Shown here: piece by piece, positions 1 to 64,000 of the stretch
How the letters are laid out: every line of letters begins with the position of its first letter
How positions within the stretch are numbered: position 1 is the stretch's first letter
Source of the DNA: a virus
Taxonomy: Duplodnaviria; Caudoviricetes
Virus record (IMG/VR): IMGVR_UViG_3300024283_000011
Coordinates: 5,564 to 69,563 of that record
Direction: 5' to 3' (one strand)
DNA: 64,000 bases
Translations under genes and position numbers: made by a program
Notes under the pieces: model-generated
Told to the model about the DNA's origin: nothing
The model's input: the letters and a program-made list of their open reading frames with translations, nothing else
Databases searched by the model: none

Positions 1-910
1 CCATCTTCTCGAACATCTCTTCTGGGGCAGCCTTCAAGTGCGTCATTTGCGCGCCCATGGTCTTGCTCATCTCGAAGCCGACGCCGCCGAGATCCTTGCC
101 CGTCCTCTTGGTGACGAGAGAGAGAAGCGCATCGATCGACTCTTGGGTGTCGAGCTTGCCTTCGTCGATTCGTTTCTTCAGCGACTGAATCCCGATGCCG
201 GTTCGGTCTGACAGTTCCTTCCAAAAGTCTTCGTCGCTGATGCCGAATCCCTTCAGTTGCCTGGGACCAACCTTGCCCGATACCTTGAGCATGTTGAGCG
301 CAGAGATCGCTGACTCGGCGCCCTCCTGACCGCTACCCGAGAAGCCAGCGAGGTCCAGCGCGGCCGCAACCGCATCCTTGAGCCCCTCGCCCTTGAAGCC
401 GACCTTGGCAAGCGACTGCTCCATTCCCTTGAGCTGCGCGCCGGTGAACTCGGTGAACTTGGAGACCTTCTCCGTCCATTCGAGCATCTCGCGCCCTTCG
501 CTGGGACCCATCAGCAGTTCGAAGGACTTGCTCGTGCGTTCGGCCTGCGAGGCGACCTTGACCATCTCGCCGAACAGTTCCTTGAACCATTCGAAGGCTT
601 CCTTGGGAGCATCGATCAGCGCGTCGACGCCGCGGCGGATGAACTCGAATTCGGCGATCTCCTTCAGCTTGTGCGCGAAGGGGCCAAGCGTGGCGTCGAG
701 GAAGTGGTGCAGGATTCCCTCGGTGTGCTTGGCGGCCTTGCCGTGCTTCTCGTGGCCTGCGCTCGCCCTGCCACTGGCATGCTCGACCTTCTTCAGGCCG
801 CTGTCGACCGCTCCGATCCCTTTGTCGATCCCCTTCAGCACGCGCTCGAATTCAAGCGCGCCATCGAGTTTCGCGTCGAGCTCTACCAGGAACTCCAGGC
901 CCTCAGCCAC
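1..910 (-). CDS. Tape measure protein, N-terminal part (3' end runs off the window)
   Basis: I translated an open frame from GTG at 910 (MAEGLEFLVELDAKLDG...FELLMG...LKGMEQSL...) to base 1 with no stop. It is helical and Ala/Gly/Lys-rich and follows the tail assembly chaperone. It is absent from the ORF track because it has no stop. Confidence 0.8.
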   Translation of the reverse strand, partial: MAEGLEFLVELDAKLDGALEFERVLKGIDKGIGAVDSGLKKVEHASGRASAGHEKHGKAAKHTEGILHHFLDATLGPFAHKLKEIAEFEFIRRGVDALIDAPKEAFEWFKELFGEMVKVASQAERTSKSFELLMGPSEGREMLEWTEKVSKFTEFTGAQLKGMEQSLAKVGFKGEGLKDAVAAALDLAGFSGSGQEGAESAISALNMLKVSGKVGPRQLKGFGISDEDFWKELSDRTGIGIQSLKKRIDEGKLDTQESIDALLSLVTKRTGKDLGGVGFEMSKTMGAQMTHLKAAPEEMFEKM

Positions 911-913
911 GGC

Positions 914-1125
914 TCACCCCTCGACCACCGGCGGCACAACGTCCTCCAGCTTCGGCTCCTTCATCCCGAGTCCGAGCCCGATCATTCGGATCGCGTGCAT
1001 CGTCTCGGCGACCAGGATCGAGCCGGTCACCGCCTCGTCGCTGTTCTCGCCGCGGACAAAGGATCGGAGCGCGGCCGCCGCTTCGAGAGGATTCGAGCGG
1101 GCCGCCCGGGCGCGCTCTAGAGTTT
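914..1125 (-). CDS. Probable -1 frameshift extension of the tail assembly chaperone (gpGT-like)
   Basis: The -1 frame after CGA AAA C is open (KTLERARAARSNPLE...VPPVVEG*), has host-like codon use and stops at 914, just before the tape measure start. Confidence 0.6.
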
Positions 1126-1440
1126 TCGGACGGTGACCGCCATCGACACGCCGGCGATCTCGACCAGCTTGTTGCCGAGGCTCTCGACGATGCCGGGCTT
1201 ACGCGCCACCAGCGCCGCGAACTCGGCCGACGCCGGGAAGACCACGCAGGCGAAGACCAGCGTCCGCAGCGCGCTAGACCGCTGGGCGTCGTCGCTGGAC
1301 ATGGCCCGGAAGCGCTTCCACTCGCCCTCGCTTGGCGTCTTGACGACGGCGTCGATGCCGAGGTCTTCCAGGGTGAGGGTTGAGAGTTCGGCACCGGGGT
1401 TCGCCTCTTTCAGCTTCGCGACATGTTCGTCTGTGAGCAT
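1117..1440 (-). CDS. Tail assembly chaperone (gpG-like)
   Basis: 107 aa between tail tube and tape measure; ends on an A-run slippery site. Confidence 0.75.
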   Translation of the reverse strand: MLTDEHVAKLKEANPGAELSTLTLEDLGIDAVVKTPSEGEWKRFRAMSSDDAQRSSALRTLVFACVVFPASAEFAALVARKPGIVESLGNKLVEIAGVSMAVTVRKL

Positions 1441-1447
1441 GCTCCGG

Positions 1448-1484
1448 ACGGTACGCGGGCGGCTGCCTCCCTCAATTATCTAGA
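1448..1484 (-). promoter_or_regulatory. Repeated promoter motif, copy 1: TCTAGA-TAA-TTGAGG-N16-TACCGT, 7 nt before the ATG of the chaperone
   Basis: Read directly from the sequence; matches four other copies. Confidence 0.65.
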
Positions 1485-1491
1485 TCGCGGG

Positions 1492-1965
1492 TCAGCCGAG
1501 CAGCGAAGCCGAGATCGTCTGGCTGCTGTTCTCGCGAATGCGCATGACGTTGGTGGTCAGCTTGACCGCCGTCGCGTCGGTGCCCTCGCTGTTCGAGAAC
1601 TCCGCCTTGGTGATGCGCACGCCCTCGATGAGGTCGACGATCACCGGTGCGCCGAGGTCGGCGTAGCAGACCGTGATGTTGAACGGCGTCTCGCCGTACC
1701 CGAAGCCGGCCGCGCCCAGCGTGATCTTCAGGTTCTCCCATTCGAGGCGGTACATCTCGAAGTCGCAGTTCGCGTTCTGCTTGCCGCGCGTGCGGCCCAG
1801 CTTGTTCGAGCGCGTGCCGAAGACGTCGCCGGGCTCCAGTTCCTGCGAGTAGTTGATCGACTTGAAGCCGATCAGCGGGATGCCGTTGACGGTCGCCTCG
1901 ATGCTCGCGAACGAGAAGCGATGCCCGTTGATGAGCGGCGTCGAGATCACATAGGGTCCGGGCAT
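1492..1965 (-). CDS. Tail tube protein
   Basis: 157 aa directly after the sheath, beta-rich (GFKSINYSQELEPG...GRTRGK). Confidence 0.8.
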   Translation of the reverse strand: MPGPYVISTPLINGHRFSFASIEATVNGIPLIGFKSINYSQELEPGDVFGTRSNKLGRTRGKQNANCDFEMYRLEWENLKITLGAAGFGYGETPFNITVCYADLGAPVIVDLIEGVRITKAEFSNSEGTDATAVKLTTNVMRIRENSSQTISASLLG

Positions 1966-1980
1966 CGTCGTTCTCCTGCG

Positions 1981-3669
1981 TTAGGCCACGAGGGCCGGGT
2001 TGGTGAACCCGATGTTGGTCTGGATGAACTTCAGGTAGGCCAGCGGCAGCACGCGCACGGTCACCGGCTCGGAGTTCGTCGAGAGGATGTTCGTGGTGCG
2101 GTTCATGACGACCGTCGAGTCGGAGGCCATGCCGGTGGCGACGATGGCCGCGCGGAGCTGGCTGTTGACGGTGGCCTCGAAGGTCAGCGCGTCGCGCTCG
2201 TCGATGTAGCCGGTCTTCTTGTCGACACGGACCGAGCCGTTCAGGAACGGTAACTCGGCGTTGCGGACGACCTTGCAGGCGACGTCCATGACCCGGCGGC
2301 GCTGCACCAGACCGAAGTCGCTGCCCGGCGAGGCCATCATGTTGCCGTTCGTGACGAAGTACCCGGGACGGCCCGGGAACGTGCGCAGCGTGACGAGGCG
2401 GGCCGCGTCCAGCAGCGGCGTCGCCTGCTCGTCGCGGTAGATGCTCTTGACGTTCGGCAGGGCGCCGCGGCCCACGAACGCCGGGTCTTCGCCGGCCGGG
2501 ATGAGCGCCAGTCGCGCGGTGTAGACCCACGCCAGGTTGCGCCGCAGGATCCGCCCGTTCAGCGGCGAGATGGCGGCGAAGTCGCCCGCGCACACGCTGA
2601 CCCGAATGGCCACGGTCGTCCCGAACGCCGCCGCCACCGTCGCGTCCGACTCCGACGTCGGGCACTCGGTGACCGCGAACATGTAGCGGAACCCCGCCTC
2701 GGCCGTCCCCATGGCCGTCTGGACGACGGCCGCCGTCGCCGCCGCGGCCGCGCTGTCAGCGCCCATTCCGACGATGTGGACGAACCCGAAATCGATCGGC
2801 GCCGCCAGCAGCGTAGTCAGCGCGTTGGTCACGTCGGTATTGTTGAAGCCGGCAGTGGTGGTCGTGAACGAGTACGTGTCGCCAGCCGTGAACGTGCCCG
2901 AGAAATTCAGAACGACGCCGGTTCCGGGGATGCCGTACTTGCTGAGGCCGTCGCCGCCCAGAGACGGGATCAGGATCTGACCGCTGACGCTGTTGCCGCC
3001 GTCGATCGAATAGCTGAACACCCCGGTCCCGGGCGCGCCGGTCGTGATGACCGTGAGCTGCACGTTGTAGGCGTCCAGTGGGCTGGACCCGTTGGTGACG
3101 TTGGTCGCCGCCGGGCCCGATCCGACCAGAGACACGCGTCCGTCGGTGGCGACGGTGTAGATATCGTTCGCGACCCAGGTCTGGCCCGAGGCAAAAGTGA
3201 CCGTGGTCAGGGTACCCGGTACGCTGTAAGGGAACGTGCCGCCAACCGTCGCCACAGATGCACCATAGGCGCCGCCCCCCAGCGAGACGGCGAAGGTTGC
3301 TGTCCCGTTCGTGCCGCCCACCAGGATCTTGATGGCAATGGACTGCCGTGGCGCGAAGGTCACCGTCAGCGCGCCCGTTCCAATCTGCACACCGCGGGCG
3401 ACCGCTGATGCCGAACCAGCGACGCGAGGGTTGATCGGCAGCGCGAAGACCGGTCCGCCCGCCACGCTCAGCGTGTGGGCCACGCAGTCGACCAGCGGCC
3501 CCTGCCCCAGCAGGCTCGACGCCGTGCCGTTGTCGTTGGCGCTGTAGACGGTGCCGACCACGCCGTCCGAGCACACCCCGATCTTGGCGCTGGCGTTGGC
3601 GACGGCGGCCGGCACGAGCCCGAGCCCGCCGTCGGCAATGGTCATCGAGACGTCTGGGAGGAGTGCCAT
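1981..3669 (-). CDS. Contractile tail sheath protein (DUF2586-like)
   Basis: 562 aa with the sheath-type C-terminus (LRTFPGRPGYFVTNGNMM...RRVMDVAC); precedes the tube gene. Confidence 0.85.
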   Translation of the reverse strand: MALLPDVSMTIADGGLGLVPAAVANASAKIGVCSDGVVGTVYSANDNGTASSLLGQGPLVDCVAHTLSVAGGPVFALPINPRVAGSASAVARGVQIGTGALTVTFAPRQSIAIKILVGGTNGTATFAVSLGGGAYGASVATVGGTFPYSVPGTLTTVTFASGQTWVANDIYTVATDGRVSLVGSGPAATNVTNGSSPLDAYNVQLTVITTGAPGTGVFSYSIDGGNSVSGQILIPSLGGDGLSKYGIPGTGVVLNFSGTFTAGDTYSFTTTTAGFNNTDVTNALTTLLAAPIDFGFVHIVGMGADSAAAAATAAVVQTAMGTAEAGFRYMFAVTECPTSESDATVAAAFGTTVAIRVSVCAGDFAAISPLNGRILRRNLAWVYTARLALIPAGEDPAFVGRGALPNVKSIYRDEQATPLLDAARLVTLRTFPGRPGYFVTNGNMMASPGSDFGLVQRRRVMDVACKVVRNAELPFLNGSVRVDKKTGYIDERDALTFEATVNSQLRAAIVATGMASDSTVVMNRTTNILSTNSEPVTVRVLPLAYLKFIQTNIGFTNPALVA

Positions 3670-3671
3670 GG

Positions 3672-4007
3672 TTACCTCATCACGGTGCCGTTCGTTGCCT
3701 GCTCGACCGCGGCGTCAAACTCCGCCTCGGTCACCTCTGCGCCAATCACCCATCCATTCAGCCCACGGGCGGCGGCGTATCTCCAAAATTCAGGGTTCCT
3801 GCGCGTCCCGAGCGGGATCGCACCCGCGTGCGACGGCGGCGCCGGGTAGAACTCGGGCAGCATCCCCTTCGCCTCGGCCCACTGCTCGACCTGGCGTTTG
3901 GGAGTGGTGGGCGGCGCCGGCGCGGTTGTAGTCTCCTGCGCTGCTTCGGCGTCCGCCGCTTGTCCGGGAGGGTCAGATACGTCGACCATGGGCTTTGTCC
4001 TTTTCAT
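3672..4007 (-). CDS. Hypothetical virion-module protein
   Basis: 111 aa from ATG 4007, overlapping the upstream stop; sits inside the tail operon. Confidence 0.55.
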   Translation of the reverse strand: MKRTKPMVDVSDPPGQAADAEAAQETTTAPAPPTTPKRQVEQWAEAKGMLPEFYPAPPSHAGAIPLGTRRNPEFWRYAAARGLNGWVIGAEVTEAEFDAAVEQATNGTVMR

Positions 4008-4495
4008 GGGGAGTGATCCACGGTGCCCTCGACGCCGGTGATCGGCATCGAGGTGACGACGGCGTAGGTGTCGGGGACGCGGGTGATGGGCACCAGCCAG
4101 GTCATGTTCAGCGTGTAGACGACGCCCCACTTCGTGGCGATGTCGCTGCCCGTGCGCCACTGGCCTGACTGCAGCTTGTATGAGCCCCACTGGATCGCCT
4201 GCATCGCCTGGACGAAGGCGTTCAGCGTCAGCTCGACCGTGGGGACGTCGTCGCACCAGATGTGGGCGGCGATGCTGATATTGCGCGTGAACAGCGGGCG
4301 CGGGTTGCCGATGCCGTCGCCGCCTTGGCCCTGCGGGCCGGTGATCTGCTCGCTGCCCGGCACCAGGATGATCACCCGGGATGTGCGATCGACCGACAGC
4401 CCAGGGTCGGCGCCGAACACGATTGGCGGCGTCAGCGCCGGCTCGGCGCCGATCATCTGCCTGGTGATGGCGTCCGCGATGCCGAGCAGGCTCAA
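4004..4495 (-). CDS. Tail completion/terminator-like protein
   Basis: 163 aa; position between neck gene and sheath. Confidence 0.55.
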   Translation of the reverse strand: MSLLGIADAITRQMIGAEPALTPPIVFGADPGLSVDRTSRVIILVPGSEQITGPQGQGGDGIGNPRPLFTRNISIAAHIWCDDVPTVELTLNAFVQAMQAIQWGSYKLQSGQWRTGSDIATKWGVVYTLNMTWLVPITRVPDTYAVVTSMPITGVEGTVDHSP

Positions 4496-4965
4496 GCGGC
4501 ACCCCGCACGCGGTCCTTGATCAGCTTGGCGGCGGTCTCATTGAAGGCGCCGAGCCAGATCGGACCGAGGCCGCCCGTTTCCTTCATCGGGACCATCTGG
4601 CGCTGCGGGACGCTGCCGACCCGCCCGCGGCTCTGCGCGCGCGTCGCGGCCCGCACCCGGGCGCCGTATTGATGGATGATCGCGTAGACGACGCCGATGC
4701 GCAGGCGGAAGCCGTTGTCGGTGGCCTCGGTCGAGACGGAAGCTCGCATCTGGCCCGTGTCGACGAGCGGCGTCCCCTTGCGCCAGGCGAGCGGCCGCCA
4801 CGGGTTGCCGTAGGGGTCGCGGCTCTGCCGGAAGCCGTCCAGCGTCTCTTTCCACGCGCGCGCGGCGAGCGCCTTCGCGAGATCGGCCTTGAAGCCGGCG
4901 GTGGTTAGCTGGCGGATCTTGTCCGACAGTTCCTTCAGCGCGTTCAGGTTGCCGGCGACTGCCAT
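4492..4965 (-). CDS. Virion morphogenesis (neck, Mu gpG-like) protein
   Basis: Motifs DPYGNPWRPL, LVDTGQMRAS, YAIIHQYG, VPQRQMVP. Confidence 0.8.
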   Translation of the reverse strand: MAVAGNLNALKELSDKIRQLTTAGFKADLAKALAARAWKETLDGFRQSRDPYGNPWRPLAWRKGTPLVDTGQMRASVSTEATDNGFRLRIGVVYAIIHQYGARVRAATRAQSRGRVGSVPQRQMVPMKETGGLGPIWLGAFNETAAKLIKDRVRGAA

Positions 4966-4966
4966 G

Positions 4967-5365
4967 TCAGACCGCGATGCCCCCCGGCGCGGCGACGCGC
5001 ATCAGTTGCCGATACCGCTGACCGAACGTGGTCCGCAGGATCGGGTTGGAGACCTGGTCCTTCAGCACGAACGCCGAATAGCTGACCACCGTCGTGTCGA
5101 CCTGCTTCATGACCACTTCGCGATCGCCTGGTGCCGCCAGCCCGGGACGGTCGCCTGCGAGCGTGCGCATCTGCCAGGTGTCGACCGCCTCGGTCACGAT
5201 CCGATGCGCGACCCAGTTGCCCAGGCCGCGATCGTAAAGCGAACCCCACACCGCGACGTCAAACGCACCCTCTGACACGGACGCGTCGAGGTGCCGCTGG
5301 ATGTCGGCGACCGGCACGTCCGCGAACATTGGGAACGCAGCCACGAATGTGGCCGGGGTCAGCAT
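4967..5365 (-). CDS. Head-tail adaptor (DUF4054-like)
   Basis: F..AFP.FADVP N-terminus, W.AHR motif and T.FGQRY..L C-terminus. Confidence 0.75.
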   Translation of the reverse strand: MLTPATFVAAFPMFADVPVADIQRHLDASVSEGAFDVAVWGSLYDRGLGNWVAHRIVTEAVDTWQMRTLAGDRPGLAAPGDREVVMKQVDTTVVSYSAFVLKDQVSNPILRTTFGQRYRQLMRVAAPGGIAV

Positions 5366-5368
5366 CGG

Positions 5369-5611
5369 CTATTCGCTCGCCTTGACGAGATGGCCCGAGG
5401 CAAACACCGCCTGCGTCCACTTGTCCTTGGCGAGCAACTCGTCGAGGATCTCGTCGGGGATCTCGCATTCGCCGTTGATCGTCCCGAGCTCGCCGCTCTC
5501 GGCCGGCGGGACGCTGAACACCAGCGAGCCGATCGGTTTGCCGCCCTCCTCGATCCGCGTGGGGATCGAGTGGATGTCGTAACGTCGGCCGCTCGTATTC
5601 AGGACCTTCAT
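5369..5611 (-). CDS. Hypothetical protein, paralog of 5620-5970
   Basis: 80 aa from ATG 5611; shares DI.SIPT and EIPD..L.ELLAKD.WT with its neighbour. Confidence 0.65.
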   Translation of the reverse strand: MKVLNTSGRRYDIHSIPTRIEEGGKPIGSLVFSVPPAESGELGTINGECEIPDEILDELLAKDKWTQAVFASGHLVKASE

Positions 5612-5619
5612 GGCGTGAG

Positions 5620-5970
5620 CTACTTGCCGCCCTTGGCGACGCGGCCTTCGGCGGTGTTGGTGCCGACGCTGGCCAGGGTGGCGCCGGTGGCGGCCAGAAC
5701 ACGTTCGGACGCCGGGACCTTGCTCTCGGGACTGCTCACCGCGACCAGATCGCCGCTGTCGAAGCAGCCCTTCGTCCACGGGTCCTTCGCCAGCAGTTCG
5801 GCCAGCACGTCGTCCGGGATCTCGACGACGCCGGGGTGCCGTCCCTTCTCGTCCACCGTCAGGCGGGGGACGCTATACATCTTGCTGCCCAGCGCGACCC
5901 CATTTGGGCCCACGCCCGTCGGGATGCTATAGATGTCGAACGGGTGATCGGCGGTGTTCTGAACGAGCAT
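5620..5970 (-). CDS. Hypothetical protein, paralog of 5369-5611
   Basis: 116 aa from ATG 5970, with a GGAGAC-type ribosome-binding site upstream. Confidence 0.65.
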   Translation of the reverse strand: MLVQNTADHPFDIYSIPTGVGPNGVALGSKMYSVPRLTVDEKGRHPGVVEIPDDVLAELLAKDPWTKGCFDSGDLVAVSSPESKVPASERVLAATGATLASVGTNTAEGRVAKGGK

Positions 5971-5984
5971 GCAGGTCTCCTTTG

Positions 5985-6359
5985 TCAGTTGTCGTAGCCG
6001 AACAGGTTCACGGAGCCGACGACGGCGGTCGCGGTGGCGCCCGAGAACTCCAGCGTCATGGCCGTGTTCACGGTGCCGACGATGTTCAGGCCGGTCAGAT
6101 TGAGCGCCGCCACGCCGTTGACGGGAGTGGCCAGCGCCCACGAACCCAGGATCGTCCCGGCGCCGGTCGCGCCGTCACGTAGGACGACGGCGACAGGCGT
6201 CTGCGCAGTGGCGCCGGCCGCGACCGAGATGCTGATGCCGCTGCAGATGTGGCGCACGCCGGCAGCGGCCGCCTTGCTGATGGTGGGCGTCCCGGCGGTC
6301 GCCTGGTTGGTGACGGCCCACTCCTTCGTTACGGAATCTACGAGATCGCGTCCCATCAC
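5985..6359 (-). CDS. Hypothetical structural protein (Ala/Thr/Gly-rich)
   Basis: 124 aa after the major capsid gene; beta-sandwich-like composition. Confidence 0.6.
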   Translation of the reverse strand: MMGRDLVDSVTKEWAVTNQATAGTPTISKAAAAGVRHICSGISISVAAGATAQTPVAVVLRDGATGAGTILGSWALATPVNGVAALNLTGLNIVGTVNTAMTLEFSGATATAVVGSVNLFGYDN

Positions 6360-6396
6360 ATCACCTCATTGCCGGGCCGTTGAACTTGGTTAGGAT

Positions 6397-6420
6397 GGCC
6401 GCCCCCTTACGGAGGCGGCC
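6397..6420 (-). terminator. GC-rich hairpin downstream of the major capsid gene (terminator or RNA-stabilising stem)
   Basis: GGCCGCCCCC-TTAC-GGAGGCGGCC, 9 of 10 bp paired; no clear U-tract. Confidence 0.45.
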
Positions 6421-6456
6421 CCTGGCGCTCACCACGCCGAACTGCGAACGCGCGTC

Positions 6457-7530
6457 TTAGACGCCGTCCATGTAGCGGACGGACTGCACGCGCCGAACTT
6501 CGAGGCCGCCGTACTTGTACTCGGCGGGCACGACGACGCGGAAGCCCTGGAGTTGGGGCGCCAGGAACTGCAGCGGCATCGGGATGTGGAACACCACGTT
6601 GTCGTTCATCGCGTTCAGGAACACGACCCGCTTGGTCGAGCCGGAGCCCAGCGTCTCCAGCGCGATGTCGTCGCTGATCTCGACCTTCAGCGTCTCGGTG
6701 ATGAACCGCTCGATCGTGGTGTCGCTCACGGTCGAACGCGGCTTGAACAGCAGCTGCCGGGTCGTCGCCGGGAAGATGATCTTCGTCGGCCGCAGGTTGC
6801 TGCCCGTCGCGGCGTAATATGCCGAGTACGCCACGATGATGTCGTTGATGATGGTGTCGGCCGTGGCCGAGTCCCACACCGCGCCCGACGTGCGGTTCGC
6901 CGCCGTCACGCCGGTGGCGTTGTAGAGGCCGGTCAGGTTCGACAGCGACTCGCCCTGGAGAGCCACGAAGTTCATGTGGCGCTTGTACGCCTCGACGGCG
7001 GCCACCTGCTTGGTGTTGGACAGCGGCTGCTTCAGGAAGGCCGACGTCCGCAGGTCCTCCTGCGTGTAGTCGTACCCGATGCCGCCCGACTGCACCGGGA
7101 TGGCCTTCAGCGCGTACGCCACGTCGACCAGGGGCACGTCGTTCGCCCCCGGCGACATGCGCTTGCCGATGCCCACCCGATCAGAGATCAGGTAGTTGAC
7201 GGCCTTGGCCTGCGGGCCGGCGCTGTAGTCGATGCAGCCGGCGAGCACCTGCTCGTAGTGCATCGGCTGGTACCAGCGGGCGAACGCCTTCTGCTCCAGG
7301 TAGGTCAGCTGCCCGATCGCGAAGGACTCGGCTTCGCCGGCGTCCTGGGCGGATGCCCGGCCGTAGTTGGCGCCCGACCCGACCGGGAAGATCCCCGACC
7401 GGCGAACGAAGTTGGTCATCTCGGCGTGCCGCCAATCGTCGACGTCGGCGGCGACCATCGGAACGCCCCCCCGGTAGAGGGGACTGCCGTAACCGGGTTC
7501 CGGCTGATTGTCTCGTACTTGGATTTTCAT
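6457..7530 (-). CDS. Major capsid protein (DUF2184, HK97 fold)
   Basis: 357 aa with LTYLEQK, ALQGE...LTGLYN and IPMPLQFLAPQ...YGGLEVRR motifs. Confidence 0.85.
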   Translation of the reverse strand: MKIQVRDNQPEPGYGSPLYRGGVPMVAADVDDWRHAEMTNFVRRSGIFPVGSGANYGRASAQDAGEAESFAIGQLTYLEQKAFARWYQPMHYEQVLAGCIDYSAGPQAKAVNYLISDRVGIGKRMSPGANDVPLVDVAYALKAIPVQSGGIGYDYTQEDLRTSAFLKQPLSNTKQVAAVEAYKRHMNFVALQGESLSNLTGLYNATGVTAANRTSGAVWDSATADTIINDIIVAYSAYYAATGSNLRPTKIIFPATTRQLLFKPRSTVSDTTIERFITETLKVEISDDIALETLGSGSTKRVVFLNAMNDNVVFHIPMPLQFLAPQLQGFRVVVPAEYKYGGLEVRRVQSVRYMDGV

Positions 7531-7569
7531 GATCGTGTCCTTCAGGTTCGAGGTGAGTCAGACCGGGAA

Positions 7570-8079
7570 TTACGCGGTGACGATGTGGACCAGGCCGACC
7601 GCGCCCGAGGCGGTGGTCGTCTTCCAGATGGCGCCCGGGATGGTGAGGCGGGTGGTGCCGTTCGCCGCACCGCCGGTGGCGCCGCCGATGCCGGCCGAGG
7701 CGACCACGCAGATCGCCGCGTCGCCGTCGGTGACGTTCTCGGACGCCAGGCAGTAGAGGTAGCCCTTGTTGCACACCGGGACGTCGTGGAACTGCGGGTA
7801 GTTGATCGTGCCGGCGACGCCGGGGGCGTTGGCCTCCGACAGGGCGCGCAGCGCGATGCCCTTGACCACGCCGCCCGAGATCGGCGGGCGCACGGAGCCG
7901 GGCGTTCCCGGCAGCGCGGCGGTGGTGCCGAGGCAGACCGCGTCACCGAAGTTGATCGCGGTCGCGTTCTCGTTGATGCACGACTCGACGGCGGGATCGT
8001 CGACGTTCATCGCCAGTTGGCCGGGGTAGCCGACGGTGAGCAGCTGGCCGCCGACGGTCGCGAGGGTAGGAATTGCCAT
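7570..8079 (-). CDS. Capsid decoration/cement protein
   Basis: 169 aa between scaffold and capsid; INFGDAV and V.V...G.L.C pattern. Confidence 0.7.
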   Translation of the reverse strand: MAIPTLATVGGQLLTVGYPGQLAMNVDDPAVESCINENATAINFGDAVCLGTTAALPGTPGSVRPPISGGVVKGIALRALSEANAPGVAGTINYPQFHDVPVCNKGYLYCLASENVTDGDAAICVVASAGIGGATGGAANGTTRLTIPGAIWKTTTASGAVGLVHIVTA

Positions 8080-8131
8080 GGTGTTCTCCTGAGTGCTGTG
8101 GGTGTGTCGTTAGGGGTTCGCGTGCGGCGGC

Positions 8132-9388
8132 CTACTGGCGGCGCTCCTGCTGGTACTGCTTCTCTTCGGCCGGCCCGCGGCCGGCGTGGTTCTCGCGGAA
8201 CATCATCAGCGCGCGGCCGGTGAGCTCCGGTCCGTCGGTGACGTGCGTTCCGTCGGTGCCCAGCAGCGCGCGGGAGACGGAGTCGTCCGCCGTGCGGCGC
8301 TGGGAGTCGGTCGCCTGCGCCGGCTTGGTGGCGGCGATGGCGTTGAACGCCGCGGTGACGATCACCTCGGGCGCCTTGGACAGTTCGACGCCGCCCAGGA
8401 CCGCCAGCGCGACGGGCTTGAGGGCCTCGTCCTTGGCGATGACCTCGGTCAGCACCTCGGCGCGGATGGCCGCGACGCTCTTGCCCTCGGCCTTGAACTC
8501 GGGGCAGAGCTTGGCCGCATCGCCCACGACCTTCGAGCGCTCGGCCGCCATCGCCTCGATCTGCCCGGGCGTCAGGATCTTGGCGTTCGCCTCGGCCAGG
8601 GCCGTCGCATGGTCGGCGACCAGCTTGGCGGCGGCGGTCTTCTCGGCCTTCAGGGCCTCGTCAGCCGCCTTGGCGCGCGTCTCGGCCATGGTGGCCAGAT
8701 CGAGAGCGGCCTTCTCGTTCTTCTTGGCGTCGCCGACGATCTTCTCGACGAGCGAGGCCGCGGTGTTTTCGAGTTCGATGCTGATGCCGTCGATGACGAT
8801 CGTGCGAGTTGCCATGGGTCTCTCCTCTGTGTCGTGGTCGTGATCTCCGACGCGGCACCCCGGGCCACCGCGCGCGCTGTCGACAATCGCGATGTGATTG
8901 CCTCGAATGTTTCGCTGGATGCCGTCGTACGCTTGCCCGTCGGCGGTGCGCCCGGCCGTCATGTCGCAGTCGAACGCGTAGCCGCAGGACAGCTGCGCCT
9001 TGCCGTCCATCACGGCGCGGACGGCGGCCTTGTCGCGGATCGCGAGCTTGGCGCCGACGTGGTCGCCTTCGCGGGCGACCTCGCGCACGTCGCCCATCGC
9101 GATCTTCCGCCAGTTGTCGGCGGTGACGTTGTCGGGCGGGTGGTTCAGTGTGATCGGCTTGTCCGCGAACGACGACAGCGCCTCGGGCGCGAACACCTCG
9201 TCGGGCGGCCGGTAAAGGCGGATGATGCGGTCGCCGTCGCCGGCGGAATCCATGCCGAGCTCGCGGGCGCGGTACTCCTGAACGCCCGTGCGGGAGATTT
9301 TCCCGGGGGCGAGCATGTAGCCCTCATCGGTCAGAACACGGCTGGTCAGCGTGAAGAGATCGCGGACCTGGCAGCGAGGGAAACTCAT
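8132..9388 (-). CDS. Prohead protease/scaffold (DUF2213)
   Basis: ISRTGVQEY, KPITLNHP, LSCGY and NIRGNHIAIV..ARGG motifs, followed by a coiled-coil scaffold; start set at ATG 9388. Confidence 0.85.
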   Translation of the reverse strand: MSFPRCQVRDLFTLTSRVLTDEGYMLAPGKISRTGVQEYRARELGMDSAGDGDRIIRLYRPPDEVFAPEALSSFADKPITLNHPPDNVTADNWRKIAMGDVREVAREGDHVGAKLAIRDKAAVRAVMDGKAQLSCGYAFDCDMTAGRTADGQAYDGIQRNIRGNHIAIVDSARGGPGCRVGDHDHDTEERPMATRTIVIDGISIELENTAASLVEKIVGDAKKNEKAALDLATMAETRAKAADEALKAEKTAAAKLVADHATALAEANAKILTPGQIEAMAAERSKVVGDAAKLCPEFKAEGKSVAAIRAEVLTEVIAKDEALKPVALAVLGGVELSKAPEVIVTAAFNAIAATKPAQATDSQRRTADDSVSRALLGTDGTHVTDGPELTGRALMMFRENHAGRGPAEEKQYQQERRQ

Positions 9389-10230
9389 GCGGCCTCCGAT
9401 TCGGCTTCCATCTCGGCCGCGATCGGCGACTCGGCGGGCGTCTCTTCGATGTCGAATACTGGCCCGGCCACGCAGCGGCAATTGATCGGCGTCCCGGGCG
9501 TCGCGGTCTCACCATCGACGATGGGCGGCGAGTCCCAACGGAACGTCTGGCCGTCGAGTTCGGCGTGGCTGTCACGGACGCGCTCGTCCTCGGCGGTCTG
9601 CCACTCGAACTTCTCGATCCCCAGTTCGCGCTGGCGGACGTTGTTGAACGCCGCATTGAGTTTTCCGGTCTGATCGCGGGCGATCAGCGCCGCGCGCCGC
9701 TCCGTGATCTGGCCGATCTCCTGGACGCGGTCAACGATGGCGGACCACGGCTGGCCGGTCGCCCAGTTCTCGGTGATGTCCTCGCGCAGGCGGTCGAAGT
9801 ACTGCTCGGGGATCGACTCGATCAGGTCGACGTTCGCCCGGGCGGCGCGCGCCATCTCCATCGCGACCGGGCCTTCGCCGGTCAGCTGGGCGCGGATGTC
9901 GATGTTCAGCGACTGCTTGACGGACGCGGCGAGGCGCTCGTCGACGTCGTCCAGGTTCTTGCGGACCGCCGTGGCGGCGCGCGCCTTGGCGAACGCCCCG
10001 ATGTTGCCGAACTTCAGCTTCGCGTGCGTCAACAGGAAGTCGAGCCCGGGAGGCGCGGCGTCCGTGACGGTCGGCCACTGCGGCTTGATGGCCGCCAGAA
10101 TCTCGGCGCCCGCCGCCCGCAGATGGCCCACCAGCGCATGCAGCTGGCCGCGGTACCACAGTTCATTCCGCCGGCTTGGGCGCACCGCGCGCAGCAGTCG
10201 CGATCGTCTCTTTCGGAGGCGCGACGTCAT
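9385..10230 (-). CDS. Head morphogenesis protein (SPP1 gp7/Mu F family)
   Basis: RAALIARDQTGKLN, WQTAEDERVRDSH and PG.PINCRC motifs; start set at ATG 10230. Confidence 0.9.
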   Translation of the reverse strand: MTSRLRKRRSRLLRAVRPSRRNELWYRGQLHALVGHLRAAGAEILAAIKPQWPTVTDAAPPGLDFLLTHAKLKFGNIGAFAKARAATAVRKNLDDVDERLAASVKQSLNIDIRAQLTGEGPVAMEMARAARANVDLIESIPEQYFDRLREDITENWATGQPWSAIVDRVQEIGQITERRAALIARDQTGKLNAAFNNVRQRELGIEKFEWQTAEDERVRDSHAELDGQTFRWDSPPIVDGETATPGTPINCRCVAGPVFDIEETPAESPIAAEMEAESEAA

Positions 10231-10361
10231 GCCGTGGGTCGCCAGATGGCGGATGTGGAAGTGGAGCAAGCCCCTCAACGGTGGGGCAGACGGCTGCTAA
10301 CCCAAGTTTTCGAGGACGCGGAAACTCCAGATTTGAAGCTGTTGGCCCACTCTCTGAGGGC

Positions 10362-11837
10362 ATGGCGTTTCCTTGGCCTTGGGGATCTAGATCAAAGGCT
10401 GCCGCGGCTTCTGGCCCTGCGGCGCCCGTTGCGACCTCGGTTTCGGACGCCAAGCCTCGCATCGTCGACGGCCTGTCGAACGTGGTGGCCGGCCTCAACA
10501 CCGACCGCGACAAGCGCTTTTTCTCGAACTACGACGTCCCACTGGCGCAGAGCCGGGTCGACCTGGAGTCGATGTTCCGCGGCAGCTGGATCAGCCGCCG
10601 CATCATCACGACCGTGGCCGACGACATGACGCGCGCCGGCTGGCGGCTGAACTGGGACGGCTACGACGACGACGAGGACGGCGCCCAGGCGATCAAAAAG
10701 GCCGAGGCGGCGTTCGCCATCAAAGAGAAGGTGAACTCGGCGATTCGGTGGGCCCGGCTTTACGGCGGCGCCGTCATCCTGCTGGGCGTCGCCGGCGAGG
10801 AAGACCTCTCGCAGCCGCTGGACGTGGCCAAGCTGGGCAAGGACTGCCTGAAATACCTGCACGTCCTCGACCGCTGGCAGATCATCGGGAGTGCGGAACT
10901 GGAACGCGACATCAAATCTCCCAACTTCCGCATGCCCAAGTTCTATTCGATCGCCGACGCGTCGACCGACACGAACGAGACGAACATCCACTGGTCGCGG
11001 GTGATCCGCTTCAACGGCCAGCAGCTGCCTTACTTCCTGTGGGTCCAGAACGCCCGCTGGGATGACAGCGAGCTGCAGGCGCCGCTGGAGAGCGTGCGGA
11101 ACTACGACAGCGTGACGATGGGCGTCTCCTCGATGATCTTCGAGGCGAAGGTCGACATCCTCTCGATGGCTGGCCTGGCCGATCAGCTGGCCATGGACGG
11201 CGGCAGCGCCAAGGTCACGGCGCGGCTCATCGCCGGCATGACGATGAAGGGCATCAACCGCACGCTCGTCATCGACAAGGACACCGAGACCTATGAACAG
11301 AAGCAGATGCAGTTCTCCAGCCTGGACAAGATCATCCAGAGCTTCGTGATCGATCTCTGCGGCGCCTGCGACATCCCGGCGACGCGGCTCTTTGGGCAGT
11401 CGCCGGCGGGCCTGAGCGCGACGGGCGAGAGCGACATCCGCAACTATTACGATCACGTCAGCGCCCGCCAGGAGACCAACCTGCGACCGCAGCTGATGCG
11501 GCTCTACGAGGTCCTGGTGCGGCACTCGATTGGGTCGATGCCGGAAGACTTCGACATCGCCTTCGAGCCGCTGTGGCAGACGACCGACAAAGAGCGGGCC
11601 GAGATCGACAAGCTGCGCGCCGAGACGGACCAGGTCTACGTCTCCATCGGGGCGCTGACCGAGGGCGCGATCGCGCGGGAGTTGCAGGACCGGGACACCT
11701 ATCGGACGCTGACCGACGACGACGTCAGCATGGCCGAGGAACTGGCGAAGCAGCCGGACCCGGTGCCGGTGGCGCCGGTGGCAAAGGCGCCGGCGAACGG
11801 CGCGCCGAAGCCGCCCGTCGCGGCGACGCCCGCCTAA
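10362..11837 (+). CDS. Portal protein (DUF1073/HI1409 type), opposite strand to its module
   Basis: RRIITTVADDMTRAG, WARLYGGAVILL and DIPATRLFGQSPAGLSATGESDIRNYYD motifs; start set at ATG 10362. Confidence 0.9.
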   Translation: MAFPWPWGSRSKAAAASGPAAPVATSVSDAKPRIVDGLSNVVAGLNTDRDKRFFSNYDVPLAQSRVDLESMFRGSWISRRIITTVADDMTRAGWRLNWDGYDDDEDGAQAIKKAEAAFAIKEKVNSAIRWARLYGGAVILLGVAGEEDLSQPLDVAKLGKDCLKYLHVLDRWQIIGSAELERDIKSPNFRMPKFYSIADASTDTNETNIHWSRVIRFNGQQLPYFLWVQNARWDDSELQAPLESVRNYDSVTMGVSSMIFEAKVDILSMAGLADQLAMDGGSAKVTARLIAGMTMKGINRTLVIDKDTETYEQKQMQFSSLDKIIQSFVIDLCGACDIPATRLFGQSPAGLSATGESDIRNYYDHVSARQETNLRPQLMRLYEVLVRHSIGSMPEDFDIAFEPLWQTTDKERAEIDKLRAETDQVYVSIGALTEGAIARELQDRDTYRTLTDDDVSMAEELAKQPDPVPVAPVAKAPANGAPKPPVAATPA

Positions 11838-13231
11838 ATCACGTCGAACATCGAGCGGCCTTTCTGGCTGTTCCAGGCGTGGGCCAGCGCGTCCACCTGG
11901 TCGTCGTGGCGGTCGTTCACGCCCGTGAACTTGGCGAGCTCGTCGAGGAACGGCCCCAGCCACGCCGCGTCTGTCGCCGGCACCAGGAGGCGGCCGTCGT
12001 TCCACGCCGCCGCCACCGGCTGGGCGCGCGTGAACTTGTCGCCCTTGGGGTCGATCTCGTTGATGCGGAGGTCGCGGTTGATCTCGCGCAGCATCTGCGG
12101 AATGGCCTTGAACGCGCCCACGGCCTCGATGTTGATCGCCGTGTTGCCGTATGCCCGCTGCAGGCCCAGCAGATCCCGCGCGAACACCGGCATCGCCACT
12201 TGTTCCCGGTAGACCTTCAGGACGTGGCCGACGGCCTGCGCCCCGACGCCCTTGACGGCCAGCACCACCGCCGCACTATAATCGGCCGTCGTCTTCTTCG
12301 ACGCCGCCGGGTCGGCTGCCAGGATGATCCGCATGCCCGTGACGTTGAAGGTCAGCGGGTCGTAATAGTGCGGCTCCCCGAACACGGCGCCCCCGCGCGG
12401 CCGCGGCGCCCCCTGGTAGAGGGCGGCGAAGTTGAACTCGCCGATCGTCCGCCTGATCTCGTCCAGCTCGGCGGCGCTGAATCGTTCGGGCCAGAGCGGA
12501 TCGCCCGGCGCGCGGCCGAGTTGGTCGTTCTCCTCGGCGGCAGCCGGCAGGTTGATGACGGTCCAACCCTCGTCCTTGGCGAGGCGCCCTATCAGGTCGT
12601 CCTCGTGCCAGCGCGTGTGGATGACGAAGACGCTGGCACCTTCGAGCCGGGTCATCGCGACGGTCCGGAACCAGTCGTCAACGGCGTCGCGGTAGACCTG
12701 CGAGTAAGCGTCCACCGGGCCCTTGAACGGGTCGTCGACCACCAGGAGGCCGCTGATACCCTGGCCGGTGAGGCCGCCGCCCACGCCGCCGGCGAGGAGG
12801 CCACCGCCATCCGTGGTGCGCCACTCGGCCTTGTTGTTGGTCTCGTCGGACAGCTGGACGCCGGCGCGCGCGGTCAGCGCCCTGGCAAGCACGGACTTCG
12901 AAAGCGCCTGGGGGGCGTTGTAGCTGAAGTAGCCGCAGGTGTCGCCCGAGTTCTTGGCCAGCCACCACGCGAAGGCATGCAGCAGGAGCGTCGTCTTGCC
13001 GTGCCGGGGCGGCATCGACAGCAGCACCTTGCGCCGCTGGATGCGGCAGCGCTCGAGCTCGGCGATCAGCGGCTCGAAGTGCCGGGGCGGCGGGTGATGC
13101 GGGGACAGCCGGCGGATGAAGTCGGCCAGCGATTCGCCGCCGACCAGATCCTCCTGCAGTTCTAGGTATTCATCGCGCTCATCCTCGGTCAGCGCGTCCC
13201 ACTGCTCATCCGTCAGCGTCGCCGGGCTCAT
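11834..13231 (-). CDS. terL: Terminase large subunit
   Basis: Walker A SMPPRHGKT, LLVVDDP, TRWHEDDL, nuclease ADPA and HDDQVDA. Confidence 0.95.
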   Translation of the reverse strand: MSPATLTDEQWDALTEDERDEYLELQEDLVGGESLADFIRRLSPHHPPPRHFEPLIAELERCRIQRRKVLLSMPPRHGKTTLLLHAFAWWLAKNSGDTCGYFSYNAPQALSKSVLARALTARAGVQLSDETNNKAEWRTTDGGGLLAGGVGGGLTGQGISGLLVVDDPFKGPVDAYSQVYRDAVDDWFRTVAMTRLEGASVFVIHTRWHEDDLIGRLAKDEGWTVINLPAAAEENDQLGRAPGDPLWPERFSAAELDEIRRTIGEFNFAALYQGAPRPRGGAVFGEPHYYDPLTFNVTGMRIILAADPAASKKTTADYSAAVVLAVKGVGAQAVGHVLKVYREQVAMPVFARDLLGLQRAYGNTAINIEAVGAFKAIPQMLREINRDLRINEIDPKGDKFTRAQPVAAAWNDGRLLVPATDAAWLGPFLDELAKFTGVNDRHDDQVDALAHAWNSQKGRSMFDVI

Positions 13232-13634
13232 GTTCCCCGCTGGCGATACGCTGGACCACGAGGGCCGCCGCCTTCTCGGCGAGGGCGCGTTGCCGCGCTC
13301 GCTTCTCGTCGGACGTCAGTACGGCCCGTACGGTGATCGGGGCCGCGCCGTCCACGCCGGCGATCTCGTTGCGCTGTGCCGGCTTGCCCCATGCGCGGTC
13401 GAGGAGGATCTCGGCGGCGCGAACGGCCTGCGTCGGGGGGCCGTTGCGCATCATCCGGACCAGCTTCTCGACGGCTTCGGCCGAATGGTTTCTGGTGAGC
13501 TCTTTGAACTCGGCTAGCGTCTTGGGACGGCCGCCTGGGTTGCCGCTCTGCCCCTTCTGGAATCGGCGCCCGACCGGGGGCTTGCGCTTGCCCCCTGATC
13601 CGCCGCTGTTCTCAGGGGTTGGCTTGTCGCCCAT
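13206..13634 (-). CDS. terS: Terminase small subunit (DUF5681-type N-terminus)
   Basis: RFQKGQSGNPGGRPK motif and ILLDRAWGKP; overlaps the terL start. Confidence 0.8.
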   Translation of the reverse strand: MGDKPTPENSGGSGGKRKPPVGRRFQKGQSGNPGGRPKTLAEFKELTRNHSAEAVEKLVRMMRNGPPTQAVRAAEILLDRAWGKPAQRNEIAGVDGAAPITVRAVLTSDEKRARQRALAEKAAALVVQRIASGEHEPGDADG

Positions 13635-13643
13635 CGCCCCTTA

Positions 13644-13680
13644 ATTCTCGCGGCCTTACCGCCCGCCTCAAATCTCTAGA
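13644..13680 (-). promoter_or_regulatory. Repeated promoter motif, copy 2: TCTAGA-GAT-TTGAGG-N16-GAGAAT, before terS
   Basis: Read directly; begins right after the TGA of the upstream gene. Confidence 0.6.
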
Positions 13681-13899
13681 TCACTCCTCGCCCAGAAGCA
13701 GCACCGCCTCCGGGTGGTCGTTGCCGATCTTGGCCTGCTCCTCGGGGGTGAGCTTGCGGACGTAGTGGATCGGCGAGTCGGGGTGGTCGGGGCACCGCTG
13801 CTGGCCTGCCGCCATCTCGGTCAGGCAGATCGGGCACCGCCGCCAGGGGGTCGGCTTGGGGTTGAGGGCGGCTTTGGCTGCCTCGAATTCGGAGCTCAT
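13681..13899 (-). CDS. Small Cys/His (zinc-ribbon-like) protein
   Basis: CPIC-x9-CPDH in 72 aa. Confidence 0.55.
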   Translation of the reverse strand: MSSEFEAAKAALNPKPTPWRRCPICLTEMAAGQQRCPDHPDSPIHYVRKLTPEEQAKIGNDHPEAVLLLGEE

Positions 13900-13906
13900 G
13901 GTTGCC

Positions 13907-14647
13907 TCACGCGAATTGGAAGTGGGAGAGCATGACCGATGCCAGGAACGCCCGCCCGACGTCGTTGGGGTGGACCGCGCTCGCGTCTGGGTTGGTCAAC
14001 GGCCCGAGGATGGCGAGATGCCCCGGGTTGTTGGCCGCCTCGAAGGCGAACATCGGCGTCCGCAGGTCGATGTACTCGGCGCCGGCCGCCTGGGCGGTGG
14101 TGCGGATGATCGTGTCCTTGGCGTCGAGTTGCGTGTCGAACGGGTTCGCCCCCCGCGGCCAGTTCTCCTGGATGCACAAGGGGCCCGGCACGGCGATCTG
14201 GCATCCCGGGCACTGGGCCTGCGTCTGCGCCAGGATCGCCGCGTGGTTCGTGGTGCAGTTCCCGTCGGAGACGCTGTGCTGGACGCAGTTGACGCCCAGG
14301 AACGGGATGAACAGGTCAGGCTTGAAGGCCGCCACCTTGGTCGCGATCGACTGGGCGATCGTCCCGCCGTAGTTCGTGCGGAACGTCTCGCAGTCCTCGC
14401 CGGCGGTGCCGGCGTTGAACCAGGCGAACGAGGCCAGCGTTGACGCCGGCCCCTTGATGTTGACGGCCGGGAGCGAGCCCGCCGCGATGGCCGCAGCCTG
14501 CAATGCGTCCGCGAACCACGGTCCCGCGCCGCTGGCGTTCGGGGTCTTGGGCGCCACCCAGCAGAACGCCGACAGCGAATCCAAGCCGTACACGATCCGG
14601 AACGGCGTACCCGGAACCGTCGAGCTGTAACGTCTGACCGTGATCAT
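13907..14647 (-). CDS. SGNH/GDSL-type hydrolase
   Basis: Block I-like GLDSLS, block III LGVN, block V D..AVHPN; start set at ATG 14647. Confidence 0.7.
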   Translation of the reverse strand: MITVRRYSSTVPGTPFRIVYGLDSLSAFCWVAPKTPNASGAGPWFADALQAAAIAAGSLPAVNIKGPASTLASFAWFNAGTAGEDCETFRTNYGGTIAQSIATKVAAFKPDLFIPFLGVNCVQHSVSDGNCTTNHAAILAQTQAQCPGCQIAVPGPLCIQENWPRGANPFDTQLDAKDTIIRTTAQAAGAEYIDLRTPMFAFEAANNPGHLAILGPLTNPDASAVHPNDVGRAFLASVMLSHFQFA

Positions 14648-14817
14648 TGCGGGCACACCGTCCAGAGCAGCCAGTTCCACTGCGCGTTGTGGTTCACGGC
14701 GCCACCCACCTTGCCGACGATCCAGGTCCAGTAGGACTCGGTCGAGTTGCTGATCGGGAAGAGGCCGAGCCCTGACATCCCCTTGGGCTGGCCGCCGTTG
14801 ACGCAGAGCCAGTTCAT
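14644..14817 (-). CDS. Short ORF, possibly the frameshifted C-terminus of 14814-16214
   Basis: MNWLCVNGG continues the WDGT strand pattern of the upstream protein. Confidence 0.45.
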   Translation of the reverse strand: MNWLCVNGGQPKGMSGLGLFPISNSTESYWTWIVGKVGGAVNHNAQWNWLLWTVCPQ

Positions 14818-16214
14818 GTCCCGTCCCAGAGCGACTCGAGGTAGACCCACTTGTTGTCGACGGTCTCGTCGCTCAGGATGTACTGCTGGTTGCCGACGGC
14901 GTTCGACCCGACGCGCACCGAGTACTTGGTGGCGCTGCCGGGCCCATAGACGCCCATCCCGTGGCCCTGGGAGCCCATGAACGCGATCGTGTTGGCGTCG
15001 GGGGTGCTGACCATCCGGAACATGCAGGCCCGGTAGAAGCGGATATGGGGCGAGTTGAAGCCCGCCATCGGCGAGAAGTTGGTGCTGATCACTGGCAGCA
15101 CCTGCGCCTGTCCGCTGGTCGACGTGCCGGTCGACATGTCGACGATGCCGCCGATCGAGTTGACCGGATCGGCCGAGTCGCCCACCGCCGTCGACAGCAG
15201 GCCGCCCGATGTCAGAACGATCGACATGTCGGCGCTGCCCTCTGGAAAGTCCATCCACCAGACGGACTGCTTGTTCGTGCCGAGGAACGCGGCGGCGCGC
15301 GCCTTGTAAAACATGTCCGACGTCGCCGCCGGCATCGCGTTGACCTGGAACGCCAGGCGCTGGAGCGCGGCCTCGGTGTTCTTGGTCGGGAAGTAGCCGC
15401 CAACGTCCTCGATGCCGATCGTCGAGGCGCCCTTATTGTGGGCGGTGGAGGCGAGATCGGCGACCAGCGCGAACCCGCCGCCGGCGGACGAGGCGACCGC
15501 CGCCCAATCCGTGGCGTTCGTCCCGAATTTGTCCCACGCCGCGCTGCCGTCGGCCTTGTGGACGCGCGTCCCGATCGGCAGGGCCAGGCCGGGCGAAAGC
15601 GACGGGTCGGCCGTGACCGGCAGCGTGAAGCCGTCGCGGAACCACTGCCCGCCGTTGTGGCCGGCGACGATCTGAATGTTGTCGGGCGTGAAGGCGGTCC
15701 CCATCTTCTCCAGATAGAAGTTGGCGTGGACGCTCTCGACCCAGGCGCGCGTCCCGGTGGCGAGCGCCGTCGTGTCGAGGTTGACGAGTTGCTGGCCGCT
15801 GGTGTTGATGCTGTCCAGCGTGACGTCGGCGGTGACGGTGACCGTGATGGGCGGCGGCACCGGCGGTGAGTCGGCCGGGTCGATGCGCGGCTCGATCTCG
15901 ATGCGGAGGTAGCCGTCGTTCGGCCACGTCATCTCGCGCGGGCCCGGGAACGTGACGACCCACTCGGCCTGGTAGTGGCCGGCCGCGGCCACGTCGATCG
16001 CCTGCCAGTCATAGCGGACCACGCCGTTCGCGGCGTCGACCACGACGGCCGGGCCGCCCAGCAGCGTGCCCGAGCCATTCGTCAGCTTGAGCGACAGCCG
16101 CACCGTGGCGCCGGTCAGGTCCTGCGGCGTCTTGCCGTCGGTGCCCAGCAGCGTCGCCGTCAGGCTGGGGCTGGTGTCGAACTGCTTGAGGTTGAAGTCC
16201 TCGCGCCGGTTCAT
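14814..16214 (-). CDS. Fibre/tailspike-like structural protein with BppU-like N-terminal domain
   Basis: N-terminus DLTGATVRL...GVVRYDW...G.Y.AEW.VTFP; tailspike-like GGQWFR and DLAS....GAS.IG segments; start set at ATG 16214. Confidence 0.6.
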   Translation of the reverse strand: MNRREDFNLKQFDTSPSLTATLLGTDGKTPQDLTGATVRLSLKLTNGSGTLLGGPAVVVDAANGVVRYDWQAIDVAAAGHYQAEWVVTFPGPREMTWPNDGYLRIEIEPRIDPADSPPVPPPITVTVTADVTLDSINTSGQQLVNLDTTALATGTRAWVESVHANFYLEKMGTAFTPDNIQIVAGHNGGQWFRDGFTLPVTADPSLSPGLALPIGTRVHKADGSAAWDKFGTNATDWAAVASSAGGGFALVADLASTAHNKGASTIGIEDVGGYFPTKNTEAALQRLAFQVNAMPAATSDMFYKARAAAFLGTNKQSVWWMDFPEGSADMSIVLTSGGLLSTAVGDSADPVNSIGGIVDMSTGTSTSGQAQVLPVISTNFSPMAGFNSPHIRFYRACMFRMVSTPDANTIAFMGSQGHGMGVYGPGSATKYSVRVGSNAVGNQQYILSDETVDNKWVYLESLWDGT

Positions 16215-16549
16215 GCCAGCCTCGGCTTGATGACGATCCGAACGTAGCCGTCCTCGGGCCAGGTCAGGACGCGGCCGGTGGGGAGCGTGACGATCCACTC
16301 GGCGGCGAAGATGCCGGGCGTCTCGGTGTCGGCGGCCTGCCAGTCATAGCGAACGGTGCCGGTCGCCGGGTCGCCCGGGATCGAGCAGGCGCCGCCCAGG
16401 ATGCTGCCGGTCTTGTCGGCCCGCTGCATTCGGATCTTGGCCGTCGCACCCGTCAGGTCGATCGGCGTCATGCCGTCCTCGTGGAGCATCACCGCCAGCA
16501 GCGCCGGGGCGAGATCGAATTGGGCGAGGTGAAAGTCGGCGTTGCCCAT
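16211..16549 (-). CDS. Stand-alone BppU-like adaptor domain protein
   Basis: Clear paralog of the N-terminus of 14814-16214 (DLTGAT, RYDWQA.D, AEW.VT.P, TWP.DGY.RI.I.PR). Confidence 0.6.
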   Translation of the reverse strand: MGNADFHLAQFDLAPALLAVMLHEDGMTPIDLTGATAKIRMQRADKTGSILGGACSIPGDPATGTVRYDWQAADTETPGIFAAEWIVTLPTGRVLTWPEDGYVRIVIKPRLA

Positions 16550-16552
16550 GCG

Positions 16553-18877
16553 CTACTCGTCGTAGGGTGTCAGCACGACACGGGTGACTGAACTTTCGAC
16601 GTTGACGTCGGTGCGCGAATCCGCGACGGCGACGGTCGAAGGCGGACCAAAGAGCATCTCGGCCGCCAGCGCCGGCGGGATGAAGAGACCGTTCCAGGCG
16701 ACATAGGCGGCGCCGACGCCGGGCGGGATCGGCCGGTTGGTCGGTTGCGCCGGCTCCCAGCCCGTGACGCCCAACTTGGCGAGCATCGGCCCCCAGTAAT
16801 CGACCCCGACGCCTGGGCGCGGCGTCTTGGTCTGCGGGCCGGGCGGCTCCCATCCGGTCGCGCGCAGCAGCGCCAGCAGGCCCGACCCGTCGAAGTTTGG
16901 GCCCGGGGCGCCGCGCGGGCTGCGGGTGCGGGGGGATTCGGGCTCCCAGCCGGTGGCGGCGAGCAGGCGCTTGACGGCGGGGCTGTCCCAGTTGACGCCT
17001 ACGCCTGGCCGCGGCGTGCGCGGCAGGTACGGCGATGCCGGCTCCCAGCCCGCCTTGAGCGGAGGCGGGCTCATCGGCGCGGCGTCGCCGCCGGCGCCCT
17101 GCGCGCGCGCGAGCCGGCGCGCGAAGGCGGCGGCGCTCTCCCAACCCACCACGCCGAGGACGCTCAGGATCGGGATCGTGGCGTCGTGGTTGACGCCAAT
17201 CCCCGGGCGCGGCGATCGCGTGACCGGCGCGGGTGGCTCCCAGCCGCCGGCGCGCAGCGGGAATGCCACCAGCGGGCCATCAAACGACGGTGCCAGCTTG
17301 CCGCGGGGGCTGATGGTCAGCGACCCCGGGGGTTCCCATCCGGTCTTGCCCAGCACCACGACGAAGCCCGACAGGGGGCCGAAGTCGACGCCGACCTTGC
17401 CGCGCGGACTGACCGTCCAGGGCGCCAGCGGCTCGAAGCCCGTGGTCCGCAGCGGGAAGGCGACCGTCGGGCCGTCCCAGCTGGGCGCGAGCCGCCCGCG
17501 GGGCGACACGGTCACGGGGCCCGGCGGCTCCCAGCCGGTGGCCAGCAGCGCGCCGGTGAACGGCGCCAGCGGCAGCGGCGCGGGGATGATGGGCGAGTGC
17601 GGCTGCGCGGCCCAGGGCGCGAGTGGCTCCCAACCACCGGGAAGCAGGAACGCCAGCAGGGGGCCGTCGAAGTTGATGCCCGTCTTGCCGCGCGGGCTCT
17701 GCGGCGTCGGCTGCGCCGGCTCCCAGCCGGTCCGGGCCAGGAAGGCGAGCCACGGCCCCAGCGCGTCGACCGCGCCGCGGCCCCTGGGCGAGACGGTGAC
17801 CGCCGGCGGCGGCTCCCAGCCGCTCGGCTTCAGCTGCGGCGGGACGCCGTCCCCGTCCGCGTTGAAGCCCTGGCCGGGGGGCTTGTCGACTGGGACGGGG
17901 GCGGTCGGCTCCCAACCGGTCTTGGCGAGCTGCGCGGGTCCGCCACCGACATCAGCGTTGGAGCCTTGGCCGGCGGGGCGGTCGAACGGCAGCGGCGCGG
18001 CCGGTTCCCAGCCTGTCGACCCCAGCGTGGGCGCGCTGAACGCCGGCTGCGGCGCCTCCATCGAGACGAACGGCCGCCGCGGGGCCGTGCCGGTCTCAGG
18101 CGCGCGAGGCTCCCACCCGCTGAGCAGGAGCGTGATCGTGACGCCGGTGGCCTCCCGCCGGCGTGTCCTGCCCGATCCTCGGTTCGGGCTCTGCTGCGTC
18201 CAGAATTGCCCGAGGTGCGGGCGGAGGATCGGGCACGGCTCCTTGACGGTGATGGTTCCGGTGTTGGTGCCGAGGCCGCTGACGATGTCGACGCCGTTGA
18301 TGCTGTCGAGCTTGTCCAGGAGGATTGCGTCGTTGCGGCGGATCTTCGTGAAGTCGTAGCCGCGGGACAGCGCGTCCACTTCGGCGGCCGACAGCGCCGT
18401 CCGCCACCAGCCGAATTGCTCGATGTACGCGTCGGTCGTGCCTATCGTGCCGTCGGTCCGCATCCACAGGCGGACGTTGTTGGTAGATGACTGCGTGAAC
18501 GTCCCGGCCGGCGTGCTCGTATTGCGGAGCCGGCCGTTGACGTAGACCTTCAGGTTCGTCCCGTCCCATGTCTGGCAGACGTGCTGCCAGTTGTTATTGG
18601 TGAAGGTCAGCGTGTCGGCGACGGTCTGGCTGCCGCTCGCGGTGATGATCTGGGCGCGGGTGAGGTTGAAGCTTGCGCTTGACGGCGTTCCGAGCGTGAA
18701 CTCCCCGGCGACCAGGCCGGCGCCGCGCGCGACATAGCCCCATTGCGCGACGGGCGTGATGTTCGGGTGAACCCAGCAGGCCAGCGTGTGGCCGGTCTGG
18801 TTCTCCGTCTGGTTGAAGAGAGCGCCGTTCGCGTACTCGCGAAAGTTGCTCGTGCTGGCGGCGTTGTAGAGCGCCAT
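16553..18877 (-). CDS. LamG/concanavalin-like domain plus 15 Pro-rich GWEP repeats
   Basis: LamG signature TLACWV...WQHVCQTWDGTNLKVYVNG...WWRTALSAAEV; repeats counted in the translation. Confidence 0.75.
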   Translation of the reverse strand: MALYNAASTSNFREYANGALFNQTENQTGHTLACWVHPNITPVAQWGYVARGAGLVAGEFTLGTPSSASFNLTRAQIITASGSQTVADTLTFTNNNWQHVCQTWDGTNLKVYVNGRLRNTSTPAGTFTQSSTNNVRLWMRTDGTIGTTDAYIEQFGWWRTALSAAEVDALSRGYDFTKIRRNDAILLDKLDSINGVDIVSGLGTNTGTITVKEPCPILRPHLGQFWTQQSPNRGSGRTRRREATGVTITLLLSGWEPRAPETGTAPRRPFVSMEAPQPAFSAPTLGSTGWEPAAPLPFDRPAGQGSNADVGGGPAQLAKTGWEPTAPVPVDKPPGQGFNADGDGVPPQLKPSGWEPPPAVTVSPRGRGAVDALGPWLAFLARTGWEPAQPTPQSPRGKTGINFDGPLLAFLLPGGWEPLAPWAAQPHSPIIPAPLPLAPFTGALLATGWEPPGPVTVSPRGRLAPSWDGPTVAFPLRTTGFEPLAPWTVSPRGKVGVDFGPLSGFVVVLGKTGWEPPGSLTISPRGKLAPSFDGPLVAFPLRAGGWEPPAPVTRSPRPGIGVNHDATIPILSVLGVVGWESAAAFARRLARAQGAGGDAAPMSPPPLKAGWEPASPYLPRTPRPGVGVNWDSPAVKRLLAATGWEPESPRTRSPRGAPGPNFDGSGLLALLRATGWEPPGPQTKTPRPGVGVDYWGPMLAKLGVTGWEPAQPTNRPIPPGVGAAYVAWNGLFIPPALAAEMLFGPPSTVAVADSRTDVNVESSVTRVVLTPYDE

Positions 18878-18889
18878 CGCTCTGCCGCC

Positions 18890-19381
18890 CTACTGCGCTT
18901 CCGGGTTGTTTCCTACCCAGCGGAGCCAGTGGTTCGAGCCGGTGGAGTCGAGCGCGACGCCGGTGTCGTGATAGATCATCGCGCCGAACTCGGGGCCGGG
19001 ATTCGCGAAGAAGTCCTCGCAGAAGAGGCTGTCGCCCGTGGCGGCCGACGCCGAGCTGCGCGCCAGGCAGACGAAGGGCGCGTTCAGCCTGGTCAGCGCG
19101 GCGTCGCTGGCGCCGGCGTTGTCCGATCGATGCGGCGTCGCGTTCTTGTCGCCCCGGATCGCGTAGACGTAGACAGCCTTGTTCGACGTCGGCGACGTGC
19201 CGAGCTTGAACTTGCCGAAGATGTGGACCAGGCCGAAGCGGTTCGACGAGTTGTCGACCATCGTCGTCTGGCGGCCGACGAACGTTGTCGACGAGGCGAG
19301 CGACGCGATCGTGATCGTGAACGCGGCCGACGATGTGCCGCCCGAGCCGTCGCTGAATTTGTCTTTGATCTCCGACGCCAT
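18890..19381 (-). CDS. Hypothetical beta-rich structural protein
   Basis: 163 aa, translationally coupled within the accessory cluster. Confidence 0.55.
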   Translation of the reverse strand: MASEIKDKFSDGSGGTSSAAFTITIASLASSTTFVGRQTTMVDNSSNRFGLVHIFGKFKLGTSPTSNKAVYVYAIRGDKNATPHRSDNAGASDAALTRLNAPFVCLARSSASAATGDSLFCEDFFANPGPEFGAMIYHDTGVALDSTGSNHWLRWVGNNPEAQ

Positions 19382-19818
19382 CAGCTTGGCACTCCGGTGG
19401 CTCGCCCCATCTCATACGTGTCGACGAAGGCACCCGACCCGAACAGGATTTCGGCCCGACTGGCCGAACGATCGACGGCGGCCAGGAGATTGGTCCGCGA
19501 GGTCGTGCCGACGCCGAAGATGTTCCCCAGCCCGGTGCGCACGTTCGTATTGCCCGAGTCCAGCATTCCGGCCGAGACGTAGACCAGAAGCTCCTGCAGC
19601 TTCGTCGACGTCAGCGCGGCCATTTCTGTCTCGACGATCTGGCTCATGATGAACTGCGCCGAGACGATGCCCTGGTTGATCTTCTCGCCCGATCCGCCGA
19701 CGGCATTGATCAGTGCGCAGCGCTGGGCGACGGTCTTGCCGGCGTAGCCGAGCACCTTGGGATCGTTCGTGATCTCCGTCCCGAGCGCGGTGATCTGGGC
19801 TGGAGTCAGATTGGCCAT
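19381..19818 (-). CDS. Hypothetical protein
   Basis: 145 aa, good codon bias, 1-nt overlap with the next gene. Confidence 0.6.
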   Translation of the reverse strand: MANLTPAQITALGTEITNDPKVLGYAGKTVAQRCALINAVGGSGEKINQGIVSAQFIMSQIVETEMAALTSTKLQELLVYVSAGMLDSGNTNVRTGLGNIFGVGTTSRTNLLAAVDRSASRAEILFGSGAFVDTYEMGRATGVPS

Positions 19819-19819
19819 G

Positions 19820-20242
19820 TCAGCTCGCGATCAGCCCGATCTTGGCGAGCATGACCTTGCCCTCGGTCATCAGTTCCTTGGCCACCGCGATCGCCTTCGG
19901 GGCCGACACCGGGATGTCCTTTGAGTCGGGGTGCGGCCTCCAGTCGACGGTGAGCACGTCGCCCGCCTTCTGGACGATGGCGCGGACCGCGCTGGGCTCG
20001 CCGATGGCGGCGAACAGGGCGCGCATCGTCTCGATGATCTCTTCGTGGGCGGCGCCCTGCCGCGCGTGGTGGTTGACGACGGTGTGGTCGATCTCACGCC
20101 AGCAGCTTTTGGCCGGGTCGGAGTTCGTCTCCCAGCGCGCCAGCGTGATCTTGACCATCAGATCGGGCGGGGCGCCGGCGGTCGCGTCGGGGTGCGGGAT
20201 CATCTCGCCCCTGACCTCGACCATGTGCTGCGGTTGATCCAT
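19820..20242 (-). CDS. Hypothetical protein
   Basis: 140 aa from ATG 20242 (TGATG overlap with the upstream gene). Confidence 0.55.
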   Translation of the reverse strand: MDQPQHMVEVRGEMIPHPDATAGAPPDLMVKITLARWETNSDPAKSCWREIDHTVVNHHARQGAAHEEIIETMRALFAAIGEPSAVRAIVQKAGDVLTVDWRPHPDSKDIPVSAPKAIAVAKELMTEGKVMLAKIGLIAS

Positions 20243-20505
20243 CAAATCCCCATCGCCTTCAGGAGCCGCCCGCGCGCCTCCATGGCCTCAAGCTTTTTCT
20301 CGAACGGCACGCACCGGTTTTTCCTCGCGCAGGGCAGGCACTCGCGCGCGCTGCACCTGGCGCAGAAGCCGACCTCGGTGGCGGTCGGCGGCGGGACGTT
20401 GCAGATGCTGTTGCAGTGGCAGCAGGTGAACGTCTCGATCTCTCGCCGGCCCTCGGGCCCGAAGGACTCGATGAATCCTTGGGCCCGTGTGCGCTGGCGC
20501 GGCAT
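20242..20505 (-). CDS. Cys-rich zinc-finger-like protein
   Basis: TCCHC, FCARC, C..CA and C.PFE: about nine Cys in 87 aa. Confidence 0.6.
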   Translation of the reverse strand: MPRQRTRAQGFIESFGPEGRREIETFTCCHCNSICNVPPPTATEVGFCARCSARECLPCARKNRCVPFEKKLEAMEARGRLLKAMGI

Positions 20506-20510
20506 GCGCC

Positions 20511-20957
20511 TTACTGCAGGACGCTCGCGTCGACCAGAACGGTGACCGCGCCGCCCAGGGCGTTCAGCAGGAAGCCGATGCCGTTCGCGGCGGTCGCCGG
20601 CAGGATGACCTCGGCGCGCTGGTCGTAGGCGACCCAGCGGAACGTCGCGCGCGGGTTGCAGGCCCAGTCGCGGATCAGGGTGTTGGCCGTGTAGGTCGGC
20701 TCAGCCGACGCGTTCGAGCCGGCGGTGAAGGTCGACGCGGGATCGTTCGGGTCGGTCGACGCCGGGGTGACGGCGGTCGTGGTGCCGGCCGCGGTGAACC
20801 GCTTCATATGGACCTCGTAGGAGGCGTCCGAGCCCGGCGTGCCGATCTGCTGCAGCGTCACGTCGATGATGCGCGGGCGGATCGCGGCGGTCGAAACGAC
20901 GGTCAGTGCCGTCTTCGCGGCGGCGGTCTGGGATCCCTGGCACGAGTAGACGCTCAT
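20511..20957 (-). CDS. Hypothetical Ala/Thr-rich structural protein
   Basis: 148 aa from ATG 20957, with an AGGAGA ribosome-binding site. Confidence 0.65.
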   Translation of the reverse strand: MSVYSCQGSQTAAAKTALTVVSTAAIRPRIIDVTLQQIGTPGSDASYEVHMKRFTAAGTTTAVTPASTDPNDPASTFTAGSNASAEPTYTANTLIRDWACNPRATFRWVAYDQRAEVILPATAANGIGFLLNALGGAVTVLVDASVLQ

Positions 20958-21160
20958 GATTCTTTCTCCTGGTTGACGAGTACGAGGGCCACAGAGCCCG
21001 GGACCAACTTCGGTGCGCACTTGCCGCAGGCGTGGGCCTGTAGGAGCAGAAGCGCGCCGCCCCGGAACGTGTGGGCGGTGACTTGCTCCCAGCGGGCCAG
21101 CGCGGCGGCACTCAGATCCGCCGGGTCGACCTCGGTCTTGCAAAAGCTGCACGTCATCAT
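20954..21160 (-). CDS. Small CxxC...CxxC protein, first gene of the accessory/late unit
   Basis: CSFC and CGKC pairs; 68 aa. Confidence 0.5.
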   Translation of the reverse strand: MMTCSFCKTEVDPADLSAAALARWEQVTAHTFRGGALLLLQAHACGKCAPKLVPGSVALVLVNQEKES

Positions 21161-21248
21161 GCCCGTCCAGAATCGGGGGCCGGTCGTTCCCTTCAAGTTT
21201 CCCCGCCGCGAATGTTGAAGGCCGCGCCCGCCGCGCCACCATCGCGGC
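21161..21248. promoter_or_regulatory. Back-to-back promoters: TTGAAG-N16-GATTCT (minus) and TTGAAG-N16-CACCAT (plus)
   Basis: Both -10 hexamers lie 6-8 nt before the ATG of the divergent genes. Confidence 0.55.
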
Positions 21249-21572
21249 ATGAAAAAGCTCCGCCTCCTGATCGCCCTGGCCGGCCTGTCGGCCGGGTTCG
21301 CCTGTGCCCACGTCACGCCGGTGATCGTCGACTGCGGCAAGGAAGTCTCGGCCGGGATCCTGCCGGCGGTGGAAACCGCGCTGGTCGCGGCGGACTACGT
21401 CGATGAGCTGGCCAAGCTGGTGGGGCAGTACGGCGAGTGCGTGATCCGCAAGGCGGTCGAGCAGATCACGAGGGAGGCGCGCAACGACCTGGGGTACGCG
21501 GCGACGGACGTGAACGCGCGGCTCAAGTACGAGCACGGGCAGACCTGGCTCGCGGCGCACCCGGCGAACTGA
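21249..21572 (+). CDS. Predicted lipoprotein
   Basis: MKK + hydrophobic stretch + GFAC lipobox-like site. Confidence 0.6.
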   Translation: MKKLRLLIALAGLSAGFACAHVTPVIVDCGKEVSAGILPAVETALVAADYVDELAKLVGQYGECVIRKAVEQITREARNDLGYAATDVNARLKYEHGQTWLAAHPAN

Positions 21573-21574
21573 CC

Positions 21575-22264
21575 GTGGAGATCGCGTGCTTGGAGACGTC
21601 GCGTCTCCTGTCGCCGGCTAACCTCGCGTTCCTGGTCCGCGCCGTCAATGTCCAGATGACCGAGCACTACGGACCGGCGTTCGAAGAAGAGCCCTGGCCG
21701 GTCCGCTCGTACGCCGACCTGAAAACGCTGGAGCCCGGCACCTACTGGCCGATGGCCATCCTTGACGACCTGGGCGGCCCCGCCGGTGCGATCGGCTTTC
21801 ACACGGAGGTCGCCGGCCTGATCTTCGGCCGCGTGCTCGCCAGCGCGGACCCGACCGACGGCACGACGCTCAGCCACGAGTCGCTGGAACTGCGCGGCGA
21901 CCCGACGGTTGACCTCTGGATCCCGATGGGCGACGGGCGATCGGTGGCTTACGAGCTTGCCGACCCCTGTGAAGGCGACCGCTACCAGATCGACGTGACG
22001 ATCGGCGCCGAGACGCGGCGGATCTGGGTCAGCGACTTCGTGTTGCCGTCGTGGTTCGTGCCGGGCGCCGAGGGTCCGTTCAGCTACCTCGACAGCATCG
22101 ACGAGCCCTTCGGTCTCTCGCGCAACGGCGGCGGCTACAGGCTGATCCGCGACGCCAGCGGCAACGTCACCAGCGATTTCGGCCGGCGGTCGCCCGACGC
22201 GGCGAAGATGGCGCGGAAGGTTGCCGACCCGCTCTCTCGAACCGCGCGTCGCGGCCTTCGCTGA
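21575..22264 (+). CDS. Putative zincin-like metalloprotease
   Basis: GFH, LSHESLE (HExxE) and ELADPCE; start set at GTG 21575. Confidence 0.5.
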   Translation: MEIACLETSRLLSPANLAFLVRAVNVQMTEHYGPAFEEEPWPVRSYADLKTLEPGTYWPMAILDDLGGPAGAIGFHTEVAGLIFGRVLASADPTDGTTLSHESLELRGDPTVDLWIPMGDGRSVAYELADPCEGDRYQIDVTIGAETRRIWVSDFVLPSWFVPGAEGPFSYLDSIDEPFGLSRNGGGYRLIRDASGNVTSDFGRRSPDAAKMARKVADPLSRTARRGLR

Positions 22265-22305
22265 CCCGCCGCCCCGCGCATCCCAGGCAGACGACGAGCC
22301 GCAGC

Positions 22306-22488
22306 CTAACGGCGTTCATGGATCGCCGCGCGCGCCACGACGTCGCCGTACTGGACGAAGCAGATCGCGATCATGCCGGCGGCGAACATGATGCGGCCGA
22401 TCTCGGCCAGCTTCGGGTTGCCGGCGGCGAAGTAGATCAGGGCGCCCAGGATGGCGACGATCGCGGGAAGAAGCAGCGTGATGGTCAT
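22306..22488 (-). CDS. Small two-TM membrane protein (holin-like candidate)
   Basis: Two hydrophobic helices and a charged C-terminus; -10-like TAGGTT 6 nt before the ATG. Confidence 0.55.
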   Translation of the reverse strand: MTITLLLPAIVAILGALIYFAAGNPKLAEIGRIMFAAGMIAICFVQYGDVVARAAIHERR

Positions 22489-22515
22489 GGGCCGAACCTA
22501 TGCACGGTCGGCGAT

Positions 22516-22707
22516 CTAGGGTAGGGCCTGTGGCGCCTCCGCCTTCTCCTCCGCCTCACACCACTTCTCGATCGCCGCCTCGGCCGCCTCCCGCTGGAAC
22601 ATCTTCAGCCGCTCGCACTTCACCCTGAACCGCTGCGCCAGGTCCGCCCGCACCCAGAAGGCGAGTTGCAGCCGCTTCGACTCGGTCTCTTCGGGCGGCT
22701 CGCCCAT
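22516..22707 (-). CDS. Ribbon-helix-helix (CopG/ParG-like) DNA-binding protein
   Basis: KRLQLAFWVRADLAQRFRVKC....FQREAAEAAIEKW. Confidence 0.65.
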   Translation of the reverse strand: MGEPPEETESKRLQLAFWVRADLAQRFRVKCERLKMFQREAAEAAIEKWCEAEEKAEAPQALP

Positions 22708-23105
22708 CAGCCGCCGAGTCGCGCCGTTGCCAGGGCCAGCGCGGCGGCGGACAGGCGCCCGATGGCCGGCCCGAGCGCGGCGTCGTTGCGCATGATGACC
22801 GCGGGCACCGCCGGCTCGCCGTAGATGGTCTTGACGCCCGGGACGCCGGGAATGAGGATCACGCGGTAGAGCGCCGGCGCGGCGGGTGTGTCCAGCGCGG
22901 GCGGCAGGCCCACCAGCAGCGCCTCGGCGGCCGATTCGACTTCCCCGCAGAGCTCGATGTTCTTGACGTCGGTCGGCTTGCCGAAGACCCACGCCTCCGA
23001 ATCGACCCGCTCGCCGATGGACCAGACAACGAGGATCGTCTCCTCGGACTGGCGCTCCCAGTCGACGGAGACGGATAGCAGCGCCTCGGCGGTCTCGTCA
23101 GCCAT
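22707..23105 (-). CDS. Hypothetical protein
   Basis: 132 aa coupled ORF. Confidence 0.5.
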   Translation of the reverse strand: MADETAEALLSVSVDWERQSEETILVVWSIGERVDSEAWVFGKPTDVKNIELCGEVESAAEALLVGLPPALDTPAAPALYRVILIPGVPGVKTIYGEPAVPAVIMRNDAALGPAIGRLSAAALALATARLGG

Positions 23106-23304
23106 GGCCGGCAGGATCGCGCGGGCGCGCTGGGCCTCTAGTTTTCAAGTACGGGTCTTGCCAGTTCGCCCACGGCGCCAGGACCACCACGCGCCAGCAC
23201 GGCACGCACAGCCGCGTCGAGGCGTCGATCGTCACCTCCATGCAGCCGCAGGCCGCGCAGAGGGCCGGCGGGGCGGGCGTGCGTTCGAAGACGGGCATCG
23301 TCAT
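23098..23304 (-). CDS. Small zinc-finger-like protein
   Basis: CAACGC...CVPC. Confidence 0.45.
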   Translation of the reverse strand: MTMPVFERTPAPPALCAACGCMEVTIDASTRLCVPCWRVVVLAPWANWQDPYLKTRGPARPRDPAGHG

Positions 23305-23543
23305 TGGCGCCGCTCCGCCAGCCGGATCGCTTCGAGGGCCAGCTTCTCGGCGCGCTCGATCCGCTGCGCCGCCTCGATCAGCCGGTCGTCGAACGAGAGG
23401 ATCAGATCGCGGCAGGTCAGCAGGATGTCGGCCGCCCTTGCCGGATCGTTCACGATGACCGCGACCAGCGCGGCGCGCGCTTCATTGACGGGCGCCGTCG
23501 GCGCGTCCTCGATGATGGTGGGAGTGGAGGGATCGACGGTCAT
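23301..23543 (-). CDS. Hypothetical coiled-coil protein
   Basis: 80 aa from ATG 23543 (ATGA overlap). Confidence 0.55.
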   Translation of the reverse strand: MTVDPSTPTIIEDAPTAPVNEARAALVAVIVNDPARAADILLTCRDLILSFDDRLIEAAQRIERAEKLALEAIRLAERRQ

Positions 23544-24607
23544 GCGGCCCTCCGTGGGATGTAGTCGGGGACGAGGTGCCCATACCCCTTCGCGATCGAG
23601 GCCTGCGTGGCGCCCGTCCATTTCGCGAGAACGTGAATTGGTTCCCCGGCTTTGATGCACCGGCTGATGAACGAGACGGTGGTGGCGTCGTGCCAAGTCA
23701 TGCCGTCGAGCCGAAGGGTCTTTCGTACGGCGTCCCATCGGTACTGGATCCAGCCTTTGTCGTTGATCGGTGCGCCCTCGGCGTCGACAAACAGGCGATC
23801 CTCTCGGCGCGCACCCTCGGCCAGTCGCACCTCGGCTTGTTCGCGAAGGCCTCTCGCGGTCGCCACCGGCACCGGCGGCTCTGGTAGCCGCGCCCGGCGC
23901 ACGATGGTCCGCCCATAACAAAACCGGGGCCGGATGAAACCAGCGCCGAGAAATTCCGTGTCGGCGATCCGGAGTCCTAGGATCTGGCCTGATTCCAGGC
24001 CGGTATCGTAGCCGACCCGAAACATCAGATCGGCGGGCGCCGGTAGTTGTGCCTCAACCGCCATCGCCATTTCCGTGGTTGTGATGATCGGCCGATCTCG
24101 CCTTGGCTGCGGCGCCTTCAGCGACAGTCTGGCCCTGAGTCCGTCGAGCGGATTGGGCTTGTCGAGCGGCAATCGACCGCTCGTCTTCAGCCAGTTGAAG
24201 AAGCGCTGGAGGTCCGTCAGGCAGTGGTGGAGCAGAGGCACGCTCTTCTTTTCTGCGATCCATTCCTCTGCCCACTTCAGAATTTCCTCGGGCGTGAGGG
24301 CCGAAATGGTCCGCTCTCCCCACGCCGGGAGCAGGTGGTTCCGAACCCTGCCGACGCTGCAATCGGCTGCCACGTTCGTGATAGACATCGACCACCGATC
24401 GAGTGCGGCACCGATCGGCGGCGACGTCGGTTCGTCGATACCAAGTCCGATCCGCTCTTCTTTGGCTTCGAGAACGACCGCGATGCGATACGCGTCGGCC
24501 TTGGTTGCTTGCCGCACGCGACGCGACGCCCACTTACCATTGGCCAACTTGATCCGCGCGTACCAGCGCGGCGCCTTCTTTGGTCCCCGGAAAAAGACGC
24601 TAGCCAC
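23540..24607 (-). CDS. Tyrosine recombinase-like protein with degenerate active site
   Basis: Integrase fold order retained. TGLESGQ replaces TG.R..E, WHDATT replaces H..R and TGA replaces LGH; the Tyr is kept (KGYGHL). Confidence 0.75.
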   Translation of the reverse strand: MASVFFRGPKKAPRWYARIKLANGKWASRRVRQATKADAYRIAVVLEAKEERIGLGIDEPTSPPIGAALDRWSMSITNVAADCSVGRVRNHLLPAWGERTISALTPEEILKWAEEWIAEKKSVPLLHHCLTDLQRFFNWLKTSGRLPLDKPNPLDGLRARLSLKAPQPRRDRPIITTTEMAMAVEAQLPAPADLMFRVGYDTGLESGQILGLRIADTEFLGAGFIRPRFCYGRTIVRRARLPEPPVPVATARGLREQAEVRLAEGARREDRLFVDAEGAPINDKGWIQYRWDAVRKTLRLDGMTWHDATTVSFISRCIKAGEPIHVLAKWTGATQASIAKGYGHLVPDYIPRRAA

Positions 24608-24610
24608 GAA

Positions 24611-25549
24611 TCACCATCCGCTCTCCTCCTCTTCGTCTTCCGCGCGCGTCGGCTCCCCGACGTCCGCCGCCGCCGGATCTTCGTCCTCGCTCTCGTCGAC
24701 CTCGTCCTCGTACGCGGGTTCGTCGAAGTGCTCGCCCTCGTGCAGCGCGCGGATCTTCGCGACGCCCGTCTGCTGAATCTGGCGCACCCGTTCGAGCGTC
24801 ACGTTGATCAGATCGCCGACCTTCTGCAGCGACACCCCGCCGCGCTCCTCGACGTCGGACGCGCACGTCTCCTCCAGGTCCTCCAGCGCCATGCCGGGGA
24901 AGTTGTATTTGATGCTGCCGTTGCGCGGGTTGACGTCGAGATAGAGATGCCGGCGACAGCCGACCCACGGGCAGGGCCTCGGCCCGTTGCGGCAGTCGTC
25001 CCTGGTCTTCGGCCGCAGCACCAGCAGCCGCTTGATCGGCGCCAGCTCGCGCGCCGCTTCCTTCTCGGCCTTGCGAAGCGGCGGCATGCCGATCGCGTGC
25101 GGTTTGCGGCGCGGCGCCGTCGTGCGCGGGATGCCCTGCAGCCAGCACTGACCACGTTGCGGCCACGGCCCGCGTAGCAGCTTGATCAGCGGGTTGCGCG
25201 CCTTGGTCCCGCGCTTCGGGCCGGTCTGCTCGCGCGGCGGCACGTCCTCGTCGGCGGCGGGGATCGGCAGTTGGAACGGCAGCGGGCGAAACGGCCCCAT
25301 CAGGCGGGCGCCCCGGCGGGCCCACTCGCGGCGGCGCTCCCATGCGGCGGCCCACGCTTCGAACTCGGGCGTGCCGGTCGGCGGCGCCGTCAGCGGCAGC
25401 TCCAGTTCGGGGGGCGGCTGGGCGAGCCAGGCGGCGCGGTCGCGCTCCCAGCGCAGCCGGCGCGCGGTCTCCAGTTCCTCCCAGCGCGCGCGGGCGGTGC
25501 GCGCGGCGGGGATGGGCGGCAGCAGGCCGATGGGCGACACGGCGCTCAC
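24611..25549 (-). CDS. Cys-rich module plus sigma70 region-4-like HTH transcription factor
   Basis: DCRNGPRPCPWVGCRRHLYLDV...ETCASDVEERGGVSLQKVGDLINVTLERVRQIQ; acidic tail. Confidence 0.75.
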   Translation of the reverse strand: MSAVSPIGLLPPIPAARTARARWEELETARRLRWERDRAAWLAQPPPELELPLTAPPTGTPEFEAWAAAWERRREWARRGARLMGPFRPLPFQLPIPAADEDVPPREQTGPKRGTKARNPLIKLLRGPWPQRGQCWLQGIPRTTAPRRKPHAIGMPPLRKAEKEAARELAPIKRLLVLRPKTRDDCRNGPRPCPWVGCRRHLYLDVNPRNGSIKYNFPGMALEDLEETCASDVEERGGVSLQKVGDLINVTLERVRQIQQTGVAKIRALHEGEHFDEPAYEDEVDESEDEDPAAADVGEPTRAEDEEEESGW

Positions 25550-26013
25550 TGCGCGGCGACCTCCGGCGGCTGGGCCCGCTCCAGCAGCTTCAGTACCGCG
25601 CGCGAGTACGGCGACGGCCGGCAGTGGCGGCGGCCCGAGTAGACCGACAGCCAGGCGACCGGCGGGGCGTTGCCGCAGAGACGGCGGACGTGGGCCAGGT
25701 GGCGGGCGCCGAGGTGGAAATTCAGGCGCGGGTTCATCAGGCCGGCGTCGCTGACGTGGTCGTAGCCGGCGGTGGCGAGGGTGCCCCTGAGCAACTGCAT
25801 GTAGCCCGCTTCACCGCGCGCGCCGATGGCGTCCCGGCGGAAGCCCGATTCGTGCATGGCGACGGCTGCGACGATCTCAGCCGGCAGGTCGTACCGCGCC
25901 GCCTCGCTCGCGATCGTCGCCGCCAGGATGCGCGCGCGGACCTCGGCAGGGCCGGGGGCCACGGGGAGGCCCTGGAGGCGGAGAATTAGGGCGGCGAGGG
26001 CCAGGGTCGTCAT
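25546..26013 (-). CDS. Lytic transglycosylase (SLT domain), exported
   Basis: AVAMHESGF, GEAGYMQL and L.NPRLNFHLGARHL motifs; hydrophobic N-terminus. Confidence 0.8.
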   Translation of the reverse strand: MTTLALAALILRLQGLPVAPGPAEVRARILAATIASEAARYDLPAEIVAAVAMHESGFRRDAIGARGEAGYMQLLRGTLATAGYDHVSDAGLMNPRLNFHLGARHLAHVRRLCGNAPPVAWLSVYSGRRHCRPSPYSRAVLKLLERAQPPEVAAQ

Positions 26014-26690
26014 GCTGCGCGCCTCCAGGGAATCCAGCCGACCATCACCTCGTCGACGAGATCCGACGGCACGCGCCAGCGCTTCTTGCCGGCCGGCTTC
26101 GGCGGCAGTTCATTGCCCGACGCCAGCAGCCGGCGCTCGACGGTCGCGCAGGCCACGCCGAGCCGTTCCGCTGCCGCCGCGAGTGTCTCGGTCTTCAGCC
26201 AGCGCTCGATCGCGTCGTTGACGTCATCGGGGTCGACGACGTGGTAGTGCCGGCGCGCCTTCGTCGGCCGCGACATCGACACCCGCAGTCCGACGCCGGC
26301 CCACTTCAGGATCATTCGCAGGGTCGAGATCGTGAAGCCGGTGCGCTTCGCCGAGTCGGTCAGGTACTCCAGTCCCTGCACACAGCCGAGCGGCAGGCCC
26401 ATGTGTTGCGCGCGCCAGTAGGTCACAGCCGGCGTTCGGCCGATCGTCTTGGCCAATTCCTTCAGCGACATCTCGCCCCACAGCATCGCGATCCGCCTGT
26501 CCTCGGCGGCGGTGAACCGGCGGCGGCGGATCACGCCGATGCGGTTCGCGCGGTGGTGGACGGCAACGGCCGTGCGGCCGAACTCGCGGGCGAGGCCGGG
26601 CGCGCCTTCCGGGATGTAGCGTGAGCGGATCGCCGCGTCCTCGGCGGGCGTCCAGGGGCGGAAGCGGGCGGTTGCTCCCTGGCAGCTCAT
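26010..26690 (-). CDS. Tandem Myb/SANT-like HTH protein
   Basis: WTPAEDAAI...GRTAVAV..RA and FTAAEDRRI...GRTPAV..RA, plus further HTHs. Confidence 0.65.
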   Translation of the reverse strand: MSCQGATARFRPWTPAEDAAIRSRYIPEGAPGLAREFGRTAVAVHHRANRIGVIRRRRFTAAEDRRIAMLWGEMSLKELAKTIGRTPAVTYWRAQHMGLPLGCVQGLEYLTDSAKRTGFTISTLRMILKWAGVGLRVSMSRPTKARRHYHVVDPDDVNDAIERWLKTETLAAAAERLGVACATVERRLLASGNELPPKPAGKKRWRVPSDLVDEVMVGWIPWRRAA

Positions 26691-27181
26691 TCCCGCCACT
26701 TCCACAGGTCGAAGCCGGGCGCGACCCAGGGACCCCACACCGTCAGCACAAGGTCTTTCGGGAAGCCGGTCGGGTGGCCCACGAACCGAATACGCGGGCG
26801 GATCGCGAGCACCAACGCCTTGCCGTGGATGTGCTCGGCGAAGTAGTTGGTGCTCACCGCCGCCGGGATCAGCATCGCGATCGTCGCGTGATGACGTTCG
26901 GCCGCGCACTTCGCCGCCCACGGCTCGATGTCACCGAAAGGCGGATTCAGCCAACGAAGCGAGCGCCCGCGCCAGCTGAACGACGGCGCCAGCGCATCCG
27001 TCCCGCCCAGCAGCGGCGAGCCCGGGCCTACCCACAGATCGCAGACGTGGTTCTCGCAGTTCGCCGCCAAGTCGAGGCCGATCGGACCGAAGCGGGCCTC
27101 GACGGCATCGAGAAACGCGCGCGGCGTGCCGACCACTTGCTCGCTGGCGCCGGGCCGCTGGCGTGGCATCGCTCGCGCCAT
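26687..27181 (-). CDS. Phage DNA N6-adenine methyltransferase (Dam-like)
   Basis: TPRAF, LDLAAN..N, WLNPPF and LIPAAVST.YF motifs. Confidence 0.8.
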   Translation of the reverse strand: MARAMPRQRPGASEQVVGTPRAFLDAVEARFGPIGLDLAANCENHVCDLWVGPGSPLLGGTDALAPSFSWRGRSLRWLNPPFGDIEPWAAKCAAERHHATIAMLIPAAVSTNYFAEHIHGKALVLAIRPRIRFVGHPTGFPKDLVLTVWGPWVAPGFDLWKWRE

Positions 27182-27564
27182 CAGCCCGCCGCCTTTCGCC
27201 CATTCGGACCGACCGGCGTCGTCAGCGCGCGCTCGACCGTCCAGCCAGCGCGGTAGATGCGGTGGTAGGCGGTGGCATAGGGGATTCCTTGGTCGGCCGC
27301 CAGCGTCGACAGGTGCGCCCGCTTGCCGTTGAACCGCACTCGGCCAGTTTCGGATCGACCGCACTTGCGGCACTTCGGCCGCCTCCTGGCATCCTTGGCG
27401 CGTTCCTTCGTGAACAGCTGGACGTGGCCGCAGTCGCAGGCGAACTCCCACGCGGCGACCGGGCGGATCGCCGTCCAGTTGCCGATCACGGTCCCGCGAA
27501 AGCCGCCGCACGTTGCACGGTGGTGGCCGGCGCGACCGCAGTCTTTGCAGACGTGTGCGCCCAT
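27181..27564 (-). CDS. HNH-family DNA-binding remnant with N-terminal zinc knuckle
   Basis: CKDCGRAGHHRATC, then W..ACDCG, then GIPYAT..HRI...GWTVERALTTP; no HNH core. Confidence 0.6.
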   Translation of the reverse strand: MGAHVCKDCGRAGHHRATCGGFRGTVIGNWTAIRPVAAWEFACDCGHVQLFTKERAKDARRRPKCRKCGRSETGRVRFNGKRAHLSTLAADQGIPYATAYHRIYRAGWTVERALTTPVGPNGRKAAG

Positions 27565-27740
27565 CAGCCCACCCCCACCGGTTCCCCGCTGTCCGTCTCG
27601 ATCTCCTCCATCGGCTGCCCGCAGTCGCCGCAGATGTTGGTTGCGGGGTTGCGGTCGCAGTCGCAGGAGTACTCGGTGCCGGCGCACAGGCACGCGGGTT
27701 GGGCGCGGCAGATGAATTGCGTGTCAATGCGTTCGGTCAT
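27564..27740 (-). CDS. Small Cys-rich protein
   Basis: 58 aa, 7 Cys including CGDCG. Confidence 0.5.
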   Translation of the reverse strand: MTERIDTQFICRAQPACLCAGTEYSCDCDRNPATNICGDCGQPMEEIETDSGEPVGVG

Positions 27741-28144
27741 CGCTGTGCCTGTTGCCGTTGAATGGTCTTGGTAGCCCGACACGCGCGACAGACGCGCTTG
27801 CCGCACCAGATGCGGGTATTTGCGGCATCGTAAGCGTGGCCGCGCGGACAGTGCGTCTTCGATGCGCTGACCGTCCAGAGTTCGCCGCGCTGTACGTTCT
27901 CTTTGTGAGTTACCGGTTCAAGATGGTCTGGATTGACGCAAGCCCGATTTCTGCAGGTGTGATCGAGTTCCAGGCCGGCAGGGATCGGTCCGATCATGGC
28001 CTGGTAGGCGAACCTGTGCGCCCTTCCCATCTTTCTTTCGCCAAAGCAGAACTGTCCGTACCCGTGATACGTCCGGCTCGCTTTCCATTCCCAGCAGCCA
28101 GGAGTGAACTCGAACTTCGTCCAAAAGCGTTCCAGCGCTGTCAT
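27737..28144 (-). CDS. HNH homing endonuclease (HNH_3 type)
   Basis: CWEW...GYGQF...AHRFAY...LDHTCRNRACVNPDHLEPVT..EN. Confidence 0.9.
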   Translation of the reverse strand: MTALERFWTKFEFTPGCWEWKASRTYHGYGQFCFGERKMGRAHRFAYQAMIGPIPAGLELDHTCRNRACVNPDHLEPVTHKENVQRGELWTVSASKTHCPRGHAYDAANTRIWCGKRVCRACRATKTIQRQQAQR

Positions 28145-28350
28145 CAGCGCACCATCCCCACGCCGCGCACCTTCCCGTCCGGGGTTGACCAACAGCTGAC
28201 CCGCTTCGCCCCCCGGTCGAACAGCCAACCGGCCACGGCGTCGGCCGTATCGAGTTCGGGCGCCACGATGAACCGCCCTTCCCGCGCCCGGCGCGCATCG
28301 CGCCACGCGAGGAGGCGGGAGGCCAGAGCTTCGAGGAGACGGAGGATCAC
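28144..28350 (-). CDS. Hypothetical protein
   Basis: 68 aa from GTG 28350, coupled to neighbours. Confidence 0.45.
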   Translation of the reverse strand: MILRLLEALASRLLAWRDARRAREGRFIVAPELDTADAVAGWLFDRGAKRVSCWSTPDGKVRGVGMVR

Positions 28351-28739
28351 GACGCCGCGCCTTCCGTCGTCGCCGCGCCCCGCGTGCAGTCGCACGGCAC
28401 CATCGCCCCCGGCATCAGCGCCGACGGGACCTGCTTCGTATTCAGGCACGCCTCGCAGCCGCCCTCGGGCAGCGCGATCCGCAGCGAGACGGCGTGCAGC
28501 GTATTGGCCATCGCGACGAAGTGGCCGGCGCTCGGGCGGTCGCCCTTCGCCTGCGCGTCCGCCGCCAGCCGCGCGCAGTGGTCGCGACCCTCGCGGACCA
28601 GGTTGACCGCGCGCTGTTGCTCCCAGTTCGCCGCCGCCGTCATCGCCTCGCGCACCCGCGCGCACGTCGTCCCGTGTTTGTCGCCGCACACCACGCCGGG
28701 AACCGTGTGCGCGATTCGGATCTGATCTGCCTCGGTCAT
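28347..28739 (-). CDS. Hypothetical protein with C-terminal CxxC...CxC
   Basis: 130 aa from ATG 28739. Confidence 0.5.
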   Translation of the reverse strand: MTEADQIRIAHTVPGVVCGDKHGTTCARVREAMTAAANWEQQRAVNLVREGRDHCARLAADAQAKGDRPSAGHFVAMANTLHAVSLRIALPEGGCEACLNTKQVPSALMPGAMVPCDCTRGAATTEGAAS

Positions 28740-29602
28740 GGCTGCACCTCGCCCGTCTGCTCGGCGGCGCAGGCGCGGATGTCCTCCAAGGCACGCTCGT
28801 TTGAGGCGAAGAAATGCGGGGCTCGCCCGGTCGACGCGCGATAGATCATCGTCGCCGCGCGCTGCGATCCATGCTCGCGCTCCAGCGCCGCGCCCTTCTC
28901 GCCGCCGAAGTTGATCGCCCAGCCGCCGCGGCAGTGGGTGGTCCCGCAGGCGGCATGCCAGGAACTCATCTCCAGGCTTCCGCCGCCGCTGGTGATGGCG
29001 GCCAGGATCTTCGCGTCCAGCGCTTCGATCACCGGGACCTCGGGGAAACGGGCGCGGTAATCGAGCATGCGTTTCTGGCGCGCGGCCTTGACCTCCTCTG
29101 GCACCGTCGGGCGCACGTACGGAGTCGGCGGATCGGGCGGCGGATTCGTTAGCCCCTTGGCGCGGGCGAGGTAGGTGCCGGCGAGGTCGGCGCCGGCGAG
29201 GTCGGCGCGGGCGAGGTAGGCGCCGGCGAGGTTGGCGTCGGCGAGGTAGGCGCCGGCGAGGTCGGCGCCGGCGAGGTCGGCGTCGGCGAGGTAGGCGCCG
29301 GCGAGGTCGGCGCCGGCGAGGTCGGCGCCGGCGAGGTCGGCGCGGGCGAGGTCGGCGCCGGCGAGGTTGGCGCGGGCGAGGTCGGCGCCGGCGAGGTCGG
29401 CGCCGGCGAGGTCGGCGCGGGCGAGGTCGGCGCCGGCGAGGTTGGCGCGGGCGAGGTCGGCGCCGGCGAGGTCGGCGCCGGCGAGGTCGGCGCGGGCACC
29501 TCCTTGCTCGCCACGCCTCCACATTTTGTGAAGACGAAGGATCTCTGCCAATTGCTCGGGCGTGAACTTCGATCGATTCTCGTTTTCGCTTGGCGTGGTC
29601 AT
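28736..29602 (-). CDS. Pentapeptide-repeat protein
   Basis: 22 consecutive A(G/R/D)A(D/N/Y)L-type repeats, plus a C-terminal [10 protein letters not shown] domain. Confidence 0.9.
29168..29497 (-). repeat. 15-bp coding tandem repeat (22 units) with a 75-bp higher-order duplication
   Basis: GCCGGCGCCGACCTC-type units; repeats 2-6 encode the same peptide as repeats 7-11. Confidence 0.9.
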
Positions 29603-29982
29603 GTCTCTTTCCTTTCGCTGTCGTTGCTCGTTTCTGTCGTGCCGCCCCCGGGAGTCGAACCCGGCATCGCTTCGCCGGCCGCCGAAAGGTTTGAAAGCTC
29701 GGTCGACGGTTGCGAGGGACCAGACCGGGCGGCCTGCGCGGATTTGTTGCGGAGCGTTTGGGCGGCGCGCGCGTAGTCGGCGGGGTCGGTGAAGCGCGCG
29801 CGGCCGGTTTCAATCAGGACCAGCTTCGGGGCCGGGATGCGGAGCTGCTTCGCGGCTGCGGCGATGTCGAGGCCCAGCGAGCGGCGGTGGCTGCGGAGGC
29901 GGGCGCCGCGCGCGTCGGGCGTTTCGACGGCGGTGACCGGGTAGCGGTCGGGGGTCATCCAGGCGGGGGCTTCGTCGGTCAT
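29599..29982 (-). CDS. XRE-family HTH protein whose 3' end overlaps a tRNA-like element
   Basis: LRSHRRSLGLDIAAAAKQLRIPAPKLVLIETGR. Confidence 0.65.
   Translation of the reverse strand: MTDEAPAWMTPDRYPVTAVETPDARGARLRSHRRSLGLDIAAAAKQLRIPAPKLVLIETGRARFTDPADYARAAQTLRNKSAQAARSGPSQPSTELSNLSAAGEAMPGSTPGGGTTETSNDSERKET
29640..29733 (-). tRNA. tRNA-like element or pseudo-tRNA, possible anticodon UCA
   Basis: 7-bp acceptor GCCGCCC/GGGCGGC plus discriminator A; perfect T-arm CCGGG-TTCGACT-CCCGG; TTTCAAA loop. D and anticodon arms are non-canonical and there is no encoded CCA. Confidence 0.5.
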
Positions 29983-30125
29983 GGTCCCGCCACCAGTCCC
30001 AGCAGCCCGCACAGCGCCAGCGCGAAGCCGCTGCTCACTAACACCACGTACACCGCGTCCGCCGCCGTCAGGCGCGGCGGGGCGGCGAGGCAGATGCACA
30101 GGCGGGGTGAGCAGCGGGAGCACAT
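29979..30125 (-). CDS. Small membrane protein
   Basis: 48 aa, N-terminal Cys cluster and C-terminal TM helix. Confidence 0.4.
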   Translation of the reverse strand: MCSRCSPRLCICLAAPPRLTAADAVYVVLVSSGFALALCGLLGLVAGP

Positions 30126-30127
30126 GG

Positions 30128-31021
30128 TCAGAACGCGGTTCGTTGCTCGGTGTGCTGGTGCGGCTCTTCGCACGTCGGCGCGCACATCTCGCCAGGCGAC
30201 GTCTCGCCCTCCTTCACGCCCTGCGCGATGACAGCGCCCTTCTCGTCCTGGACGGCGATCCGCTTGTCGGCGCCGTTCTTCTTGCGCGGGTTCTTCAGCA
30301 GCGTCTTCGGCCGATCCGCCGCCTGCTCCGCCGCGAGACGATCGATCTCGGCGAGCCGCGCCTTCTCATTCGACTCGGCCACGATGTCGGCCCACGTCGC
30401 GGGCGGGAGCCACGAGACACCGTGCTTGCTGGCGTCGTAGAGCTTGCCGCCCGACTCGAAGTGAAACTCGGTCTTGTTGTCGACGGTCTGGTCCTGCCAG
30501 ACGTCGACCACCAGCACGCGCACCTGGCCACCGACCGCGAGGCCGTCGAACGCGCGGACCGCGGCTTCTTCGGCGAGGCGGGCGTCGCGAAGTTGCTCGG
30601 CCTCGTCGGGGGTGGCGGCGGCGAGCTGCTCTTCGGTCTTTCCCGCGTCGTCGCCCAACACCTCGGCCGGCGCCGGCCCGGGCGCGTCGCCCAGCGAAAG
30701 CTGCCGCTCCTCCGGGTCGAGGTCGCGCGTGTTCACCGGCTCGTTCGTGTCGAGGCGGTAGCACGTCGACTTGCCCGTGACCGGGTCGATGCGGTCCTCG
30801 ACTGCGACCTCGCGCTCGACGGTGCCGGTTGAGAGTGAGACGTTCAGCGAGTGGACCGACGTCTTCAGGTCCTTGATCGCCTCGCTATGCTCTTTCATCT
30901 CGGCCTTTTTCAGCGCCTCGGCCGCTTCGAGCGCGGTCTGCGCGGCGGATAGGTCGAGCGCCACGCGGAGGCGCTCCTCGTCGGTCAGCTTTACCGGTAG
31001 CCGCAGGGTCTTTATTGCCAT
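30128..31021 (-). CDS. Hypothetical protein (N-terminal coiled coil)
   Basis: 297 aa, strong codon bias, GAAAGGA ribosome-binding site. Confidence 0.65.
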   Translation of the reverse strand: MAIKTLRLPVKLTDEERLRVALDLSAAQTALEAAEALKKAEMKEHSEAIKDLKTSVHSLNVSLSTGTVEREVAVEDRIDPVTGKSTCYRLDTNEPVNTRDLDPEERQLSLGDAPGPAPAEVLGDDAGKTEEQLAAATPDEAEQLRDARLAEEAAVRAFDGLAVGGQVRVLVVDVWQDQTVDNKTEFHFESGGKLYDASKHGVSWLPPATWADIVAESNEKARLAEIDRLAAEQAADRPKTLLKNPRKKNGADKRIAVQDEKGAVIAQGVKEGETSPGEMCAPTCEEPHQHTEQRTAF

Positions 31022-31042
31022 CGTTCGTCCTTTCGCTTGGGT

Positions 31043-31294
31043 TCAGGCGTTGCCGGCGCTCTGCCGGCGAACTGGTTGCAGGCCCGCGATCTCGGTGCGC
31101 ACCCGCACGGCGATCCCGTGGATGAGCCGCTTCGTCTCCTCGATCTCGTGCGGCGTCATGTCGACCTCGTCGGCGGGCCAGTGGGTCGCGTCGGTGTCGA
31201 GGCGATGCTCGGCGAGTTCGAGCGCGACGAGGGCGGCGCGGAGTTTGGTGACGGTCTCGTTGCGGAGACTCGACTTTGGGACGGGGCGAATCAT
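31043..31294 (-). CDS. Hypothetical protein
   Basis: 83 aa, ATGA overlap with the helicase stop. Confidence 0.5.
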   Translation of the reverse strand: MIRPVPKSSLRNETVTKLRAALVALELAEHRLDTDATHWPADEVDMTPHEIEETKRLIHGIAVRVRTEIAGLQPVRRQSAGNA

Positions 31295-32670
31295 GCGAAG
31301 CTCCTTTGCGCGGCGTATTCCTCGGTGTCTTCGAAGCGGACGAACTCGGGGATCCAATCGACGGCGACCTCGCCCGTCGGCCCCCCGCGGTTTTTGTCGA
31401 CGATCATCACGGCCGGGTGGCGGCGCGGCTTGCCGGTGTCGTCGACCGTGAACGTCGGCGGCGGCGTGTCCCACCACGGGAAGATCACGGTGTTGGCGTC
31501 CTGCTCGATCGCGCCAGAGTCGCGCAGATCGGAGACCTTCGGTCGCCGCTGCGCCTTCACGTTCTCGCGGTTCAGCTGCGAGAGCAGGAACACCGGGTCG
31601 TTCAGCTCGGTCGCCAGCTTCTTGAACGCGCGGGTCATCGCGCCGAGCTCCTGGGCGCGGTTGCGCTCGTCGCTGTCGACCGACTGCACGAGCCCGAGGT
31701 AGTCGATCGCGATGATCGCGCGCGGCGCCTTCTGCTGCGCCCGCCAGCGCCGCGCCTCGGAGCAAATCCGCTGCGCCGACAGGAACCGTGTGTCGAGCCA
31801 GATCGGCATGTGGCGGATCCGGTTCGCGCTGCTATCGACCTTCGCCCAGTCGTCCGACGACAGTTTGCCGGCTACGACCTTGCGGCCGTTGACCGACGCG
31901 TGCTTCGTGATCGCGCGCTCGTGGATCTCCTGCTCGTTCATCTCCATCGAGAACAGCAGCGACGGGACGCCGGTGATCGCCCCATGCATCAGGATGTCGA
32001 GCATCCAGGCGCTCTTTCCCATGCCGGGCCTGGTGGCGATGACGATCAGGTTCCCGCCGCGCATGCCGCCGATCTGGTCGTCGAATGCGCGCAGGCCGGT
32101 TGTCACGAAATAGCCGGCGGGGTCGGTGGCGCGGTTTTCCATCGACGCCAGCGTCGCATCGAGGTTCTGGCCGATGTGGATCGGGCCGCCGCCAGTGCCG
32201 TCGCACTCGATGCGCGAGACCTTCTGGCGGGCCTCGGCGAGAAGCTCCTGGGTGTCGTACGGGTCGCTGTAGGCGCCGGCGGAGATTTCGGCGCACGCCT
32301 GGATCAGCCGGCGGAGTTGCGCCTTCTTCGCGACGATGCTGGCGAAGTGCCGGGCCTGGTCGCCGAGCGAGACCGAGTTCGCCAGCGCCAGCAGGTACGT
32401 CTCGCCGCCTTCGAGCCGCGGCAGCATCCCGCGCGCGCGCAGCTCGTCGGTAAGCTGGACGATCTCGATCGGGCGGCCGCGGCGGTCGAGTTCGAGCATC
32501 GCCTCGAAGATTTCGCGGTGGGCGGGCAGGAAGAAGTCATCGACCGCGAGATCGGCGATCTCGTCCAGCGCCGACGGCTTGAGCAGGACGCTGCCGAGTG
32601 TGGCCTTCTCGGCCTCGATGCTGTGGGGTGGAACGCGGGGGGCGGGCGCGATGTGTGCGACGGCGGCCAA
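31291..32670 (-). CDS. dnaB: Replicative DNA helicase, DnaB family
   Basis: PPHSIEAEKATLGS, ATRPGMGKS, IDYLGL, LSQLNRE and DLRDSGAIEQDA motifs. Confidence 0.95.
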   Translation of the reverse strand: MAAVAHIAPAPRVPPHSIEAEKATLGSVLLKPSALDEIADLAVDDFFLPAHREIFEAMLELDRRGRPIEIVQLTDELRARGMLPRLEGGETYLLALANSVSLGDQARHFASIVAKKAQLRRLIQACAEISAGAYSDPYDTQELLAEARQKVSRIECDGTGGGPIHIGQNLDATLASMENRATDPAGYFVTTGLRAFDDQIGGMRGGNLIVIATRPGMGKSAWMLDILMHGAITGVPSLLFSMEMNEQEIHERAITKHASVNGRKVVAGKLSSDDWAKVDSSANRIRHMPIWLDTRFLSAQRICSEARRWRAQQKAPRAIIAIDYLGLVQSVDSDERNRAQELGAMTRAFKKLATELNDPVFLLSQLNRENVKAQRRPKVSDLRDSGAIEQDANTVIFPWWDTPPPTFTVDDTGKPRRHPAVMIVDKNRGGPTGEVAVDWIPEFVRFEDTEEYAAQRSFA

Positions 32671-33609
32671 TCAGGTTTCTCCGGTGGTGGCGGTTTTGGC
32701 GGCGGCGGATTGAGCGAGAAGGGCCTCGGAGGCTTCGCGCGCGGCGCGGGCCTTCTTGCGGGCGTCGGGGTCGTGGGCCGGCATTGGCGAGAGGAGGCGG
32801 GAGGTGTCGCGGGGCGGGGACGGCACCTCGATCGGGATCCGCAGACCGTTCCAGCGCTGGACGAAGAACGCGAAGCACCAGCGCGTCTCCTTGATGTCCT
32901 TGCCGTCCATGGCCAGGTATTCGGCGAACATCTGCGGCGCGCGCGCCTGCGCTTCGATTCGCTCTTGGTCGGGGACCAACTCCAGCGCGGCGGCCAAGTT
33001 CGCCTTACCCTTCGAGTCACCGTTGTGGCCGTAGGTGAGTTTTCCGAAGCGCTTGCACCAGGCGGAGCCGAACGCCTGATGCCAGTCGCTCGGTGTCCAG
33101 AGGGCTCCGGCCGGCACCGATTCCAATCGCCCACGCGATCCGATGGTGGTGGATCTGGGATCTGACTCTGAAGGTGATGGTGATGGTGAAGAGGTTTTCT
33201 GTGGGTTATGCCCTGGGTTAACCGTCGGGTTAACCGGCTGGTTAACCGGCTGGTTATTGTCCGGTTTACCGTCCGGTTTCGATTGGGTTGTTGGGCGCCC
33301 GCCGCGGAGGCCGTTTTCGCGGGCCTGTTCGCGCTTCGCCGCGGCGTTCGAAAGCTCCTCGGCGAGGCGCCCCTGGGTCACCCGTCCGTCCGATACCTCG
33401 AAGAACCGGGACAGCGTCTCCCATACGCCCGGCCATCGGTCGGCCGGCACGCGCGCCACCGCGCCCAGCTTGCGCTCTGGCAGGCTGCCGCCAGACGTCC
33501 ACATCGACATGAGGATCAGGAAGTAGGCGCCGTGTTCCTCGGTCGTCAGGTCGGTGGTGTCGCGCAGGTAGTCGCCGATGAAGATCGGCATGTAGATGTC
33601 GACCTTCAC
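32671..33609 (-). CDS. Replication initiator (DUF1376/YdaU-like N-terminus)
   Basis: YMPIFIGDYLRDT..LT.EEHGAYFLIL; upstream of dnaB; contains internal iterons. Confidence 0.8.
   Translation of the reverse strand: MKVDIYMPIFIGDYLRDTTDLTTEEHGAYFLILMSMWTSGGSLPERKLGAVARVPADRWPGVWETLSRFFEVSDGRVTQGRLAEELSNAAAKREQARENGLRGGRPTTQSKPDGKPDNNQPVNQPVNPTVNPGHNPQKTSSPSPSPSESDPRSTTIGSRGRLESVPAGALWTPSDWHQAFGSAWCKRFGKLTYGHNGDSKGKANLAAALELVPDQERIEAQARAPQMFAEYLAMDGKDIKETRWCFAFFVQRWNGLRIPIEVPSPPRDTSRLLSPMPAHDPDARKKARAAREASEALLAQSAAAKTATTGET
33203..33286. repeat. Seven 12-bp iteron-like repeats, probable replication origin
   Basis: GGGTTATGCCCT / GGGTTAACCGTC / GGGTTAACCGGC / TGGTTAACCGGC / TGGTTATTGTCC / GGTTTACCGTCC / GGTTTCGATTGG inside the initiator gene, as in lambda O. 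Confidence 0.75.
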
Positions 33610-34781
33610 GCGCGCTGTTCCTGGGCCCGCGCGGTCAGCGTCCGCCATGCGAGTGCCGCGCACTGCGGGACGACGGCATTACCGAGGCATCGCAGACGGT
33701 CCACCCGTCGGGGAATCCCATCATCGCCTCGACGAATCGCGGGTTGAGGACCATCCCATTCTTGTCCTGGTCCGGGCGGGAAGCGATGGCCATCATCGAC
33801 AGGCCCGGATCGCCGTTGCTGCCGATCCTGCGGTGCGGGCCGCCGTGCCTGCCTTCGCTCGCGGTCGGTGTCGGCCAGGCCGACACCTTCGCTTGCCCGC
33901 TCAGGCTCAACCGTTCGCGGCCCTTCTGGCCACCGTCCCGGGTGTAATCCCCCTGCGTCGCTCGCGGCGTCTGCCACATCGCCGCCGCGTCGTCCAGATT
34001 CCTCCTCCCCATCTCGAAGCGCCGCTGTCCCGTCTCCGCAGAGGGAAAGCCCCGACGTGGATCGCCCAGCTTCGCCGATGGCGTCGGCCAAAGAACCGCC
34101 TCGTTGAGATTGCTCACCCCCGGCGGCCCGCCACCCTTCCGCTTCGGCGCCCGCGCCCGCATGGCCGCGATCTGATCCGGCGTCTTCGGCGTCGCGCCGT
34201 CGTGAGCCGTCGGCGTCGGAAACAGCTTCACCGCCGCCGCCAGGTGCGGCCGAATCGCCGCCCCAGGACTCGGCGAGCGATTGAAGCCATTCGAGACCGA
34301 CGCGTCCGGCGTAGGCCAGAATGAAGACTCGCTCTCGTCGGTGGGGAGCGCCGACATCGGAAGCGCGAAACATGCCCCACTCCGCATCGAACCCGCACGC
34401 GGCCAGGTCCCCAAGCACGACATCGATTCCCCGCGCAACGAGAGCTGCGACGTTTTCCACGAACACAACGCGCGGTCGTAGATCGCGAACGATGCGAGCA
34501 AACTCCGACCAGAGCCCGGAGCGGGCGCCGCCGATGCCGATGCGCTTTCCCGCGTTGCTGATGTCCTGGCATGGGAAGCCGCCGCAGATGATGTCAGGGG
34601 GGGGGCTTTGAGCATCGATCTCCCTCACGTCTGCGAAGCGATGGACAGCCGGCCAGTGCGTAGCCAGGACAGCGCGCGCGTACGGATCGGATTCGGCCTG
34701 CCAGATGACGGGGCCGAGGCCGCACATTTCGAGGCCACGTTCGAGACCGCCGATACCGGAGAAGAGAGAGCCGATCGTCAT
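33606..34781 (-). CDS. C5 cytosine DNA methyltransferase, catalytic chain
   Basis: Motif I SLFSGIGG, IV GGFPCQ, VI ENV, VIII PHRRERVF, X LGNAVVP. Confidence 0.92.
   Translation of the reverse strand: MTIGSLFSGIGGLERGLEMCGLGPVIWQAESDPYARAVLATHWPAVHRFADVREIDAQSPPPDIICGGFPCQDISNAGKRIGIGGARSGLWSEFARIVRDLRPRVVFVENVAALVARGIDVVLGDLAACGFDAEWGMFRASDVGAPHRRERVFILAYAGRVGLEWLQSLAESWGGDSAAPGGGGEAVSDADGSRRRDAEDAGSDRGHAGAGAEAEGWRAAGGEQSQRGGSLADAIGEAGRSTSGLSLCGDGTAALRDGEEESGRRGGDVADAASDAGGLHPGRWPEGPRTVEPERASEGVGLADTDRERRQARRPAPQDRQQRRSGPVDDGHRFPPGPGQEWDGPQPAIRRGDDGIPRRVDRLRCLGNAVVPQCAALAWRTLTARAQEQRA
33635..34423 (-). CDS. Nested alternative-frame ORF (WPTP repeats, motif IX-like): probable second MTase subunit
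   Basis: Five [WF][PQ]TP repeats and LNPRFVEAMMGFPDGWT; start uncertain (34423 or 34387). Confidence 0.7.
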   Translation of the reverse strand: MSCLGTWPRAGSMRSGACFALPMSALPTDESESSFWPTPDASVSNGFNRSPSPGAAIRPHLAAAVKLFPTPTAHDGATPKTPDQIAAMRARAPKRKGGGPPGVSNLNEAVLWPTPSAKLGDPRRGFPSAETGQRRFEMGRRNLDDAAAMWQTPRATQGDYTRDGGQKGRERLSLSGQAKVSAWPTPTASEGRHGGPHRRIGSNGDPGLSMMAIASRPDQDKNGMVLNPRFVEAMMGFPDGWTVCDASVMPSSRSARHSHGGR

Positions 34782-35086
34782 TCGTCCCCCCTTGCCTTTC
34801 TCCCGCCCGGCCCCATCGTCTCACCCGGGCTGGTGCGGGCTGCGGCGTTGCCGAGGACGATCGAACGGAGTTCGGCGCCGAGGCGGTAGAAGGGATCGTC
34901 GGCGATCTTCTCGTCGCTGGTGCTAACGCCGAACCACCCAAAGACGAATGCGGCACGCGAAGGGCCACGAACGATCTCGTCGGTGGTCAGTGTGAAATCG
35001 ATCTCGCCAGCGATGGCGGCATCGACCCAGCGTCCCGCATTGATCTCTCGGTGGATTTTCGAAGAGAGCAGCGCAGCGCGACTCAT
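34778..35086 (-). CDS. Hypothetical protein
   Basis: 102 aa coupled ORF. Confidence 0.5.
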   Translation of the reverse strand: MSRAALLSSKIHREINAGRWVDAAIAGEIDFTLTTDEIVRGPSRAAFVFGWFGVSTSDEKIADDPFYRLGAELRSIVLGNAAARTSPGETMGPGGRKARGDE

Positions 35087-35277
35087 CGCAAATCCTCAAT
35101 CAGCCGCTCGACCGCCGCCGCGCCCTCGGGGGTGATCAGGCCGAGGAGGCGCTGGCGATCAAGCCACTCGCGAATGACGGCCTCGGGCGCGTCCTCACAG
35201 ACGTGTTCATTGTCGGCGTGTTTTCCGTCGCTGGTCCACGCCTCCAGCGGGTGTTCTTTCGTGCCGACCAATTTCAC
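35083..35277 (-). CDS. Hypothetical protein
   Basis: 64 aa from GTG 35277. Confidence 0.45.
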   Translation of the reverse strand: MKLVGTKEHPLEAWTSDGKHADNEHVCEDAPEAVIREWLDRQRLLGLITPEGAAAVERLIEDLR

Positions 35278-35768
35278 GCCGCCCTCGCTTCCCCGAGCAC
35301 ACGCGCGCGCAACTCGGGCTCTGTCGCCAGCCGCGCCTCGAACTTCCTTATCCCCGCCAGCACCGTCGTGTGATCGCGCCCGCCCAACGCCATGCCGATC
35401 GTCGGCAGGCTCGCCTTCGTCTTGGCGCGCGCGAACCACATCGCCTCATAGCGCACCGACGAGACGACCTTGACCCGCGCGCCGCCGGCCAAGTCCTTAG
35501 CCGTCAGTCCGTGGCGCTGGGCCACCTCCTCGATGAACGGAAGCAGAAGCTGCGCCTGCCGGTATCGGCTCAACTTGTCCTGCTTCAGTGGGCGCGGCAG
35601 CGGGTCGCGGTCGGCGTCGGCGAGTAGCTGCTGCTGGCCGGTGCCCGTGTCGCCGCGGCGAGCGTCGTCGATGGCGAAGACCACACGTAGCGCGCCGGCG
35701 ATGTCGCGGCCCTGCTGATAGACCGAGGAGAAGATGTTGGCCATGGCGTCCAGGTCGCGCGCCCTCAC
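35274..35768 (-). CDS. Protein with DnaA domain IV-like HTH
   Basis: R.EAMW.AR......SLPTIG.ALGGRDHTTVLAGIRK. Confidence 0.8.
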   Translation of the reverse strand: MRARDLDAMANIFSSVYQQGRDIAGALRVVFAIDDARRGDTGTGQQQLLADADRDPLPRPLKQDKLSRYRQAQLLLPFIEEVAQRHGLTAKDLAGGARVKVVSSVRYEAMWFARAKTKASLPTIGMALGGRDHTTVLAGIRKFEARLATEPELRARVLGEARAA

Positions 35769-35980
35769 GACCAGTCCGCCCCTGCGCCATTGGGCGGCAG
35801 CGTCTCGTCGGCCAGCGTGAGCACGACCCGATCCCCCGCCTTGAACCCGGCGGCGGCGAGGGCCCGGCGGAAGGCGCCGGCGTCGCGCAGGTTCGCGGGG
35901 TCGACGCGGATCGAGAGGAGGTCGTCGCCCTGGGTCGAGGCGATGATGGTGAGGAGGAGGCGGGGATCGCGGGGGCTCAT
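35765..35980 (-). CDS. Hypothetical protein
   Basis: 71 aa from ATG 35980. Confidence 0.5.
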   Translation of the reverse strand: MSPRDPRLLLTIIASTQGDDLLSIRVDPANLRDAGAFRRALAAAGFKAGDRVVLTLADETLPPNGAGADWS

Positions 35981-36144
35981 GGCGTGGCTCCCGCAATGCC
36001 GAAGGCGTTCGCGATCAACCCCGCCCAGGTCTGCTTGATCTCGTCCTGGATCTCCTCGTCGGTCGCGGCCCATTCGTCGCCGAGGCCTTGGCGGCCGTAG
36101 AGGTCGCGAACGATTGCCTCGACGGCGCGTTCGGCGGCCGTCAC
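35977..36144 (-). CDS. Hypothetical protein
   Basis: 55 aa from GTG 36144. Confidence 0.5.
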   Translation of the reverse strand: MTAAERAVEAIVRDLYGRQGLGDEWAATDEEIQDEIKQTWAGLIANAFGIAGATP

Positions 36145-36293
36145 GCCGCACCCCCGATCAGCCGCGCGACCTGCTTGGCCGGCAGCGCGAACGCGCGGGC
36201 CAGCAGCGGGATCCGGACGCGCGCCGGGAGGGCGGGGGCGCAGGCGCGGAGGGCGCGCAGGGCCAGGGGGGTGAGGCGGCGGGGGCGGGTCAT
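36141..36293 (-). CDS. Small basic hypothetical protein
   Basis: 50 aa, coupled at both ends. Confidence 0.4.
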   Translation of the reverse strand: MTRPRRLTPLALRALRACAPALPARVRIPLLARAFALPAKQVARLIGGAA

Positions 36294-36526
36294 GGCGCCC
36301 TCCTGCCAAACAGGCCCGTCACGAACTGCGCAAGCGTCGCGCCGGCGACGAACATCGCGGCGCCGCCGAGAATCCCGATGGCGATTGCCGGGATCGCCCA
36401 CAGCGGCGCGGTCACCCACCACCAGGACCACGCGATCTGATGGGTCAGCTTCAGCGCCAGGAACAGCAGGAAGAGCAGCGAACCGAAGCCGACGCCGGTC
36501 GCGTTGGGGTGATCAGTGGCGCTCAT
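36290..36526 (-). CDS. Small membrane protein
   Basis: LLFLLFLALKLT..IAWSWWWVTAPLW, a motif common in phage membrane proteins. Confidence 0.7.
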   Translation of the reverse strand: MSATDHPNATGVGFGSLLFLLFLALKLTHQIAWSWWWVTAPLWAIPAIAIGILGGAAMFVAGATLAQFVTGLFGRRAP

Positions 36527-37149
36527 GGGCGCGCTCCGGCGAGATGAGCCCAGCGCTTTCCGGTGGCGATGTAACTCGCCATGCGACTGCTGATCCGGTA
36601 CCGGCGCGCGATCCGCGCGAAGACGCCCCGCCCGCCCATGGCCGCTTCGACCCGGATGGCGAGGGCGTCGACCTCGGTCAGCTTCGCCGCTCCCGAGCGC
36701 TCGCCGCGCGCGTGCCGATCCTTCGACCGGCAGTCGGCGTTGTTGTCCGCCGTGGAACCGGGGAACAGGTGCTCACCGTTGCAGCAGGGAGGGTTGTCGC
36801 AGGAGTGCAGCGACTTCTCGACCGCCGCCAGCGGCCGGCGGAGCTTGATCTCCAGCGCCTGGCGGTGGGCGCGGCGCTCGCCCTGACCGATGAAGAACCG
36901 GCCGTAGCCGTCCTCATCGCAAAGGCCCAGCCATGGCCAGCAGGCGTTCGGGCCGCCGGAGCGATCGACGAGCGACCAGAACCTGGCGATCTGGGTTTCT
37001 GGAAAGGTGTTCTTGGGTGGTTTCTGGAAGGTCTCAGACCCCCGCGACCCTACGTCTGACCGGTCTTTACTGGCTGAACAGTGTTCCTGGTTTGCCAAAG
37101 GAAACCTCACTATTTCCGGAAAACCCTCCAGCAAGCGTAGGCAGCCCAA
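36523..37149 (-). CDS. HNH endonuclease with C-terminal HTH (start uncertain)
   Basis: RFWSLVD...CWPW...GYGRF...AHR...LHSCDNPPCCN..HL..G...DN...AKLT. Confidence 0.85.
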   Translation of the reverse strand: MGCLRLLEGFPEIVRFPLANQEHCSASKDRSDVGSRGSETFQKPPKNTFPETQIARFWSLVDRSGGPNACWPWLGLCDEDGYGRFFIGQGERRAHRQALEIKLRRPLAAVEKSLHSCDNPPCCNGEHLFPGSTADNNADCRSKDRHARGERSGAAKLTEVDALAIRVEAAMGGRGVFARIARRYRISSRMASYIATGKRWAHLAGARP

Positions 37150-37290
37150 AAACGATCAGATCGGCATAGTCCCCACCATGCGTTGCCGAGAGCTTCTGGG
37201 CTGGCTGCGATCGCGGAGGTGAACATGGCGGGGAGGCCCACACAATTACACGGGCCGAAAAACTGCGTCAATACCCTAGTTGCAAAATAA

Positions 37291-38439
37291 TCACTTTCCC
37301 CCATTGCGCATCGCCAGATCATCGCTAGCGAAATGTGCGCGCTGTGGGTCCCGCCGCGGACCCGCTGCGATCGCCTGATCGTTCTTCGCCTTCATGATCT
37401 CGAGGTCGGTCTCGTCGATGTGCATGTACCGGCTCGCCTGCCGAAGCGTGATGTGACCGGCGGCGCGCATGACCACGGGGATCGGGTTGCCGTTCTGAAT
37501 GCTACGCGTTATGTATGAATGCCTTGCGTCATGATAGTGAACGTTCCCGTCACCGTCGGCCGCGGAGACCTTCGCCTCGACGCACGCGTCTCGAAATAGA
37601 TACCACATGTGCGAGTCGCTGAAAGGCTGTCCCGTGTTTGGGTTCGCAAAAACGTAGGGCGACAGCGCGCGCGGAAGTTCCTTCAGGGCATCGAGGGCAC
37701 GCTGGCTCAGGCGCACTGAGCGGCTGCGCTTCGTTTTGGCCACGGTCCAGGAGATGCGGATTCGCCCGCCCTTCTCGATGCGATCCCACCGCAGCGTCCG
37801 CACCTCGGTCTTTCGCATACCCGAGTCGATGCCGATCAGGACGAATGCGCGCAGCAGTGGGCCCGACTTCGACAGCAGCGCTTCGAGATCCTGATCGCCG
37901 ATGACGGTCTCGCGGGACGGCCGCGCCCGCTCCTTCTTCACGCGCGCCAGCGGGTTCGCCGGCAGCAGTTCCTGGTCGACAGCCCAGTTCAGCATCACCT
38001 TGAAGCAGACCAACTCCAGGTTGCGCGTGCCGACCGATGGCGTGTTCCCTGATGGCGTCTTCTGCTTCTTCCGGATGTTGTCTCGGTAGTGGGTCCAGTC
38101 GGCGCGCTTCAAGTTGGCGGCCTCCATCTCGCCGAAGTGCGCGAGCGGCGCCTTCATCGTGCTGCGGCGGTCCTTGGCCCAGGTCTGGTCTTCGATCGTC
38201 GGGAAGTACCGCTCCCAGATGGCGTTGCAGGTGATTCCGGGTGGCACGCCAGGGAGGCCCAGTTGGACCGGAGGCGCCGCCGCCGCCTTCCCCTCCGCGA
38301 CCCGCGTGATTACCTCCATCAGCGCGGCGATCTGCCGGTCCTTCTCGGCGATCCGCTCGTCGCGCGCCCGAAGCTCCGCGCGCAGCTCGCCTAGCTCTTG
38401 ACGAAGCGCCTCGACGGCATGTTGTACAGGATCCGCCAT
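37291..38439 (-). CDS. int: Tyrosine integrase, intact catalytic set
   Basis: DSGMRKTE, HDARH, AAGH and RYMH; unusual coiled-coil N-terminus. Confidence 0.9.
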   Translation of the reverse strand: MADPVQHAVEALRQELGELRAELRARDERIAEKDRQIAALMEVITRVAEGKAAAAPPVQLGLPGVPPGITCNAIWERYFPTIEDQTWAKDRRSTMKAPLAHFGEMEAANLKRADWTHYRDNIRKKQKTPSGNTPSVGTRNLELVCFKVMLNWAVDQELLPANPLARVKKERARPSRETVIGDQDLEALLSKSGPLLRAFVLIGIDSGMRKTEVRTLRWDRIEKGGRIRISWTVAKTKRSRSVRLSQRALDALKELPRALSPYVFANPNTGQPFSDSHMWYLFRDACVEAKVSAADGDGNVHYHDARHSYITRSIQNGNPIPVVMRAAGHITLRQASRYMHIDETDLEIMKAKNDQAIAAGPRRDPQRAHFASDDLAMRNGGK

Positions 38440-38546
38440 TCGAAGGGGCCGAGCACTGTAAGGGTTTCCCCCGGGGTGGCGTCAGAAACCTGACGCTCTG
38501 AACGATTTAGAGCTTTGAAACGCGGCCGATCGGTTTTGAAACCGGG
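38440..38546. promoter_or_regulatory. AT-richer intergenic region with inverted and direct repeats (int promoter, candidate attP)
   Basis: GCGTCAG-AAAC-CTGACGC at 38479-38496; TTTGAAAC at 38514 and 38535. Confidence 0.4.
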
Positions 38547-38777
38547 TCACTCACTCGGCTTTCGTCGGCGCCTGTCCACTTTTCTGGACGGTCGCGCCTG
38601 CGCGGTGGCCAGCGCCTTGGACGCCGTCTCGATCGCGGCGTCGGCCTTCGCCTCGGCCGTCTTCGCCGCCGGGATCACCTCGTCGTCGATGACCCGCTGG
38701 AGGCTGCGCTGCTGGTCCTCGACGCGGTCGAGGCGTTCGTTGAATCGCTTCAGTTGGGCGGGGATACCGTCGGCCAT
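38547..38777 (-). CDS. Small coiled-coil protein
   Basis: 76 aa; own promoter TTGATC-N18-TAATGT, 7 nt before the ATG. Confidence 0.6.
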   Translation of the reverse strand: MADGIPAQLKRFNERLDRVEDQQRSLQRVIDDEVIPAAKTAEAKADAAIETASKALATAQARPSRKVDRRRRKPSE

Positions 38778-38829
38778 GGGCCCAACATTAGCGCCGATGT
38801 CGGGCCCAGATCAACCGGGCAGCGCGGCG

Positions 38830-39168
38830 TTATGGCTGGTCGCGCCATGCGCGGACGGGAACCCCGAAGCCGGCGAGGCGGCGCCGCCATGCGGCCGGCG
38901 CGGGGCGGAAGTGCGGGCCCGCCTTCCAAGCCTTCTTCATCTGGTCGGGGGTGGTGCCGCAGAGGTCGGCGGCCACGGCCACGGTCAGCGAGCGGAGGAT
39001 GGCGGCGTGCGCCGGGTCAGGCCGCGCGCCCAGCTTGGCCCGCGCGATAGCCAGCGCCCGCCGGTCGATGCCGGCCCGGGCCTCCAGCCGTTCGGCCTCC
39101 GCCAGCGCCTTCTCGGCGCGCGCCCGGGCCCGCAGGGCGGCTCGGACGAGGGCAGGCGATACCGGCAC
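38830..39168 (-). CDS. Hypothetical Ala/Arg-rich protein
   Basis: 112 aa from GTG; TACGGT -10 6 nt upstream. Confidence 0.5.
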   Translation of the reverse strand: MPVSPALVRAALRARARAEKALAEAERLEARAGIDRRALAIARAKLGARPDPAHAAILRSLTVAVAADLCGTTPDQMKKAWKAGPHFRPAPAAWRRRLAGFGVPVRAWRDQP

Positions 39169-39208
39169 GGGTCGACCGTACGTCCGCCCGGCGGGTGCCG
39201 CAATTTTT

Positions 39209-40507
39209 CTACCCGGTGATTTCGGCGCCGAGGGGCGAGTGAAACCGCTCGGGCGCGTCCTCCATGCCGATCCGCTCGGCGATGGCGGTCGCCCTCCTGG
39301 TCGCCGCGAACTCGATCTGCCTGACCCGCTCCCGCGTGACCTGCGTGATGTCGCCGACGGCTTCGAGCGTGTGCGGGCCGTCGTCGGCGATGTCCAGGGA
39401 GCAGCTGTGCGGGATCTGGTCGGGCTCGAGATCGGGGTGGTTCAGGCGGATGCCGCCGCTCTCCGTGACGTCGAGATAGAGGTGATGTCTGCAGCTGATC
39501 CAGGGACAAGGCCGCGGGCCATCGATGCAGTCGCCGCGGATGCGCGGGCGCGGCGGCAGCGGGCCGATGTCGTCGCCATCATCATTGGCCGCCAGGACGC
39601 GCAGGTGACGCCGCTGGACGCCCTGCGCGACCACGCCGAGGGTCCGATAGGCGCGGTAGGACCGGCGGCGCGGCGCCGCGGGGAAAGATTCAGGCAATTC
39701 CTGTGTCGCCTTTACATCACCGTCCGGCGGCACCTCCCCTGGCACCTCGCCCGTTAGGTCGCCCTCGCCACCGTGAAACCGAAGCCGCGCGATCGCCTCC
39801 TGCTCGATCTGGCAGGCGCGGCTCTCGGAGACGCCCAGTGCGTCGCCCACCTGCCGCAGGTTCAGCTGGCGCGGCCCGTAGCGCAGCGTCAGCACCAGCG
39901 CCATGCGCTCGGGCAGTCCTTGGACGGCGGCGGTGAGGTTCTCGCGCAGCTCGGCGCGGGCGGCCTCCTCGAAGGGGTCGGGCGCGGCGACGTCGGGCAC
40001 GCGGGCGGCGGCCACCGGCGCGTCGTCGATGCCCATCACCACGGCGCCGCTGGTCTTCAGCTGCTGGGCGTGCAGCTCGTCGAGGCCGATGCCCAGCTTG
40101 GCGGCCACCTGGTCGGCGGCGGCATGGCCGGTCTCGCCTTCGACGTCGGCGGCGGCCTTGCGCATCTTCTTCTGCAGTTCCCGCCCGCCGCGCGAGAGCG
40201 TGTCCTTCTCCCGCAGGTCGTCCAGGATGGCGCCGCGGATGCGCGGCTCGGCGAACGCGGCGAAGCTGCCGCCCTTGCGCAAGTCGAACCGCGAGCCGGC
40301 TTCGGTGAGGCCGAGGTGGCCGGCCGAGATCAGATCGTCGAACGGCACGCCGGCGGGCAGGCGCTTGGCCATACGGCGAGCGACACGTTCCACCAGGAAC
40401 AGCCAGTCTTCCACGTCGACCGCGAGTGCCGGCGCGGCGGGGCGCGCCTTGCAGGTCTCGCGACGGTGGCCGGGCTGACGACAGAGACCGCAGCGTCGAC
40501 CGGCCAT
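39209..40507 (-). CDS. FliA/WhiG-like sigma factor fused to a zinc knuckle and a second Cys/region-4 module
   Basis: Region 2 DDLISAGHLGL.EA..RFD..KG.SF..FA..RIRGAILDDLR; region 4 LPER...LRQVGDALGVSESRACQI; then DCIDGPRPCPWISCRHHLYLDV...TLEAVGDITQVTRERVRQIE. Confidence 0.85.
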   Translation of the reverse strand: MAGRRCGLCRQPGHRRETCKARPAAPALAVDVEDWLFLVERVARRMAKRLPAGVPFDDLISAGHLGLTEAGSRFDLRKGGSFAAFAEPRIRGAILDDLREKDTLSRGGRELQKKMRKAAADVEGETGHAAADQVAAKLGIGLDELHAQQLKTSGAVVMGIDDAPVAAARVPDVAAPDPFEEAARAELRENLTAAVQGLPERMALVLTLRYGPRQLNLRQVGDALGVSESRACQIEQEAIARLRFHGGEGDLTGEVPGEVPPDGDVKATQELPESFPAAPRRRSYRAYRTLGVVAQGVQRRHLRVLAANDDGDDIGPLPPRPRIRGDCIDGPRPCPWISCRHHLYLDVTESGGIRLNHPDLEPDQIPHSCSLDIADDGPHTLEAVGDITQVTRERVRQIEFAATRRATAIAERIGMEDAPERFHSPLGAEITG

Positions 40508-40513
40508 GCTCCG

Positions 40514-40550
40514 ACCGTACGCGCGCGGGCGGGCGGCTCAAGGATCTAGA
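40514..40550 (-). promoter_or_regulatory. Repeated promoter motif, copy 3: TCTAGA-TCC-TTGAGC-N16-TACGGT, 6 nt before the sigma ATG
   Basis: Read directly; follows the TGA of the DHH gene. Confidence 0.65.
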
Positions 40551-41343
40551 TCAGCGTGTTCGACAGGAAGCCGGCCGCGTTCTTGTGGCCGCCGCCGCCA
40601 TGCTTCTTGGCCAGCGCCGAGACGTCGAAGTCGCCGCGCGAGCGCAGCGAGTAGCTGAACTTGCCGTCACTGCGCTGCCACCAGCCCATCGCGAACGGTT
40701 CGCCTGCCGACAGGAAGCCGACCAATTCGGAAATGTCGACCTGGGGCGCGTTCACGATCGGCACGTCATAGCCCTCGAAGGTAATCCGCCGAGCGTTCTT
40801 TGAAACCTCGGTTACGTAGTGGCGGATCTTGTCCTCGACCACCTCGCCGAGGCGGGCGATTTCCTCAATGTCTCTGCGAGACGCCACATACCAGGCTTCG
40901 AAGTCGTAGCGGAGAGTGCCGAGATAGGCATTCACCGCCGGGCCATTGGGCAGCCTATGACGCCAGAGGTCCCGGTCTTCGACGTAGTCGACGATCCAGG
41001 GGCGCGGTCTGCCGGGAAAGAAATGATCCCATGCGAGCCCGGCCCCGCTGCGCTCCATGTCGAATGTCACGATGGCGTTCGGCGCAGAGAACGAGGCCAG
41101 CGCGGCCTCTGCGGTCTTGTGATGGTCGAGTACGACGAGCGACTTCGCAGCCGCAGCGATCGATTGCATGACGGCCAGCGGATAACTGAAGTCGACGATC
41201 ATGACGTCGCGACCAGCCACGTCCGGTGGCGGCTGCTCGAACTGGGCCGCAAAGAATTCTGCGGACGGCTGACGACGCCAAGCGCACCAGGCAGCGCAGA
41301 ATCCGTCTCGGCATGCGCCGTGATAGATGACCAGTGGCTTCAT
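40546..41343 (-). CDS. DHH/DHHA1 phosphoesterase (NrnB-like)
   Basis: IYH..C.DG, VDFS, LDHHKT, EDRDLW and GGGGHKNAAGF motifs. Confidence 0.85.
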   Translation of the reverse strand: MKPLVIYHGACRDGFCAAWCAWRRQPSAEFFAAQFEQPPPDVAGRDVMIVDFSYPLAVMQSIAAAAKSLVVLDHHKTAEAALASFSAPNAIVTFDMERSGAGLAWDHFFPGRPRPWIVDYVEDRDLWRHRLPNGPAVNAYLGTLRYDFEAWYVASRRDIEEIARLGEVVEDKIRHYVTEVSKNARRITFEGYDVPIVNAPQVDISELVGFLSAGEPFAMGWWQRSDGKFSYSLRSRGDFDVSALAKKHGGGGHKNAAGFLSNTLI

Positions 41344-41996
41344 CGCTTCTTCGGCCCGCCCAGGTCGAAGTCCATCGACACGCCGGTGTCGTCGACCGTG
41401 GTCTCCAGCGTGGGCAGGCCGGAAAGCTCGCGCTTCTCCCTCGCCTGCGCGAGTTCGTCTGACGGCGCCTCGACGATGGGCGCATGGCTGTTGTCGACGG
41501 CGGCAGAGGCGATGCCGGGAAACCGCTGCCAGTCGAGCCGCGCGTGATGGTCGGTGCTCGCCAGCGCCGCGCCGGTGTTCACCTCATAGGCCAGTGTACT
41601 GCGCGCCTGCCTCTCATGGTGCTCTATCGACCTCTGAAGCGCCTCCACCGTCGTATCCGTCGGCGAATCTATGGCGGCGGCGACGACCCGCTGCGCGGTC
41701 CGGAGACCATCGACGACACCGCGGTTCCACCAGACGGTCCGCTGGTCGCCCACGCCATCCCAAGTGCCGTCCATCTCGTCGAAGTTACCGATCGGGCAGG
41801 CGTCAGCCAGCGTGCTAGCCGGCCGCCGGTTCCAGTTGGCGATCGCCTGGTCGGGTGTCCTGTCGATCGGCCCCTGAGTTTCGCAGCACTCGCAGTAGAC
41901 CGCGAAGTCTTCGCCCCGCGCATCGATCTGCAGGTCTGCTACTCGAAGCCGCGCCGTCTCGCCGCAAAAGGGACAGTGGAGTAATTCGGCCATCAC
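41340..41996 (-). CDS. Lar-like (restriction alleviation) zinc-ribbon N-terminus plus unknown domain
   Basis: LLHCPFCG...C..C...GP.....AIANWNRR. Confidence 0.65.
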   Translation of the reverse strand: MMAELLHCPFCGETARLRVADLQIDARGEDFAVYCECCETQGPIDRTPDQAIANWNRRPASTLADACPIGNFDEMDGTWDGVGDQRTVWWNRGVVDGLRTAQRVVAAAIDSPTDTTVEALQRSIEHHERQARSTLAYEVNTGAALASTDHHARLDWQRFPGIASAAVDNSHAPIVEAPSDELAQAREKRELSGLPTLETTVDDTGVSMDFDLGGPKKR

Positions 41997-42292
41997 GTCA
42001 GTCTCCTCCTCGGGGCGCGGGGGTCAATCGGATTCGGGCTTGCCACGTCTACTACCTCGAAGGCGACTCCGGACAGGAACGTGGCTTCCCGAAACTTGGT
42101 CAAGTGTCCGATGGCCGTGAAGACCGCGCTCTTGCAAATGCGGACGGCCTCTTCTCGGTCGGCCATGCGCGCGGCCGTGATGCCAGGATCGCCATCGAGA
42201 AACGCGCAACGGGCCATCCAGCCGTCGTCATCGGTGCGCCAAACCTCGATCGTGACGGTCGGGGTAAACCGCCAGGCGACCACTACGCTCAC
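41993..42292 (-). CDS. Hypothetical protein, possible HicB-like fold
   Basis: IEVWRTDDDGWMARC...T.A.....EEAV. Confidence 0.4.
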   Translation of the reverse strand: MSVVVAWRFTPTVTIEVWRTDDDGWMARCAFLDGDPGITAARMADREEAVRICKSAVFTAIGHLTKFREATFLSGVAFEVVDVASPNPIDPRAPRRRLT

Positions 42293-42714
42293 GGCGTCGC
42301 CTTACTCCCCAGTCGCGCCTCGATCTTGGTCAATTCCGCCTCCAGTTCGGCGAGCCTCTTCCTGAGCATCTCGTCGCGCTCGACATCGCGCTTCAGTTCA
42401 TCAAGACGCCAGCGCAAGTCGGAGACATGGTGGCTCTCTTCCTCGGCTTCCTTGCGGGCCGCCTCGGCCTTTCGCAACTCGCCTGCCAGTTCCTCGCGCG
42501 CCCACTGCCGACCGCGGTTCTCTGCTTGGCGCTCGCGGTTCTCCAGCAACGGCGCAAGCTCTGGCGCCAGCGTTCGTATCTGCGCGCGCCGGCCAGCCGC
42601 GACGCCGCGTTCGTACTCGTGTTTGAGCATCGGCCGTAGCCCTTCGGTCTGGACCATCTGCAGCAGGGACTCGGTCGATTCGTCTTGCAGGGATTCAACG
42701 CCGTATCTCATCAC
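42289..42714 (-). CDS. Coiled-coil protein
   Basis: Heptad-rich, 141 aa. Confidence 0.55.
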   Translation of the reverse strand: MMRYGVESLQDESTESLLQMVQTEGLRPMLKHEYERGVAAGRRAQIRTLAPELAPLLENRERQAENRGRQWAREELAGELRKAEAARKEAEEESHHVSDLRWRLDELKRDVERDEMLRKRLAELEAELTKIEARLGSKATP

Positions 42715-42730
42715 GGTCCTTTCTCTTTGG

Positions 42731-42967
42731 TCACGACCGGCACGCGAGTTCCGCGCACGAGTAGCAAACCGCCATCTTCGTGTCGATGTATTCGGGGCCG
42801 TCGTCCTCCATGCAGTCGTCCTTGCACCAGTGGCACGGCACAGCGATGTATTGGGTCCGCTTCCCGATCTCCCCCAACCGCCACGCCACCCGCGCCCGCT
42901 TGTCCGCCGCGCGGGCAGCCCGGTCGCGGACGTAGCCGGGGAAGGGGCCGAGGATGCCTGAGGTCAT
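42731..42967 (-). CDS. Zinc-finger-like protein
   Basis: CHWC...CYSC. Confidence 0.55.
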   Translation of the reverse strand: MTSGILGPFPGYVRDRAARAADKRARVAWRLGEIGKRTQYIAVPCHWCKDDCMEDDGPEYIDTKMAVCYSCAELACRS

Positions 42968-43143
42968 GGCGTCGCCTTTCTCACGGCGTGCCGGCTGGTG
43001 ATGACCGTGTAGCCGTCCGGGAACTCGACGAGGACGCTGTTCTTTCCGCCACGCACCAGCACGCGGCAGCGCTGGCCCTTGCGCGGATTGCCGATGGGGC
43101 GGGTGCGCCAGTGCCAGATCAGAGGGAAGGCATCGACGGTCAT
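42964..43143 (-). CDS. Small SH3-like hypothetical protein
   Basis: RKGQRCRVLVRGGKNSVLVEFPDG; 59 aa. Confidence 0.55.
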   Translation of the reverse strand: MTVDAFPLIWHWRTRPIGNPRKGQRCRVLVRGGKNSVLVEFPDGYTVITSRHAVRKATP

Positions 43144-44192
43144 CGCGGGAATTCCCTCACCTGCAGCGACCCTGGAAACGTCGTGATGTCCCCGCCCTTG
43201 CGATCCTTCAGGCTGGCGCGCCACGCCCAGACCTCTCCGCTCGGCGCGAAGTCGGTCGGCTTCAGCTTCGCCGGGTCGTTCATCATGTCGGCGGGCGCGG
43301 TGCGGACCTCGCTGGTGAAGTAGGCGCCGAGCTGCTTCGTGAATACCGCGACCTTGGCCGCCCGGCACTGGTCGACGATTCGCTCCATCCACTCGCAGGC
43401 GCACGGGCGCGCGCCGGGCCCGCTCTCCCCGCCCTGCACGACCCAGTCGAGGCCCGGCATCTCGGGCGAGCCGAGGTTGGCCAGGGACTCGTCGCGCAGC
43501 GGCGTCTTCAGGAACGCGAACAGGTCGATCGGCCCCAGCAGTGGCTCCGCGCTCACCCATCGCACCGCCGCCGGCGTCTCCAGCAGCAGCGGGATCCGCT
43601 CGTCGGCGGTCGCCTGGTTCTCGGCGGAGACGCCCAGCCAGATATTGCTGACCGGCCAGGAGAGGTTGGTCACGCCGAAGATCATTTCTCCCGTCCGCAG
43701 CTCGCGCGCCTCGGTCGCGCGCTGAGCGTGTGCGAGACAGAACGCCGCCTCGCTCATTCCGCGGCCGCCGTTCTCACCGCGCGCCGATCGCGTCAGCCAT
43801 GCGAACCAGTCGCGCATCCGAGCCGCCCGTTTGGTCAGGATCAGGAAGTCGTGCGGCGGGCAGGCGGCCATCACGCCGAACGTGGCCGCGATGAACTCGT
43901 TCGACACGTCTTCGTGGAACAGGTCCGACATGCTGTTGACGAAGATGCGGCGCCCCTTCTTCCAGCGCAGCGGTTCGGCGAGGCGATCGGGGACCTCGCG
44001 CACGACGCCCGTCCAGCGCGGTCCGCCGCCCGTCATGCGAGTCAGGCCGCGATACAGGTCAGCGGTGTGCGGCATCACCGCGAGCCGATGGGCCATGCGC
44101 TGGGCGTAGCAGTTCGTACAGCCGGGCGAGACCAGCGAGCAGCCGATCACGGGGTTCCAGACGTCGGTCGCCCACTCGATGGAGGTTGGCAT
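43140..44192 (-). CDS. Gp37/Gp68 family (DUF5131) radical-SAM-like protein
   Basis: IEW.TDVWNPVIGC..VSPGC.NCYA, IFVNSMSDLFH, LTKR and WVVQGGESG motifs. Confidence 0.9.
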   Translation of the reverse strand: MPTSIEWATDVWNPVIGCSLVSPGCTNCYAQRMAHRLAVMPHTADLYRGLTRMTGGGPRWTGVVREVPDRLAEPLRWKKGRRIFVNSMSDLFHEDVSNEFIAATFGVMAACPPHDFLILTKRAARMRDWFAWLTRSARGENGGRGMSEAAFCLAHAQRATEARELRTGEMIFGVTNLSWPVSNIWLGVSAENQATADERIPLLLETPAAVRWVSAEPLLGPIDLFAFLKTPLRDESLANLGSPEMPGLDWVVQGGESGPGARPCACEWMERIVDQCRAAKVAVFTKQLGAYFTSEVRTAPADMMNDPAKLKPTDFAPSGEVWAWRASLKDRKGGDITTFPGSLQVREFPR

Positions 44193-44653
44193 CAGCCTCC
44201 CGCCTCCGCCGCCGGCAGCATGCGAACCCCGCTCTCCTCCAGCTTGATCCGCTCGTACACGGTGATGTTCTCCGTGGTGACGATGTTCGCGAGGAACGCC
44301 TGCTCGAACGTCTCGATCCCCGTCTCGACGACCTCAAGCTTGCTTTTGATTGCCAGCAGGAGGCAGCGCCAACGGCGCCGCGTCTCTTCGTCGATCGCGC
44401 GATCGAGCGCGGCCTGGTCGATGCTGTAGTTGGTCCGCGACAGCCGCAGAGCCCGCGCGCGCACTCGCTTGTTGTCCTTCGTGGGCAGCGGCAGCGAGAA
44501 CCGCACAAGGCGGTTGTTCGCGACGAAGTTGATCGCGGCGCCCGTCTCCGTCCACCCGCCGGCGAAGCGGGTCGCGCCGTACTTCGAGACGAGCGATTCG
44601 ATCTCGGCGCGCGACTTGGCAACCGAGACGGTGGTTCCTTCGGCGAAGGGCAT
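44192..44653 (-). CDS. Conserved phage hypothetical protein
   Basis: T.VSV.KSRAEIE..V.KYGA...WR.LLL.IK.KLE...FEQAFLANI. Confidence 0.7.
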   Translation of the reverse strand: MPFAEGTTVSVAKSRAEIESLVSKYGATRFAGGWTETGAAINFVANNRLVRFSLPLPTKDNKRVRARALRLSRTNYSIDQAALDRAIDEETRRRWRCLLLAIKSKLEVVETGIETFEQAFLANIVTTENITVYERIKLEESGVRMLPAAEAGG

Positions 44654-44925
44654 CAGGCCACGCCCCGACCGGCAACAAATATCCGGTGCTGTCCCCAGAC
44701 GTTCGGCCCGGTCACCTCTTTGATGTCACCCAATTCGACCAGGCGGTCGAGAAGAGCCATCGCCTTGAACGTGTCGCCATAGTTCACGTCTCGCAGGCAC
44801 TTCATTGACTCGAAGGCGCCGGCCGCTTTGATCAGCGCGAACGCGTTGTCGCGGGCCTTGAGCAAGCAGACCTGGCCCTCTTCGGTAAAGAGCCAGGGGC
44901 GCTCATTCTGGTAGGAATAGGGCAT
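44653..44925 (-). CDS. Hypothetical protein
   Basis: 90 aa from ATG 44925 with a GGAG ribosome-binding site. Confidence 0.6.
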   Translation of the reverse strand: MPYSYQNERPWLFTEEGQVCLLKARDNAFALIKAAGAFESMKCLRDVNYGDTFKAMALLDRLVELGDIKEVTGPNVWGQHRIFVAGRGVA

Positions 44926-45002
44926 GTAATCTCCAGTGACCTCCAGTGACACGCCCGCCGCCCGCGCCGGCACCATTGCCGACGGGGCGACGGGCGGAAA
45001 AC

Positions 45003-45272
45003 CTAGTACGGCACGTTCACGCCGGGGACGGGCGCCGGTTCGACGGTCGGTTCGGCCGTCGGCTTCGCGCCCTCCTTGACCGCCGCGATGCCGGCCTGGA
45101 TGAGCGCGACGAGGCTCTCAGCGTGTTCGACCGGGAAGGTTCCCGACATGGAGAAGCCCGGCGACGAGTTACTCTGAAGCAGGAGGAACACGCCCTCGTC
45201 GCCGTCGTCGATGATCGAGACCGCCTCGATTTCGCCGAGATTGATGCGCTTGTAGAGCTTGTGGTCGGACAT
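45003..45272 (-). CDS. Hypothetical protein
   Basis: 89 aa, overlaps the upstream stop region. Confidence 0.55.
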   Translation of the reverse strand: MSDHKLYKRINLGEIEAVSIIDDGDEGVFLLLQSNSSPGFSMSGTFPVEHAESLVALIQAGIAAVKEGAKPTAEPTVEPAPVPGVNVPY

Positions 45273-45274
45273 GG

Positions 45275-46219
45275 CTAGCCGTCCGATCCCGGTTCGGGCA
45301 TCTCGCCGGGACCGGGCTCGTCGCCGCGGTCTTCGTCGGCCTGCGTGGGCGCCTTACCCGGCTTGGCAGCCGCGACCTTCGCCGCGGGCGCCTCGCCCTT
45401 CTTCCCCAGCGACATCCGCTTGCCCTCCTCGGCCGCCGCAGCGGGAACCGGCGCCAGCGGCGCGGGGAACGCGTCGTCGACCGACTTGTCGCCGTTCTTC
45501 ACGGCGGTACCGAGGCCGATCAGGATCTCCAACTCGGCCAGGCCGATGTCGTCGACGTTACTCTTGGCGACCGCAGCCAGCACGCGCGGCTCGTCGGCGC
45601 CCAGCTTCGCCAGCCTGGCCATGACGTCGGCCCGCTTGGTGGGCAGTGTCTTCGCGTCACCCACCGCCACCCGCACGACCTCGCGGTAGATCGTGTCGAT
45701 GAACGCGCGCGGGATCACCCGGAAGATGGCGTTGCGCAGCGCGATCGACGACGCCGCGTTCTGCGTCATGAGGATCATGTCCTCGTTGTAGCGGCGCCCG
45801 CTCTTGCTGGTAATGCGGCGTTTGGTCTCGACGGTGGCGCGGTAGTTCTTCTCCAGGTCCCACGCCACACCCTGACTGGTCACCTCGGTGTCGCTGACGT
45901 CGACCGGCCGGGCGCCGACGTGGATGTTCCCGTAGGCACTGGCGCAGATTTCGGCCAGGCGAACCGACGGGCCGGTGATCTGCTTGCCGTCGCGGGGCAG
46001 GCTATAGATGCAGGACTCGGCCACCTCCGTCGACAGCGTGGCCAGCGTCAGCGCCTCCTGCCGGAAACGCTTGATGCTGCGCGGGTACTGGTGGGCGGCG
46101 GATAGCTGTGCCTCGACCTCGCTGCGGTTCAGCGCGGCCATGGCCATCGGCTCGGTCTTCACGAGCCGGGTGTCGTCATCGTCGAACGGATCCTTGGGTG
46201 CTAACGCGTTATTGTCCAT
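45275..46219 (-). CDS. Putative ssDNA annealing/recombination protein
   Basis: A..YPRS...YSLPR.GK.ITGPSVRLAE.....YGN; immediately downstream of an exonuclease. Confidence 0.55.
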   Translation of the reverse strand: MDNNALAPKDPFDDDDTRLVKTEPMAMAALNRSEVEAQLSAAHQYPRSIKRFRQEALTLATLSTEVAESCIYSLPRDGKQITGPSVRLAEICASAYGNIHVGARPVDVSDTEVTSQGVAWDLEKNYRATVETKRRITSKSGRRYNEDMILMTQNAASSIALRNAIFRVIPRAFIDTIYREVVRVAVGDAKTLPTKRADVMARLAKLGADEPRVLAAVAKSNVDDIGLAELEILIGLGTAVKNGDKSVDDAFPAPLAPVPAAAAEEGKRMSLGKKGEAPAAKVAAAKPGKAPTQADEDRGDEPGPGEMPEPGSDG

Positions 46220-46247
46220 CTCGGGTTTGTCCTTTCGTGGGTTGCGG

Positions 46248-47375
46248 TTACTTGGCGCGCGCGTCGCGGAGCTGGCGCTGCGGGACGGTGGTGATCGCCT
46301 CGGCCTGTTCGAGGGCGGCGGCGAGGTCACGCTTGGCGGCAGCGCCCTTGCCGCGCCCGGCCTTCGCCGCGATCGCGTCGTCCAGCTTGCTCGGGCTGAT
46401 CTTCAGGCAGCCGGCGAGTTCCTCGTCGGACAATTTCGCCTGGACGATGGGCCACGCCTTTTGCGGGTCGAGTTCCCGCTTCTGGACCTCGATGAACCGC
46501 AGCTCCGCGCCAGCGCCATCCGGCAGCGCCCCGCCGGCCGCGTCGACCCGCATCTTCACGGCCTCGGTCAGCGAGTCGATCAGCTTCCCGATCTGCTTGG
46601 CGCGACGGTGCAGGGCCACCACCTCCGAATCGGGCAGGCTGGCCAGCCCCTCGGCCATGCGGGCGGCCATGTCCTCGCCGACCAGCGCCTCGACATCGCG
46701 GCGCACGGTGGCCGTCATCGCCGGGCAGGCATGCGAGCGCGGGCACTTCCAGCAGCCGGGGCCGGGGCGGAAGACGCCGTCCCAGCTGACGACCGTCGAC
46801 AGAAAGCCGGTCTCCCAGTCGGCGAGCTGGGCGCGGGTCATGGAATACGGCTCGATCTCCCGCTCGCGCATCCAGGCGATCGACGCCGAGACCTTCTGAA
46901 CCTGCGGGAACCTGTGCAGTACCAGCGCGGCGTACGCCTTGACCTGGTTGGCGTAGTCGCGGTCGACCCGCCCGAACTTCCAGTCGATCAGGTTCGCCAC
47001 CTCCCCCGAGATCGAGATCAGGTCGACGTGGCCGGTCAGCGCGATCCCGCCGATCGTCGCCTCCAGGTCCATCTCGCCCTGTGCGTCGCGGAACGACTCG
47101 CGGATCTGGCCCCAGATCCACAGGCCGTTGAACGCGATCGGCCGCAGGTCGTCCGGGTCGACGCCGAACCGGGCGGCGATGGCGCCGAGGTCGATGCCGT
47201 CGAGGGAGCGGGCGTCCGACTCGGCGATCTGGCGCATGACCTCGTGGCCGGCGCTGCCCTCATTGGCCGGCTCGGAGATCGGGTTGATGCGCACCTCGAC
47301 GGGGCGGACCGAAGCGGGGCACTCGAAGGCCAGCGGGAGCGAGCTGGCACGGACGGTGGTGATTGAGGTCGTCAT
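46248..47375 (-). CDS. PD-(D/E)XK Cas4/AddB-like exonuclease
   Basis: N-terminal ECP, GHVDL, IDWKFG, QV..YA and C-terminal CWKCP..HAC. Confidence 0.85.
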   Translation of the reverse strand: MTTSITTVRASSLPLAFECPASVRPVEVRINPISEPANEGSAGHEVMRQIAESDARSLDGIDLGAIAARFGVDPDDLRPIAFNGLWIWGQIRESFRDAQGEMDLEATIGGIALTGHVDLISISGEVANLIDWKFGRVDRDYANQVKAYAALVLHRFPQVQKVSASIAWMREREIEPYSMTRAQLADWETGFLSTVVSWDGVFRPGPGCWKCPRSHACPAMTATVRRDVEALVGEDMAARMAEGLASLPDSEVVALHRRAKQIGKLIDSLTEAVKMRVDAAGGALPDGAGAELRFIEVQKRELDPQKAWPIVQAKLSDEELAGCLKISPSKLDDAIAAKAGRGKGAAAKRDLAAALEQAEAITTVPQRQLRDARAK

Positions 47376-47376
47376 T

Positions 47377-47431
47377 TGTAAACAAGCCTATACTTGTTTA
47401 CAGCGGCGTCAACCGAAATCGTAAACAAGCC
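47377..47431 (-). promoter_or_regulatory. Promoter TTGACG-N16-TAGGCT overlapped by three TGTAAACAAG operator boxes
   Basis: Perfect inverted repeat at 47377-47386 and 47393-47402; third box at 47421-47431. Confidence 0.75.
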
Positions 47432-47445
47432 TCGCACGCGGCGAT

Positions 47446-47916
47446 CTACTGGTCGTCGCTGATGCCGCCGGGCCAGTTCCGGTAGGACGCTTCGAATCCC
47501 GTGAGGCGTTCGATCTCGGCCACGACCTCGCGACGCATCGGCCGCAGGCCGCGCCGCGCGAGCGAAATCTGCGTAGGTGACGTGCGGATCCTGCGGCGGG
47601 CGAACTTCGCGTTTATCCGCCTGACCAGGCCCCGCACCGTCTCGTTGATGGCGTTCGTGGCCGCGATCAGTGGATCGTCTGACGCGCGGTGGGCCGACAT
47701 TTTCACGCGCTGCTCGGTCGTGTGGTTCATCGGACGCTTGTTTACAATAGCCGCCCGGCGTTCCCGTAACAAGGCTTTGGTGCGCTCGTGCTCCGCCGCA
47801 GCCTGCGCCAGCGCGGTGATCTCGGCGTCCAGGTCGGCGATCTCGCGGTCGATCTCGGCGCGGCGCGCGGTCATCCGCTCGCGCTTCGCCAGCATCGCCA
47901 TCAGCCGTCCCGACAC
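47446..47916 (-). CDS. Cro/XRE-like HTH regulator (short form may start at 47730) with coiled-coil extension
   Basis: TSPTQISLARRGLRPMR...EIERLTG; internal promoter and operator before ATG 47730. Confidence 0.6.
   Translation of the reverse strand: MSGRLMAMLAKRERMTARRAEIDREIADLDAEITALAQAAAEHERTKALLRERRAAIVNKRPMNHTTEQRVKMSAHRASDDPLIAATNAINETVRGLVRRINAKFARRRIRTSPTQISLARRGLRPMRREVVAEIERLTGFEASYRNWPGGISDDQ
47737..47774 (-). promoter_or_regulatory. Internal promoter TTGTTA-N17-TATTGT with operator boxes
   Basis: CTTGTTTACA at 47737-47746 and GTAACAAGG at 47766-47774. Confidence 0.6.
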
Positions 47917-47925
47917 GCCGCCGAT

Positions 47926-48018
47926 CTACCACGACCGCACCCACCCGATCAGCTCGATCACCTGCGCGACGACGACGGCGAGGCCCAGCGCCAGGAGGAT
48001 CCGCTCGGGCCACTTCAC
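47926..48018 (-). CDS. 30-aa membrane peptide
   Basis: MKWPERILLALGLAVVVAQVIELIGWVRSW, GTG start overlapping the upstream stop. Confidence 0.4.
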   Translation of the reverse strand: MKWPERILLALGLAVVVAQVIELIGWVRSW

Positions 48019-48431
48019 GACGGCGACCGGTGCAGGTGATTGCCGAGGATGCCGGTGCTTATGTTCCGAGCCCGGTCGAGAATTTGCTCGCGCGTCAGTT
48101 CCACCCCGTCGCGCGTCTTCAGCACCTCGATCCCGCTGGCGATGTCGGCGGTCAGGGCGCCGAGATCCACCTCCTGATTCGCGGCGGCGTGCAGGCGCGC
48201 CAGCTCGACGCAGAGCATGCCCTCGACGTCGTGGATCGCCTTGCGCACCTCCTCGGCCTCGGGGGGCGGCGGCCACGGTCCACCACCGCACTGCAGGCCC
48301 AAGTACATACCGAAATCGTGGCGAGCCATGCCGAGATAGGTCAGCGCGGCGGCGGGGAGGCTGGCGGCGAGGGAGCGGCGCGCGCTGGCCAGGTTGGTGG
48401 TCACGGTCACCAGCAGGTCGTCGCGGGTCAT
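48015..48431 (-). CDS. Hypothetical protein
   Basis: 138 aa, ATGA-coupled. Confidence 0.55.
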   Translation of the reverse strand: MTRDDLLVTVTTNLASARRSLAASLPAAALTYLGMARHDFGMYLGLQCGGGPWPPPPEAEEVRKAIHDVEGMLCVELARLHAAANQEVDLGALTADIASGIEVLKTRDGVELTREQILDRARNISTGILGNHLHRSPS

Positions 48432-48646
48432 GACCACTCCTTGGACGCCGCAAGCTCTTCCGGCGTGGCGATGCGCGCGTCGTCGAAGTCGACGTCGTTC
48501 TGCGCCGACCAGAGCACGAACCGCTCCAGGTCCTCGCCGCTGGCGGCCACGAACGTGACGACGTGCATGCGGCCGTTTCGGTGAACTGCCGTGGCCTCGA
48601 CGAAGCCGATCCCAGCGCGCTGCAATTCGACGCCGAGGATCTTCAT
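48428..48646 (-). CDS. Hypothetical protein, paralog of 48807-49022
   Basis: LQRAGIGFVEA.AVHRNGRM.VVTFVAA..EDLE.F.LW.A..DVDFDDAR.AT.EE.A..KEWS in both. Confidence 0.75.
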   Translation of the reverse strand: MKILGVELQRAGIGFVEATAVHRNGRMHVVTFVAASGEDLERFVLWSAQNDVDFDDARIATPEELAASKEWS

Positions 48647-48810
48647 CGGACGCCCGCGCGGTAGACGTGGCCCATGACGGCGGCCAGGAAGTAGCTGGCG
48701 GCGCAAATGGCGAACAGGCACCACCAGAACAGCCGGCGGATGCGGCGTTCGTCGGCGTCGCGGCGTTCCAGGCGGGCCCAGTTGCGGCGGAAGCGCTCCT
48801 CGGGGGTCAC
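48643..48810 (-). CDS. Small single-TM protein
   Basis: LFWWCLFAICAASYFLAAV. Confidence 0.55.
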   Translation of the reverse strand: MTPEERFRRNWARLERRDADERRIRRLFWWCLFAICAASYFLAAVMGHVYRAGVR

Positions 48811-49022
48811 GACCACTCCTTGGCCCGAGCAATCTCCTCCGCGGTGGCGACCCTGGCGTCGTCGAAGTCGACGTCTTCGCGCGCCGCCCACAGGGCGAAC
48901 TTCTCCAGGTCCTCCGGGGTGGCCGCGACGAAGGTCACCACGCGCATGCGCCCGTTTCGGTGGACCGCCTGCGCCTCGACGAAGCCGATTCCGGCCCGCT
49001 GGAGGGCGATCGCCAGGAGCAT
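48807..49022 (-). CDS. Hypothetical protein, paralog of 48428-48646
   Basis: 71 aa, roughly 70% identical to its partner by eye. Confidence 0.75.
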   Translation of the reverse strand: MLLAIALQRAGIGFVEAQAVHRNGRMRVVTFVAATPEDLEKFALWAAREDVDFDDARVATAEEIARAKEWS

Positions 49023-49375
49023 CACCAGCGCACCGCCCGCCGCAGGATGCCGGGCGCCATCAGCAGTAGGCGCATCTCCCGGTGGCGCAGCGTCCGATCC
49101 GGGTCGAGGCGCACGGGGTGCCAGCCGTTGAACACGTCGATCGCGATGCCGTCGAGCCAGCAGCGCCGGCACTGGATGTCGTCGGGGGCGCCGATGCCCG
49201 CGCCCTTGGCCAGCATCGTCCCGCAGGCGTTGCAGGGCCCGTCGTCATGCTTCGGGCAGAAGGCGCCCTCGACGTGCTCGACGCATTCGTCGCAGAAATA
49301 GACATCGCCGCTGGCGCGCAGGTCCTCGACCTCGGCGAGGGACATCGAAGAGCCGTCGTCGTGGCGGAAGTCCAT
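49022..49375 (-). CDS. Cys-rich hypothetical protein
   Basis: CDEC, CPKH, CNAC and CRRC. Confidence 0.55.
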   Translation of the reverse strand: MDFRHDDGSSMSLAEVEDLRASGDVYFCDECVEHVEGAFCPKHDDGPCNACGTMLAKGAGIGAPDDIQCRRCWLDGIAIDVFNGWHPVRLDPDRTLRHREMRLLLMAPGILRRAVRW

Positions 49376-49377
49376 GG

Positions 49378-49968
49378 CTACTCCGTCCTCGCGAATTCGC
49401 CGTGAAGAGAGAGGGCCGCTTCGGCGTAGGCGCGGGCCGCCGCATCTTGCGATGTGAAGTATCCCAGGCAACGGCGCCGTTTCTCGAACGTGATGCGCGC
49501 CAGCCATTTGCCATAGCGTGGATAAAACATCACGCCCTTGTGCTGGCTGCTCTTGCCGTCAGACCTTTTGCGCCTGTTCTGACGATTCTGCGCCGGACTC
49601 GCCGCGCGAAGATTCGCGCGCCTACAGTTCAGGCCGTCCATGTCTCGATGGTCGATCTCTTCGGCGAATGGAAGTCCCCAGTGCTCCCAGAGCACGCGAT
49701 GCAGTTGGATTGACCCGGGACCGGACTCGCCCGACAGCCGCTTCCTGATCGCGTGGGCCGTTGCAAAGGGCGTGTTTCTGGCCGGGCACAGGTACCACTT
49801 CCAGCGACAGATGAACTCCGCATCCTCGCGATCGATGACTGCAAATCTGCCTCGCGAGAGCCGAATAAGCAGCGCCGACGGGTCGGTCGGATGGGCGATG
49901 GGCCGCTTGGCCTCCTCACGCCGCGCTCGCCTTGCCGCCTTGAGCGCTGCGATCTCTTTGCGGGTCAT
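49378..49968 (-). CDS. HNH-AP2 homing endonuclease
   Basis: LHR...IDHRDMDGLNCRRANLR...QN..N, then AP2 domain KGV....GKW.ARI.....LGYF....AAARAY. Confidence 0.9.
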   Translation of the reverse strand: MTRKEIAALKAARRARREEAKRPIAHPTDPSALLIRLSRGRFAVIDREDAEFICRWKWYLCPARNTPFATAHAIRKRLSGESGPGSIQLHRVLWEHWGLPFAEEIDHRDMDGLNCRRANLRAASPAQNRQNRRKRSDGKSSQHKGVMFYPRYGKWLARITFEKRRRCLGYFTSQDAAARAYAEAALSLHGEFARTE

Positions 49969-50423
49969 GGCTGCGCTCCGCAGTGCGAGCAGGCCGCCCC
50001 GCGCCTGGTTCTCGCCGAGCACGAGCGGCAGGGGACGCTCAGGATTTCCATCCGGAGGCGGGTGCCGTCTTCGAAGCCGGCGAGATATTGCTGCCGGTGA
50101 GGCGCGCCGAGCCAGAACCGGGAAGGGACGCGCTTGTCGGCGCCGTCGGCGGCCCCCTCGACATAGGCGCAGGACGTCCCCAGCGCCACCGCCGGCGCTT
50201 CCGGCAGCGTCATCACCGCCGGCTGGCGCATCAGCACCACGGCGCCCAGCGGGCAGCAGCCCTTGCCGCCGGGGGTGAGCCACCAGCCGTTGCGGCCCTT
50301 GCACTCGATCCCGAAGTCGCCGAGGCGGATCGGGATATTGCGGCGCTCGCACCAAGCGACGGCCATCCGGATGGTGTCGATGGGGCGCTCTGCGGGAACC
50401 GGGGACACGACGATGCGACTCAT
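49965..50423 (-). CDS. Hypothetical protein with C-terminal zinc ribbon
   Basis: CCPLGA and CRSC...CSHCG. Confidence 0.6.
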   Translation of the reverse strand: MSRIVVSPVPAERPIDTIRMAVAWCERRNIPIRLGDFGIECKGRNGWWLTPGGKGCCPLGAVVLMRQPAVMTLPEAPAVALGTSCAYVEGAADGADKRVPSRFWLGAPHRQQYLAGFEDGTRLRMEILSVPCRSCSARTRRGAACSHCGAQP

Positions 50424-50453
50424 GGCGGTTGACCTTTCCGGCCGTCGTCGCCA

Positions 50454-50533
50454 GGATCCGCGCTGCGTAGCGGGGGATCCGGTAACTCGGGCCTTCGTTC
50501 GGGCCCGCCGTCAGTTGACGCTGCCGGCGGGCC
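50454..50533 (-). ncRNA. Structured intergenic leader with three hairpins, two mutually exclusive
   Basis: Stems at 50454-50480, 50488-50507 and 50502-50533. Confidence 0.45.
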
Positions 50534-50551
50534 GTTTCTAGATTTCGGGAC

Positions 50552-50695
50552 TCAGTCGGTGGCGATGCCCGCCAGCAGTTCCAGCGCCTCGGCCGTCAGT
50601 TCGTCGCGCTCGGCCTGGCTGCGGGTGCGGTCCAGGGCGCGGGCGGTCAGCCCGATGGCCAGGGCGATCCGGGTGTCTGCTGTCGTCTCGTTCAT
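50552..50695 (-). CDS. 47-aa first gene of the leftward early operon
   Basis: My translation: MNETTADTRIALAIGLTARALDRTRSQAERDELTAEALELLAGIATD. Confidence 0.6.
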   Translation of the reverse strand: MNETTADTRIALAIGLTARALDRTRSQAERDELTAEALELLAGIATD

Positions 50696-50802
50696 GGTCT
50701 TAAAGTATCCCTACCATGTCCCTACCGTCAAATTAAATCGACACGTCGATAGAAAATAGTTTCGCTTGACTTCGGGTCTCACTTTGTCCCTAGTAGGGGG
50801 AC
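50696..50802. promoter_or_regulatory. Divergent promoter/operator region (genetic switch)
   Basis: Leftward TTGACG-N16-GATACT with GGTAGGGA twice across the spacer; rightward TTGACT...CCTAGT overlapped by TGTCCC...GGGACA; AT-rich centre. Confidence 0.75.
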
Positions 50803-50982
50803 ATGGCCAAGAAGCAGGGAGACGAGGAGATCAAGGTCTACGCGCCGCCAGACCTGAAGGCGCTGTTCAAGCGCTGGGCCGAGGCGGACGGGCGCAGCCT
50901 GTCGAACTGGATGATCGAGGCCGGGAAGCTGAAGGCGCGGCTCGATGCGAAGGCGGCCGAGAAGAAAGGCGGCGGCCGGTGA
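50803..50982 (+). CDS. Ribbon-helix-helix (Arc/CopG-like) repressor candidate
   Basis: My translation: MAKKQGDEEIKVYAPPDLKALFKRWAEADGRSLSNWMIEAG... Confidence 0.75.
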   Translation: MAKKQGDEEIKVYAPPDLKALFKRWAEADGRSLSNWMIEAGKLKARLDAKAAEKKGGGR

Positions 50983-51239
50983 CCTGGGCCGAGAAGTTCC
51001 CGCCGCCCGATGGGCCGCCTCCGCCGAAGCCTGAGCACCCAGGCGAGATCGGGAAGCTTGCCGAGACGATGGCCTACAACCGCTGGGTCAAGGCCAACCG
51101 CAACGCGCTGGTCGCCAAGGCGCTGGACGAGCTCGCCGAGAAGGTCGAGGCGTCGCCGACCGACCGGATCGCCTTCGTGGTGGGCACCGCGTTCCTCGAC
51201 GGCTCGCTGGAGCCGGGCATCTTCGGGGGCATGTTCTGA
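50979..51239 (+). CDS. Hypothetical protein
   Basis: 86 aa from GTG 50979 (GTGA overlap). Confidence 0.55.
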   Translation: MTWAEKFPPPDGPPPPKPEHPGEIGKLAETMAYNRWVKANRNALVAKALDELAEKVEASPTDRIAFVVGTAFLDGSLEPGIFGGMF

Positions 51240-51241
51240 CC

Positions 51242-51694
51242 GTGGCGCATTCGATCCGAATGTCCGATCTCTATCACCTGTTCAGTCCCGGCCATGCCCG
51301 CGTGGTCGGGATGGACGATCGCGAGATGCACCTGCAGGACTGGGAGGGAAAGAAGTTCTCGCTCCCGCGTTCCGAGTTCGAGCGCGACTACACGCTGATC
51401 GACGAGGCGCGCGAGAACCAGCAGTGGCGGATAGACAGCGAGGTGAAGGAAGCGAAAAGGCGCGCAGAGAGGATCGCGGCGCGCGACATCCGCAATTTCG
51501 ACGGCGGCGGCGCTCCGATCAACGTGTTCGTTACGGCCCTCAATGCCGACACCGGCATCGTCGTGCAGGTGCCGGGGACGGCCGCCGGTCTGCTGGCATG
51601 GATGGTGGCGACAGGCGAACGGTTCAGGATCAGCCCGCCCGGGGAAGGGCACCCGGACCTCGTGACGATGTTCCCGGAGGACGACTATGAGTAA
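51242..51694 (+). CDS. Hypothetical protein
   Basis: 150 aa (alternative ATG at 51260). Confidence 0.6.
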   Translation: MAHSIRMSDLYHLFSPGHARVVGMDDREMHLQDWEGKKFSLPRSEFERDYTLIDEARENQQWRIDSEVKEAKRRAERIAARDIRNFDGGGAPINVFVTALNADTGIVVQVPGTAAGLLAWMVATGERFRISPPGEGHPDLVTMFPEDDYE

Positions 51695-51848
51695 GAAGAC
51701 CCGCTCCCGCACCGGCCGCGAGGCGAAGCGGCGGCGTCGGCGGCACGAACGGCGGGTGGTCCTGTTCTGGCTGAACCAACAGTCGCGCGTCTTCGACGTG
51801 GCGATGGTCAAGCAGATTCGCTTCGTGCTCGGCCTCCCCAAAATCTAG
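51687..51848 (+). CDS. Small, very basic protein
   Basis: My translation: MSKKTRSRTGREAKRRRRRHERRVVLFWLNQQSRVFDVAMVKQIRFVLGLPKI. Confidence 0.5.
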   Translation: MSKKTRSRTGREAKRRRRRHERRVVLFWLNQQSRVFDVAMVKQIRFVLGLPKI

Positions 51849-51873
51849 AGCCCGCCCCCGCCCGGCGCACGAT
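51846..51873 (+). promoter_or_regulatory. Endolysin promoter variant: TAGAGC-N16-CACGAT, 6 nt before the ATG
   Basis: Same spacing and GC-rich spacer as the repeated motif; contains TCTAGA. Confidence 0.45.
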
Positions 51874-51879
51874 GGGGGC

Positions 51880-52416
51880 ATGGCGCGCGAGTCCGACCGG
51901 TCCGTCCTGCATCCGGTGATCCGCAACCTGCTGCCGCAGCTCGACCAGCAGCTTTTCGCCGCCGGCATCCCGCTGCAGCTGTACGAGGCGGGGCGCACGC
52001 CGTTCCGGCAGGCCGAGCTGTACGCGGTTGGGCGCGGGACGGGGACGCCGGGGAAGCACGTCACGCGGGCGAAGGCGTGGGGCAGCTTCCACCAGTTCCT
52101 CTTGGCGATCGACTATGTGTTCAAGGTCGACGGCAACTGGACGTGGGACGAGCCCGAGGCCGGCATGTGGAAGCAGTACCAGGCCATCGGCGCATCGCTG
52201 AAGCTACGCGCGCTGCCGTTCGAGACGCCGCACCTGGAGTTCCCGTGGTCGCTGGCGGACCTGCAGACGGGCAAGTACCCCAACGGCGGCGACGACGCCT
52301 GGCGTGGGTGGCTGGACACGCAGATCGAACTCTGGGGCAGCCGCGCGCGGGATGTCGGGGGGATCACTCACCCGGCGGCGCCGCCGCTGGCGATCGAGCG
52401 GCCGGCGGTGGCGTGA
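51880..52416 (+). CDS. Endolysin, M15 family L-Ala-D-Glu peptidase
   Basis: EAGRT..RQAELYA.GR...VT.A....SFH...AID...ETPHLE. Confidence 0.85.
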   Translation: MARESDRSVLHPVIRNLLPQLDQQLFAAGIPLQLYEAGRTPFRQAELYAVGRGTGTPGKHVTRAKAWGSFHQFLLAIDYVFKVDGNWTWDEPEAGMWKQYQAIGASLKLRALPFETPHLEFPWSLADLQTGKYPNGGDDAWRGWLDTQIELWGSRARDVGGITHPAAPPLAIERPAVA

Positions 52417-52712
52417 CTGAATCCGCCTGGGCGGCGGCCGCCCGACGCGTTGAGGACATCTGTTTCGCGGGCGGACTCAGGCCCGATCGGATCGTCCAGA
52501 CGGCGGACGGCGGCGCCATGTTCTACTTCTTCTCCCGGGCCGTCCGGTATGCCGCGATCGAGTGCCACGACAACGGCGAGATCGTCCTGCTCATCGCCCA
52601 CAGGCGCCCCGGGATTCAGCCCTACGTTCGCCAGCTCTCCAGCGACGAAGACATCCGCCAGGCGCTGGTCTCGATTCGCGGCTTTGTCACCGATGGGCAA
52701 CTGAACGCCTGA
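52413..52712 (+). CDS. Hypothetical protein
   Basis: 99 aa from GTG 52413. Confidence 0.55.
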   Translation: MTESAWAAAARRVEDICFAGGLRPDRIVQTADGGAMFYFFSRAVRYAAIECHDNGEIVLLIAHRRPGIQPYVRQLSSDEDIRQALVSIRGFVTDGQLNA

Positions 52713-52723
52713 CGTTCAGTCGT

Positions 52724-53215
52724 TCAGATCGCCGCCCGCGGCAGCGCGCCCGCCGCGACCCGCCCCGCGAGCATCTCCCGCCGCGCGACGTGCGTGGCCA
52801 AACCGATCGCGTCAGCCACATCCTCCGGCACCGTGAGCCCGTACGTCGCCTTGACCCAGATCGCCGCCGCCCGCTTGCGCTCCTCGCTCTTGGACTTGCG
52901 CGAGATCAGGCCGGTCAGGATCGCCTTTTGCCAGGTGTCGGCCATGACCAGCTCGCTGGGGATCCCGCGCGTGGCGAACGCCTGTTCCCAGCGGCCCTGG
53001 ATGCGCGAGAGCACCTTCACGGTGTTCACGTTCTCGCCGAGATAGCTGTCCTCGATCACCGCCAGCGCCGGCCGGGCGATGCTGTTGACCAGCGCGGCCA
53101 GGGCGTCGATACGCATCGGCTCGCGGGCGTTCACCGTGCCGAACTTCAGGACGCGGTCGCCGTCGAGAAGGCACCAGCCCGAAACTGAAGCGCTGTCGAT
53201 GCCGAGAATGATCAC
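52724..53215 (-). CDS. RuvC-like Holliday junction resolvase
   Basis: ILGID, VIED and D.ADAIGLA catalytic motifs; start GTG 53215. Confidence 0.85.
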   Translation of the reverse strand: MIILGIDSASVSGWCLLDGDRVLKFGTVNAREPMRIDALAALVNSIARPALAVIEDSYLGENVNTVKVLSRIQGRWEQAFATRGIPSELVMADTWQKAILTGLISRKSKSEERKRAAAIWVKATYGLTVPEDVADAIGLATHVARREMLAGRVAAGALPRAAI

Positions 53216-53385
53216 TTCGTCGGCAGCGCCGGCGGTGCGCCGTTCCCCTTCGGCATCGCGAGCCCCAGCGCGCCGCCGATGATCATGCCGGCGATGGGGG
53301 TCAGTTCGTTCATGTGGTTCGTGAGAGCGCCAACGACGGCGACCGACGCGCCGACGACCAGAGCCAGAAAATGCCACTTGTCCAT
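53212..53385 (-). CDS. Two-TM holin candidate
   Basis: My translation: MDKWHFLALVVGASVAVVGALTNHMNELTPIAGMIIGGALGLAMPKGNG... Confidence 0.5.
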   Translation of the reverse strand: MDKWHFLALVVGASVAVVGALTNHMNELTPIAGMIIGGALGLAMPKGNGAPPALPTK

Positions 53386-53394
53386 GGGTCGCTC

Positions 53395-53667
53395 CTACTT
53401 CCGAAAGTCCTGCGCGTGTAGGCCGAACGTGGTGCTGAGTTGATCCAGCGCCGCGCCGACCCGGTTCACCGTGTTGTCCTGGATCGGCTCTGTCGCGACG
53501 CGGATGTCGTGCAGAATGCCGGCGAGGATCCGGTTGGTGTTGTCGACCTCGTTGCAGAGGCGGAACAGCGAAAGCACGTACGGCCGGTGAATGGCCAGCG
53601 TCGCCGTCGGTGTCTCGGTCGGCGTCGTCTCCTCGCTGCTGCCGCCGTTGCTTCTCTCGTTGCCCAT
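53395..53667 (-). CDS. Hypothetical protein
   Basis: 90 aa from ATG 53667 with a GGAG ribosome-binding site. Confidence 0.55.
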   Translation of the reverse strand: MGNERSNGGSSEETTPTETPTATLAIHRPYVLSLFRLCNEVDNTNRILAGILHDIRVATEPIQDNTVNRVGAALDQLSTTFGLHAQDFRK

Positions 53668-53678
53668 GTGCTGCTCCT

Positions 53679-53990
53679 TCAAGGCAGTTTCGATGATTGG
53701 ACGATGTAGCTGATCTTCAGCAGGAATCCGACGAGCCCGATCGCGATGGCCGTGGCTACCCCCACGTAAATCTTCGACCACATCGCGCGGCTCTCGTCGT
53801 GCTTCTTCAGCCGGCCGTTCATGTCGGTCATGAGTTGGTTGATCGTGTCGAGTTTCTCGACCAGCCGCTCGGCGCTCGCATCCTGCTTTTCGAGATGGCG
53901 CTCGACCTGCTCCATCCGCCAGGCGAGCTGCGCCGGCGATGGCGGCATCCCGCCGCCCGTCGGGATCCGCCCGCGCGGGTCGGTGCTCAC
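53679..53990 (-). CDS. Coiled-coil plus C-terminal TM protein (XhlA-like lysis accessory)
   Basis: RMEQVE..LEK...KLD...then IYVGVATAIAIGLVGFLL. Confidence 0.55.
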   Translation of the reverse strand: MSTDPRGRIPTGGGMPPSPAQLAWRMEQVERHLEKQDASAERLVEKLDTINQLMTDMNGRLKKHDESRAMWSKIYVGVATAIAIGLVGFLLKISYIVQSSKLP

Positions 53991-54451
53991 GGCCGCATCT
54001 CCGGCGCCTGGTCGACCCGCTGCGCCGCCATCATCACGGCCGCCACGGCCGGCACCACGCGAAACCCAAGGTTGTCGACCTTCTTCGTCGGGTCCCAGTG
54101 GACCTTGATGTCGACGCCCGCCAGGTCAGCCGACCATTGCGACCGCAGCAGATCAAACGCCAGGTCGCGAACATGGTCCGCGCTGGTCAGCGGCTTGTCG
54201 ATCTCGGCGGTCATGATGGCCAGCTGCATCTGCTCTGTGAAACGTGGGTCGCGCAGCGCCTTCTGCACGGCCTCGCAGCGGGCGTTCACGCCGGCGCGGC
54301 TCAGCTCGCGGCGGATGGCGTGGATGCGGGCGAGCCGGTCAGCCTCGGCGCGCGCCTGGGCAGCGTCGGGCCGGTGCGCGGCGCGGGCGGCGTGGCGCTC
54401 CTTGCGCACTGCTCTGCGACGGTCTTTCTTGTCGCGCTTCTTGCGGCTCAC
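53987..54451 (-). CDS. Basic hypothetical protein
   Basis: 154 aa, GTG start, own promoter copy. Confidence 0.55.
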   Translation of the reverse strand: MSRKKRDKKDRRRAVRKERHAARAAHRPDAAQARAEADRLARIHAIRRELSRAGVNARCEAVQKALRDPRFTEQMQLAIMTAEIDKPLTSADHVRDLAFDLLRSQWSADLAGVDIKVHWDPTKKVDNLGFRVVPAVAAVMMAAQRVDQAPEMRP

Positions 54452-54460
54452 GTCGGCTTG

Positions 54461-54498
54461 ACTGTGCTGGTGGTTCGGGTCGCACTCCAGGATCTAGA
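54461..54498 (-). promoter_or_regulatory. Repeated promoter motif, copy 4: TCTAGA-TCC-TGGAGT-N17-CACAGT
   Basis: The TAG of TCTAGA is the stop codon of the upstream gene. Confidence 0.5.
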
Positions 54499-54928
54499 CG
54501 GAGCCAGATCGCGCAGGCGTTGCGTCAGCGGGCGGATCGACTGCAGCCTTTGCGGACGGGGCGACGTATCGGCCGGCCCTCAGGTCCTCGATGCGCTTCT
54601 CCAGCGTGTGGATGTGCTTGCCGAGGCTGGGGTGGATCTTCGTGTCGGTGATCTTCATCAGGTAATCGAGCACCTGATTGGTGGTCGGGTACTCGACGAG
54701 ATCCGATGACGCGAAGTCCGCGATCGGGGCGTCGCCCTTTTCTTTCAGGGCGGCGAGGAAAGCGTCTCTCGCGGCGCGGATCTCGAAGTCCTTGTGCAGG
54801 TCGTCGCAGAGGTCGCGGTCGTGCCGGTTCTCGGGCGCGAAACTATCGAGGAAAAGGCCCAGCGCGGTGCGCTCCTGTTCGCTGACTTCGACCCGGCGTT
54901 CCTGGCTCGCGACTTTGTGATCACCCAT
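54494..54928 (-). CDS. Hypothetical protein downstream of the tail fibre (possible chaperone)
   Basis: 144 aa. Confidence 0.55.
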   Translation of the reverse strand: MGDHKVASQERRVEVSEQERTALGLFLDSFAPENRHDRDLCDDLHKDFEIRAARDAFLAALKEKGDAPIADFASSDLVEYPTTNQVLDYLMKITDTKIHPSLGKHIHTLEKRIEDLRAGRYVAPSAKAAVDPPADATPARSGSV

Positions 54929-54934
54929 GCCGGC

Positions 54935-54972
54935 ACGATGGGCGCGGATCTAGATCGCCTCAAAAATCTAGA
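54935..54972 (-). promoter_or_regulatory. Repeated promoter motif, copy 5: TCTAGA-TTT-TTGAGG-N17-CATCGT, with a second GATCTAGATC in the spacer
   Basis: Read directly; follows the fibre TGA; ATG 6 nt downstream. Confidence 0.65.
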
Positions 54973-57900
54973 TCAGCCCGAGAAGGCGCTCTGCGAGATG
55001 CCGATGATCGGCACGTAATAGAAGACGTCGAGCGAGATGCCCTGCGGGAACACGCGCATCGCGTACTGGAACGAGCTGGGCATGGCCACGCTGGGCGAAA
55101 AGACGCTCGGCGGGATGCTCAGGATGTGGTTGGCGCCGACGAGCGTGCCGCCCTGGATCTGGACGAGGCTGCCGAACTTCGAGAACCCGCTCTGCACCCA
55201 GAACGCCCAGGGGTTCGTGATGGTCACGCCGCTGGCCGCCGGTGGGCCTTCGATCGCCACCGTGGCCGCCTGGCTGATCGTCAGCGAGCCGCTCAGTGTG
55301 GGCCGCTTGAACGTCGCGTAATTGAAGCCCAGCGAGTTGATGTTGTTCGTACCGCTGACGCTGACGGTGGCGTTGTCGAGCAGGAAGTAGTCGAGCGGGT
55401 TCGTGCTGCTGGCGTCGACGGATACGTTGCCGCCGATCCTGACCTGGTTGCCGGCAGTCGGCGTCGCGCCGCCCACGCCGAGGGTACCGTCGAGCAGCGA
55501 GGTTCCGCCGGTCACATGGAAGGCGGTGTTGCCGGTTGCCACGCCGCTGACGCCCAGGCGCGATCCGATGTCGGTCGGGTCGACGCCCGCCGACGTATTC
55601 GCGACCAGGAAGTTGCCGTTCGCGAAAATCTTCGCGCGCACGATGCCCGTCCCGAAGTCGCCGCCGGTAAGGAAGGCCCGGTAACCCCCGTTGCTGAAGT
55701 CGTAGAAGTTGCCGCCGCTCTCCCCGCGCAGACCCGCGCGCGTGGTCGATGTCGACGTGCGGAAGTGCATCACCGCTTGCCCGGTGGCGGACGACGACGA
55801 CAGGATCAGCGTGGGCGTCGAGAAGCTGGTGTTGCCCGACAGGAACGTCATCGTGTCGGCGCTGGAGTCGTCGTAGAACGAGTTGCCCAGCTTGATGACG
55901 CCGTTGCCGGTGGTCGTCGACTTGAGGGTGAGGTTCTCGCCGTTGGCCGTGCCGCCGAACGCCGTCTGCCCGCCCGACTTGCCGGTGGAGATCATGGCCG
56001 TGATCGTGTTGATCGACCGCGACAGGCCCGTCGAGAAGGTCAGCGGCAGCTCATAATCGGTGCCTCCGCTGGCGACGAACACCGTGCCCGAGACGGCCTT
56101 GAGCATCCCGTTCAGCGACTGGATGACGACCGTCGACCGCATGTTGACCGTCGAGTCGAACCGCGACAGGCCGCCCGCCACCCACAGGGCCATCGCATTC
56201 GCGATCGTGAGGCTGCCCGCGTTCGCCGGCTGATTCTCGATCATCACCGTCGCCGCGTTCGTGATCTGCATCGACGACGCATTGGTCAGCGTCGGCGCGC
56301 GGAAGACGGCGAAGTTGAAGCCCGCCGCCGTGGTCACGTTCACGGCGCTGGTCAGCGTGGCGGTGACGGTGTCCCAGAGGTGCGCGTTCCACGCGAGCGA
56401 CGTCGACGCCGCGGTGGTCGCCGGCGTCGCCGCCCAGCGGGTGATCCCGAGCTGCTGGGCCGTGCCGCCCGCGCCGACGAGCGCGCCCAGGTCCGACGGG
56501 TCGACGCCCACGGACGTGCCGTTGACCAGGAAGTTGCCGTTGTTGAAGAACTTCGCCGCGACGCGGCCGGTGCTGAAGTCCCCCCCGACCAGGAACATCC
56601 GATAGCCGCCCGTGCTGAAGTCGACGAGGTTGCCGCCGGCGTCGGCGCGGATACCCGCGCGAAGCGTGCTGGTCGACGTGCGCAGGTGAAACACAGCCTG
56701 GCCCGAGACGTTGTTGGACGCGAGGACCAGCGTCGGCGTGCTGAACGTGGTGTTGGCCGAGAGCAGGGAGAGCGTGTCCGCCGTCGAGTCGTCGTAACTG
56801 GACAGGCCGAACAGGATCTTGCCCTTCGTCGCGTTCAGCGTCGACGCGAGCGTCAGGTTCGCCGATGCCGTCGCCGAGTTGCCGCCCGCCGCCGTCTGGC
56901 TGCCGGCGACGCCGGTGCTTAGGTTGGCGGTGATCGTGTTCGAGACGCGCGTCAGGCCGGTGCTGAAATTCAGCGCTGGCTCGTAGTCGGTGCCGGCGGT
57001 CGCCCGGCCGAGCAGGCCCGCCGACGACGCGTTGATCAGCGCCGAGCCGGTGCCCGCGAGCCCGCTCACCGTGGCATTGCCCGTGGTGTCGACGCGGAAG
57101 CGGTCGCCCGTCGTGCCGGTGACCACCAGGCCGGCGACGGTGGCGTGGGTCGAGCTGACGTAGAACAGGCCGTCGCTGCTGTTGCGGCCGAGGTCATACT
57201 CGGACCCGGTGGCCTGTCCCACGCGGACCTGGACGTTGCCCGCGTCGGTGACGTGGAGGCGCTGCTGTGGCGACGACTGGTTGATGCCGAGGCGGTTGGT
57301 CGCCTCCTTGTAGACCGTCGTGCCGATCGTCAGCGAGCCCTTGGTCGCGTTCGTGGTCGTCGAGAGGACGATCCCTTCACCGCTGCCGGTGCCGCCCACC
57401 CAGGTCGTGTTGCCGCCCCCCAGAGCCTTGCCCGTGATGTAATCGCCGGTGATGGTGTTGCCCGAGCGCGAGAGGCCCGACGTGAACGTCAGGGCCGGCT
57501 CGTAGTCGACGCCCGCGCTGGCGATGCTGACGACGCCGGTCGTGGTCGTGCTCTTGAGCAAGCCGGTCGACAGGTTGCCGAGGAACTGCGCGCCCGAGAG
57601 CGTCGAGTCCGCGGTCCCCTGGACGATGAACTTTTGCGGCAGCGTGCCGACCTTGATCGTCGTGGTGGTCGGGAAGCTGATCGTCGAGTCGGCCGCCGAC
57701 AGCGGCGCCTGATAGTCGGTGCCCGCGGTGGCGCGCTGGAGCGTGCCGGCCGTCGACGCCTTGACCATCGCCGCCGTACCGCCGCCCAGGCCCGCGATCG
57801 TGACGGCGCCGCTGCTGTCGACGCGCAGGCGCTCGCCGCCGCCACCGCCCACCACGAAGCCGGCGACGCTGGGATGCGTGCTGGTCAGGTAGCAGAGACC

Positions 57901-58917
57901 GTCGGCCGACTTGCGGCCGATCTCGTAGTCGCCGAGCCCGCCCGAGTCCTGGCCGAATCGGATCTGGACGTCGCCCGAGTCGAGGACGTGGAGGACGCGC
58001 TGGGGGTTGTTCTGGCCGCCGAGGCCGAGCCGGCCCAGGTTCTCCTTGAAGAACAGGTTGCCGACGGTGAGCGTGCCCTTGGTGCCGTTGCTGGTCGTCC
58101 GCAGAATCAGGCCCTCGCCCGCGCCCGTGCCGCCCGTCCACACCGTCTGCCCGCCGCCACCGATCGCGATGCCGGTGATGTAATCGGCCGTGATGTCGTT
58201 GACGGTCCGGGTGACGCCCTGGTGGAACGTCAGCGGCACCTCGTAATCGATGCCCGACGACCCGACGCCGACGATGCCGCCGGTTGCCTTGAGCAAGCCC
58301 GACAGCGACTGGATCTTGACCGAGCCGGCGAGGTACGTGACGCCGGCCTGCACCCAGAGGGCGTAGGCGTTCGTGATGGGCACGCCGCCGGTCGGGCTGC
58401 TGGCGATGGCCAGCGTGGCGGCGTGGGTGATCGTGGCGCTGCCGCTCGTGAAGATGCCGGGGGCCTTGATCGTCACGTAGTTGAAGCCGAGGACGTTGCT
58501 GATCAGCGTCGAGCCCGATAACACGACCGTCGCGCCCGGCATGTTGATCGCGTCCCAGTTCACCGACGGCGCCGAGGCGATCACGGGGGGCGTGGCGTTC
58601 AGCGTGACCTGGCCGCCGGTCAGCGTCAGCGCGCCGGGGGCGGAGTCCGAGCTGGCGCGGATCGTCAGCGTGTCGCCGGCCGCGGTCCCGCCGGTCCACG
58701 TCTGGTTGCCGGCCTTGCCGGTGATGTAATCGCCGCGGACGACGCCGCCCGAGAGGGTGACGCCCGACGCGAACGAGGGGACCGAGCCGACGCCGGCGAT
58801 CGCGGCGTTCAGGTCCTGGAGGCGGACGAGATCGGTCGGATTGACCGGGGCGGCCGGGCCGAAGCCCTTATTCCCGGCGAAGTCGAGGTCGCGTTCGAGG
58901 ATCTCGCGGCCGGCCAT
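54973..58917 (-). CDS. Long tail fibre with internal modular repeats
   Basis: 1314 aa, Gly/Ser/Thr-rich; recurring DYE..L.F..G..R..N.IT and IT...A.WV..G modules. Confidence 0.8.
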   Translation of the reverse strand: MAGREILERDLDFAGNKGFGPAAPVNPTDLVRLQDLNAAIAGVGSVPSFASGVTLSGGVVRGDYITGKAGNQTWTGGTAAGDTLTIRASSDSAPGALTLTGGQVTLNATPPVIASAPSVNWDAINMPGATVVLSGSTLISNVLGFNYVTIKAPGIFTSGSATITHAATLAIASSPTGGVPITNAYALWVQAGVTYLAGSVKIQSLSGLLKATGGIVGVGSSGIDYEVPLTFHQGVTRTVNDITADYITGIAIGGGGQTVWTGGTGAGEGLILRTTSNGTKGTLTVGNLFFKENLGRLGLGGQNNPQRVLHVLDSGDVQIRFGQDSGGLGDYEIGRKSADGLCYLTSTHPSVAGFVVGGGGGERLRVDSSGAVTIAGLGGGTAAMVKASTAGTLQRATAGTDYQAPLSAADSTISFPTTTTIKVGTLPQKFIVQGTADSTLSGAQFLGNLSTGLLKSTTTTGVVSIASAGVDYEPALTFTSGLSRSGNTITGDYITGKALGGGNTTWVGGTGSGEGIVLSTTTNATKGSLTIGTTVYKEATNRLGINQSSPQQRLHVTDAGNVQVRVGQATGSEYDLGRNSSDGLFYVSSTHATVAGLVVTGTTGDRFRVDTTGNATVSGLAGTGSALINASSAGLLGRATAGTDYEPALNFSTGLTRVSNTITANLSTGVAGSQTAAGGNSATASANLTLASTLNATKGKILFGLSSYDDSTADTLSLLSANTTFSTPTLVLASNNVSGQAVFHLRTSTSTLRAGIRADAGGNLVDFSTGGYRMFLVGGDFSTGRVAAKFFNNGNFLVNGTSVGVDPSDLGALVGAGGTAQQLGITRWAATPATTAASTSLAWNAHLWDTVTATLTSAVNVTTAAGFNFAVFRAPTLTNASSMQITNAATVMIENQPANAGSLTIANAMALWVAGGLSRFDSTVNMRSTVVIQSLNGMLKAVSGTVFVASGGTDYELPLTFSTGLSRSINTITAMISTGKSGGQTAFGGTANGENLTLKSTTTGNGVIKLGNSFYDDSSADTMTFLSGNTSFSTPTLILSSSSATGQAVMHFRTSTSTTRAGLRGESGGNFYDFSNGGYRAFLTGGDFGTGIVRAKIFANGNFLVANTSAGVDPTDIGSRLGVSGVATGNTAFHVTGGTSLLDGTLGVGGATPTAGNQVRIGGNVSVDASSTNPLDYFLLDNATVSVSGTNNINSLGFNYATFKRPTLSGSLTISQAATVAIEGPPAASGVTITNPWAFWVQSGFSKFGSLVQIQGGTLVGANHILSIPPSVFSPSVAMPSSFQYAMRVFPQGISLDVFYYVPIIGISQSAFSG

Positions 58918-58920
58918 GGA

Positions 58921-59886
58921 TCACAGCTGCGACAGGAGACCGTAGTTTTGCGTCACCCAGCAGGGGCCGACGCTCAGGCGCCGGGCCGATGTCGAGGAGG
59001 TCATGACCCCGGTGAACAGCGGCTCCAGGCCCGTCGCCGGCAGCGTCGTCGTGATGTTGGCGACCAGCGAGCCGTCGATGAAGAACAGACAGCGCGCCAC
59101 GCCCGAGTCGTCGCCGGCCGCGCCGCTGTAGACGATCTTGAACCGCTGGAAGATGTTCGCCCCGGGTGCGGCCCCAGAATCGACGGTCGACGTGGAAGTG
59201 CCGTCGCTCGTGATGCACTGCCAGTTGCTGTCGCCGTTGGCCTTCTGGATCATGGCCTTCGCGGTGTTGGTGTTCGAGAGGAGCCCCATCTGCCAGGTGA
59301 CGGCGTTCGCGCCGGTCGTGTCCATGCACGCCGCCCACTCCATCACGATGGTGTTGTTGGTGTCGGCGAAGCAGGGGCAGTTGCTGTTCAGCTGCAGTGA
59401 AACCGTGCTGCCGCTGGTGCCGTCGGTGGGCAGCCAGATCGTCGGGAAGGCCAACGACTGCCCGGTCGTCGAGCTGGGCGGCTTGGTCAGAATGGTCGAC
59501 GTCCCGATGACGCCCCAGCCCCACGGAACCGAGAGCCTCGCGAAGCGGCCGCTCGATGTCGACCCGCCGACCGATTCGTCGGTCAGCCAGTTCTCGCGGA
59601 TGGTCAGCTGGCCCCACGCCGGGAATCCCTGGTGGTCGATCGAGAAGCGGTTGACGCCGTTGGGGGCGCCGACCTTCCAGGTGGCCTCGGTCCATTGCGT
59701 CGACCGGGCGGTGGGCCGGCACAGCCAGGCGATGTAATCCATCGCCTCTTTGTGGGCCTGCGCGATGCTGGCGGCGTTCGCCGCTTCGCCGTCGACCGGC
59801 AGGGACGCCGCGGGCAGCTGGCCGGCGCGCGGTTGCGGGCCGGGCGCCTGGGTCGCGGTAGGGTTGCCGGTATACGTCGTCGGCAT
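58921..59886 (-). CDS. Tail fibre/baseplate-associated protein with lectin-like C-terminus
   Basis: 321 aa between the gpI-like gene and the fibre; FFIDG.LVA.ITT.LP. Confidence 0.55.
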   Translation of the reverse strand: MPTTYTGNPTATQAPGPQPRAGQLPAASLPVDGEAANAASIAQAHKEAMDYIAWLCRPTARSTQWTEATWKVGAPNGVNRFSIDHQGFPAWGQLTIRENWLTDESVGGSTSSGRFARLSVPWGWGVIGTSTILTKPPSSTTGQSLAFPTIWLPTDGTSGSTVSLQLNSNCPCFADTNNTIVMEWAACMDTTGANAVTWQMGLLSNTNTAKAMIQKANGDSNWQCITSDGTSTSTVDSGAAPGANIFQRFKIVYSGAAGDDSGVARCLFFIDGSLVANITTTLPATGLEPLFTGVMTSSTSARRLSVGPCWVTQNYGLLSQL

Positions 59887-59893
59887 GACTACC

Positions 59894-60700
59894 TCACACG
59901 GTGGGCGGGATGTACGGCAGCGTCGTCACGCCGTCGGTCCACATGTAATTCGAGCCGCCCCAGTTGCCGGTGCCCCATGTTGGCAGTGTGGGCGGGCTGG
60001 CAGCGAACCCCCAGATTCTGCCGCTCGCGATCACATACGTCCCGATGAAGTTCTTGTTCGCCGGGCGCCAGCGATTGACGATCGAGTTGTGCAGCGACTG
60101 GCCCGACGCGGTGTTGAGGAGCGACGGCATCGACGTGTAGACCAGCCCGAACTGCGCGTAGAAGTCGGTGCGGAAGTCGAAGGTCCACCCGGCCGCGCCG
60201 CCGCGGTTCACGCAGGCGGCCAGCGCGCCGATCGTCAGGTCGGCCACCGTCCCGCCGCTGCCCGTGATCTGGGAGTAGCGCCCGTTGTCCTGGACGATGA
60301 TCCCGCTCGGGCTGGTGAAGCCCGCGATCTGCAGTGCCTTCAGGACGCCGTAGTGCGAACCGGCGTAATCCCAGGTGTCCCACGCCGCCTGCAGGCGCGC
60401 GGCATAGGCGGCGTCCTTGCTGGCGATGGTCGACGGGCTGTCCCCGCCGGCGATCACCTCGGCCGGCCCGCGAGGGAGCCCCCTGTCGCTGCCCATGGCG
60501 TCCAGCGCGTCCGATGGCGGCGTGCCGTAGATGCCGTTGGCGTCGACGCTCCCCTGGGTCGTGTTGCGCGCGAGAACACCCTGGCGCAGCCGGTCCGCCT
60601 GTTCGTCGAACATCTCGCCGAGCCGCTGAAAGAACGCGGCGCCGTTCGGGCCGGCCAGCGGCGGCGGTGCTTGCTTCGGTGTCCAGCTGTTATAGCCCAC
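59894..60700 (-). CDS. Baseplate wedge protein (P2 gpI-like)
   Basis: DALDAMG.DRGLPR...YAARL..AW..W..AGS; position after the J-like genes. Confidence 0.65.
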   Translation of the reverse strand: MGYNSWTPKQAPPPLAGPNGAAFFQRLGEMFDEQADRLRQGVLARNTTQGSVDANGIYGTPPSDALDAMGSDRGLPRGPAEVIAGGDSPSTIASKDAAYAARLQAAWDTWDYAGSHYGVLKALQIAGFTSPSGIIVQDNGRYSQITGSGGTVADLTIGALAACVNRGGAAGWTFDFRTDFYAQFGLVYTSMPSLLNTASGQSLHNSIVNRWRPANKNFIGTYVIASGRIWGFAASPPTLPTWGTGNWGGSNYMWTDGVTTLPYIPPTV

Positions 60701-61331
60701 TGGGGCCTTCCGTCGGCTCGACGTACTTCCGCCGCTGCATCTTCACGTATCGCCTGACGTGGCCAGGAAGGATCCCGAACTCCGCTGCGATCTTGCGGTA
60801 CCCAACTCGGCCCGGGCGATATCGCTCGCGGATTTCGAGGACGGTTGCATATGGGATCCTCACCATGGCGCAACGGCCGGCCCGCATCATGTCGGCGGAG
60901 TTCTCCAGGCAATCGCCCTCGGCCAAGTGCGCCGGATTGACGCACGGGGGGTTGTTGCAGAGATGCCTAATCAGAACGCCGTCGGCGACCGGTCCTTTAT
61001 GCAGGAACCAGCTGAATCTATGCGCCTTCACCGTCTTCCGATTCACGCTGAGCGCGCCGTATTCACCATCGAACTTGCCTGCCGTCCAGATCCAGCAGCG
61101 GCCGAGTTCCGGATGGACGGGCCCACTCTCCTTGTCGACCCTCAGCCAGAAGCGTTCTTCGGCGGACTTCCGTGTATCGTGCCTTCCGACGCCTGGGGTC
61201 CAGTGTCTTTGGCCCACCGGAGACAGCGGCTTTCCTTGCCGTTGCTGCATGCGATGGGACTGGCAAAGGTCACGGGCCGATTGCGGGCGGCCGCAGCCTT
61301 CGAATGAGCATGGCGGCGCGGGAGTTCTCAT
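60690..61331 (-). CDS. HNH homing endonuclease inserted in the baseplate operon
   Basis: CSFEGC...C..H, ERFW.RVDK...CWIW...AHRFSW...IRHLCNNPPCVNPAHL; start ATG 61331. Confidence 0.9.
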   Translation of the reverse strand: MRTPAPPCSFEGCGRPQSARDLCQSHRMQQRQGKPLSPVGQRHWTPGVGRHDTRKSAEERFWLRVDKESGPVHPELGRCWIWTAGKFDGEYGALSVNRKTVKAHRFSWFLHKGPVADGVLIRHLCNNPPCVNPAHLAEGDCLENSADMMRAGRCAMVRIPYATVLEIRERYRPGRVGYRKIAAEFGILPGHVRRYVKMQRRKYVEPTEGPSGL

Positions 61332-62782
61332 ATCGCGTGCCAGGTCATGTTGGCGACCAGATCGGCCGGGCCCCCAATGTTCGAGACGCCCAGTGCCAGG
61401 TTGACCGCGAAGCCGTTGAGCAGCAGCTGGCCGCCCGCCGGCACGCCAACGTCGGTTGCCCCGGCGTCCATCAGGATCTGTTCCAGCTTGGCCAGTTCGA
61501 TGACGCCGCCGATGTCGGTGCTGATCACGTAGGCCGTCCACGCCGCGGCGGCCGCCGCCTGCACGAAAGCCATGTTGACGGTCGGGACCGTGACGTGCCC
61601 GGTCGGGGTCACGGTGGTGACGGTGGCGCTGGCGACGATGCTCTTGTCGCCGATGGCGTCGTGCTGGTCGATGTATGTCTGCACGGCGGTGACCACGCCC
61701 CCGGAGACGCCGCCGGTCACGCCGGCGATGATGACGTCGACCACGCCCGGTAGCGCGTCCTTGTAGATCCGAGCGCGCTTGACCACGGCGCTGGCCCGCT
61801 TGGCCCACACGAGGCGCTTGTCCTGGGCGGCGGACGTGATGACCAGCGCCGGGAACCGGGCGAAGCAGCGGGCCAGCAGCGCCGTCGACGTCTCCCGGTC
61901 CTGGCCGGCCACGGTGATCGGCGAGCCGGGGGACGTGAAGCTATAGAGATCGCCCGCCACGAAGCTGGGGTTGCTGCCGCCGGCGTCGTCGGTGAAGTTG
62001 ACGGTCGGGCCCGAGGTGAAGGTGAACGACGCGCCCATCGTCACGGGTGTCGTCCATGCCCCGCCGTTGACCCGCGTCTGGATGGTTGCGGCCGCCCGTT
62101 GCCCGCTCGCCGCCACCTGGACGTCGTAGCTGGTCGGGTTGGTCGGCGTGCTGCCGCTGACCGTGACCACGCCCGCGCCCACCGGCGGCGTCGGCACCGT
62201 CGAGACGGCCGAGAAGTTCGGCGCCGGGTTGTTGCAGGTCACGCCCGGCAGCGGGTCGACCAGCTTCGTCAGCGTGCCCGCCGCGTCGACGTAGTTCGCG
62301 CCGGCGAGCGTGTTCTGCGACTGCTCGGCCTGGACGGTGATCGTCAGCGTCGACGACGGCGCCAGCGAGCCGCCGGTGATCGCGACATAGCGGTTGCCGG
62401 TCACCGGGTTGTAGACCCACAGGCCGCCCGCACTGATCGTGTAGGTGCCCGTGCCGGCGCCGCGGGTCAGCACGACCGTCTGCTGCGTCGAGGTGGCGGC
62501 GATCCTGATCTTCCCGAACCACTGCACGGCCAGCAGCGTGATCCAGTCGTCGCTGTCGGGCGAGTCCGTGATCGCCGGGAAGCCGCCGCCCAACAGGCCC
62601 GGCTCCATGTTGGCCATGAAGTCGCGGAACGTCTCGGCGGTGATCTCCATCATCACGCGGATGACGCCCCCCGATTCCCAGTCGGTGATCGGGATCTCGG
62701 CCGCCTGCCAGAACGAGAGCAGCTTCGTCCGGATCTGATCCAGCGTCGGCGCCGCGGTGAGCTCGGCCAGCGTCGGCGTCAT
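61328..62782 (-). CDS. Baseplate J-like wedge protein, copy 2
   Basis: TDWESGGVIR..., A...G...N...GTLTKLV..LPGVTCNN and AGQDRETSTALLARC. Confidence 0.85.
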   Translation of the reverse strand: MTPTLAELTAAPTLDQIRTKLLSFWQAAEIPITDWESGGVIRVMMEITAETFRDFMANMEPGLLGGGFPAITDSPDSDDWITLLAVQWFGKIRIAATSTQQTVVLTRGAGTGTYTISAGGLWVYNPVTGNRYVAITGGSLAPSSTLTITVQAEQSQNTLAGANYVDAAGTLTKLVDPLPGVTCNNPAPNFSAVSTVPTPPVGAGVVTVSGSTPTNPTSYDVQVAASGQRAAATIQTRVNGGAWTTPVTMGASFTFTSGPTVNFTDDAGGSNPSFVAGDLYSFTSPGSPITVAGQDRETSTALLARCFARFPALVITSAAQDKRLVWAKRASAVVKRARIYKDALPGVVDVIIAGVTGGVSGGVVTAVQTYIDQHDAIGDKSIVASATVTTVTPTGHVTVPTVNMAFVQAAAAAAWTAYVISTDIGGVIELAKLEQILMDAGATDVGVPAGGQLLLNGFAVNLALGVSNIGGPADLVANMTWHAI

Positions 62783-64000
62783 GCGTAACTCCAGGTCAAT
62801 TCGCTGACGATGTCGACGGCGATGGGTACCTCGGTGCGGTCGAGGGCGATGTTGACGGTCGACAGCGTGCCCGGCGGCTTTCCGATCTGCAGCGAGGTCA
62901 CGTCGAGCGCGCCCGCGTCCATGATGATCTGCTCCAACTCGGACAGCCGCACGAGGCCGCCGATCGGGATGCTGGCGAGGTACGCCGCCCAGCCGTCGCG
63001 GATCGTCTGCTGGACGTTGGCGGCGGTCGCGGCGGTGACGGTCACGAAGCCGGCGGTGATGATGCCGGCGCTGACCGCGCTGGCGATGCTGACCGACGAG
63101 AGGATGTCGCCCAGGCGCGGGTCGATGAACGCCTGCAGGATGGCCAGGGCCGTGGGGTCGACGCCACCGTGCGAATCGGCCGCGATGATCTGCGCGCGCC
63201 CGGCGATCAGCGGGTCAGCCTGGACGGACACGCGATTGATGGACGCGATCGCCAGCTTGGCCCACAGCGCGAAGACGTCGTTCGTCTGGTTGAGGGAGAT
63301 GGACGGCCACCGCCCGCGGCAGCGTTGGCGCAAGCTGTCGTCGGTCTCGGCGTCGTTGCCCTGGATGTAGCCCGTCCCGCCGGGCGACGTCATCGTGTAC
63401 GTGTCGCCGGCGACGAACGAGACCGGCGATGTCGCCCCATTCACCGGGATGACGTCGAAGTTGTGGACCGATCCGACGGGGAACAGCGTGCCCGCCGAGG
63501 CGAACGCGCCGTTGTCCTTCGAAACGCTGAACAGCGCGACGCCGCCGTCGCCGCTGACATCGACGCGGAAGACGTAGACGCCTGGATCTGGACCGCCGAG
63601 GAGGCTGGCAAAGACGAAGTGGCCGGTGCCCTTCCCGTAGTGGACGACGTCGGAGAAGTTCCTGACCGCCGCCGAGACCGTGACGCCGGCGAACGCGGTG
63701 ACCAGCGACGGCGGGACGATCGCCGGGTTGTCGTTCGCCGCCGCCCCCTCGAACTCCGCCTCGAACGCGAGTATCAGCCCCTCGCCCGGCGTGAGGTGAC
63801 CGCCCGTGGTGCTGACGTAGCGGTGGCCCGACGCGCCCACCAGCCACACGTCGCCGGGGTTGAAGTCATACGGCGGCGCGCTGGCGGTCGACGTCAGGAT
63901 CGCGTTGAAGACCGTCTTGGTCGGCGGGTTCCGCTCGACCTGGTAGAACAGCGACGCGTGGAACGACAGCCAGTCCCCGGTGGCCCACGCCAGCAGCCCG
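62779..64000 (-). CDS. Baseplate J-like wedge protein, copy 1 (5' end outside the window)
   Basis: QGNDAETDDSLRQRC; the frame is open from 63849 to the window end; C-terminus aligns with copy 2. Confidence 0.8.
   Translation of the reverse strand, partial: GLLAWATGDWLSFHASLFYQVERNPPTKTVFNAILTSTASAPPYDFNPGDVWLVGASGHRYVSTTGGHLTPGEGLILAFEAEFEGAAANDNPAIVPPSLVTAFAGVTVSAAVRNFSDVVHYGKGTGHFVFASLLGGPDPGVYVFRVDVSGDGGVALFSVSKDNGAFASAGTLFPVGSVHNFDVIPVNGATSPVSFVAGDTYTMTSPGGTGYIQGNDAETDDSLRQRCRGRWPSISLNQTNDVFALWAKLAIASINRVSVQADPLIAGRAQIIAADSHGGVDPTALAILQAFIDPRLGDILSSVSIASAVSAGIITAGFVTVTAATAANVQQTIRDGWAAYLASIPIGGLVRLSELEQIIMDAGALDVTSLQIGKPPGTLSTVNIALDRTEVPIAVDIVSELTWSYA

Follow-up and report, generated by a model that had tools for sequence, protein, structure and literature searches.

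Promoter-like cassettes with a TnGAG −35 hexamer and a frequent TCTAGA palindrome at the sigma-factor and late genes of an uncultivated high-GC phage

Late transcription and its start sites in described systems

Some phages control their late promoters with factors of their own: phage-encoded activators or sigma-like factors for such promoters include Mor and C of Mu, Ogr of P2, and gp28 and gp33/34 of SPO1. For sigma factors of the FliA/sigma-28 type, the promoter consensus is TAAA-N15-GCCGATAA, so that the preferred −10 of a sigma from this family should resemble GCCGATAA. In the E. coli paradigm, UP elements and class II activator sites are centred near −41.5. Among phages, leaderless mRNAs include the lambda cI message made from PRM and the middle and late transcripts of the Thermus phage P23-45. 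In staphylococcal phages, activator-dependent late-operon promoters of the RinA family are located upstream of terS (PMC3152322), and leaderless mRNA is common in mycobacteria (PMC4633059).

Here we describe an uncultivated high-GC phage, represented by a 69.6-kb record of which 64,000 nt (the window) were analysed. In this phage, a conserved family of promoter-like sites marks the phage's own sigma gene and late genes, so near the start codons that the mRNAs would be nearly leaderless, and TCTAGA often lies adjacent. The resemblance to RinA-type systems consists in a phage promoter class that heads packaging and morphogenesis genes, a non-consensus −35 with an extra element beside or overlapping it, and a gene for a phage factor. 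Unlike in those systems, members of the class also precede the gene for the factor itself and a number of late genes at internal positions, leaderless transcripts are predicted, and the candidate factor is a complete FliA-like sigma with a second region-4.2-like domain. As in high-GC leaderless promoters, the −10 ends 6–9 nt before the start, no Shine-Dalgarno sequence is present, and the start is the first in the ORF; in actinobacterial leaderless promoters, however, the −35 is usually weak or absent, whereas here conservation extends to a defined TnGAG −35 and to a palindrome upstream of it. By sequence, the phage sigma is a member of the FliA/sigma-28 family, and CTAGA loosely resembles CTAAA, but TCTAGA lies 25–26 nt from the −10, about 8 nt too far for a −35, and the −10 is of the TAnnnT type. 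Similarly to UP elements and class II sites, there is an A/T-rich box directly upstream of the −35, at about −43 to −38; unlike a UP element, this box is an exact palindromic hexamer, not an A-tract, and at other sites it is found within the spacer or forms the −35.

Five composite cassettes and the wider TnGAG class

The first-pass annotation of this DNA had described five minus-strand copies of one geometry, each with a −10-like hexamer 6–9 nt before a start codon, and this description holds: TCTAGA-N3-T[TG]GAG has five exact matches, all intergenic and on the minus strand (1471–1484, 13667–13680, 40537–40550, 54485–54498 and 54959–54972), against a mean of 0.00 in shuffled sequence. A base-by-base check of these cassettes, A to E, gave spacers of 16, 16, 16, 17 and 17 nt, hexamers of the shared form nAnnnT, and gaps of 7, 9, 6, 9 and 6 nt to the start. 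Cassette A (1438–1484) reads TCTAGA(1484–1479)-TAA-TTGAGG(1475–1470)-N16-TACCGT(1453–1448)-N7-ATG(1440) and marks the boundary between the tail tube gene and a putative tail chaperone gene (1117–1440), which has weak family matches but occupies the chaperone position, following the tail tube and sheath genes. Cassette B (13632–13680), TCTAGA-GAT-TTGAGG-N16-GAGAAT-N9-ATG(13634), precedes 13206–13634, a putative terS by position that overlaps TerL, has DUF5681 as its sole family match, and heads the packaging and head genes. Cassette C (40505–40550), GATCTAGATC-C-TTGAGC-N16-TACGGT-N6-ATG(40507), precedes the sigma-factor gene (39209–40507), identified by family matches. Cassettes D (54449–54498), TCTAGA-TCC-TGGAGT-N17-CACAGT-N9-GTG(54451), and E (54926–54972), TCTAGA-TTT-TTGAGG-N17-CATCGT-N6-ATG(54928), precede the post-fibre genes 53987–54451 and 54494–54928, for neither of which a family match was found. 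The reported contact with the upstream stop codon in four copies was likewise recovered: TGA 13681 and TGA 54973 adjoin TCTAGA, and TAG 40546 and TAG 54494 lie within it; at 1479, the stop is 9 nt upstream.

TCTAGA is itself overrepresented. The annotation had cautioned that a few copies are expected by chance in 64 kb; dinucleotide shuffles gave 2.4 ± 1.5 copies, and the window contains 10, a number reached in 0 of 100 shuffles; the 5.5 kb of the record beyond the window contain none. The density is 0.144 per kb in the window compared to 0.019 per kb across 2.35 Mb of high-GC sequence from other phage and bacterial loci, and 10 of the 28 CTAG tetramers are TCTAGA, with about 0.7 expected from flank composition. 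The sequence GATCTAGAT (5 seen, 0.1 expected) ranks first among the dispersed k-mers of the genome. The box often takes an extended form, the 10-bp palindrome GATCTAGATC, with flanks enriched on both sides (upstream GA at 8 and downstream TC at 6 of 15 oriented sites, about 5% expected for each); the full palindrome is found at 10386, 40545 and 54949, and at 56667 in the syntenic relative G006. The copy at 54949 (TCTAGA 54949–54954) is a second, perfect one in the spacer of cassette E, and this spacer copy is conserved in G006. The copy at 10384–10393 has no recognisable −35 or −10 beside it; it falls in the region that separates the divergent portal and head-morphogenesis genes, some 24 nt into the likely portal ORF (plus strand, ATG 10362).

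The feature common to the class is the TnGAG −35, present at 8 sites, rather than the fixed TCTAGA-N3 spacing by which the first-pass annotation had defined it. TCTAGA can lie upstream of the −35, as the annotation held and as is the case in A to E, but it lies inside the spacer at 54949 and serves as the −35 at 51846. The latter is cassette F (51844–51882, plus strand), TC-TAGAGC(51846–51851)-N16-CACGAT-N6-ATG(51880), before the endolysin-like gene 51880–52416. Cassette G (23103–23140, minus strand), (AC)TAGAGG-N16-GATCCT-N7-ATG(23105), before gene 22707–23105, is of the TnGAG type without a full TCTAGA, and the possible cassette H (51208–51244, plus strand), TGGAGC-N16-CATGTT-N6-GTG(51242), shares sequence with the end of the gene before it and is the weakest candidate of all; the membership of both is tentative, as is the late assignment of several genes without an assigned function. 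A related cassette, I (39166–39211, minus strand), TAG(stop)-AAAAA-TTGCGG-N17-TACGGT-N6-GTG(39168), before gene 38830–39168, has a −35 that is not TnGAG. The related sites named earlier at 21161–21248, 38778 and 51846 are all present. G occupies the fifth position of the −35 at 8 of the 10 sites here and, in G006, at 4 of 5. With the loose pattern T[TG]GAnn-16..18-nAnnnT-5..9-ATG/GTG, we obtained 13 ORF-linked matches compared to 3.2 ± 1.8 (maximum 7) in Markov simulations, and about 11 of the 13 fall on gene starts that had been called separately on the basis of codon usage. Such sites number 0.14 per kb here and 0.07 per kb in G006, compared to 0.006–0.02 per kb across roughly 1.8 Mb of further high-GC loci. 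Measured by the E. coli consensus, the sites have poor scores, and a generic promoter scan lists none. Cassettes A to E look like real promoters, probably within a sigma-70-family set of at least seven or eight.

The scope of the class is narrower than the phage-wide one first proposed. Early and regulatory promoters have TTGACG, TTGACC or TTGAAG as the −35, with neither TnGAG nor TCTAGA. Before the exonuclease gene (47373–47445, minus strand), a canonical early-type promoter reads TTGACG-N16-TAGGCT-N9-ATG(47375) and is accompanied by three operator-like CTTGTTTAC repeats; the divergent regulatory region at 50693–50802 contains TTGACG-N16-GATACT-N8-ATG(50695) and GTCCCTAC/TAGGGAC repeats. The claim of a dedicated class is upheld insofar as the TnGAG sites differ from these TTGAC-type promoters; they are found at the sigma gene and at late genes (terS, tail chaperone, post-fibre genes, endolysin). 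The earlier interpretation survives in part, as a promoter-like class for leaderless or near-leaderless mRNAs, with its spacing and scope corrected.

Leaderless signature and conservation in relatives

Because the −10 hexamer ends 6–9 nt before the first start codon, transcription is predicted to initiate on the start codon itself or no more than about 3 nt away. No ORF of the class has an earlier start codon than the one used here, and no Shine-Dalgarno sequence was found before the ORFs of cassettes A to E. Anti-Shine-Dalgarno pairing in seven class genes ranges from −3.7 to +0.3 kcal/mol compared to a median of −5.9 for 97 other genes (Mann-Whitney p = 3e-4). The proposal of leaderless or near-leaderless mRNAs from promoter-like cassettes is supported by these observations, together with the non-randomness of the sites and their conservation in relatives, with the start positions deduced from the hexamers. 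The suggestion that the late genes are not read as one long operon also fits: the positions of the cassettes are consistent with a phage-controlled late regulon with internal promoters.

Three cassettes, those of the sigma gene, of one post-fibre gene and of the endolysin gene, are kept in syntenic relatives with 40–60% protein identity, whereas the flanking DNA is not kept, and the coding DNA upstream of the sigma promoters does not align. Cassette C has counterparts at three sigma orthologues: GATCTAGA-N4-TGGAGC-N16-TACGGT-N6-ATG in L158, where the TCTAGA spacing is N4 and not N3; TTGAGT-N16-TACGGT-N6-ATG in L154, where the contig end cuts the site; and TGGAGT-N16-TAGGGT-N8-ATG in G006, without TCTAGA. 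Cassette I is conserved in the same three, and the post-fibre and endolysin cassettes, including F, are near-identical in G006. In L153, TCTAGA lies between two divergent leaderless promoters, within the spacer of one. TerL relatives at 57–67% identity have neither the motif nor the sigma.

Candidate readers and competing explanations

There are two candidate readers of the class: the FliA-like sigma of the phage, which has an extra region-4.2-like domain, and the host sigma acting with a phage regulator. The phage sigma (39209–40507, minus strand, 432 aa) has an N-terminal CCHC knuckle, FliA/WhiG-like regions 2–4 (residues 32–243; 172 bits against TIGR02479) and, past a poorly conserved linker, a Cys4 module with a second region-4.2-like HTH (residues ~320–410), the recognition helix of which, TRERVRQIE, matches primary-sigma region 4.2. 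A stand-alone Cys4 and region-4.2-like HTH paralogue (24611–25549, minus strand; 44% identity over 93 aa to the sigma C-terminus) is a candidate accessory DNA-binding factor. The recognition helix of this family is invariant across hundreds of relatives and TCTAGA enrichment is lineage-specific, which argues against the Cys4-HTH module reading TCTAGA. A second sigma domain and a separate dimeric regulator are equally compatible with the palindrome GATCTAGATC. No canonical FliA-type promoters (TAAA-N15-GCCGATAA) were found before genes in the genome, so there are no such sites that could serve the phage sigma instead.

On balance, we favour, as somewhat probable, a model in which a TnGAG class of sigma-70-family promoters serves the sigma and late genes, TCTAGA is a separately recognised element, and a phage factor activates the class. 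The architecture would be a TnGAG −35, a GC-rich spacer of 16/17 nt, an nAnnnT −10 (mostly YAsnGT) and 6–9 nt to the first start codon; the regulon would comprise the sigma gene, terS and head genes, the tail chaperone, the two post-fibre genes and the endolysin; and the palindrome would be a second element on most members, usually centred near −41 and otherwise in the spacer or at the −35. We infer the transcription starts, the timing and the protein that reads TnGAG and TCTAGA. Most likely, early transcripts initiated at 41993, where there is a TTGACC promoter, would run through into the sigma gene, after which a phage factor (the FliA-like sigma with its extra HTH, the stand-alone paralogue or both) would switch on the class including the sigma gene's own promoter, creating positive feedback. 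The absence of TCTAGA from the G006 sigma promoter and its shifting position among conserved sites count against this model, as do the lack of both motif and sigma in the TerL relatives and the poor scores of the sites against the E. coli consensus.

Because TCTAGA is palindromic and its position is not fixed, it also fits a repressor operator. A possible but doubtful alternative is that these are host primary-sigma promoters producing leaderless mRNAs, that a separate dimeric regulator of the phage has GATCTAGATC as its operator, and that the phage sigma is not the reader. Such a regulator would likely be a repressor that silences the sigma and late genes, for example in a lysogen, or a class-II-type activator near −41. 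The −10 hexamers are primary-sigma-like rather than FliA-type, with A2/T6, and are alike in the TnGAG and TTGAC classes; therefore, the host primary sigma could read both. An operator is further favoured by the two-sided flank enrichment that makes the 10-bp palindrome, box placements (−43 to −38, spacer, −35) that all overlap the RNA polymerase footprint, the promoterless perfect copy at 10386, the L153 copy between divergent promoters, and the temperate-like character of the phage, with an integrase and a divergent switch region. However, all five sites here keep exactly N3 between the box and the −35, and an independent operator needs no such spacing; TnGAG replaces TTGAC throughout the class, here and in relatives, which points to a different −35 reader that an operator alone does not explain. 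Moreover, no candidate regulator was identified, the half-site centres of the palindrome are separated by only ~4–5 bp, an unusual distance for HTH dimers, and the phage sigma would be left without a recognisable regulon.

It is unlikely that TCTAGA, in promoters that are themselves real, has no recognition role, being a relic of the duplication of one promoter cassette or a UP-element-like A/T tract that often supplies stops (TGA, TAG). Cassettes A and C are indeed similar end to end, every TnGAG promoter, also in relatives without TCTAGA, has an A/T-rich tract just before the −35 at the place of the proximal UP subsite (TGAATC, CTTTTC, GAAAAC, AAAATC), and four copies contact or hold a stop. 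Yet the hexamer is exact although cassettes B, D and E have diverged in both spacer and −10, its share of CTAG and its density, 7.5-fold that of other high-GC phage DNA, exceed expectation, its reading frame relative to the stops differs among copies, and it is kept at orthologous promoters in G006 and L158 despite differing flanks. That the cassettes are not promoters but some different intergenic signal, with a role for instance in RNA processing, translation coupling, termination or recombination at module boundaries, is very improbable: they do occur at gene and module boundaries, common to mosaic relatives, and the two palindromes of cassette E can pair as a hairpin, but we found no shared RNA structure at the sites (z-scores +1.2 to −1.6), no Rfam match for the cassettes, and no U-tracts or terminator-like stems at the sites, whereas the 16/17-nt hexamer spacing and the distance to the first start are fixed, A2/T6 is invariant, and each cassette points the same way as the gene that follows it, the plus-strand copy at 51844 among them.

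Probable promoter cassettes with predicted leaderless starts

The hexamer TCTAGA is enriched in the window, with ten copies against 2.4 +/- 1.5 expected from dinucleotide shuffles and a density 7.5-fold that of other high-GC loci (2.35 Mb). Of the 28 CTAG tetramers, 10 are part of TCTAGA, and the remaining 5.5 kb of the record contain no copy. The composite TCTAGA-N3-T[TG]GAG is present in five exact copies, all intergenic and all on the minus strand (shuffle mean 0.00). A base-by-base parse confirmed the fixed geometry that had been described in the first-pass annotation, with spacers of 16, 16, 16, 17 and 17 nt, the -10 hexamers TACCGT, GAGAAT, TACGGT, CACAGT and CATCGT, and gaps of 7, 9, 6, 9 and 6 nt between the -10 and the starts at 1440 (putative tail chaperone), 13634 (putative terS), 40507 (sigma factor), 54451 and 54928 (two post-fibre genes), respectively. 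Each of these start codons is the earliest one in its ORF. The stop codons at the TCTAGA copies and the related sites (21.2, 38.8 and 51.8 kb) were likewise as that annotation describes them. Elsewhere, a TCTAGA-N3-TTGAG in another locus, L246, has no matching -10 or start codon, and a viral-contig scan for GATCTAGATNNTTGAGS yielded 42 single matches and 0 multi-copy contigs; we read both as chance.

A looser pattern (T[TG]GAnn, 16-18 nt, nAnnnT, 5-9 nt, ATG or GTG) gave 14 matches, 13 of them leading into ORFs that are 40 codons or longer, compared to 6.0 and 3.2 (maximum 7), respectively, in order-2 Markov simulations. About 11 of the matches coincide exactly with gene starts called independently from codon usage, by a gene caller built for the present analysis. 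Across about 1.8 Mb of other high-GC loci from phages and bacteria, the density of this architecture per kb is lower by a factor of 7 to 20, and base composition therefore does not account for it. The two-hexamer layout of the sigma-70 family, that is, a 16 or 17 nt spacer combined with nAnnnT, is found at the five sites, at 51844 (plus strand) and at 23105. Agreement with the TTGACA/TATAAT consensus is about 7/12, below a threshold of 9/12, this being the Escherichia coli consensus; furthermore, the five sites are absent from the list produced by a generic promoter scan, and the fifth base of their -35 is G instead of C.

The downstream genes lack a Shine-Dalgarno sequence and begin at the earliest start codon of the ORF, immediately after the -10. 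The energy of the duplex with the anti-Shine-Dalgarno sequence is -3.7 to +0.3 kcal/mol in 7 genes of the class, as opposed to a median of -5.9 in 97 others (Mann-Whitney p = 3e-4). This weak pairing, together with the earliest-start positions, supports the earlier proposal of leaderless or near-leaderless mRNAs, with the transcription starts inferred. The gene at a further candidate site, 41993 (TTGACC-N16-GAGACT-N6-ATG), is probably not leaderless, as its Shine-Dalgarno sequence is strong (-11.6 kcal/mol); the TTGACC promoter there is conserved in L158, a locus of a relative.

Readings of the five intergenic stretches as structured RNAs or terminators were rejected: the RNAs adopt no common fold (z-scores of +1.17, -1.28, +1.02, +0.41 and -1.55), a scan for terminators is negative there, and Rfam returns 0 matches. 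We hold with high confidence that the cassettes are functional cis elements with the geometry of promoters for leaderless or near-leaderless mRNAs, and it is very probable that they are indeed promoters.

The TnGAG class and its conservation

The TCTAGA-N3 spacing, on which the first-pass annotation had relied, is exact at the five sites but does not define the class. When any base is allowed at position 2 of the -35, the shared feature turns out to be a -35 of the form TnGAG, which is found at 8 sites. Apart from the five composite sites, these are TAGAGC-N16-CACGAT-N6-ATG before the endolysin (start 51880, plus strand), in which the -35 is formed by TCTAGA, TAGAGG-N16-GATCCT-N7-ATG at 23105, and a weaker member, TGGAGC, at 51242. 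Overall, 8/10 sites of the window, and 4/5 of those in G006, a syntenic genome, have a G as the fifth -35 base. In contrast, the early and regulatory promoters, namely those at 47375 (exonuclease), 50695 (divergent switch) and 38777 (ahead of the integrase) and the two divergent ones at 21.2 kb, have a -35 of TTGACG, TTGACC, TTGATC or TTGAAG and no TCTAGA. Because the TnGAG class is found only before the sigma gene and late functions, it is not phage-wide, contrary to the earlier claim.

Some of the early and regulatory regions carry repeats of their own. The exonuclease promoter, TTGACG-N16-TAGGCT (47376-47445, minus strand), is enclosed by three copies of CTTGTTTAC, two direct and one inverted, a set that looks like repressor operators. 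The divergent regulatory region at 50696-50802, between a gene for a 47-aa protein on the minus strand and plus-strand genes, contains repeated GTCCCTAC and TAGGGAC motifs along with a TTGACG promoter and resembles a lysogeny switch. Elsewhere, at about 33220-33290 (minus strand), three tandem CGGTTAACC repeats and a degenerate fourth form an iteron-like array.

Relatives of the sigma factor in metagenomes and IMG/VR were retrieved by an alignment query; the sigma as a single query returned nothing from viral and metagenome contigs. Three or four of the relatives found carry the fused sigma. The orthologue in L158 is preceded by GATCTAGA-AATC-TGGAGC-N16-TACGGT-N6-ATG; the contig end of L154, a second relative, starts with TTGAGT-N16-TACGGT-N6-ATG before the sigma gene; and in G006 (68.8 kb, 40-60% protein identity) the sigma promoter is TGGAGT-N16-TAGGGT-N8-ATG. 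In the DNA alignment, the cassette aligns whereas the upstream coding sequence does not. Moreover, G006 has near-identical cassettes before the post-fibre gene (54928) and the endolysin (51880, plus strand), so the phylogenetic footprint extends from the sigma promoter (L158, L154 and G006) to the post-fibre and endolysin promoters (G006). The promoter-like cassette of gene 38830-39168 is kept in all four genomes. The relatives are also split in the same manner as the window, with T[TG]GAG before every sigma orthologue and TTGACC before the orthologues of 41340-41993 and 38547-38777.

For the terS and chaperone cassettes, no relative found shares the orthologous junction. Among 78 IMG/VR loci related through TerL (up to 67% identity), the composite motif occurs in 0, TCTAGA in few, and the full sigma in none of the TerL relatives searched. 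One TerL relative, L001, has an unrelated palindrome of its own, TCCGTTAACGGA, in six copies upstream of its TerL (L001 6283-9233).

The TCTAGA box, the sigma factor and the candidate reader of the class

In its extended form, the TCTAGA box is the palindrome GATCTAGATC. Its GA and TC flanks are enriched, the perfect 10-bp form is found at 3 sites in the window and 1 in G006, and GATCTAGAT (5 copies against 0.1 expected) is the most over-represented dispersed 9-mer. At the five promoters, the upstream half of the palindrome is better kept than the downstream half. The position of the box varies. It lies at about -43 to -38 at the five sites (N3; N4 in L158), within the spacer at 54949, where G006 retains the spacer copy without the upstream one and a further locus, L153, has a similar arrangement, and at the -35 itself before the endolysin (in the window and G006) and before the G006 fibre gene. 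No promoter accompanies one perfect copy, at 10386, which falls barely within the likely portal ORF. Given these three placements and the promoterless copy, the box is probably a separately recognised element tied to late promoters rather than a fixed upstream extension of the -35.

Among the other copies, the one at 1116 is found in a stop-codon context, and that at 50537 lies in an A/T tract flanking a strong 9-bp GC hairpin, GGCCCGCCG...CGGCGGGCC (50500-50545). This hairpin is terminator-like on the plus strand and separates the early genes from the switch region.

Gene 39209-40507 encodes a sigma factor that is probably of the FliA/WhiG kind, these being the names of its best cellular homologues. 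Pfam regions 2 and 4 score above the cut-off, and the protein reaches 172 bits with TIGR02479 (cut-off 189.6) and 178 with NF005413 (cut-off 201). At the N-terminus it has a CCHC zinc knuckle, CX2CX4HX4C, of which the relatives P0002 (the closest homologue, 67% identity) and P0004 have up to about five. The public call (P0001, 387 aa) starts at 40372, 135 nt too late, and leaves the knuckle out; homologues extend over the full 432 aa, and the conserved knuckle favours the ATG at 40507. A linker of about 75 aa with little conservation leads to a C-terminal Cys4 module (39209-39550) with a helix-turn-helix (HTH), the recognition helix of which, TRERVRQIE, matches region 4.2 of primary sigma factors. 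A stand-alone paralogue of this module is encoded at 24611-25549, and the module is widespread, with 427 metagenome and 50 IMG/VR relatives (alignment A3), in which the Cys residues and the helix T-x-E-R-x-R-Q, the same as in primary-sigma region 4.2, are invariant. PHROGs, Pfam and NCBIfam yielded no name for it beyond Sigma70_r4. These features suggest a family of phage proteins with an affinity for DNA resembling a -35.

Taken together, these observations make it reasonably likely that the TnGAG sites are a distinct late promoter class dependent on a phage factor. The phage sigma is a candidate for this factor, in view of the membership of its own gene in the class in four genomes, the coverage of late genes by the class, the non-canonical -35, and the fact that the genome has no FliA-consensus promoter that could serve the sigma otherwise. 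However, the -10 hexamers have the A2/T6 signature of primary sigma factors, just like the hexamers of the TTGAC class, and the helix of the Cys4-HTH module is invariant across the family whereas the TCTAGA enrichment is lineage-specific. An independent dimeric regulator, for which the box would be a putative operator, would account at least as well for the palindrome and its variable position; no cognate binding protein was found.

A bolder version of the sigma reading, which we regard as rather doubtful, is that the phage sigma reads GATCTAGA and TnGAG jointly, using its FliA-like region 4 together with the tethered Cys4 HTH, which is like region 4.2 of primary sigmas. TCTAGA includes TAGA, and the five sites accordingly hold two TnGA cores, 7 bp apart, so the bipartite element read in tandem would be GATCTAGA plus TnGAG at that distance. 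If this is true, a sigma with tandem region-4 recognition would set apart a late regulon of leaderless genes that activates itself; we know of no described sigma of this kind, although we made no dedicated literature search. The class does not belong with FliA promoters: the best matches to the FliA/sigma-28 type (TAAA-N14-16-GCCGATAA) have at least 2 mismatches, are intragenic and do not coincide with any TCTAGA site.

Late promoters that depend on an activator or a sigma factor are familiar from the Mu Mor/C, P2 Ogr and SPO1 sigma systems. The RinA family likewise drives such promoters upstream of terS (PMC3152322), and leaderless promoters occur in high-GC bacteria (PMC4633059). The resemblance of the present class to these late systems lies in a probably activator- or sigma-dependent late class upstream of terS and, because phages are well known to have late promoter classes and sigma factors of their own, its general kind is not new. 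Compared to the late-activator and leaderless promoters, what is unusual is the combination of a sharply defined, conserved TnGAG -35, an exact palindromic box, systematic predicted leaderless starts and a FliA-like sigma with an added, region-4.2-like domain. If the promoter class and the sigma are linked, they would provide a compact, testable model of sigma retargeting by an added DNA-binding domain. The motif set also yields a map of early versus late operons for an uncultivated phage lineage and corrects the start of the sigma gene (predicted leaderless ATG at 40507), and the promoter class can be tested in vitro.

The phage record and other features

The virus record is 69,563 bp long; the window (bases 5564-69563) has a GC content of 68% and nearly all genes on the minus strand. 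The annotated functions include TerL, portal (inverted, plus strand), protease and major head protein; sheath, tube, baseplate and a 1314-aa fibre; and endolysin, integrase (37291-38439), DnaB-like helicase, exonuclease and sigma factor. Searches of public phage records (blastn and tblastn) found no close relative, the nearest TerL having about 35% identity or less, and the phage has no tRNA genes. With regard to the host, prophage-like TerL matches have at most 42% identity and come from mixed metagenome-assembled genomes (MAGs); a search with the major capsid protein across 301 genomes of the phylum of one such MAG yielded only matches of at most 27% identity.

The portal gene (10362-11837, plus strand) runs opposite to all the head genes around it, and the same is the case in G006 (10767-12233, plus strand), which implies an old inversion. 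The G006 portal promoter is TGAATC-TGGAGA-N17-CATTCT-N7-ATG; the window portal keeps CACTCT-N8-ATG, with CTCCAG, i.e. inverted CTGGAG, at the -35 position.

Long in-frame tandem repeats are found in gene 28736-29524 (about 22 copies of a 15-bp unit, 29165-29490) and, with a period of about 96 bp (16750-18110), in the gene for the 774-aa protein at 16553-18877. Three stretches, 27741-28346, 49376-49964 and 60701-61327, have poor codon-usage scores and were passed over by the gene caller; by eye, their ORFs appear to resemble HNH/AP2-type homing endonucleases, and one such stretch interrupts the baseplate and fibre module. Finally, a 57-aa protein without a family match (53212-53385) is unusually constrained, with 93% identity to its G006 orthologue compared to 30-55% for its neighbours.

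Follow-up and report, generated by a model that had tools for sequence, protein, structure and literature searches.

The protein P0001, encoded by a temperate phage whose host is probably a myxobacterium, was found in this study to be a genuine and conserved phage transcription protein, in which a FliA/WhiG-like group-3 sigma core is joined to an N-terminal CCHC zinc knuckle and, through a low-complexity linker, to a C-terminal module composed of a four-Cys (Cys4) element and a second region-4-type helix-turn-helix (HTH). As far as we could find, no group-3 sigma that combines a second −35-type HTH with a CCHC knuckle has been described. The stretch of DNA analyzed, here called the window, has a length of 64,000 nucleotides and begins at position 5564 and ends at position 69563 of a linear IMG/VR virus record of 69,563 bp with a CheckV completeness of 88%; its G+C content is ~68%, and the minus strand carries nearly all of its genes. 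The identity and architecture of the fusion protein are assigned with high confidence, and the domain anatomy given by the original prediction, namely a knuckle, FliA/WhiG-like regions 2 to 4, a linker, a Cys4 element, and a second HTH, is borne out by HMM searches, AF2 models, and alignments. The parts of the gene, in window coordinates, are as follows.

39209..40507, minus strand: fusion gene (P0001), 432 aa, stop codon included in the coordinates; knuckle, sigma core, linker, and Cys4/HTH module
40451..40492, minus strand: N-terminal CCHC zinc knuckle, residues 6-19, CX2CX4HX4C
39779..40414, minus strand: group-3 sigma core, regions 2-4, FliA/WhiG-like, residues 32-243, from HMMs, motifs, AF2, and Foldseek
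39551..39778, minus strand: low-complexity linker, residues 244-319, with a conserved acidic DLT-x-x-V motif
39275..39550, minus strand: Cys4 module, residues 320-411; RPCPW-type four-Cys element, then a sigma-4.2-like HTH
39293-39379, minus strand: second region-4-type HTH, residues 377-405; Pfam r4 E value of 1e-5
39212..39274, minus strand: C-terminal tail with a conserved ER-x-x-SPL motif, from alignments with homologues

The GC3 of the fusion gene is 0.89. The public gene call P0002 (387 aa) was rejected as a description of this gene, as its start at Met46 removes the conserved knuckle and the beginning of region 2.

The sigma core is matched by Pfam Sigma70_r2 over residues 35-102 (41.5 bits against a cutoff of 24) and by Sigma70_r4 over residues 195-243 (69.5 against 24.1), it passes the cutoff of the sigma-70 superfamily model TIGR02937 (82.7 against 42.9 bits), and its residues 32-243 align to positions 19-233 of the 241 positions of the NCBIfam FliA model. 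The curated FliA/WhiG cutoffs were missed narrowly (172.2 against 189.6 for TIGR02479 and 178.1 against 201 for NF005413), and because the scores are close to the cutoffs and yet below them, we call the protein FliA/WhiG-like and do not file it as a member. The FliA-type signatures of region 2.3/2.4 (PRIRGA-LD-LR) and region 4.2 (SESR-CQI) are complete. Regions 2, 3, and 4 are contiguous, as in FliA and WhiG, with no region 1.1 and no nonconserved insert; region 3 is covered by the full-length FliA alignment, and Sigma70_r3 is a precomputed match on two of the homologues described below, P0004 and P0360. In the AF2 model, the core has a pLDDT of >90 with unbroken helices over residues 32-246, and its best Foldseek matches are the Pseudomonas aeruginosa sigma-28 open complex (9wsm), sigma-28/FlgM, and WhiG/RsiG.

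ECF sigmas with C-terminal extensions are known, such as the Cys-rich CorE of Myxococcus xanthus; these are group-4 sigmas, which lack region 3, and the role of their extensions is a sensory or regulatory one. We considered whether P0001 is such a sigma and rejected the assignment, as an ECF sigma has regions 2 and 4 only and region 3 is present here. P0001 and the CorE-type proteins have in common a Cys-rich C-terminal extra part, but that of P0001 is a second DNA-binding HTH and is attached to a group-3 sigma. P0001 is closer to the sigma-28/FliA-WhiG proteins of known structure (9wsm; Aquifex sigma-28/FlgM, 1rp3; Streptomyces venezuelae WhiG, 6pfv), with which it shares the order of regions 2-3-4 and the FliA-type motifs. 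It differs from them in that it is below both curated cutoffs, in that the window holds no canonical sigma-28 site, and in that its nearest cellular relatives lie outside flagellar clusters. To our knowledge, no FliA or WhiG with a knuckle and a Cys4/HTH module has been described.

The closest cellular sigmas show ~51% identity and come from soil metagenomes, on contigs as long as 949 kb, where they adjoin an NtrC-type activator and a GGDEF gene instead of flagellar genes. In the genomes of Polyangiaceae and in a sample of 201 Myxococcota genomes, the identity of the sigmas was no higher than 34-43%. The upstream regions of the cellular relatives show a sigma-54-type promoter and not an autoregulatory one, and they offer no clue to what this lineage of sigmas recognizes.

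The N-terminal knuckle has the exact spacing CX2CX4HX4C at residues 6-19, and its residues C6, C9, G13, H14, and C19 are invariant among the fused homologues. Its Pfam match is weak (zf-CCHC_2, PF13696; E value of 0.027, 14.7 bits against a cutoff of 27), the AF2 pLDDT of this part is 77-86, and PF00098 is a precomputed match on the relative P0005. The linker has a pLDDT of <50, and the pTM of the whole-protein model is 0.37; since the linker is predicted to be disordered (approximately residues 248-320 in the model) and the pTM is so low, the parts of the protein would be expected to behave like beads on a string. The acidic motif of the linker is common to the homologues P0003 and P0004 and to the sigma-less relatives in the viral loci L051 and L008.

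The second HTH becomes visible as a Pfam Sigma70_r4 match (residues 377-405) when the C-terminal part is scanned alone. Its best sequence matches in the PDB are to region 4 of RpoD/SigA, with ~50% identity over ~35 residues, and it is no duplicate of the region 4 of P0001 itself, as the mutual match has an E value of only 4.8. When compared with primary-sigma region 4.2 bound to the −35 element (Thermus aquaticus SigA, 1ku7; Thermotoga maritima RpoD, 1tty), the HTH shares the TRER-RQIE helix, whereas the helices of region 4.1 are replaced by a four-Cys beta-hairpin element; because of this replacement, binding of the module to the beta-flap in the manner of a sigma factor would not be expected. 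AF2 modeling of the module alone (pLDDT of 82) gave the Cys beta-hairpin element followed by the HTH. In a family alignment of 50 sequences, C327, C334, C339, and C369 and the RPCP motif are invariant, and in the recognition helix TRERxRQxE the residues T, R, E, R, R, Q, and E are each at least 90% conserved. Since these residues, which would read the DNA, are shared with region 4.2 of primary sigmas and hardly vary across the whole family, the module probably makes a −35-type DNA contact (TTGAC/TTGAG-like).

All the hallmarks of the family, that is, the four Cys, RPCP(W/F/Y), and TRER-RQ-E, lie within residues 320-405 of P0001. An exhaustive profile-free search, with clusters formed at 50% identity, counted 7,211 cluster representatives at an E value of ≤1e-3 and 5,061 at ≤1e-10. 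Most members have a length of 110-250 aa and carry the module C-terminally, and in the protein atlas their clusters are for the most part viral, with Myxococcota besides. The module matches in GTDB are mostly from Myxococcota, and in Sorangium one copy has a position in the chromosome that is conserved. This chromosomal copy stands in a context of transporter and hydrolase genes, which offers no functional clue. The sources name such proteins only 'DNA-binding protein' or, in Polyangiaceae, 'sigma factor-like helix-turn-helix DNA-binding protein'; the module of P0001 is a member of this group of small Polyangiaceae and phage proteins, the others of which are mostly stand-alone. The Cys-rich part has no model in the local Pfam-A, NCBIfam, and PHROGs collections and no convincing match among solved structures in Foldseek and VIA-align, where all hits had a Z score of <5 and covered the helical C-terminal part alone. 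A search of the deposited-phage collection gave zero matches to the module and only four weak matches to the sigma, and the literature search found no paper on the module family or on sigma-knuckle fusions. The module is, judged by its sequence, an independent family of predicted zinc-type domains without a curated model. The window contains a second copy, as had been claimed before.

24611..25549, minus strand: stand-alone paralogue, Cys4/HTH module only, recognition helix TLERVRQIQ

The module of the paralogue (24737-25015) is 44% identical to that of the fusion, and in its recognition helix Leu replaces the first Arg.

Three more metagenomic proteins have the same order of knuckle(s), sigma core, linker, and module, with 45-70% identity. 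P0003 (610 aa) is 67-70% identical to P0001 and carries six knuckles, P0004 (555 aa) is ~45% identical and has an additional knuckle in the linker, and both end in the ER-x-x-SPL tail; P0360 (916 aa) has the same part order. Because these proteins come from other samples, the possibility that the fusion is an assembly artefact, which the original prediction had named as a point of refutation, is excluded. The fusion is recurrent but rare: just four clusters were found in which the module is fused to a sigma core, scans of IMG/VR with P0001 and P0360 as queries gave no relative carrying the fusion, and a metagenome scan returned cellular sigma relatives only.

Relatives of a different kind, P0005 and the genes in L051 and L008, contain a knuckle array and the module with no sigma core, and they have the linker motif in the form DLT-x-LV. 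L051 lies in the record G206, a phage syntenic with the one studied here, with ~65% DNA identity in the structural genes, an integrase matching at an E value of 7e-132, and 59% identity in the gene immediately downstream of the fusion. In G206, the knuckle-module gene occupies the exact position of the sigma fusion, its module is 48% identical with the same recognition helix, and no sigma was found by tblastn anywhere in the 68.8 kb of this record, which is 73% complete. These comparisons are most simply explained if a phage regulator made of CCHC knuckle(s) and the Cys4/HTH module existed first and later had a group-3 sigma core of cellular origin inserted into it.

It could be argued that the protein initiates no transcription at all and serves as a decoy or as a means of shut-off, by sequestering the host core polymerase or by occupying the −35 elements of host promoters through its sigma-4.2 mimic. 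Stand-alone modules without a polymerase-binding part are indeed abundant in phages, and a mimic of the −35 reader could act by occupancy. However, conservation among the four fusions (45-70%) extends to every sigma region, with the melting and −10 motifs of regions 2.3 and 2.4 among them, and a decoy would not need this; the conserved chromosomal copy of the module in Sorangium and Polyangium also argues for a normal regulatory role. We therefore regard a decoy as highly improbable and suggest that the protein is a working sigma factor.

The fusion gene is preceded by one of five copies of a promoter-like motif, TCTAGA-N3-TTGAG. With at most one mismatch allowed, five matches were found in the window against 0.17 expected, and none of 100 shuffles reached five; the motif, first proposed by inspection, is thus real. 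All copies are on the gene (minus) strand, each in a short gap, the start of which coincides or overlaps with the stop codon of the preceding gene, and no further copies occur in the rest of the record.

1471..1484, minus strand: motif copy before 1117-1440, a tail-module gene with weak DUF6848 and minor-tail PHROG matches
13667..13680, minus strand: motif copy ahead of a DUF5681 gene, which has the position of terS, and of the large terminase gene (11834-13231)
40514..40550, minus strand: promoter-like region of the fusion gene; TCTAGA 40545-40550, TTGAGC 40536-40541, 16-nt spacer, TACGGT 40514-40519
54485..54498, minus strand: motif copy ahead of 53987-54451, with TGGAG as its single mismatch; genes for small membrane proteins follow downstream
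54959..54972, minus strand: motif copy between the tail-fibre gene and 54494-54928

At the fusion gene, the motif copy (40537-40550) is 29 nt upstream of the ATG, and TACGGT is followed by 6 nt and then the ATG at 40507. The genes behind two of the copies lead to small membrane proteins resembling holin or spanin, and the motif stands before packaging, tail, and lysis-like operons as well as, in agreement with the original prediction, before the fusion gene. In all five copies, an nAnnnT box (TACCGT, GAGAAT, TACGGT, CACAGT, and CATCGT) follows T(T/G)GAGN at a distance of 16-17 nt; the chance of nAnnnT at such a spacer is 0.049 per site and 2.8e-7 for all five. The start codon (1440, 13634, 40507, 54451, and 54928) is 6-9 nt beyond the −10 box in every case, and hence transcription is predicted to begin on the start codon or 1-3 nt ahead of it, with no leader or almost none. 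A regular expression composed of the −35 box, the −10 box, and a real ORF start returned exactly these five minus-strand sites. They are predicted promoters of the sigma-70 type and nearly leaderless. A Shine-Dalgarno box at normal spacing is absent in four of the five motif genes and present in 23 of 62 other ORFs, a census that is suggestive of leaderless starts, with a difference that is not significant and start calls that are uncertain.

FliA-family sigmas normally read TAAA-N15-GCCGATAA. No such site is present in the window, in which five CCGAT(A/T)(A/T) matches all stand without a TAAA −35 box; the earlier remark that the −10 boxes are not FliA-like agrees with this result and with the nAnnnT consensus. 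A strict sigma-70 scan does not call the five sites either, as their −10 boxes match just three of six positions. Four of the five boxes have G at position 5, and flanking G and C are common to three of them; these shared bases suggest a promoter class of its own.

The upstream half of the motif has a wider distribution than the motif itself. TCTAGA occurs 10 times in the window against 2.4 expected, always at gene junctions; five of the 10 sites are without TTGAG, and four include the TAG stop codon of the upstream gene. The palindromic core GATCTAGATC has seven matches at ≤1 mismatch against 1.06 expected, and a second GATCTAGATC lies in the spacer of the 54959..54972 copy, at 54947-54956. 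If TTGAG is the −35 box, the center of TCTAGA is at −41.5. Class II activators centered at −41.5 include CRP, FNR, and lambda cI; they likewise bind a palindromic site at this position, and they have no sequence or fold relation to P0001.

Outside the window, 79 other viral loci that encode the module lack the motif, and a scan of IMG/VR for GATCTAGAT-N2-TTGAG gave scattered single matches, with none of the 80 loci listed having a module or sigma. In G206, the orthologous promoter reads TGGAGT, 16 nt, TAGGGT, 8 nt, and ATG, with TCTGAA in place of TCTAGA; the tail-fibre junction keeps TTGAGG, followed by GATCTAGATCC; and TCTAGA sites are conserved at 56662 and 53552. As G206, without a sigma, retains the promoter skeleton at the orthologous gene and at the tail-fibre junction, the promoters probably do not need the sigma core.

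These observations can be combined in the following proposal. The sigma core would bind the host core RNA polymerase, and the flexibly tethered module would contribute a further contact with DNA, sequence-specific and of the −35 type (TTGAC/TTGAG-like). The most likely targets would be the five TCTAGA-N3-TTGAG promoters with which the operon of the fusion itself and those for packaging, tail, and lysis-like functions begin. Given that the TCTAGA core is palindromic, a dimer is suggested, and the palindrome at −41.5 is more likely to be bound by a separate dimeric factor than by a single module. The fusion would act as a late regulator, and the sigma-less orthologue would do so together with the host holoenzyme. 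We give this explanation as a whole, with a working sigma, a −35-type module, five promoters, and a separate dimer on TCTAGA, about an even chance, and the action of the fusion protein at the five promoters, taken by itself, a chance somewhat short of even. In favor of the link between protein and promoters, the fusion gene stands behind one copy of the motif, the other copies head late operons, and the bases shared by the −10 boxes suggest a separate class. On the other side, the geometry and the hexamers fit promoters of the host primary sigma with weak −10 boxes, and the region 4 of the holoenzyme itself already sits at −35, which counts against a second reader of the −35 type. The skeleton kept in the sigma-less G206, the lack of a FliA-type site in the window, and the 79 module loci without the motif also weigh against the link.

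The original prediction had suggested that the two region-4 domains in tandem could read the bipartite TCTAGA + TTGAG element, so that a positive-feedback late switch is formed; in this model, region 4 of the sigma would read TTGAG and the module TCTAGA. The distance between TCTAGA and TTGAG is fixed at 3 nt in all five copies, a linker of ~75 residues could in the model span it, the gene stands behind the third copy, and, as the −10 boxes are not FliA-like, an altered specificity is conceivable. However, the recognition helix of the module is invariant in the family and of the primary-sigma type, whereas TCTAGA is particular to this phage and its relative G206; the palindrome GATCTAGATC suggests a dimer, and a monomeric HTH, tethered or not, is not expected to read it; and the orthologous promoter in G206 has TCTGAA, although G206 encodes a module that is 48% identical and has an unchanged recognition helix. 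Reading of the element by a sigma fusion is also at odds with the sigma-70 type of the five sites and with the −35/−10/start skeleton kept in the sigma-less G206. For these reasons, we consider the bipartite reading improbable.

The main alternative is that the five sites are ordinary promoters of the host primary sigma with weak −10 boxes, that a separate dimeric phage regulator switches them on or off by binding GATCTAGATC, and that the fusion is merely under its control. The palindrome would then be at the class II activator position of −41.5 and once within the spacer, and the targets of the fusion would be elsewhere. This alternative agrees with the sigma-70-type geometry (T(T/G)GAGN, 16-17 nt, and nAnnnT), with the excess of the palindromic core (seven matches where 1.06 are expected), with the presence of TCTAGA at five more gene junctions without TTGAG, with its conservation at 56662 and 53552 of the sigma-less G206, and with the expectation that a FliA-type core would not read such −10 boxes. 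Nevertheless, no candidate for a palindrome-binding protein was found, the strict sigma-70 scan misses the sites, with −10 boxes matching 3/6, and the shared −10 bases look like a distinct class and not like a degenerate TATAAT. In addition, the gene of an alternative sigma usually stands behind its own promoter class when the sigma is autoregulated, as would be the case for the fusion gene. We rate the host-sigma alternative as doubtful, though with a substantial minority chance. If the host polymerase simply reads the promoters, the finding shrinks to an unusual but ordinary phage sigma gene.

Returning to our preferred explanation of a working sigma with an additional −35-type reader, sigma factors are normally thought to read promoters through one region 2 and one region 4, and a conserved natural fusion with a zinc knuckle and a second −35 reader of the primary-sigma type offers a ready test case of the way in which further contacts with DNA alter the choice of promoters. 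With predicted transcription starts that coincide with or adjoin the start codon, the five compact promoters lend themselves to a direct in vitro test of the hypothesis. The fusion also points to a very large unnamed family, with >7,000 clusters at 50% identity, of proteins from phages and Myxococcota. On a more speculative level, the knuckle-Cys4/sigma-4.2 proteins might be an undescribed class of phage and myxobacterial factors that give or replace the −35 contact ('region 4 in trans'), with the four fusions representing the module inside a holoenzyme; such a holoenzyme would have two −35-type readers and a single-strand-binding knuckle and would fire private leaderless late promoters with a bipartite element, with feedback on its own gene. 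We hold this broader idea to be unlikely.

Among described phage regulators, two invite comparison. T4 MotA/AsiA is presented as a case of sigma appropriation (PMC6755090), and the concept of a phage-supplied DNA reader that takes over or supplements the −35 contact is shared. There is no relation in sequence or fold to P0001, the extra reader of which is covalently part of the sigma. RinA (PMC3152322) is a phage regulator tied to a promoter directly upstream of terS and the late operon in temperate phages; the likeness is one of description, and RinA is a small activator that works with the host holoenzyme, whereas P0001 holds a whole sigma core. With regard to the gene neighborhood, adjacency to an integrase was rejected as a general rule for module genes, as it was found, with two query integrases, at only 5 of 79 viral loci. 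In the present phage, the operon continues downstream of the sigma fusion with small genes and an integrase.

The cellular sigma genes nearest to the phage sigma core were found in one set of loci:

L167-L246 (for example, L168, L171, L174, and L177), and L211:8213-9628: cellular sigma genes sharing about 51% identity with the phage core

A sigma-54-type promoter, TGGCAC-N5-TGCT, is located upstream of these genes, together with repeated CCATTCGGTTGACGG-like boxes, and a gene for an NtrC-type activator lies directly upstream of them. Because of this promoter, the boxes, and the adjoining NtrC-type gene, the lineage, judged by its sequences, looks to be controlled by sigma-54 and EBP and not to be flagellar.

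In two further long proteins, P0361 (839 aa) and P0166 (1108 aa), the Cys4/HTH module and a knuckle are combined with repeats of HTH or sigma-r4-type domains, which stand in the place of a full sigma core. These repeats indicate that the knuckle-module scaffold takes various inserts. Outside the folded domains, two short motifs recur in the phage fusion P0001, the metagenomic fusions P0003 and P0004, the protein P0073, and the sigma-less genes of viral loci L051 and L008. The first, DLT-x-LV, is acidic and lies in the linker (P0001 residues about 250-256); the second, ER-x-x-SPL, stands at the far C-terminal end (residues about 420-426) and is also present in some small stand-alone module proteins. 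We regard both motifs as candidate docking peptides.

The module also occurs in stand-alone form, both in the window and on the chromosomes of Sorangium and Polyangium:

24611-25549, (-) strand: stand-alone module paralogue with an altered recognition helix
Position 6001-6297 in each of L120, L114, L116, and other Sorangium loci: chromosomal module gene

In the phage paralogue, to which an integrase-like gene (23540-24607) is translationally abutted, the first Arg of the otherwise near-invariant recognition helix is replaced by Leu and the last Glu by Gln, so its -35-type specificity may be changed or lost. The chromosomal protein (250-290 aa) is encoded at a conserved, non-prophage position adjoined by transporter and hydrolase genes, and in So ce56 about 3.5 kb separates it from a gene for an ECF-like sigma.

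Five further TCTAGA sites without TTGAG were found in the window:

1116, 10386, 50537, 51844, and 54949: TCTAGA without TTGAG

All five are at gene junctions, and those at 1116 and 51844 contain the TAG stop of the upstream gene, as do the TCTAGA-N3-TTGAG copies at 40545 and 54493. The gene next downstream from the large terminase, by position the portal gene, is followed by GATCTAGATC (10384-10393). The site at 51844 is kept in the sister phage G206 (position 53552).

Four further genes of the window also drew notice:

51880-52416, (+) strand: candidate M15-type cell-wall peptidase gene, by eye
52724-53377, (-) strand: candidate RuvC-like gene with an ILGID-type N-terminal motif, by eye
53212-53385, (-) strand: 57-aa protein with two hydrophobic segments
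38830-39168, (-) strand: gene just downstream of the fusion gene and upstream of the integrase

The ILGID-type motif sits downstream of the listed start. The 57-aa protein appears holin-like and shares 92.6% identity with its G206 counterpart, whereas neighboring proteins share only 30-50%. The product of 38830-39168, kept in G206 with 59% identity and without a match in a Pfam search, may be an accessory protein that acts in excision or binds DNA.
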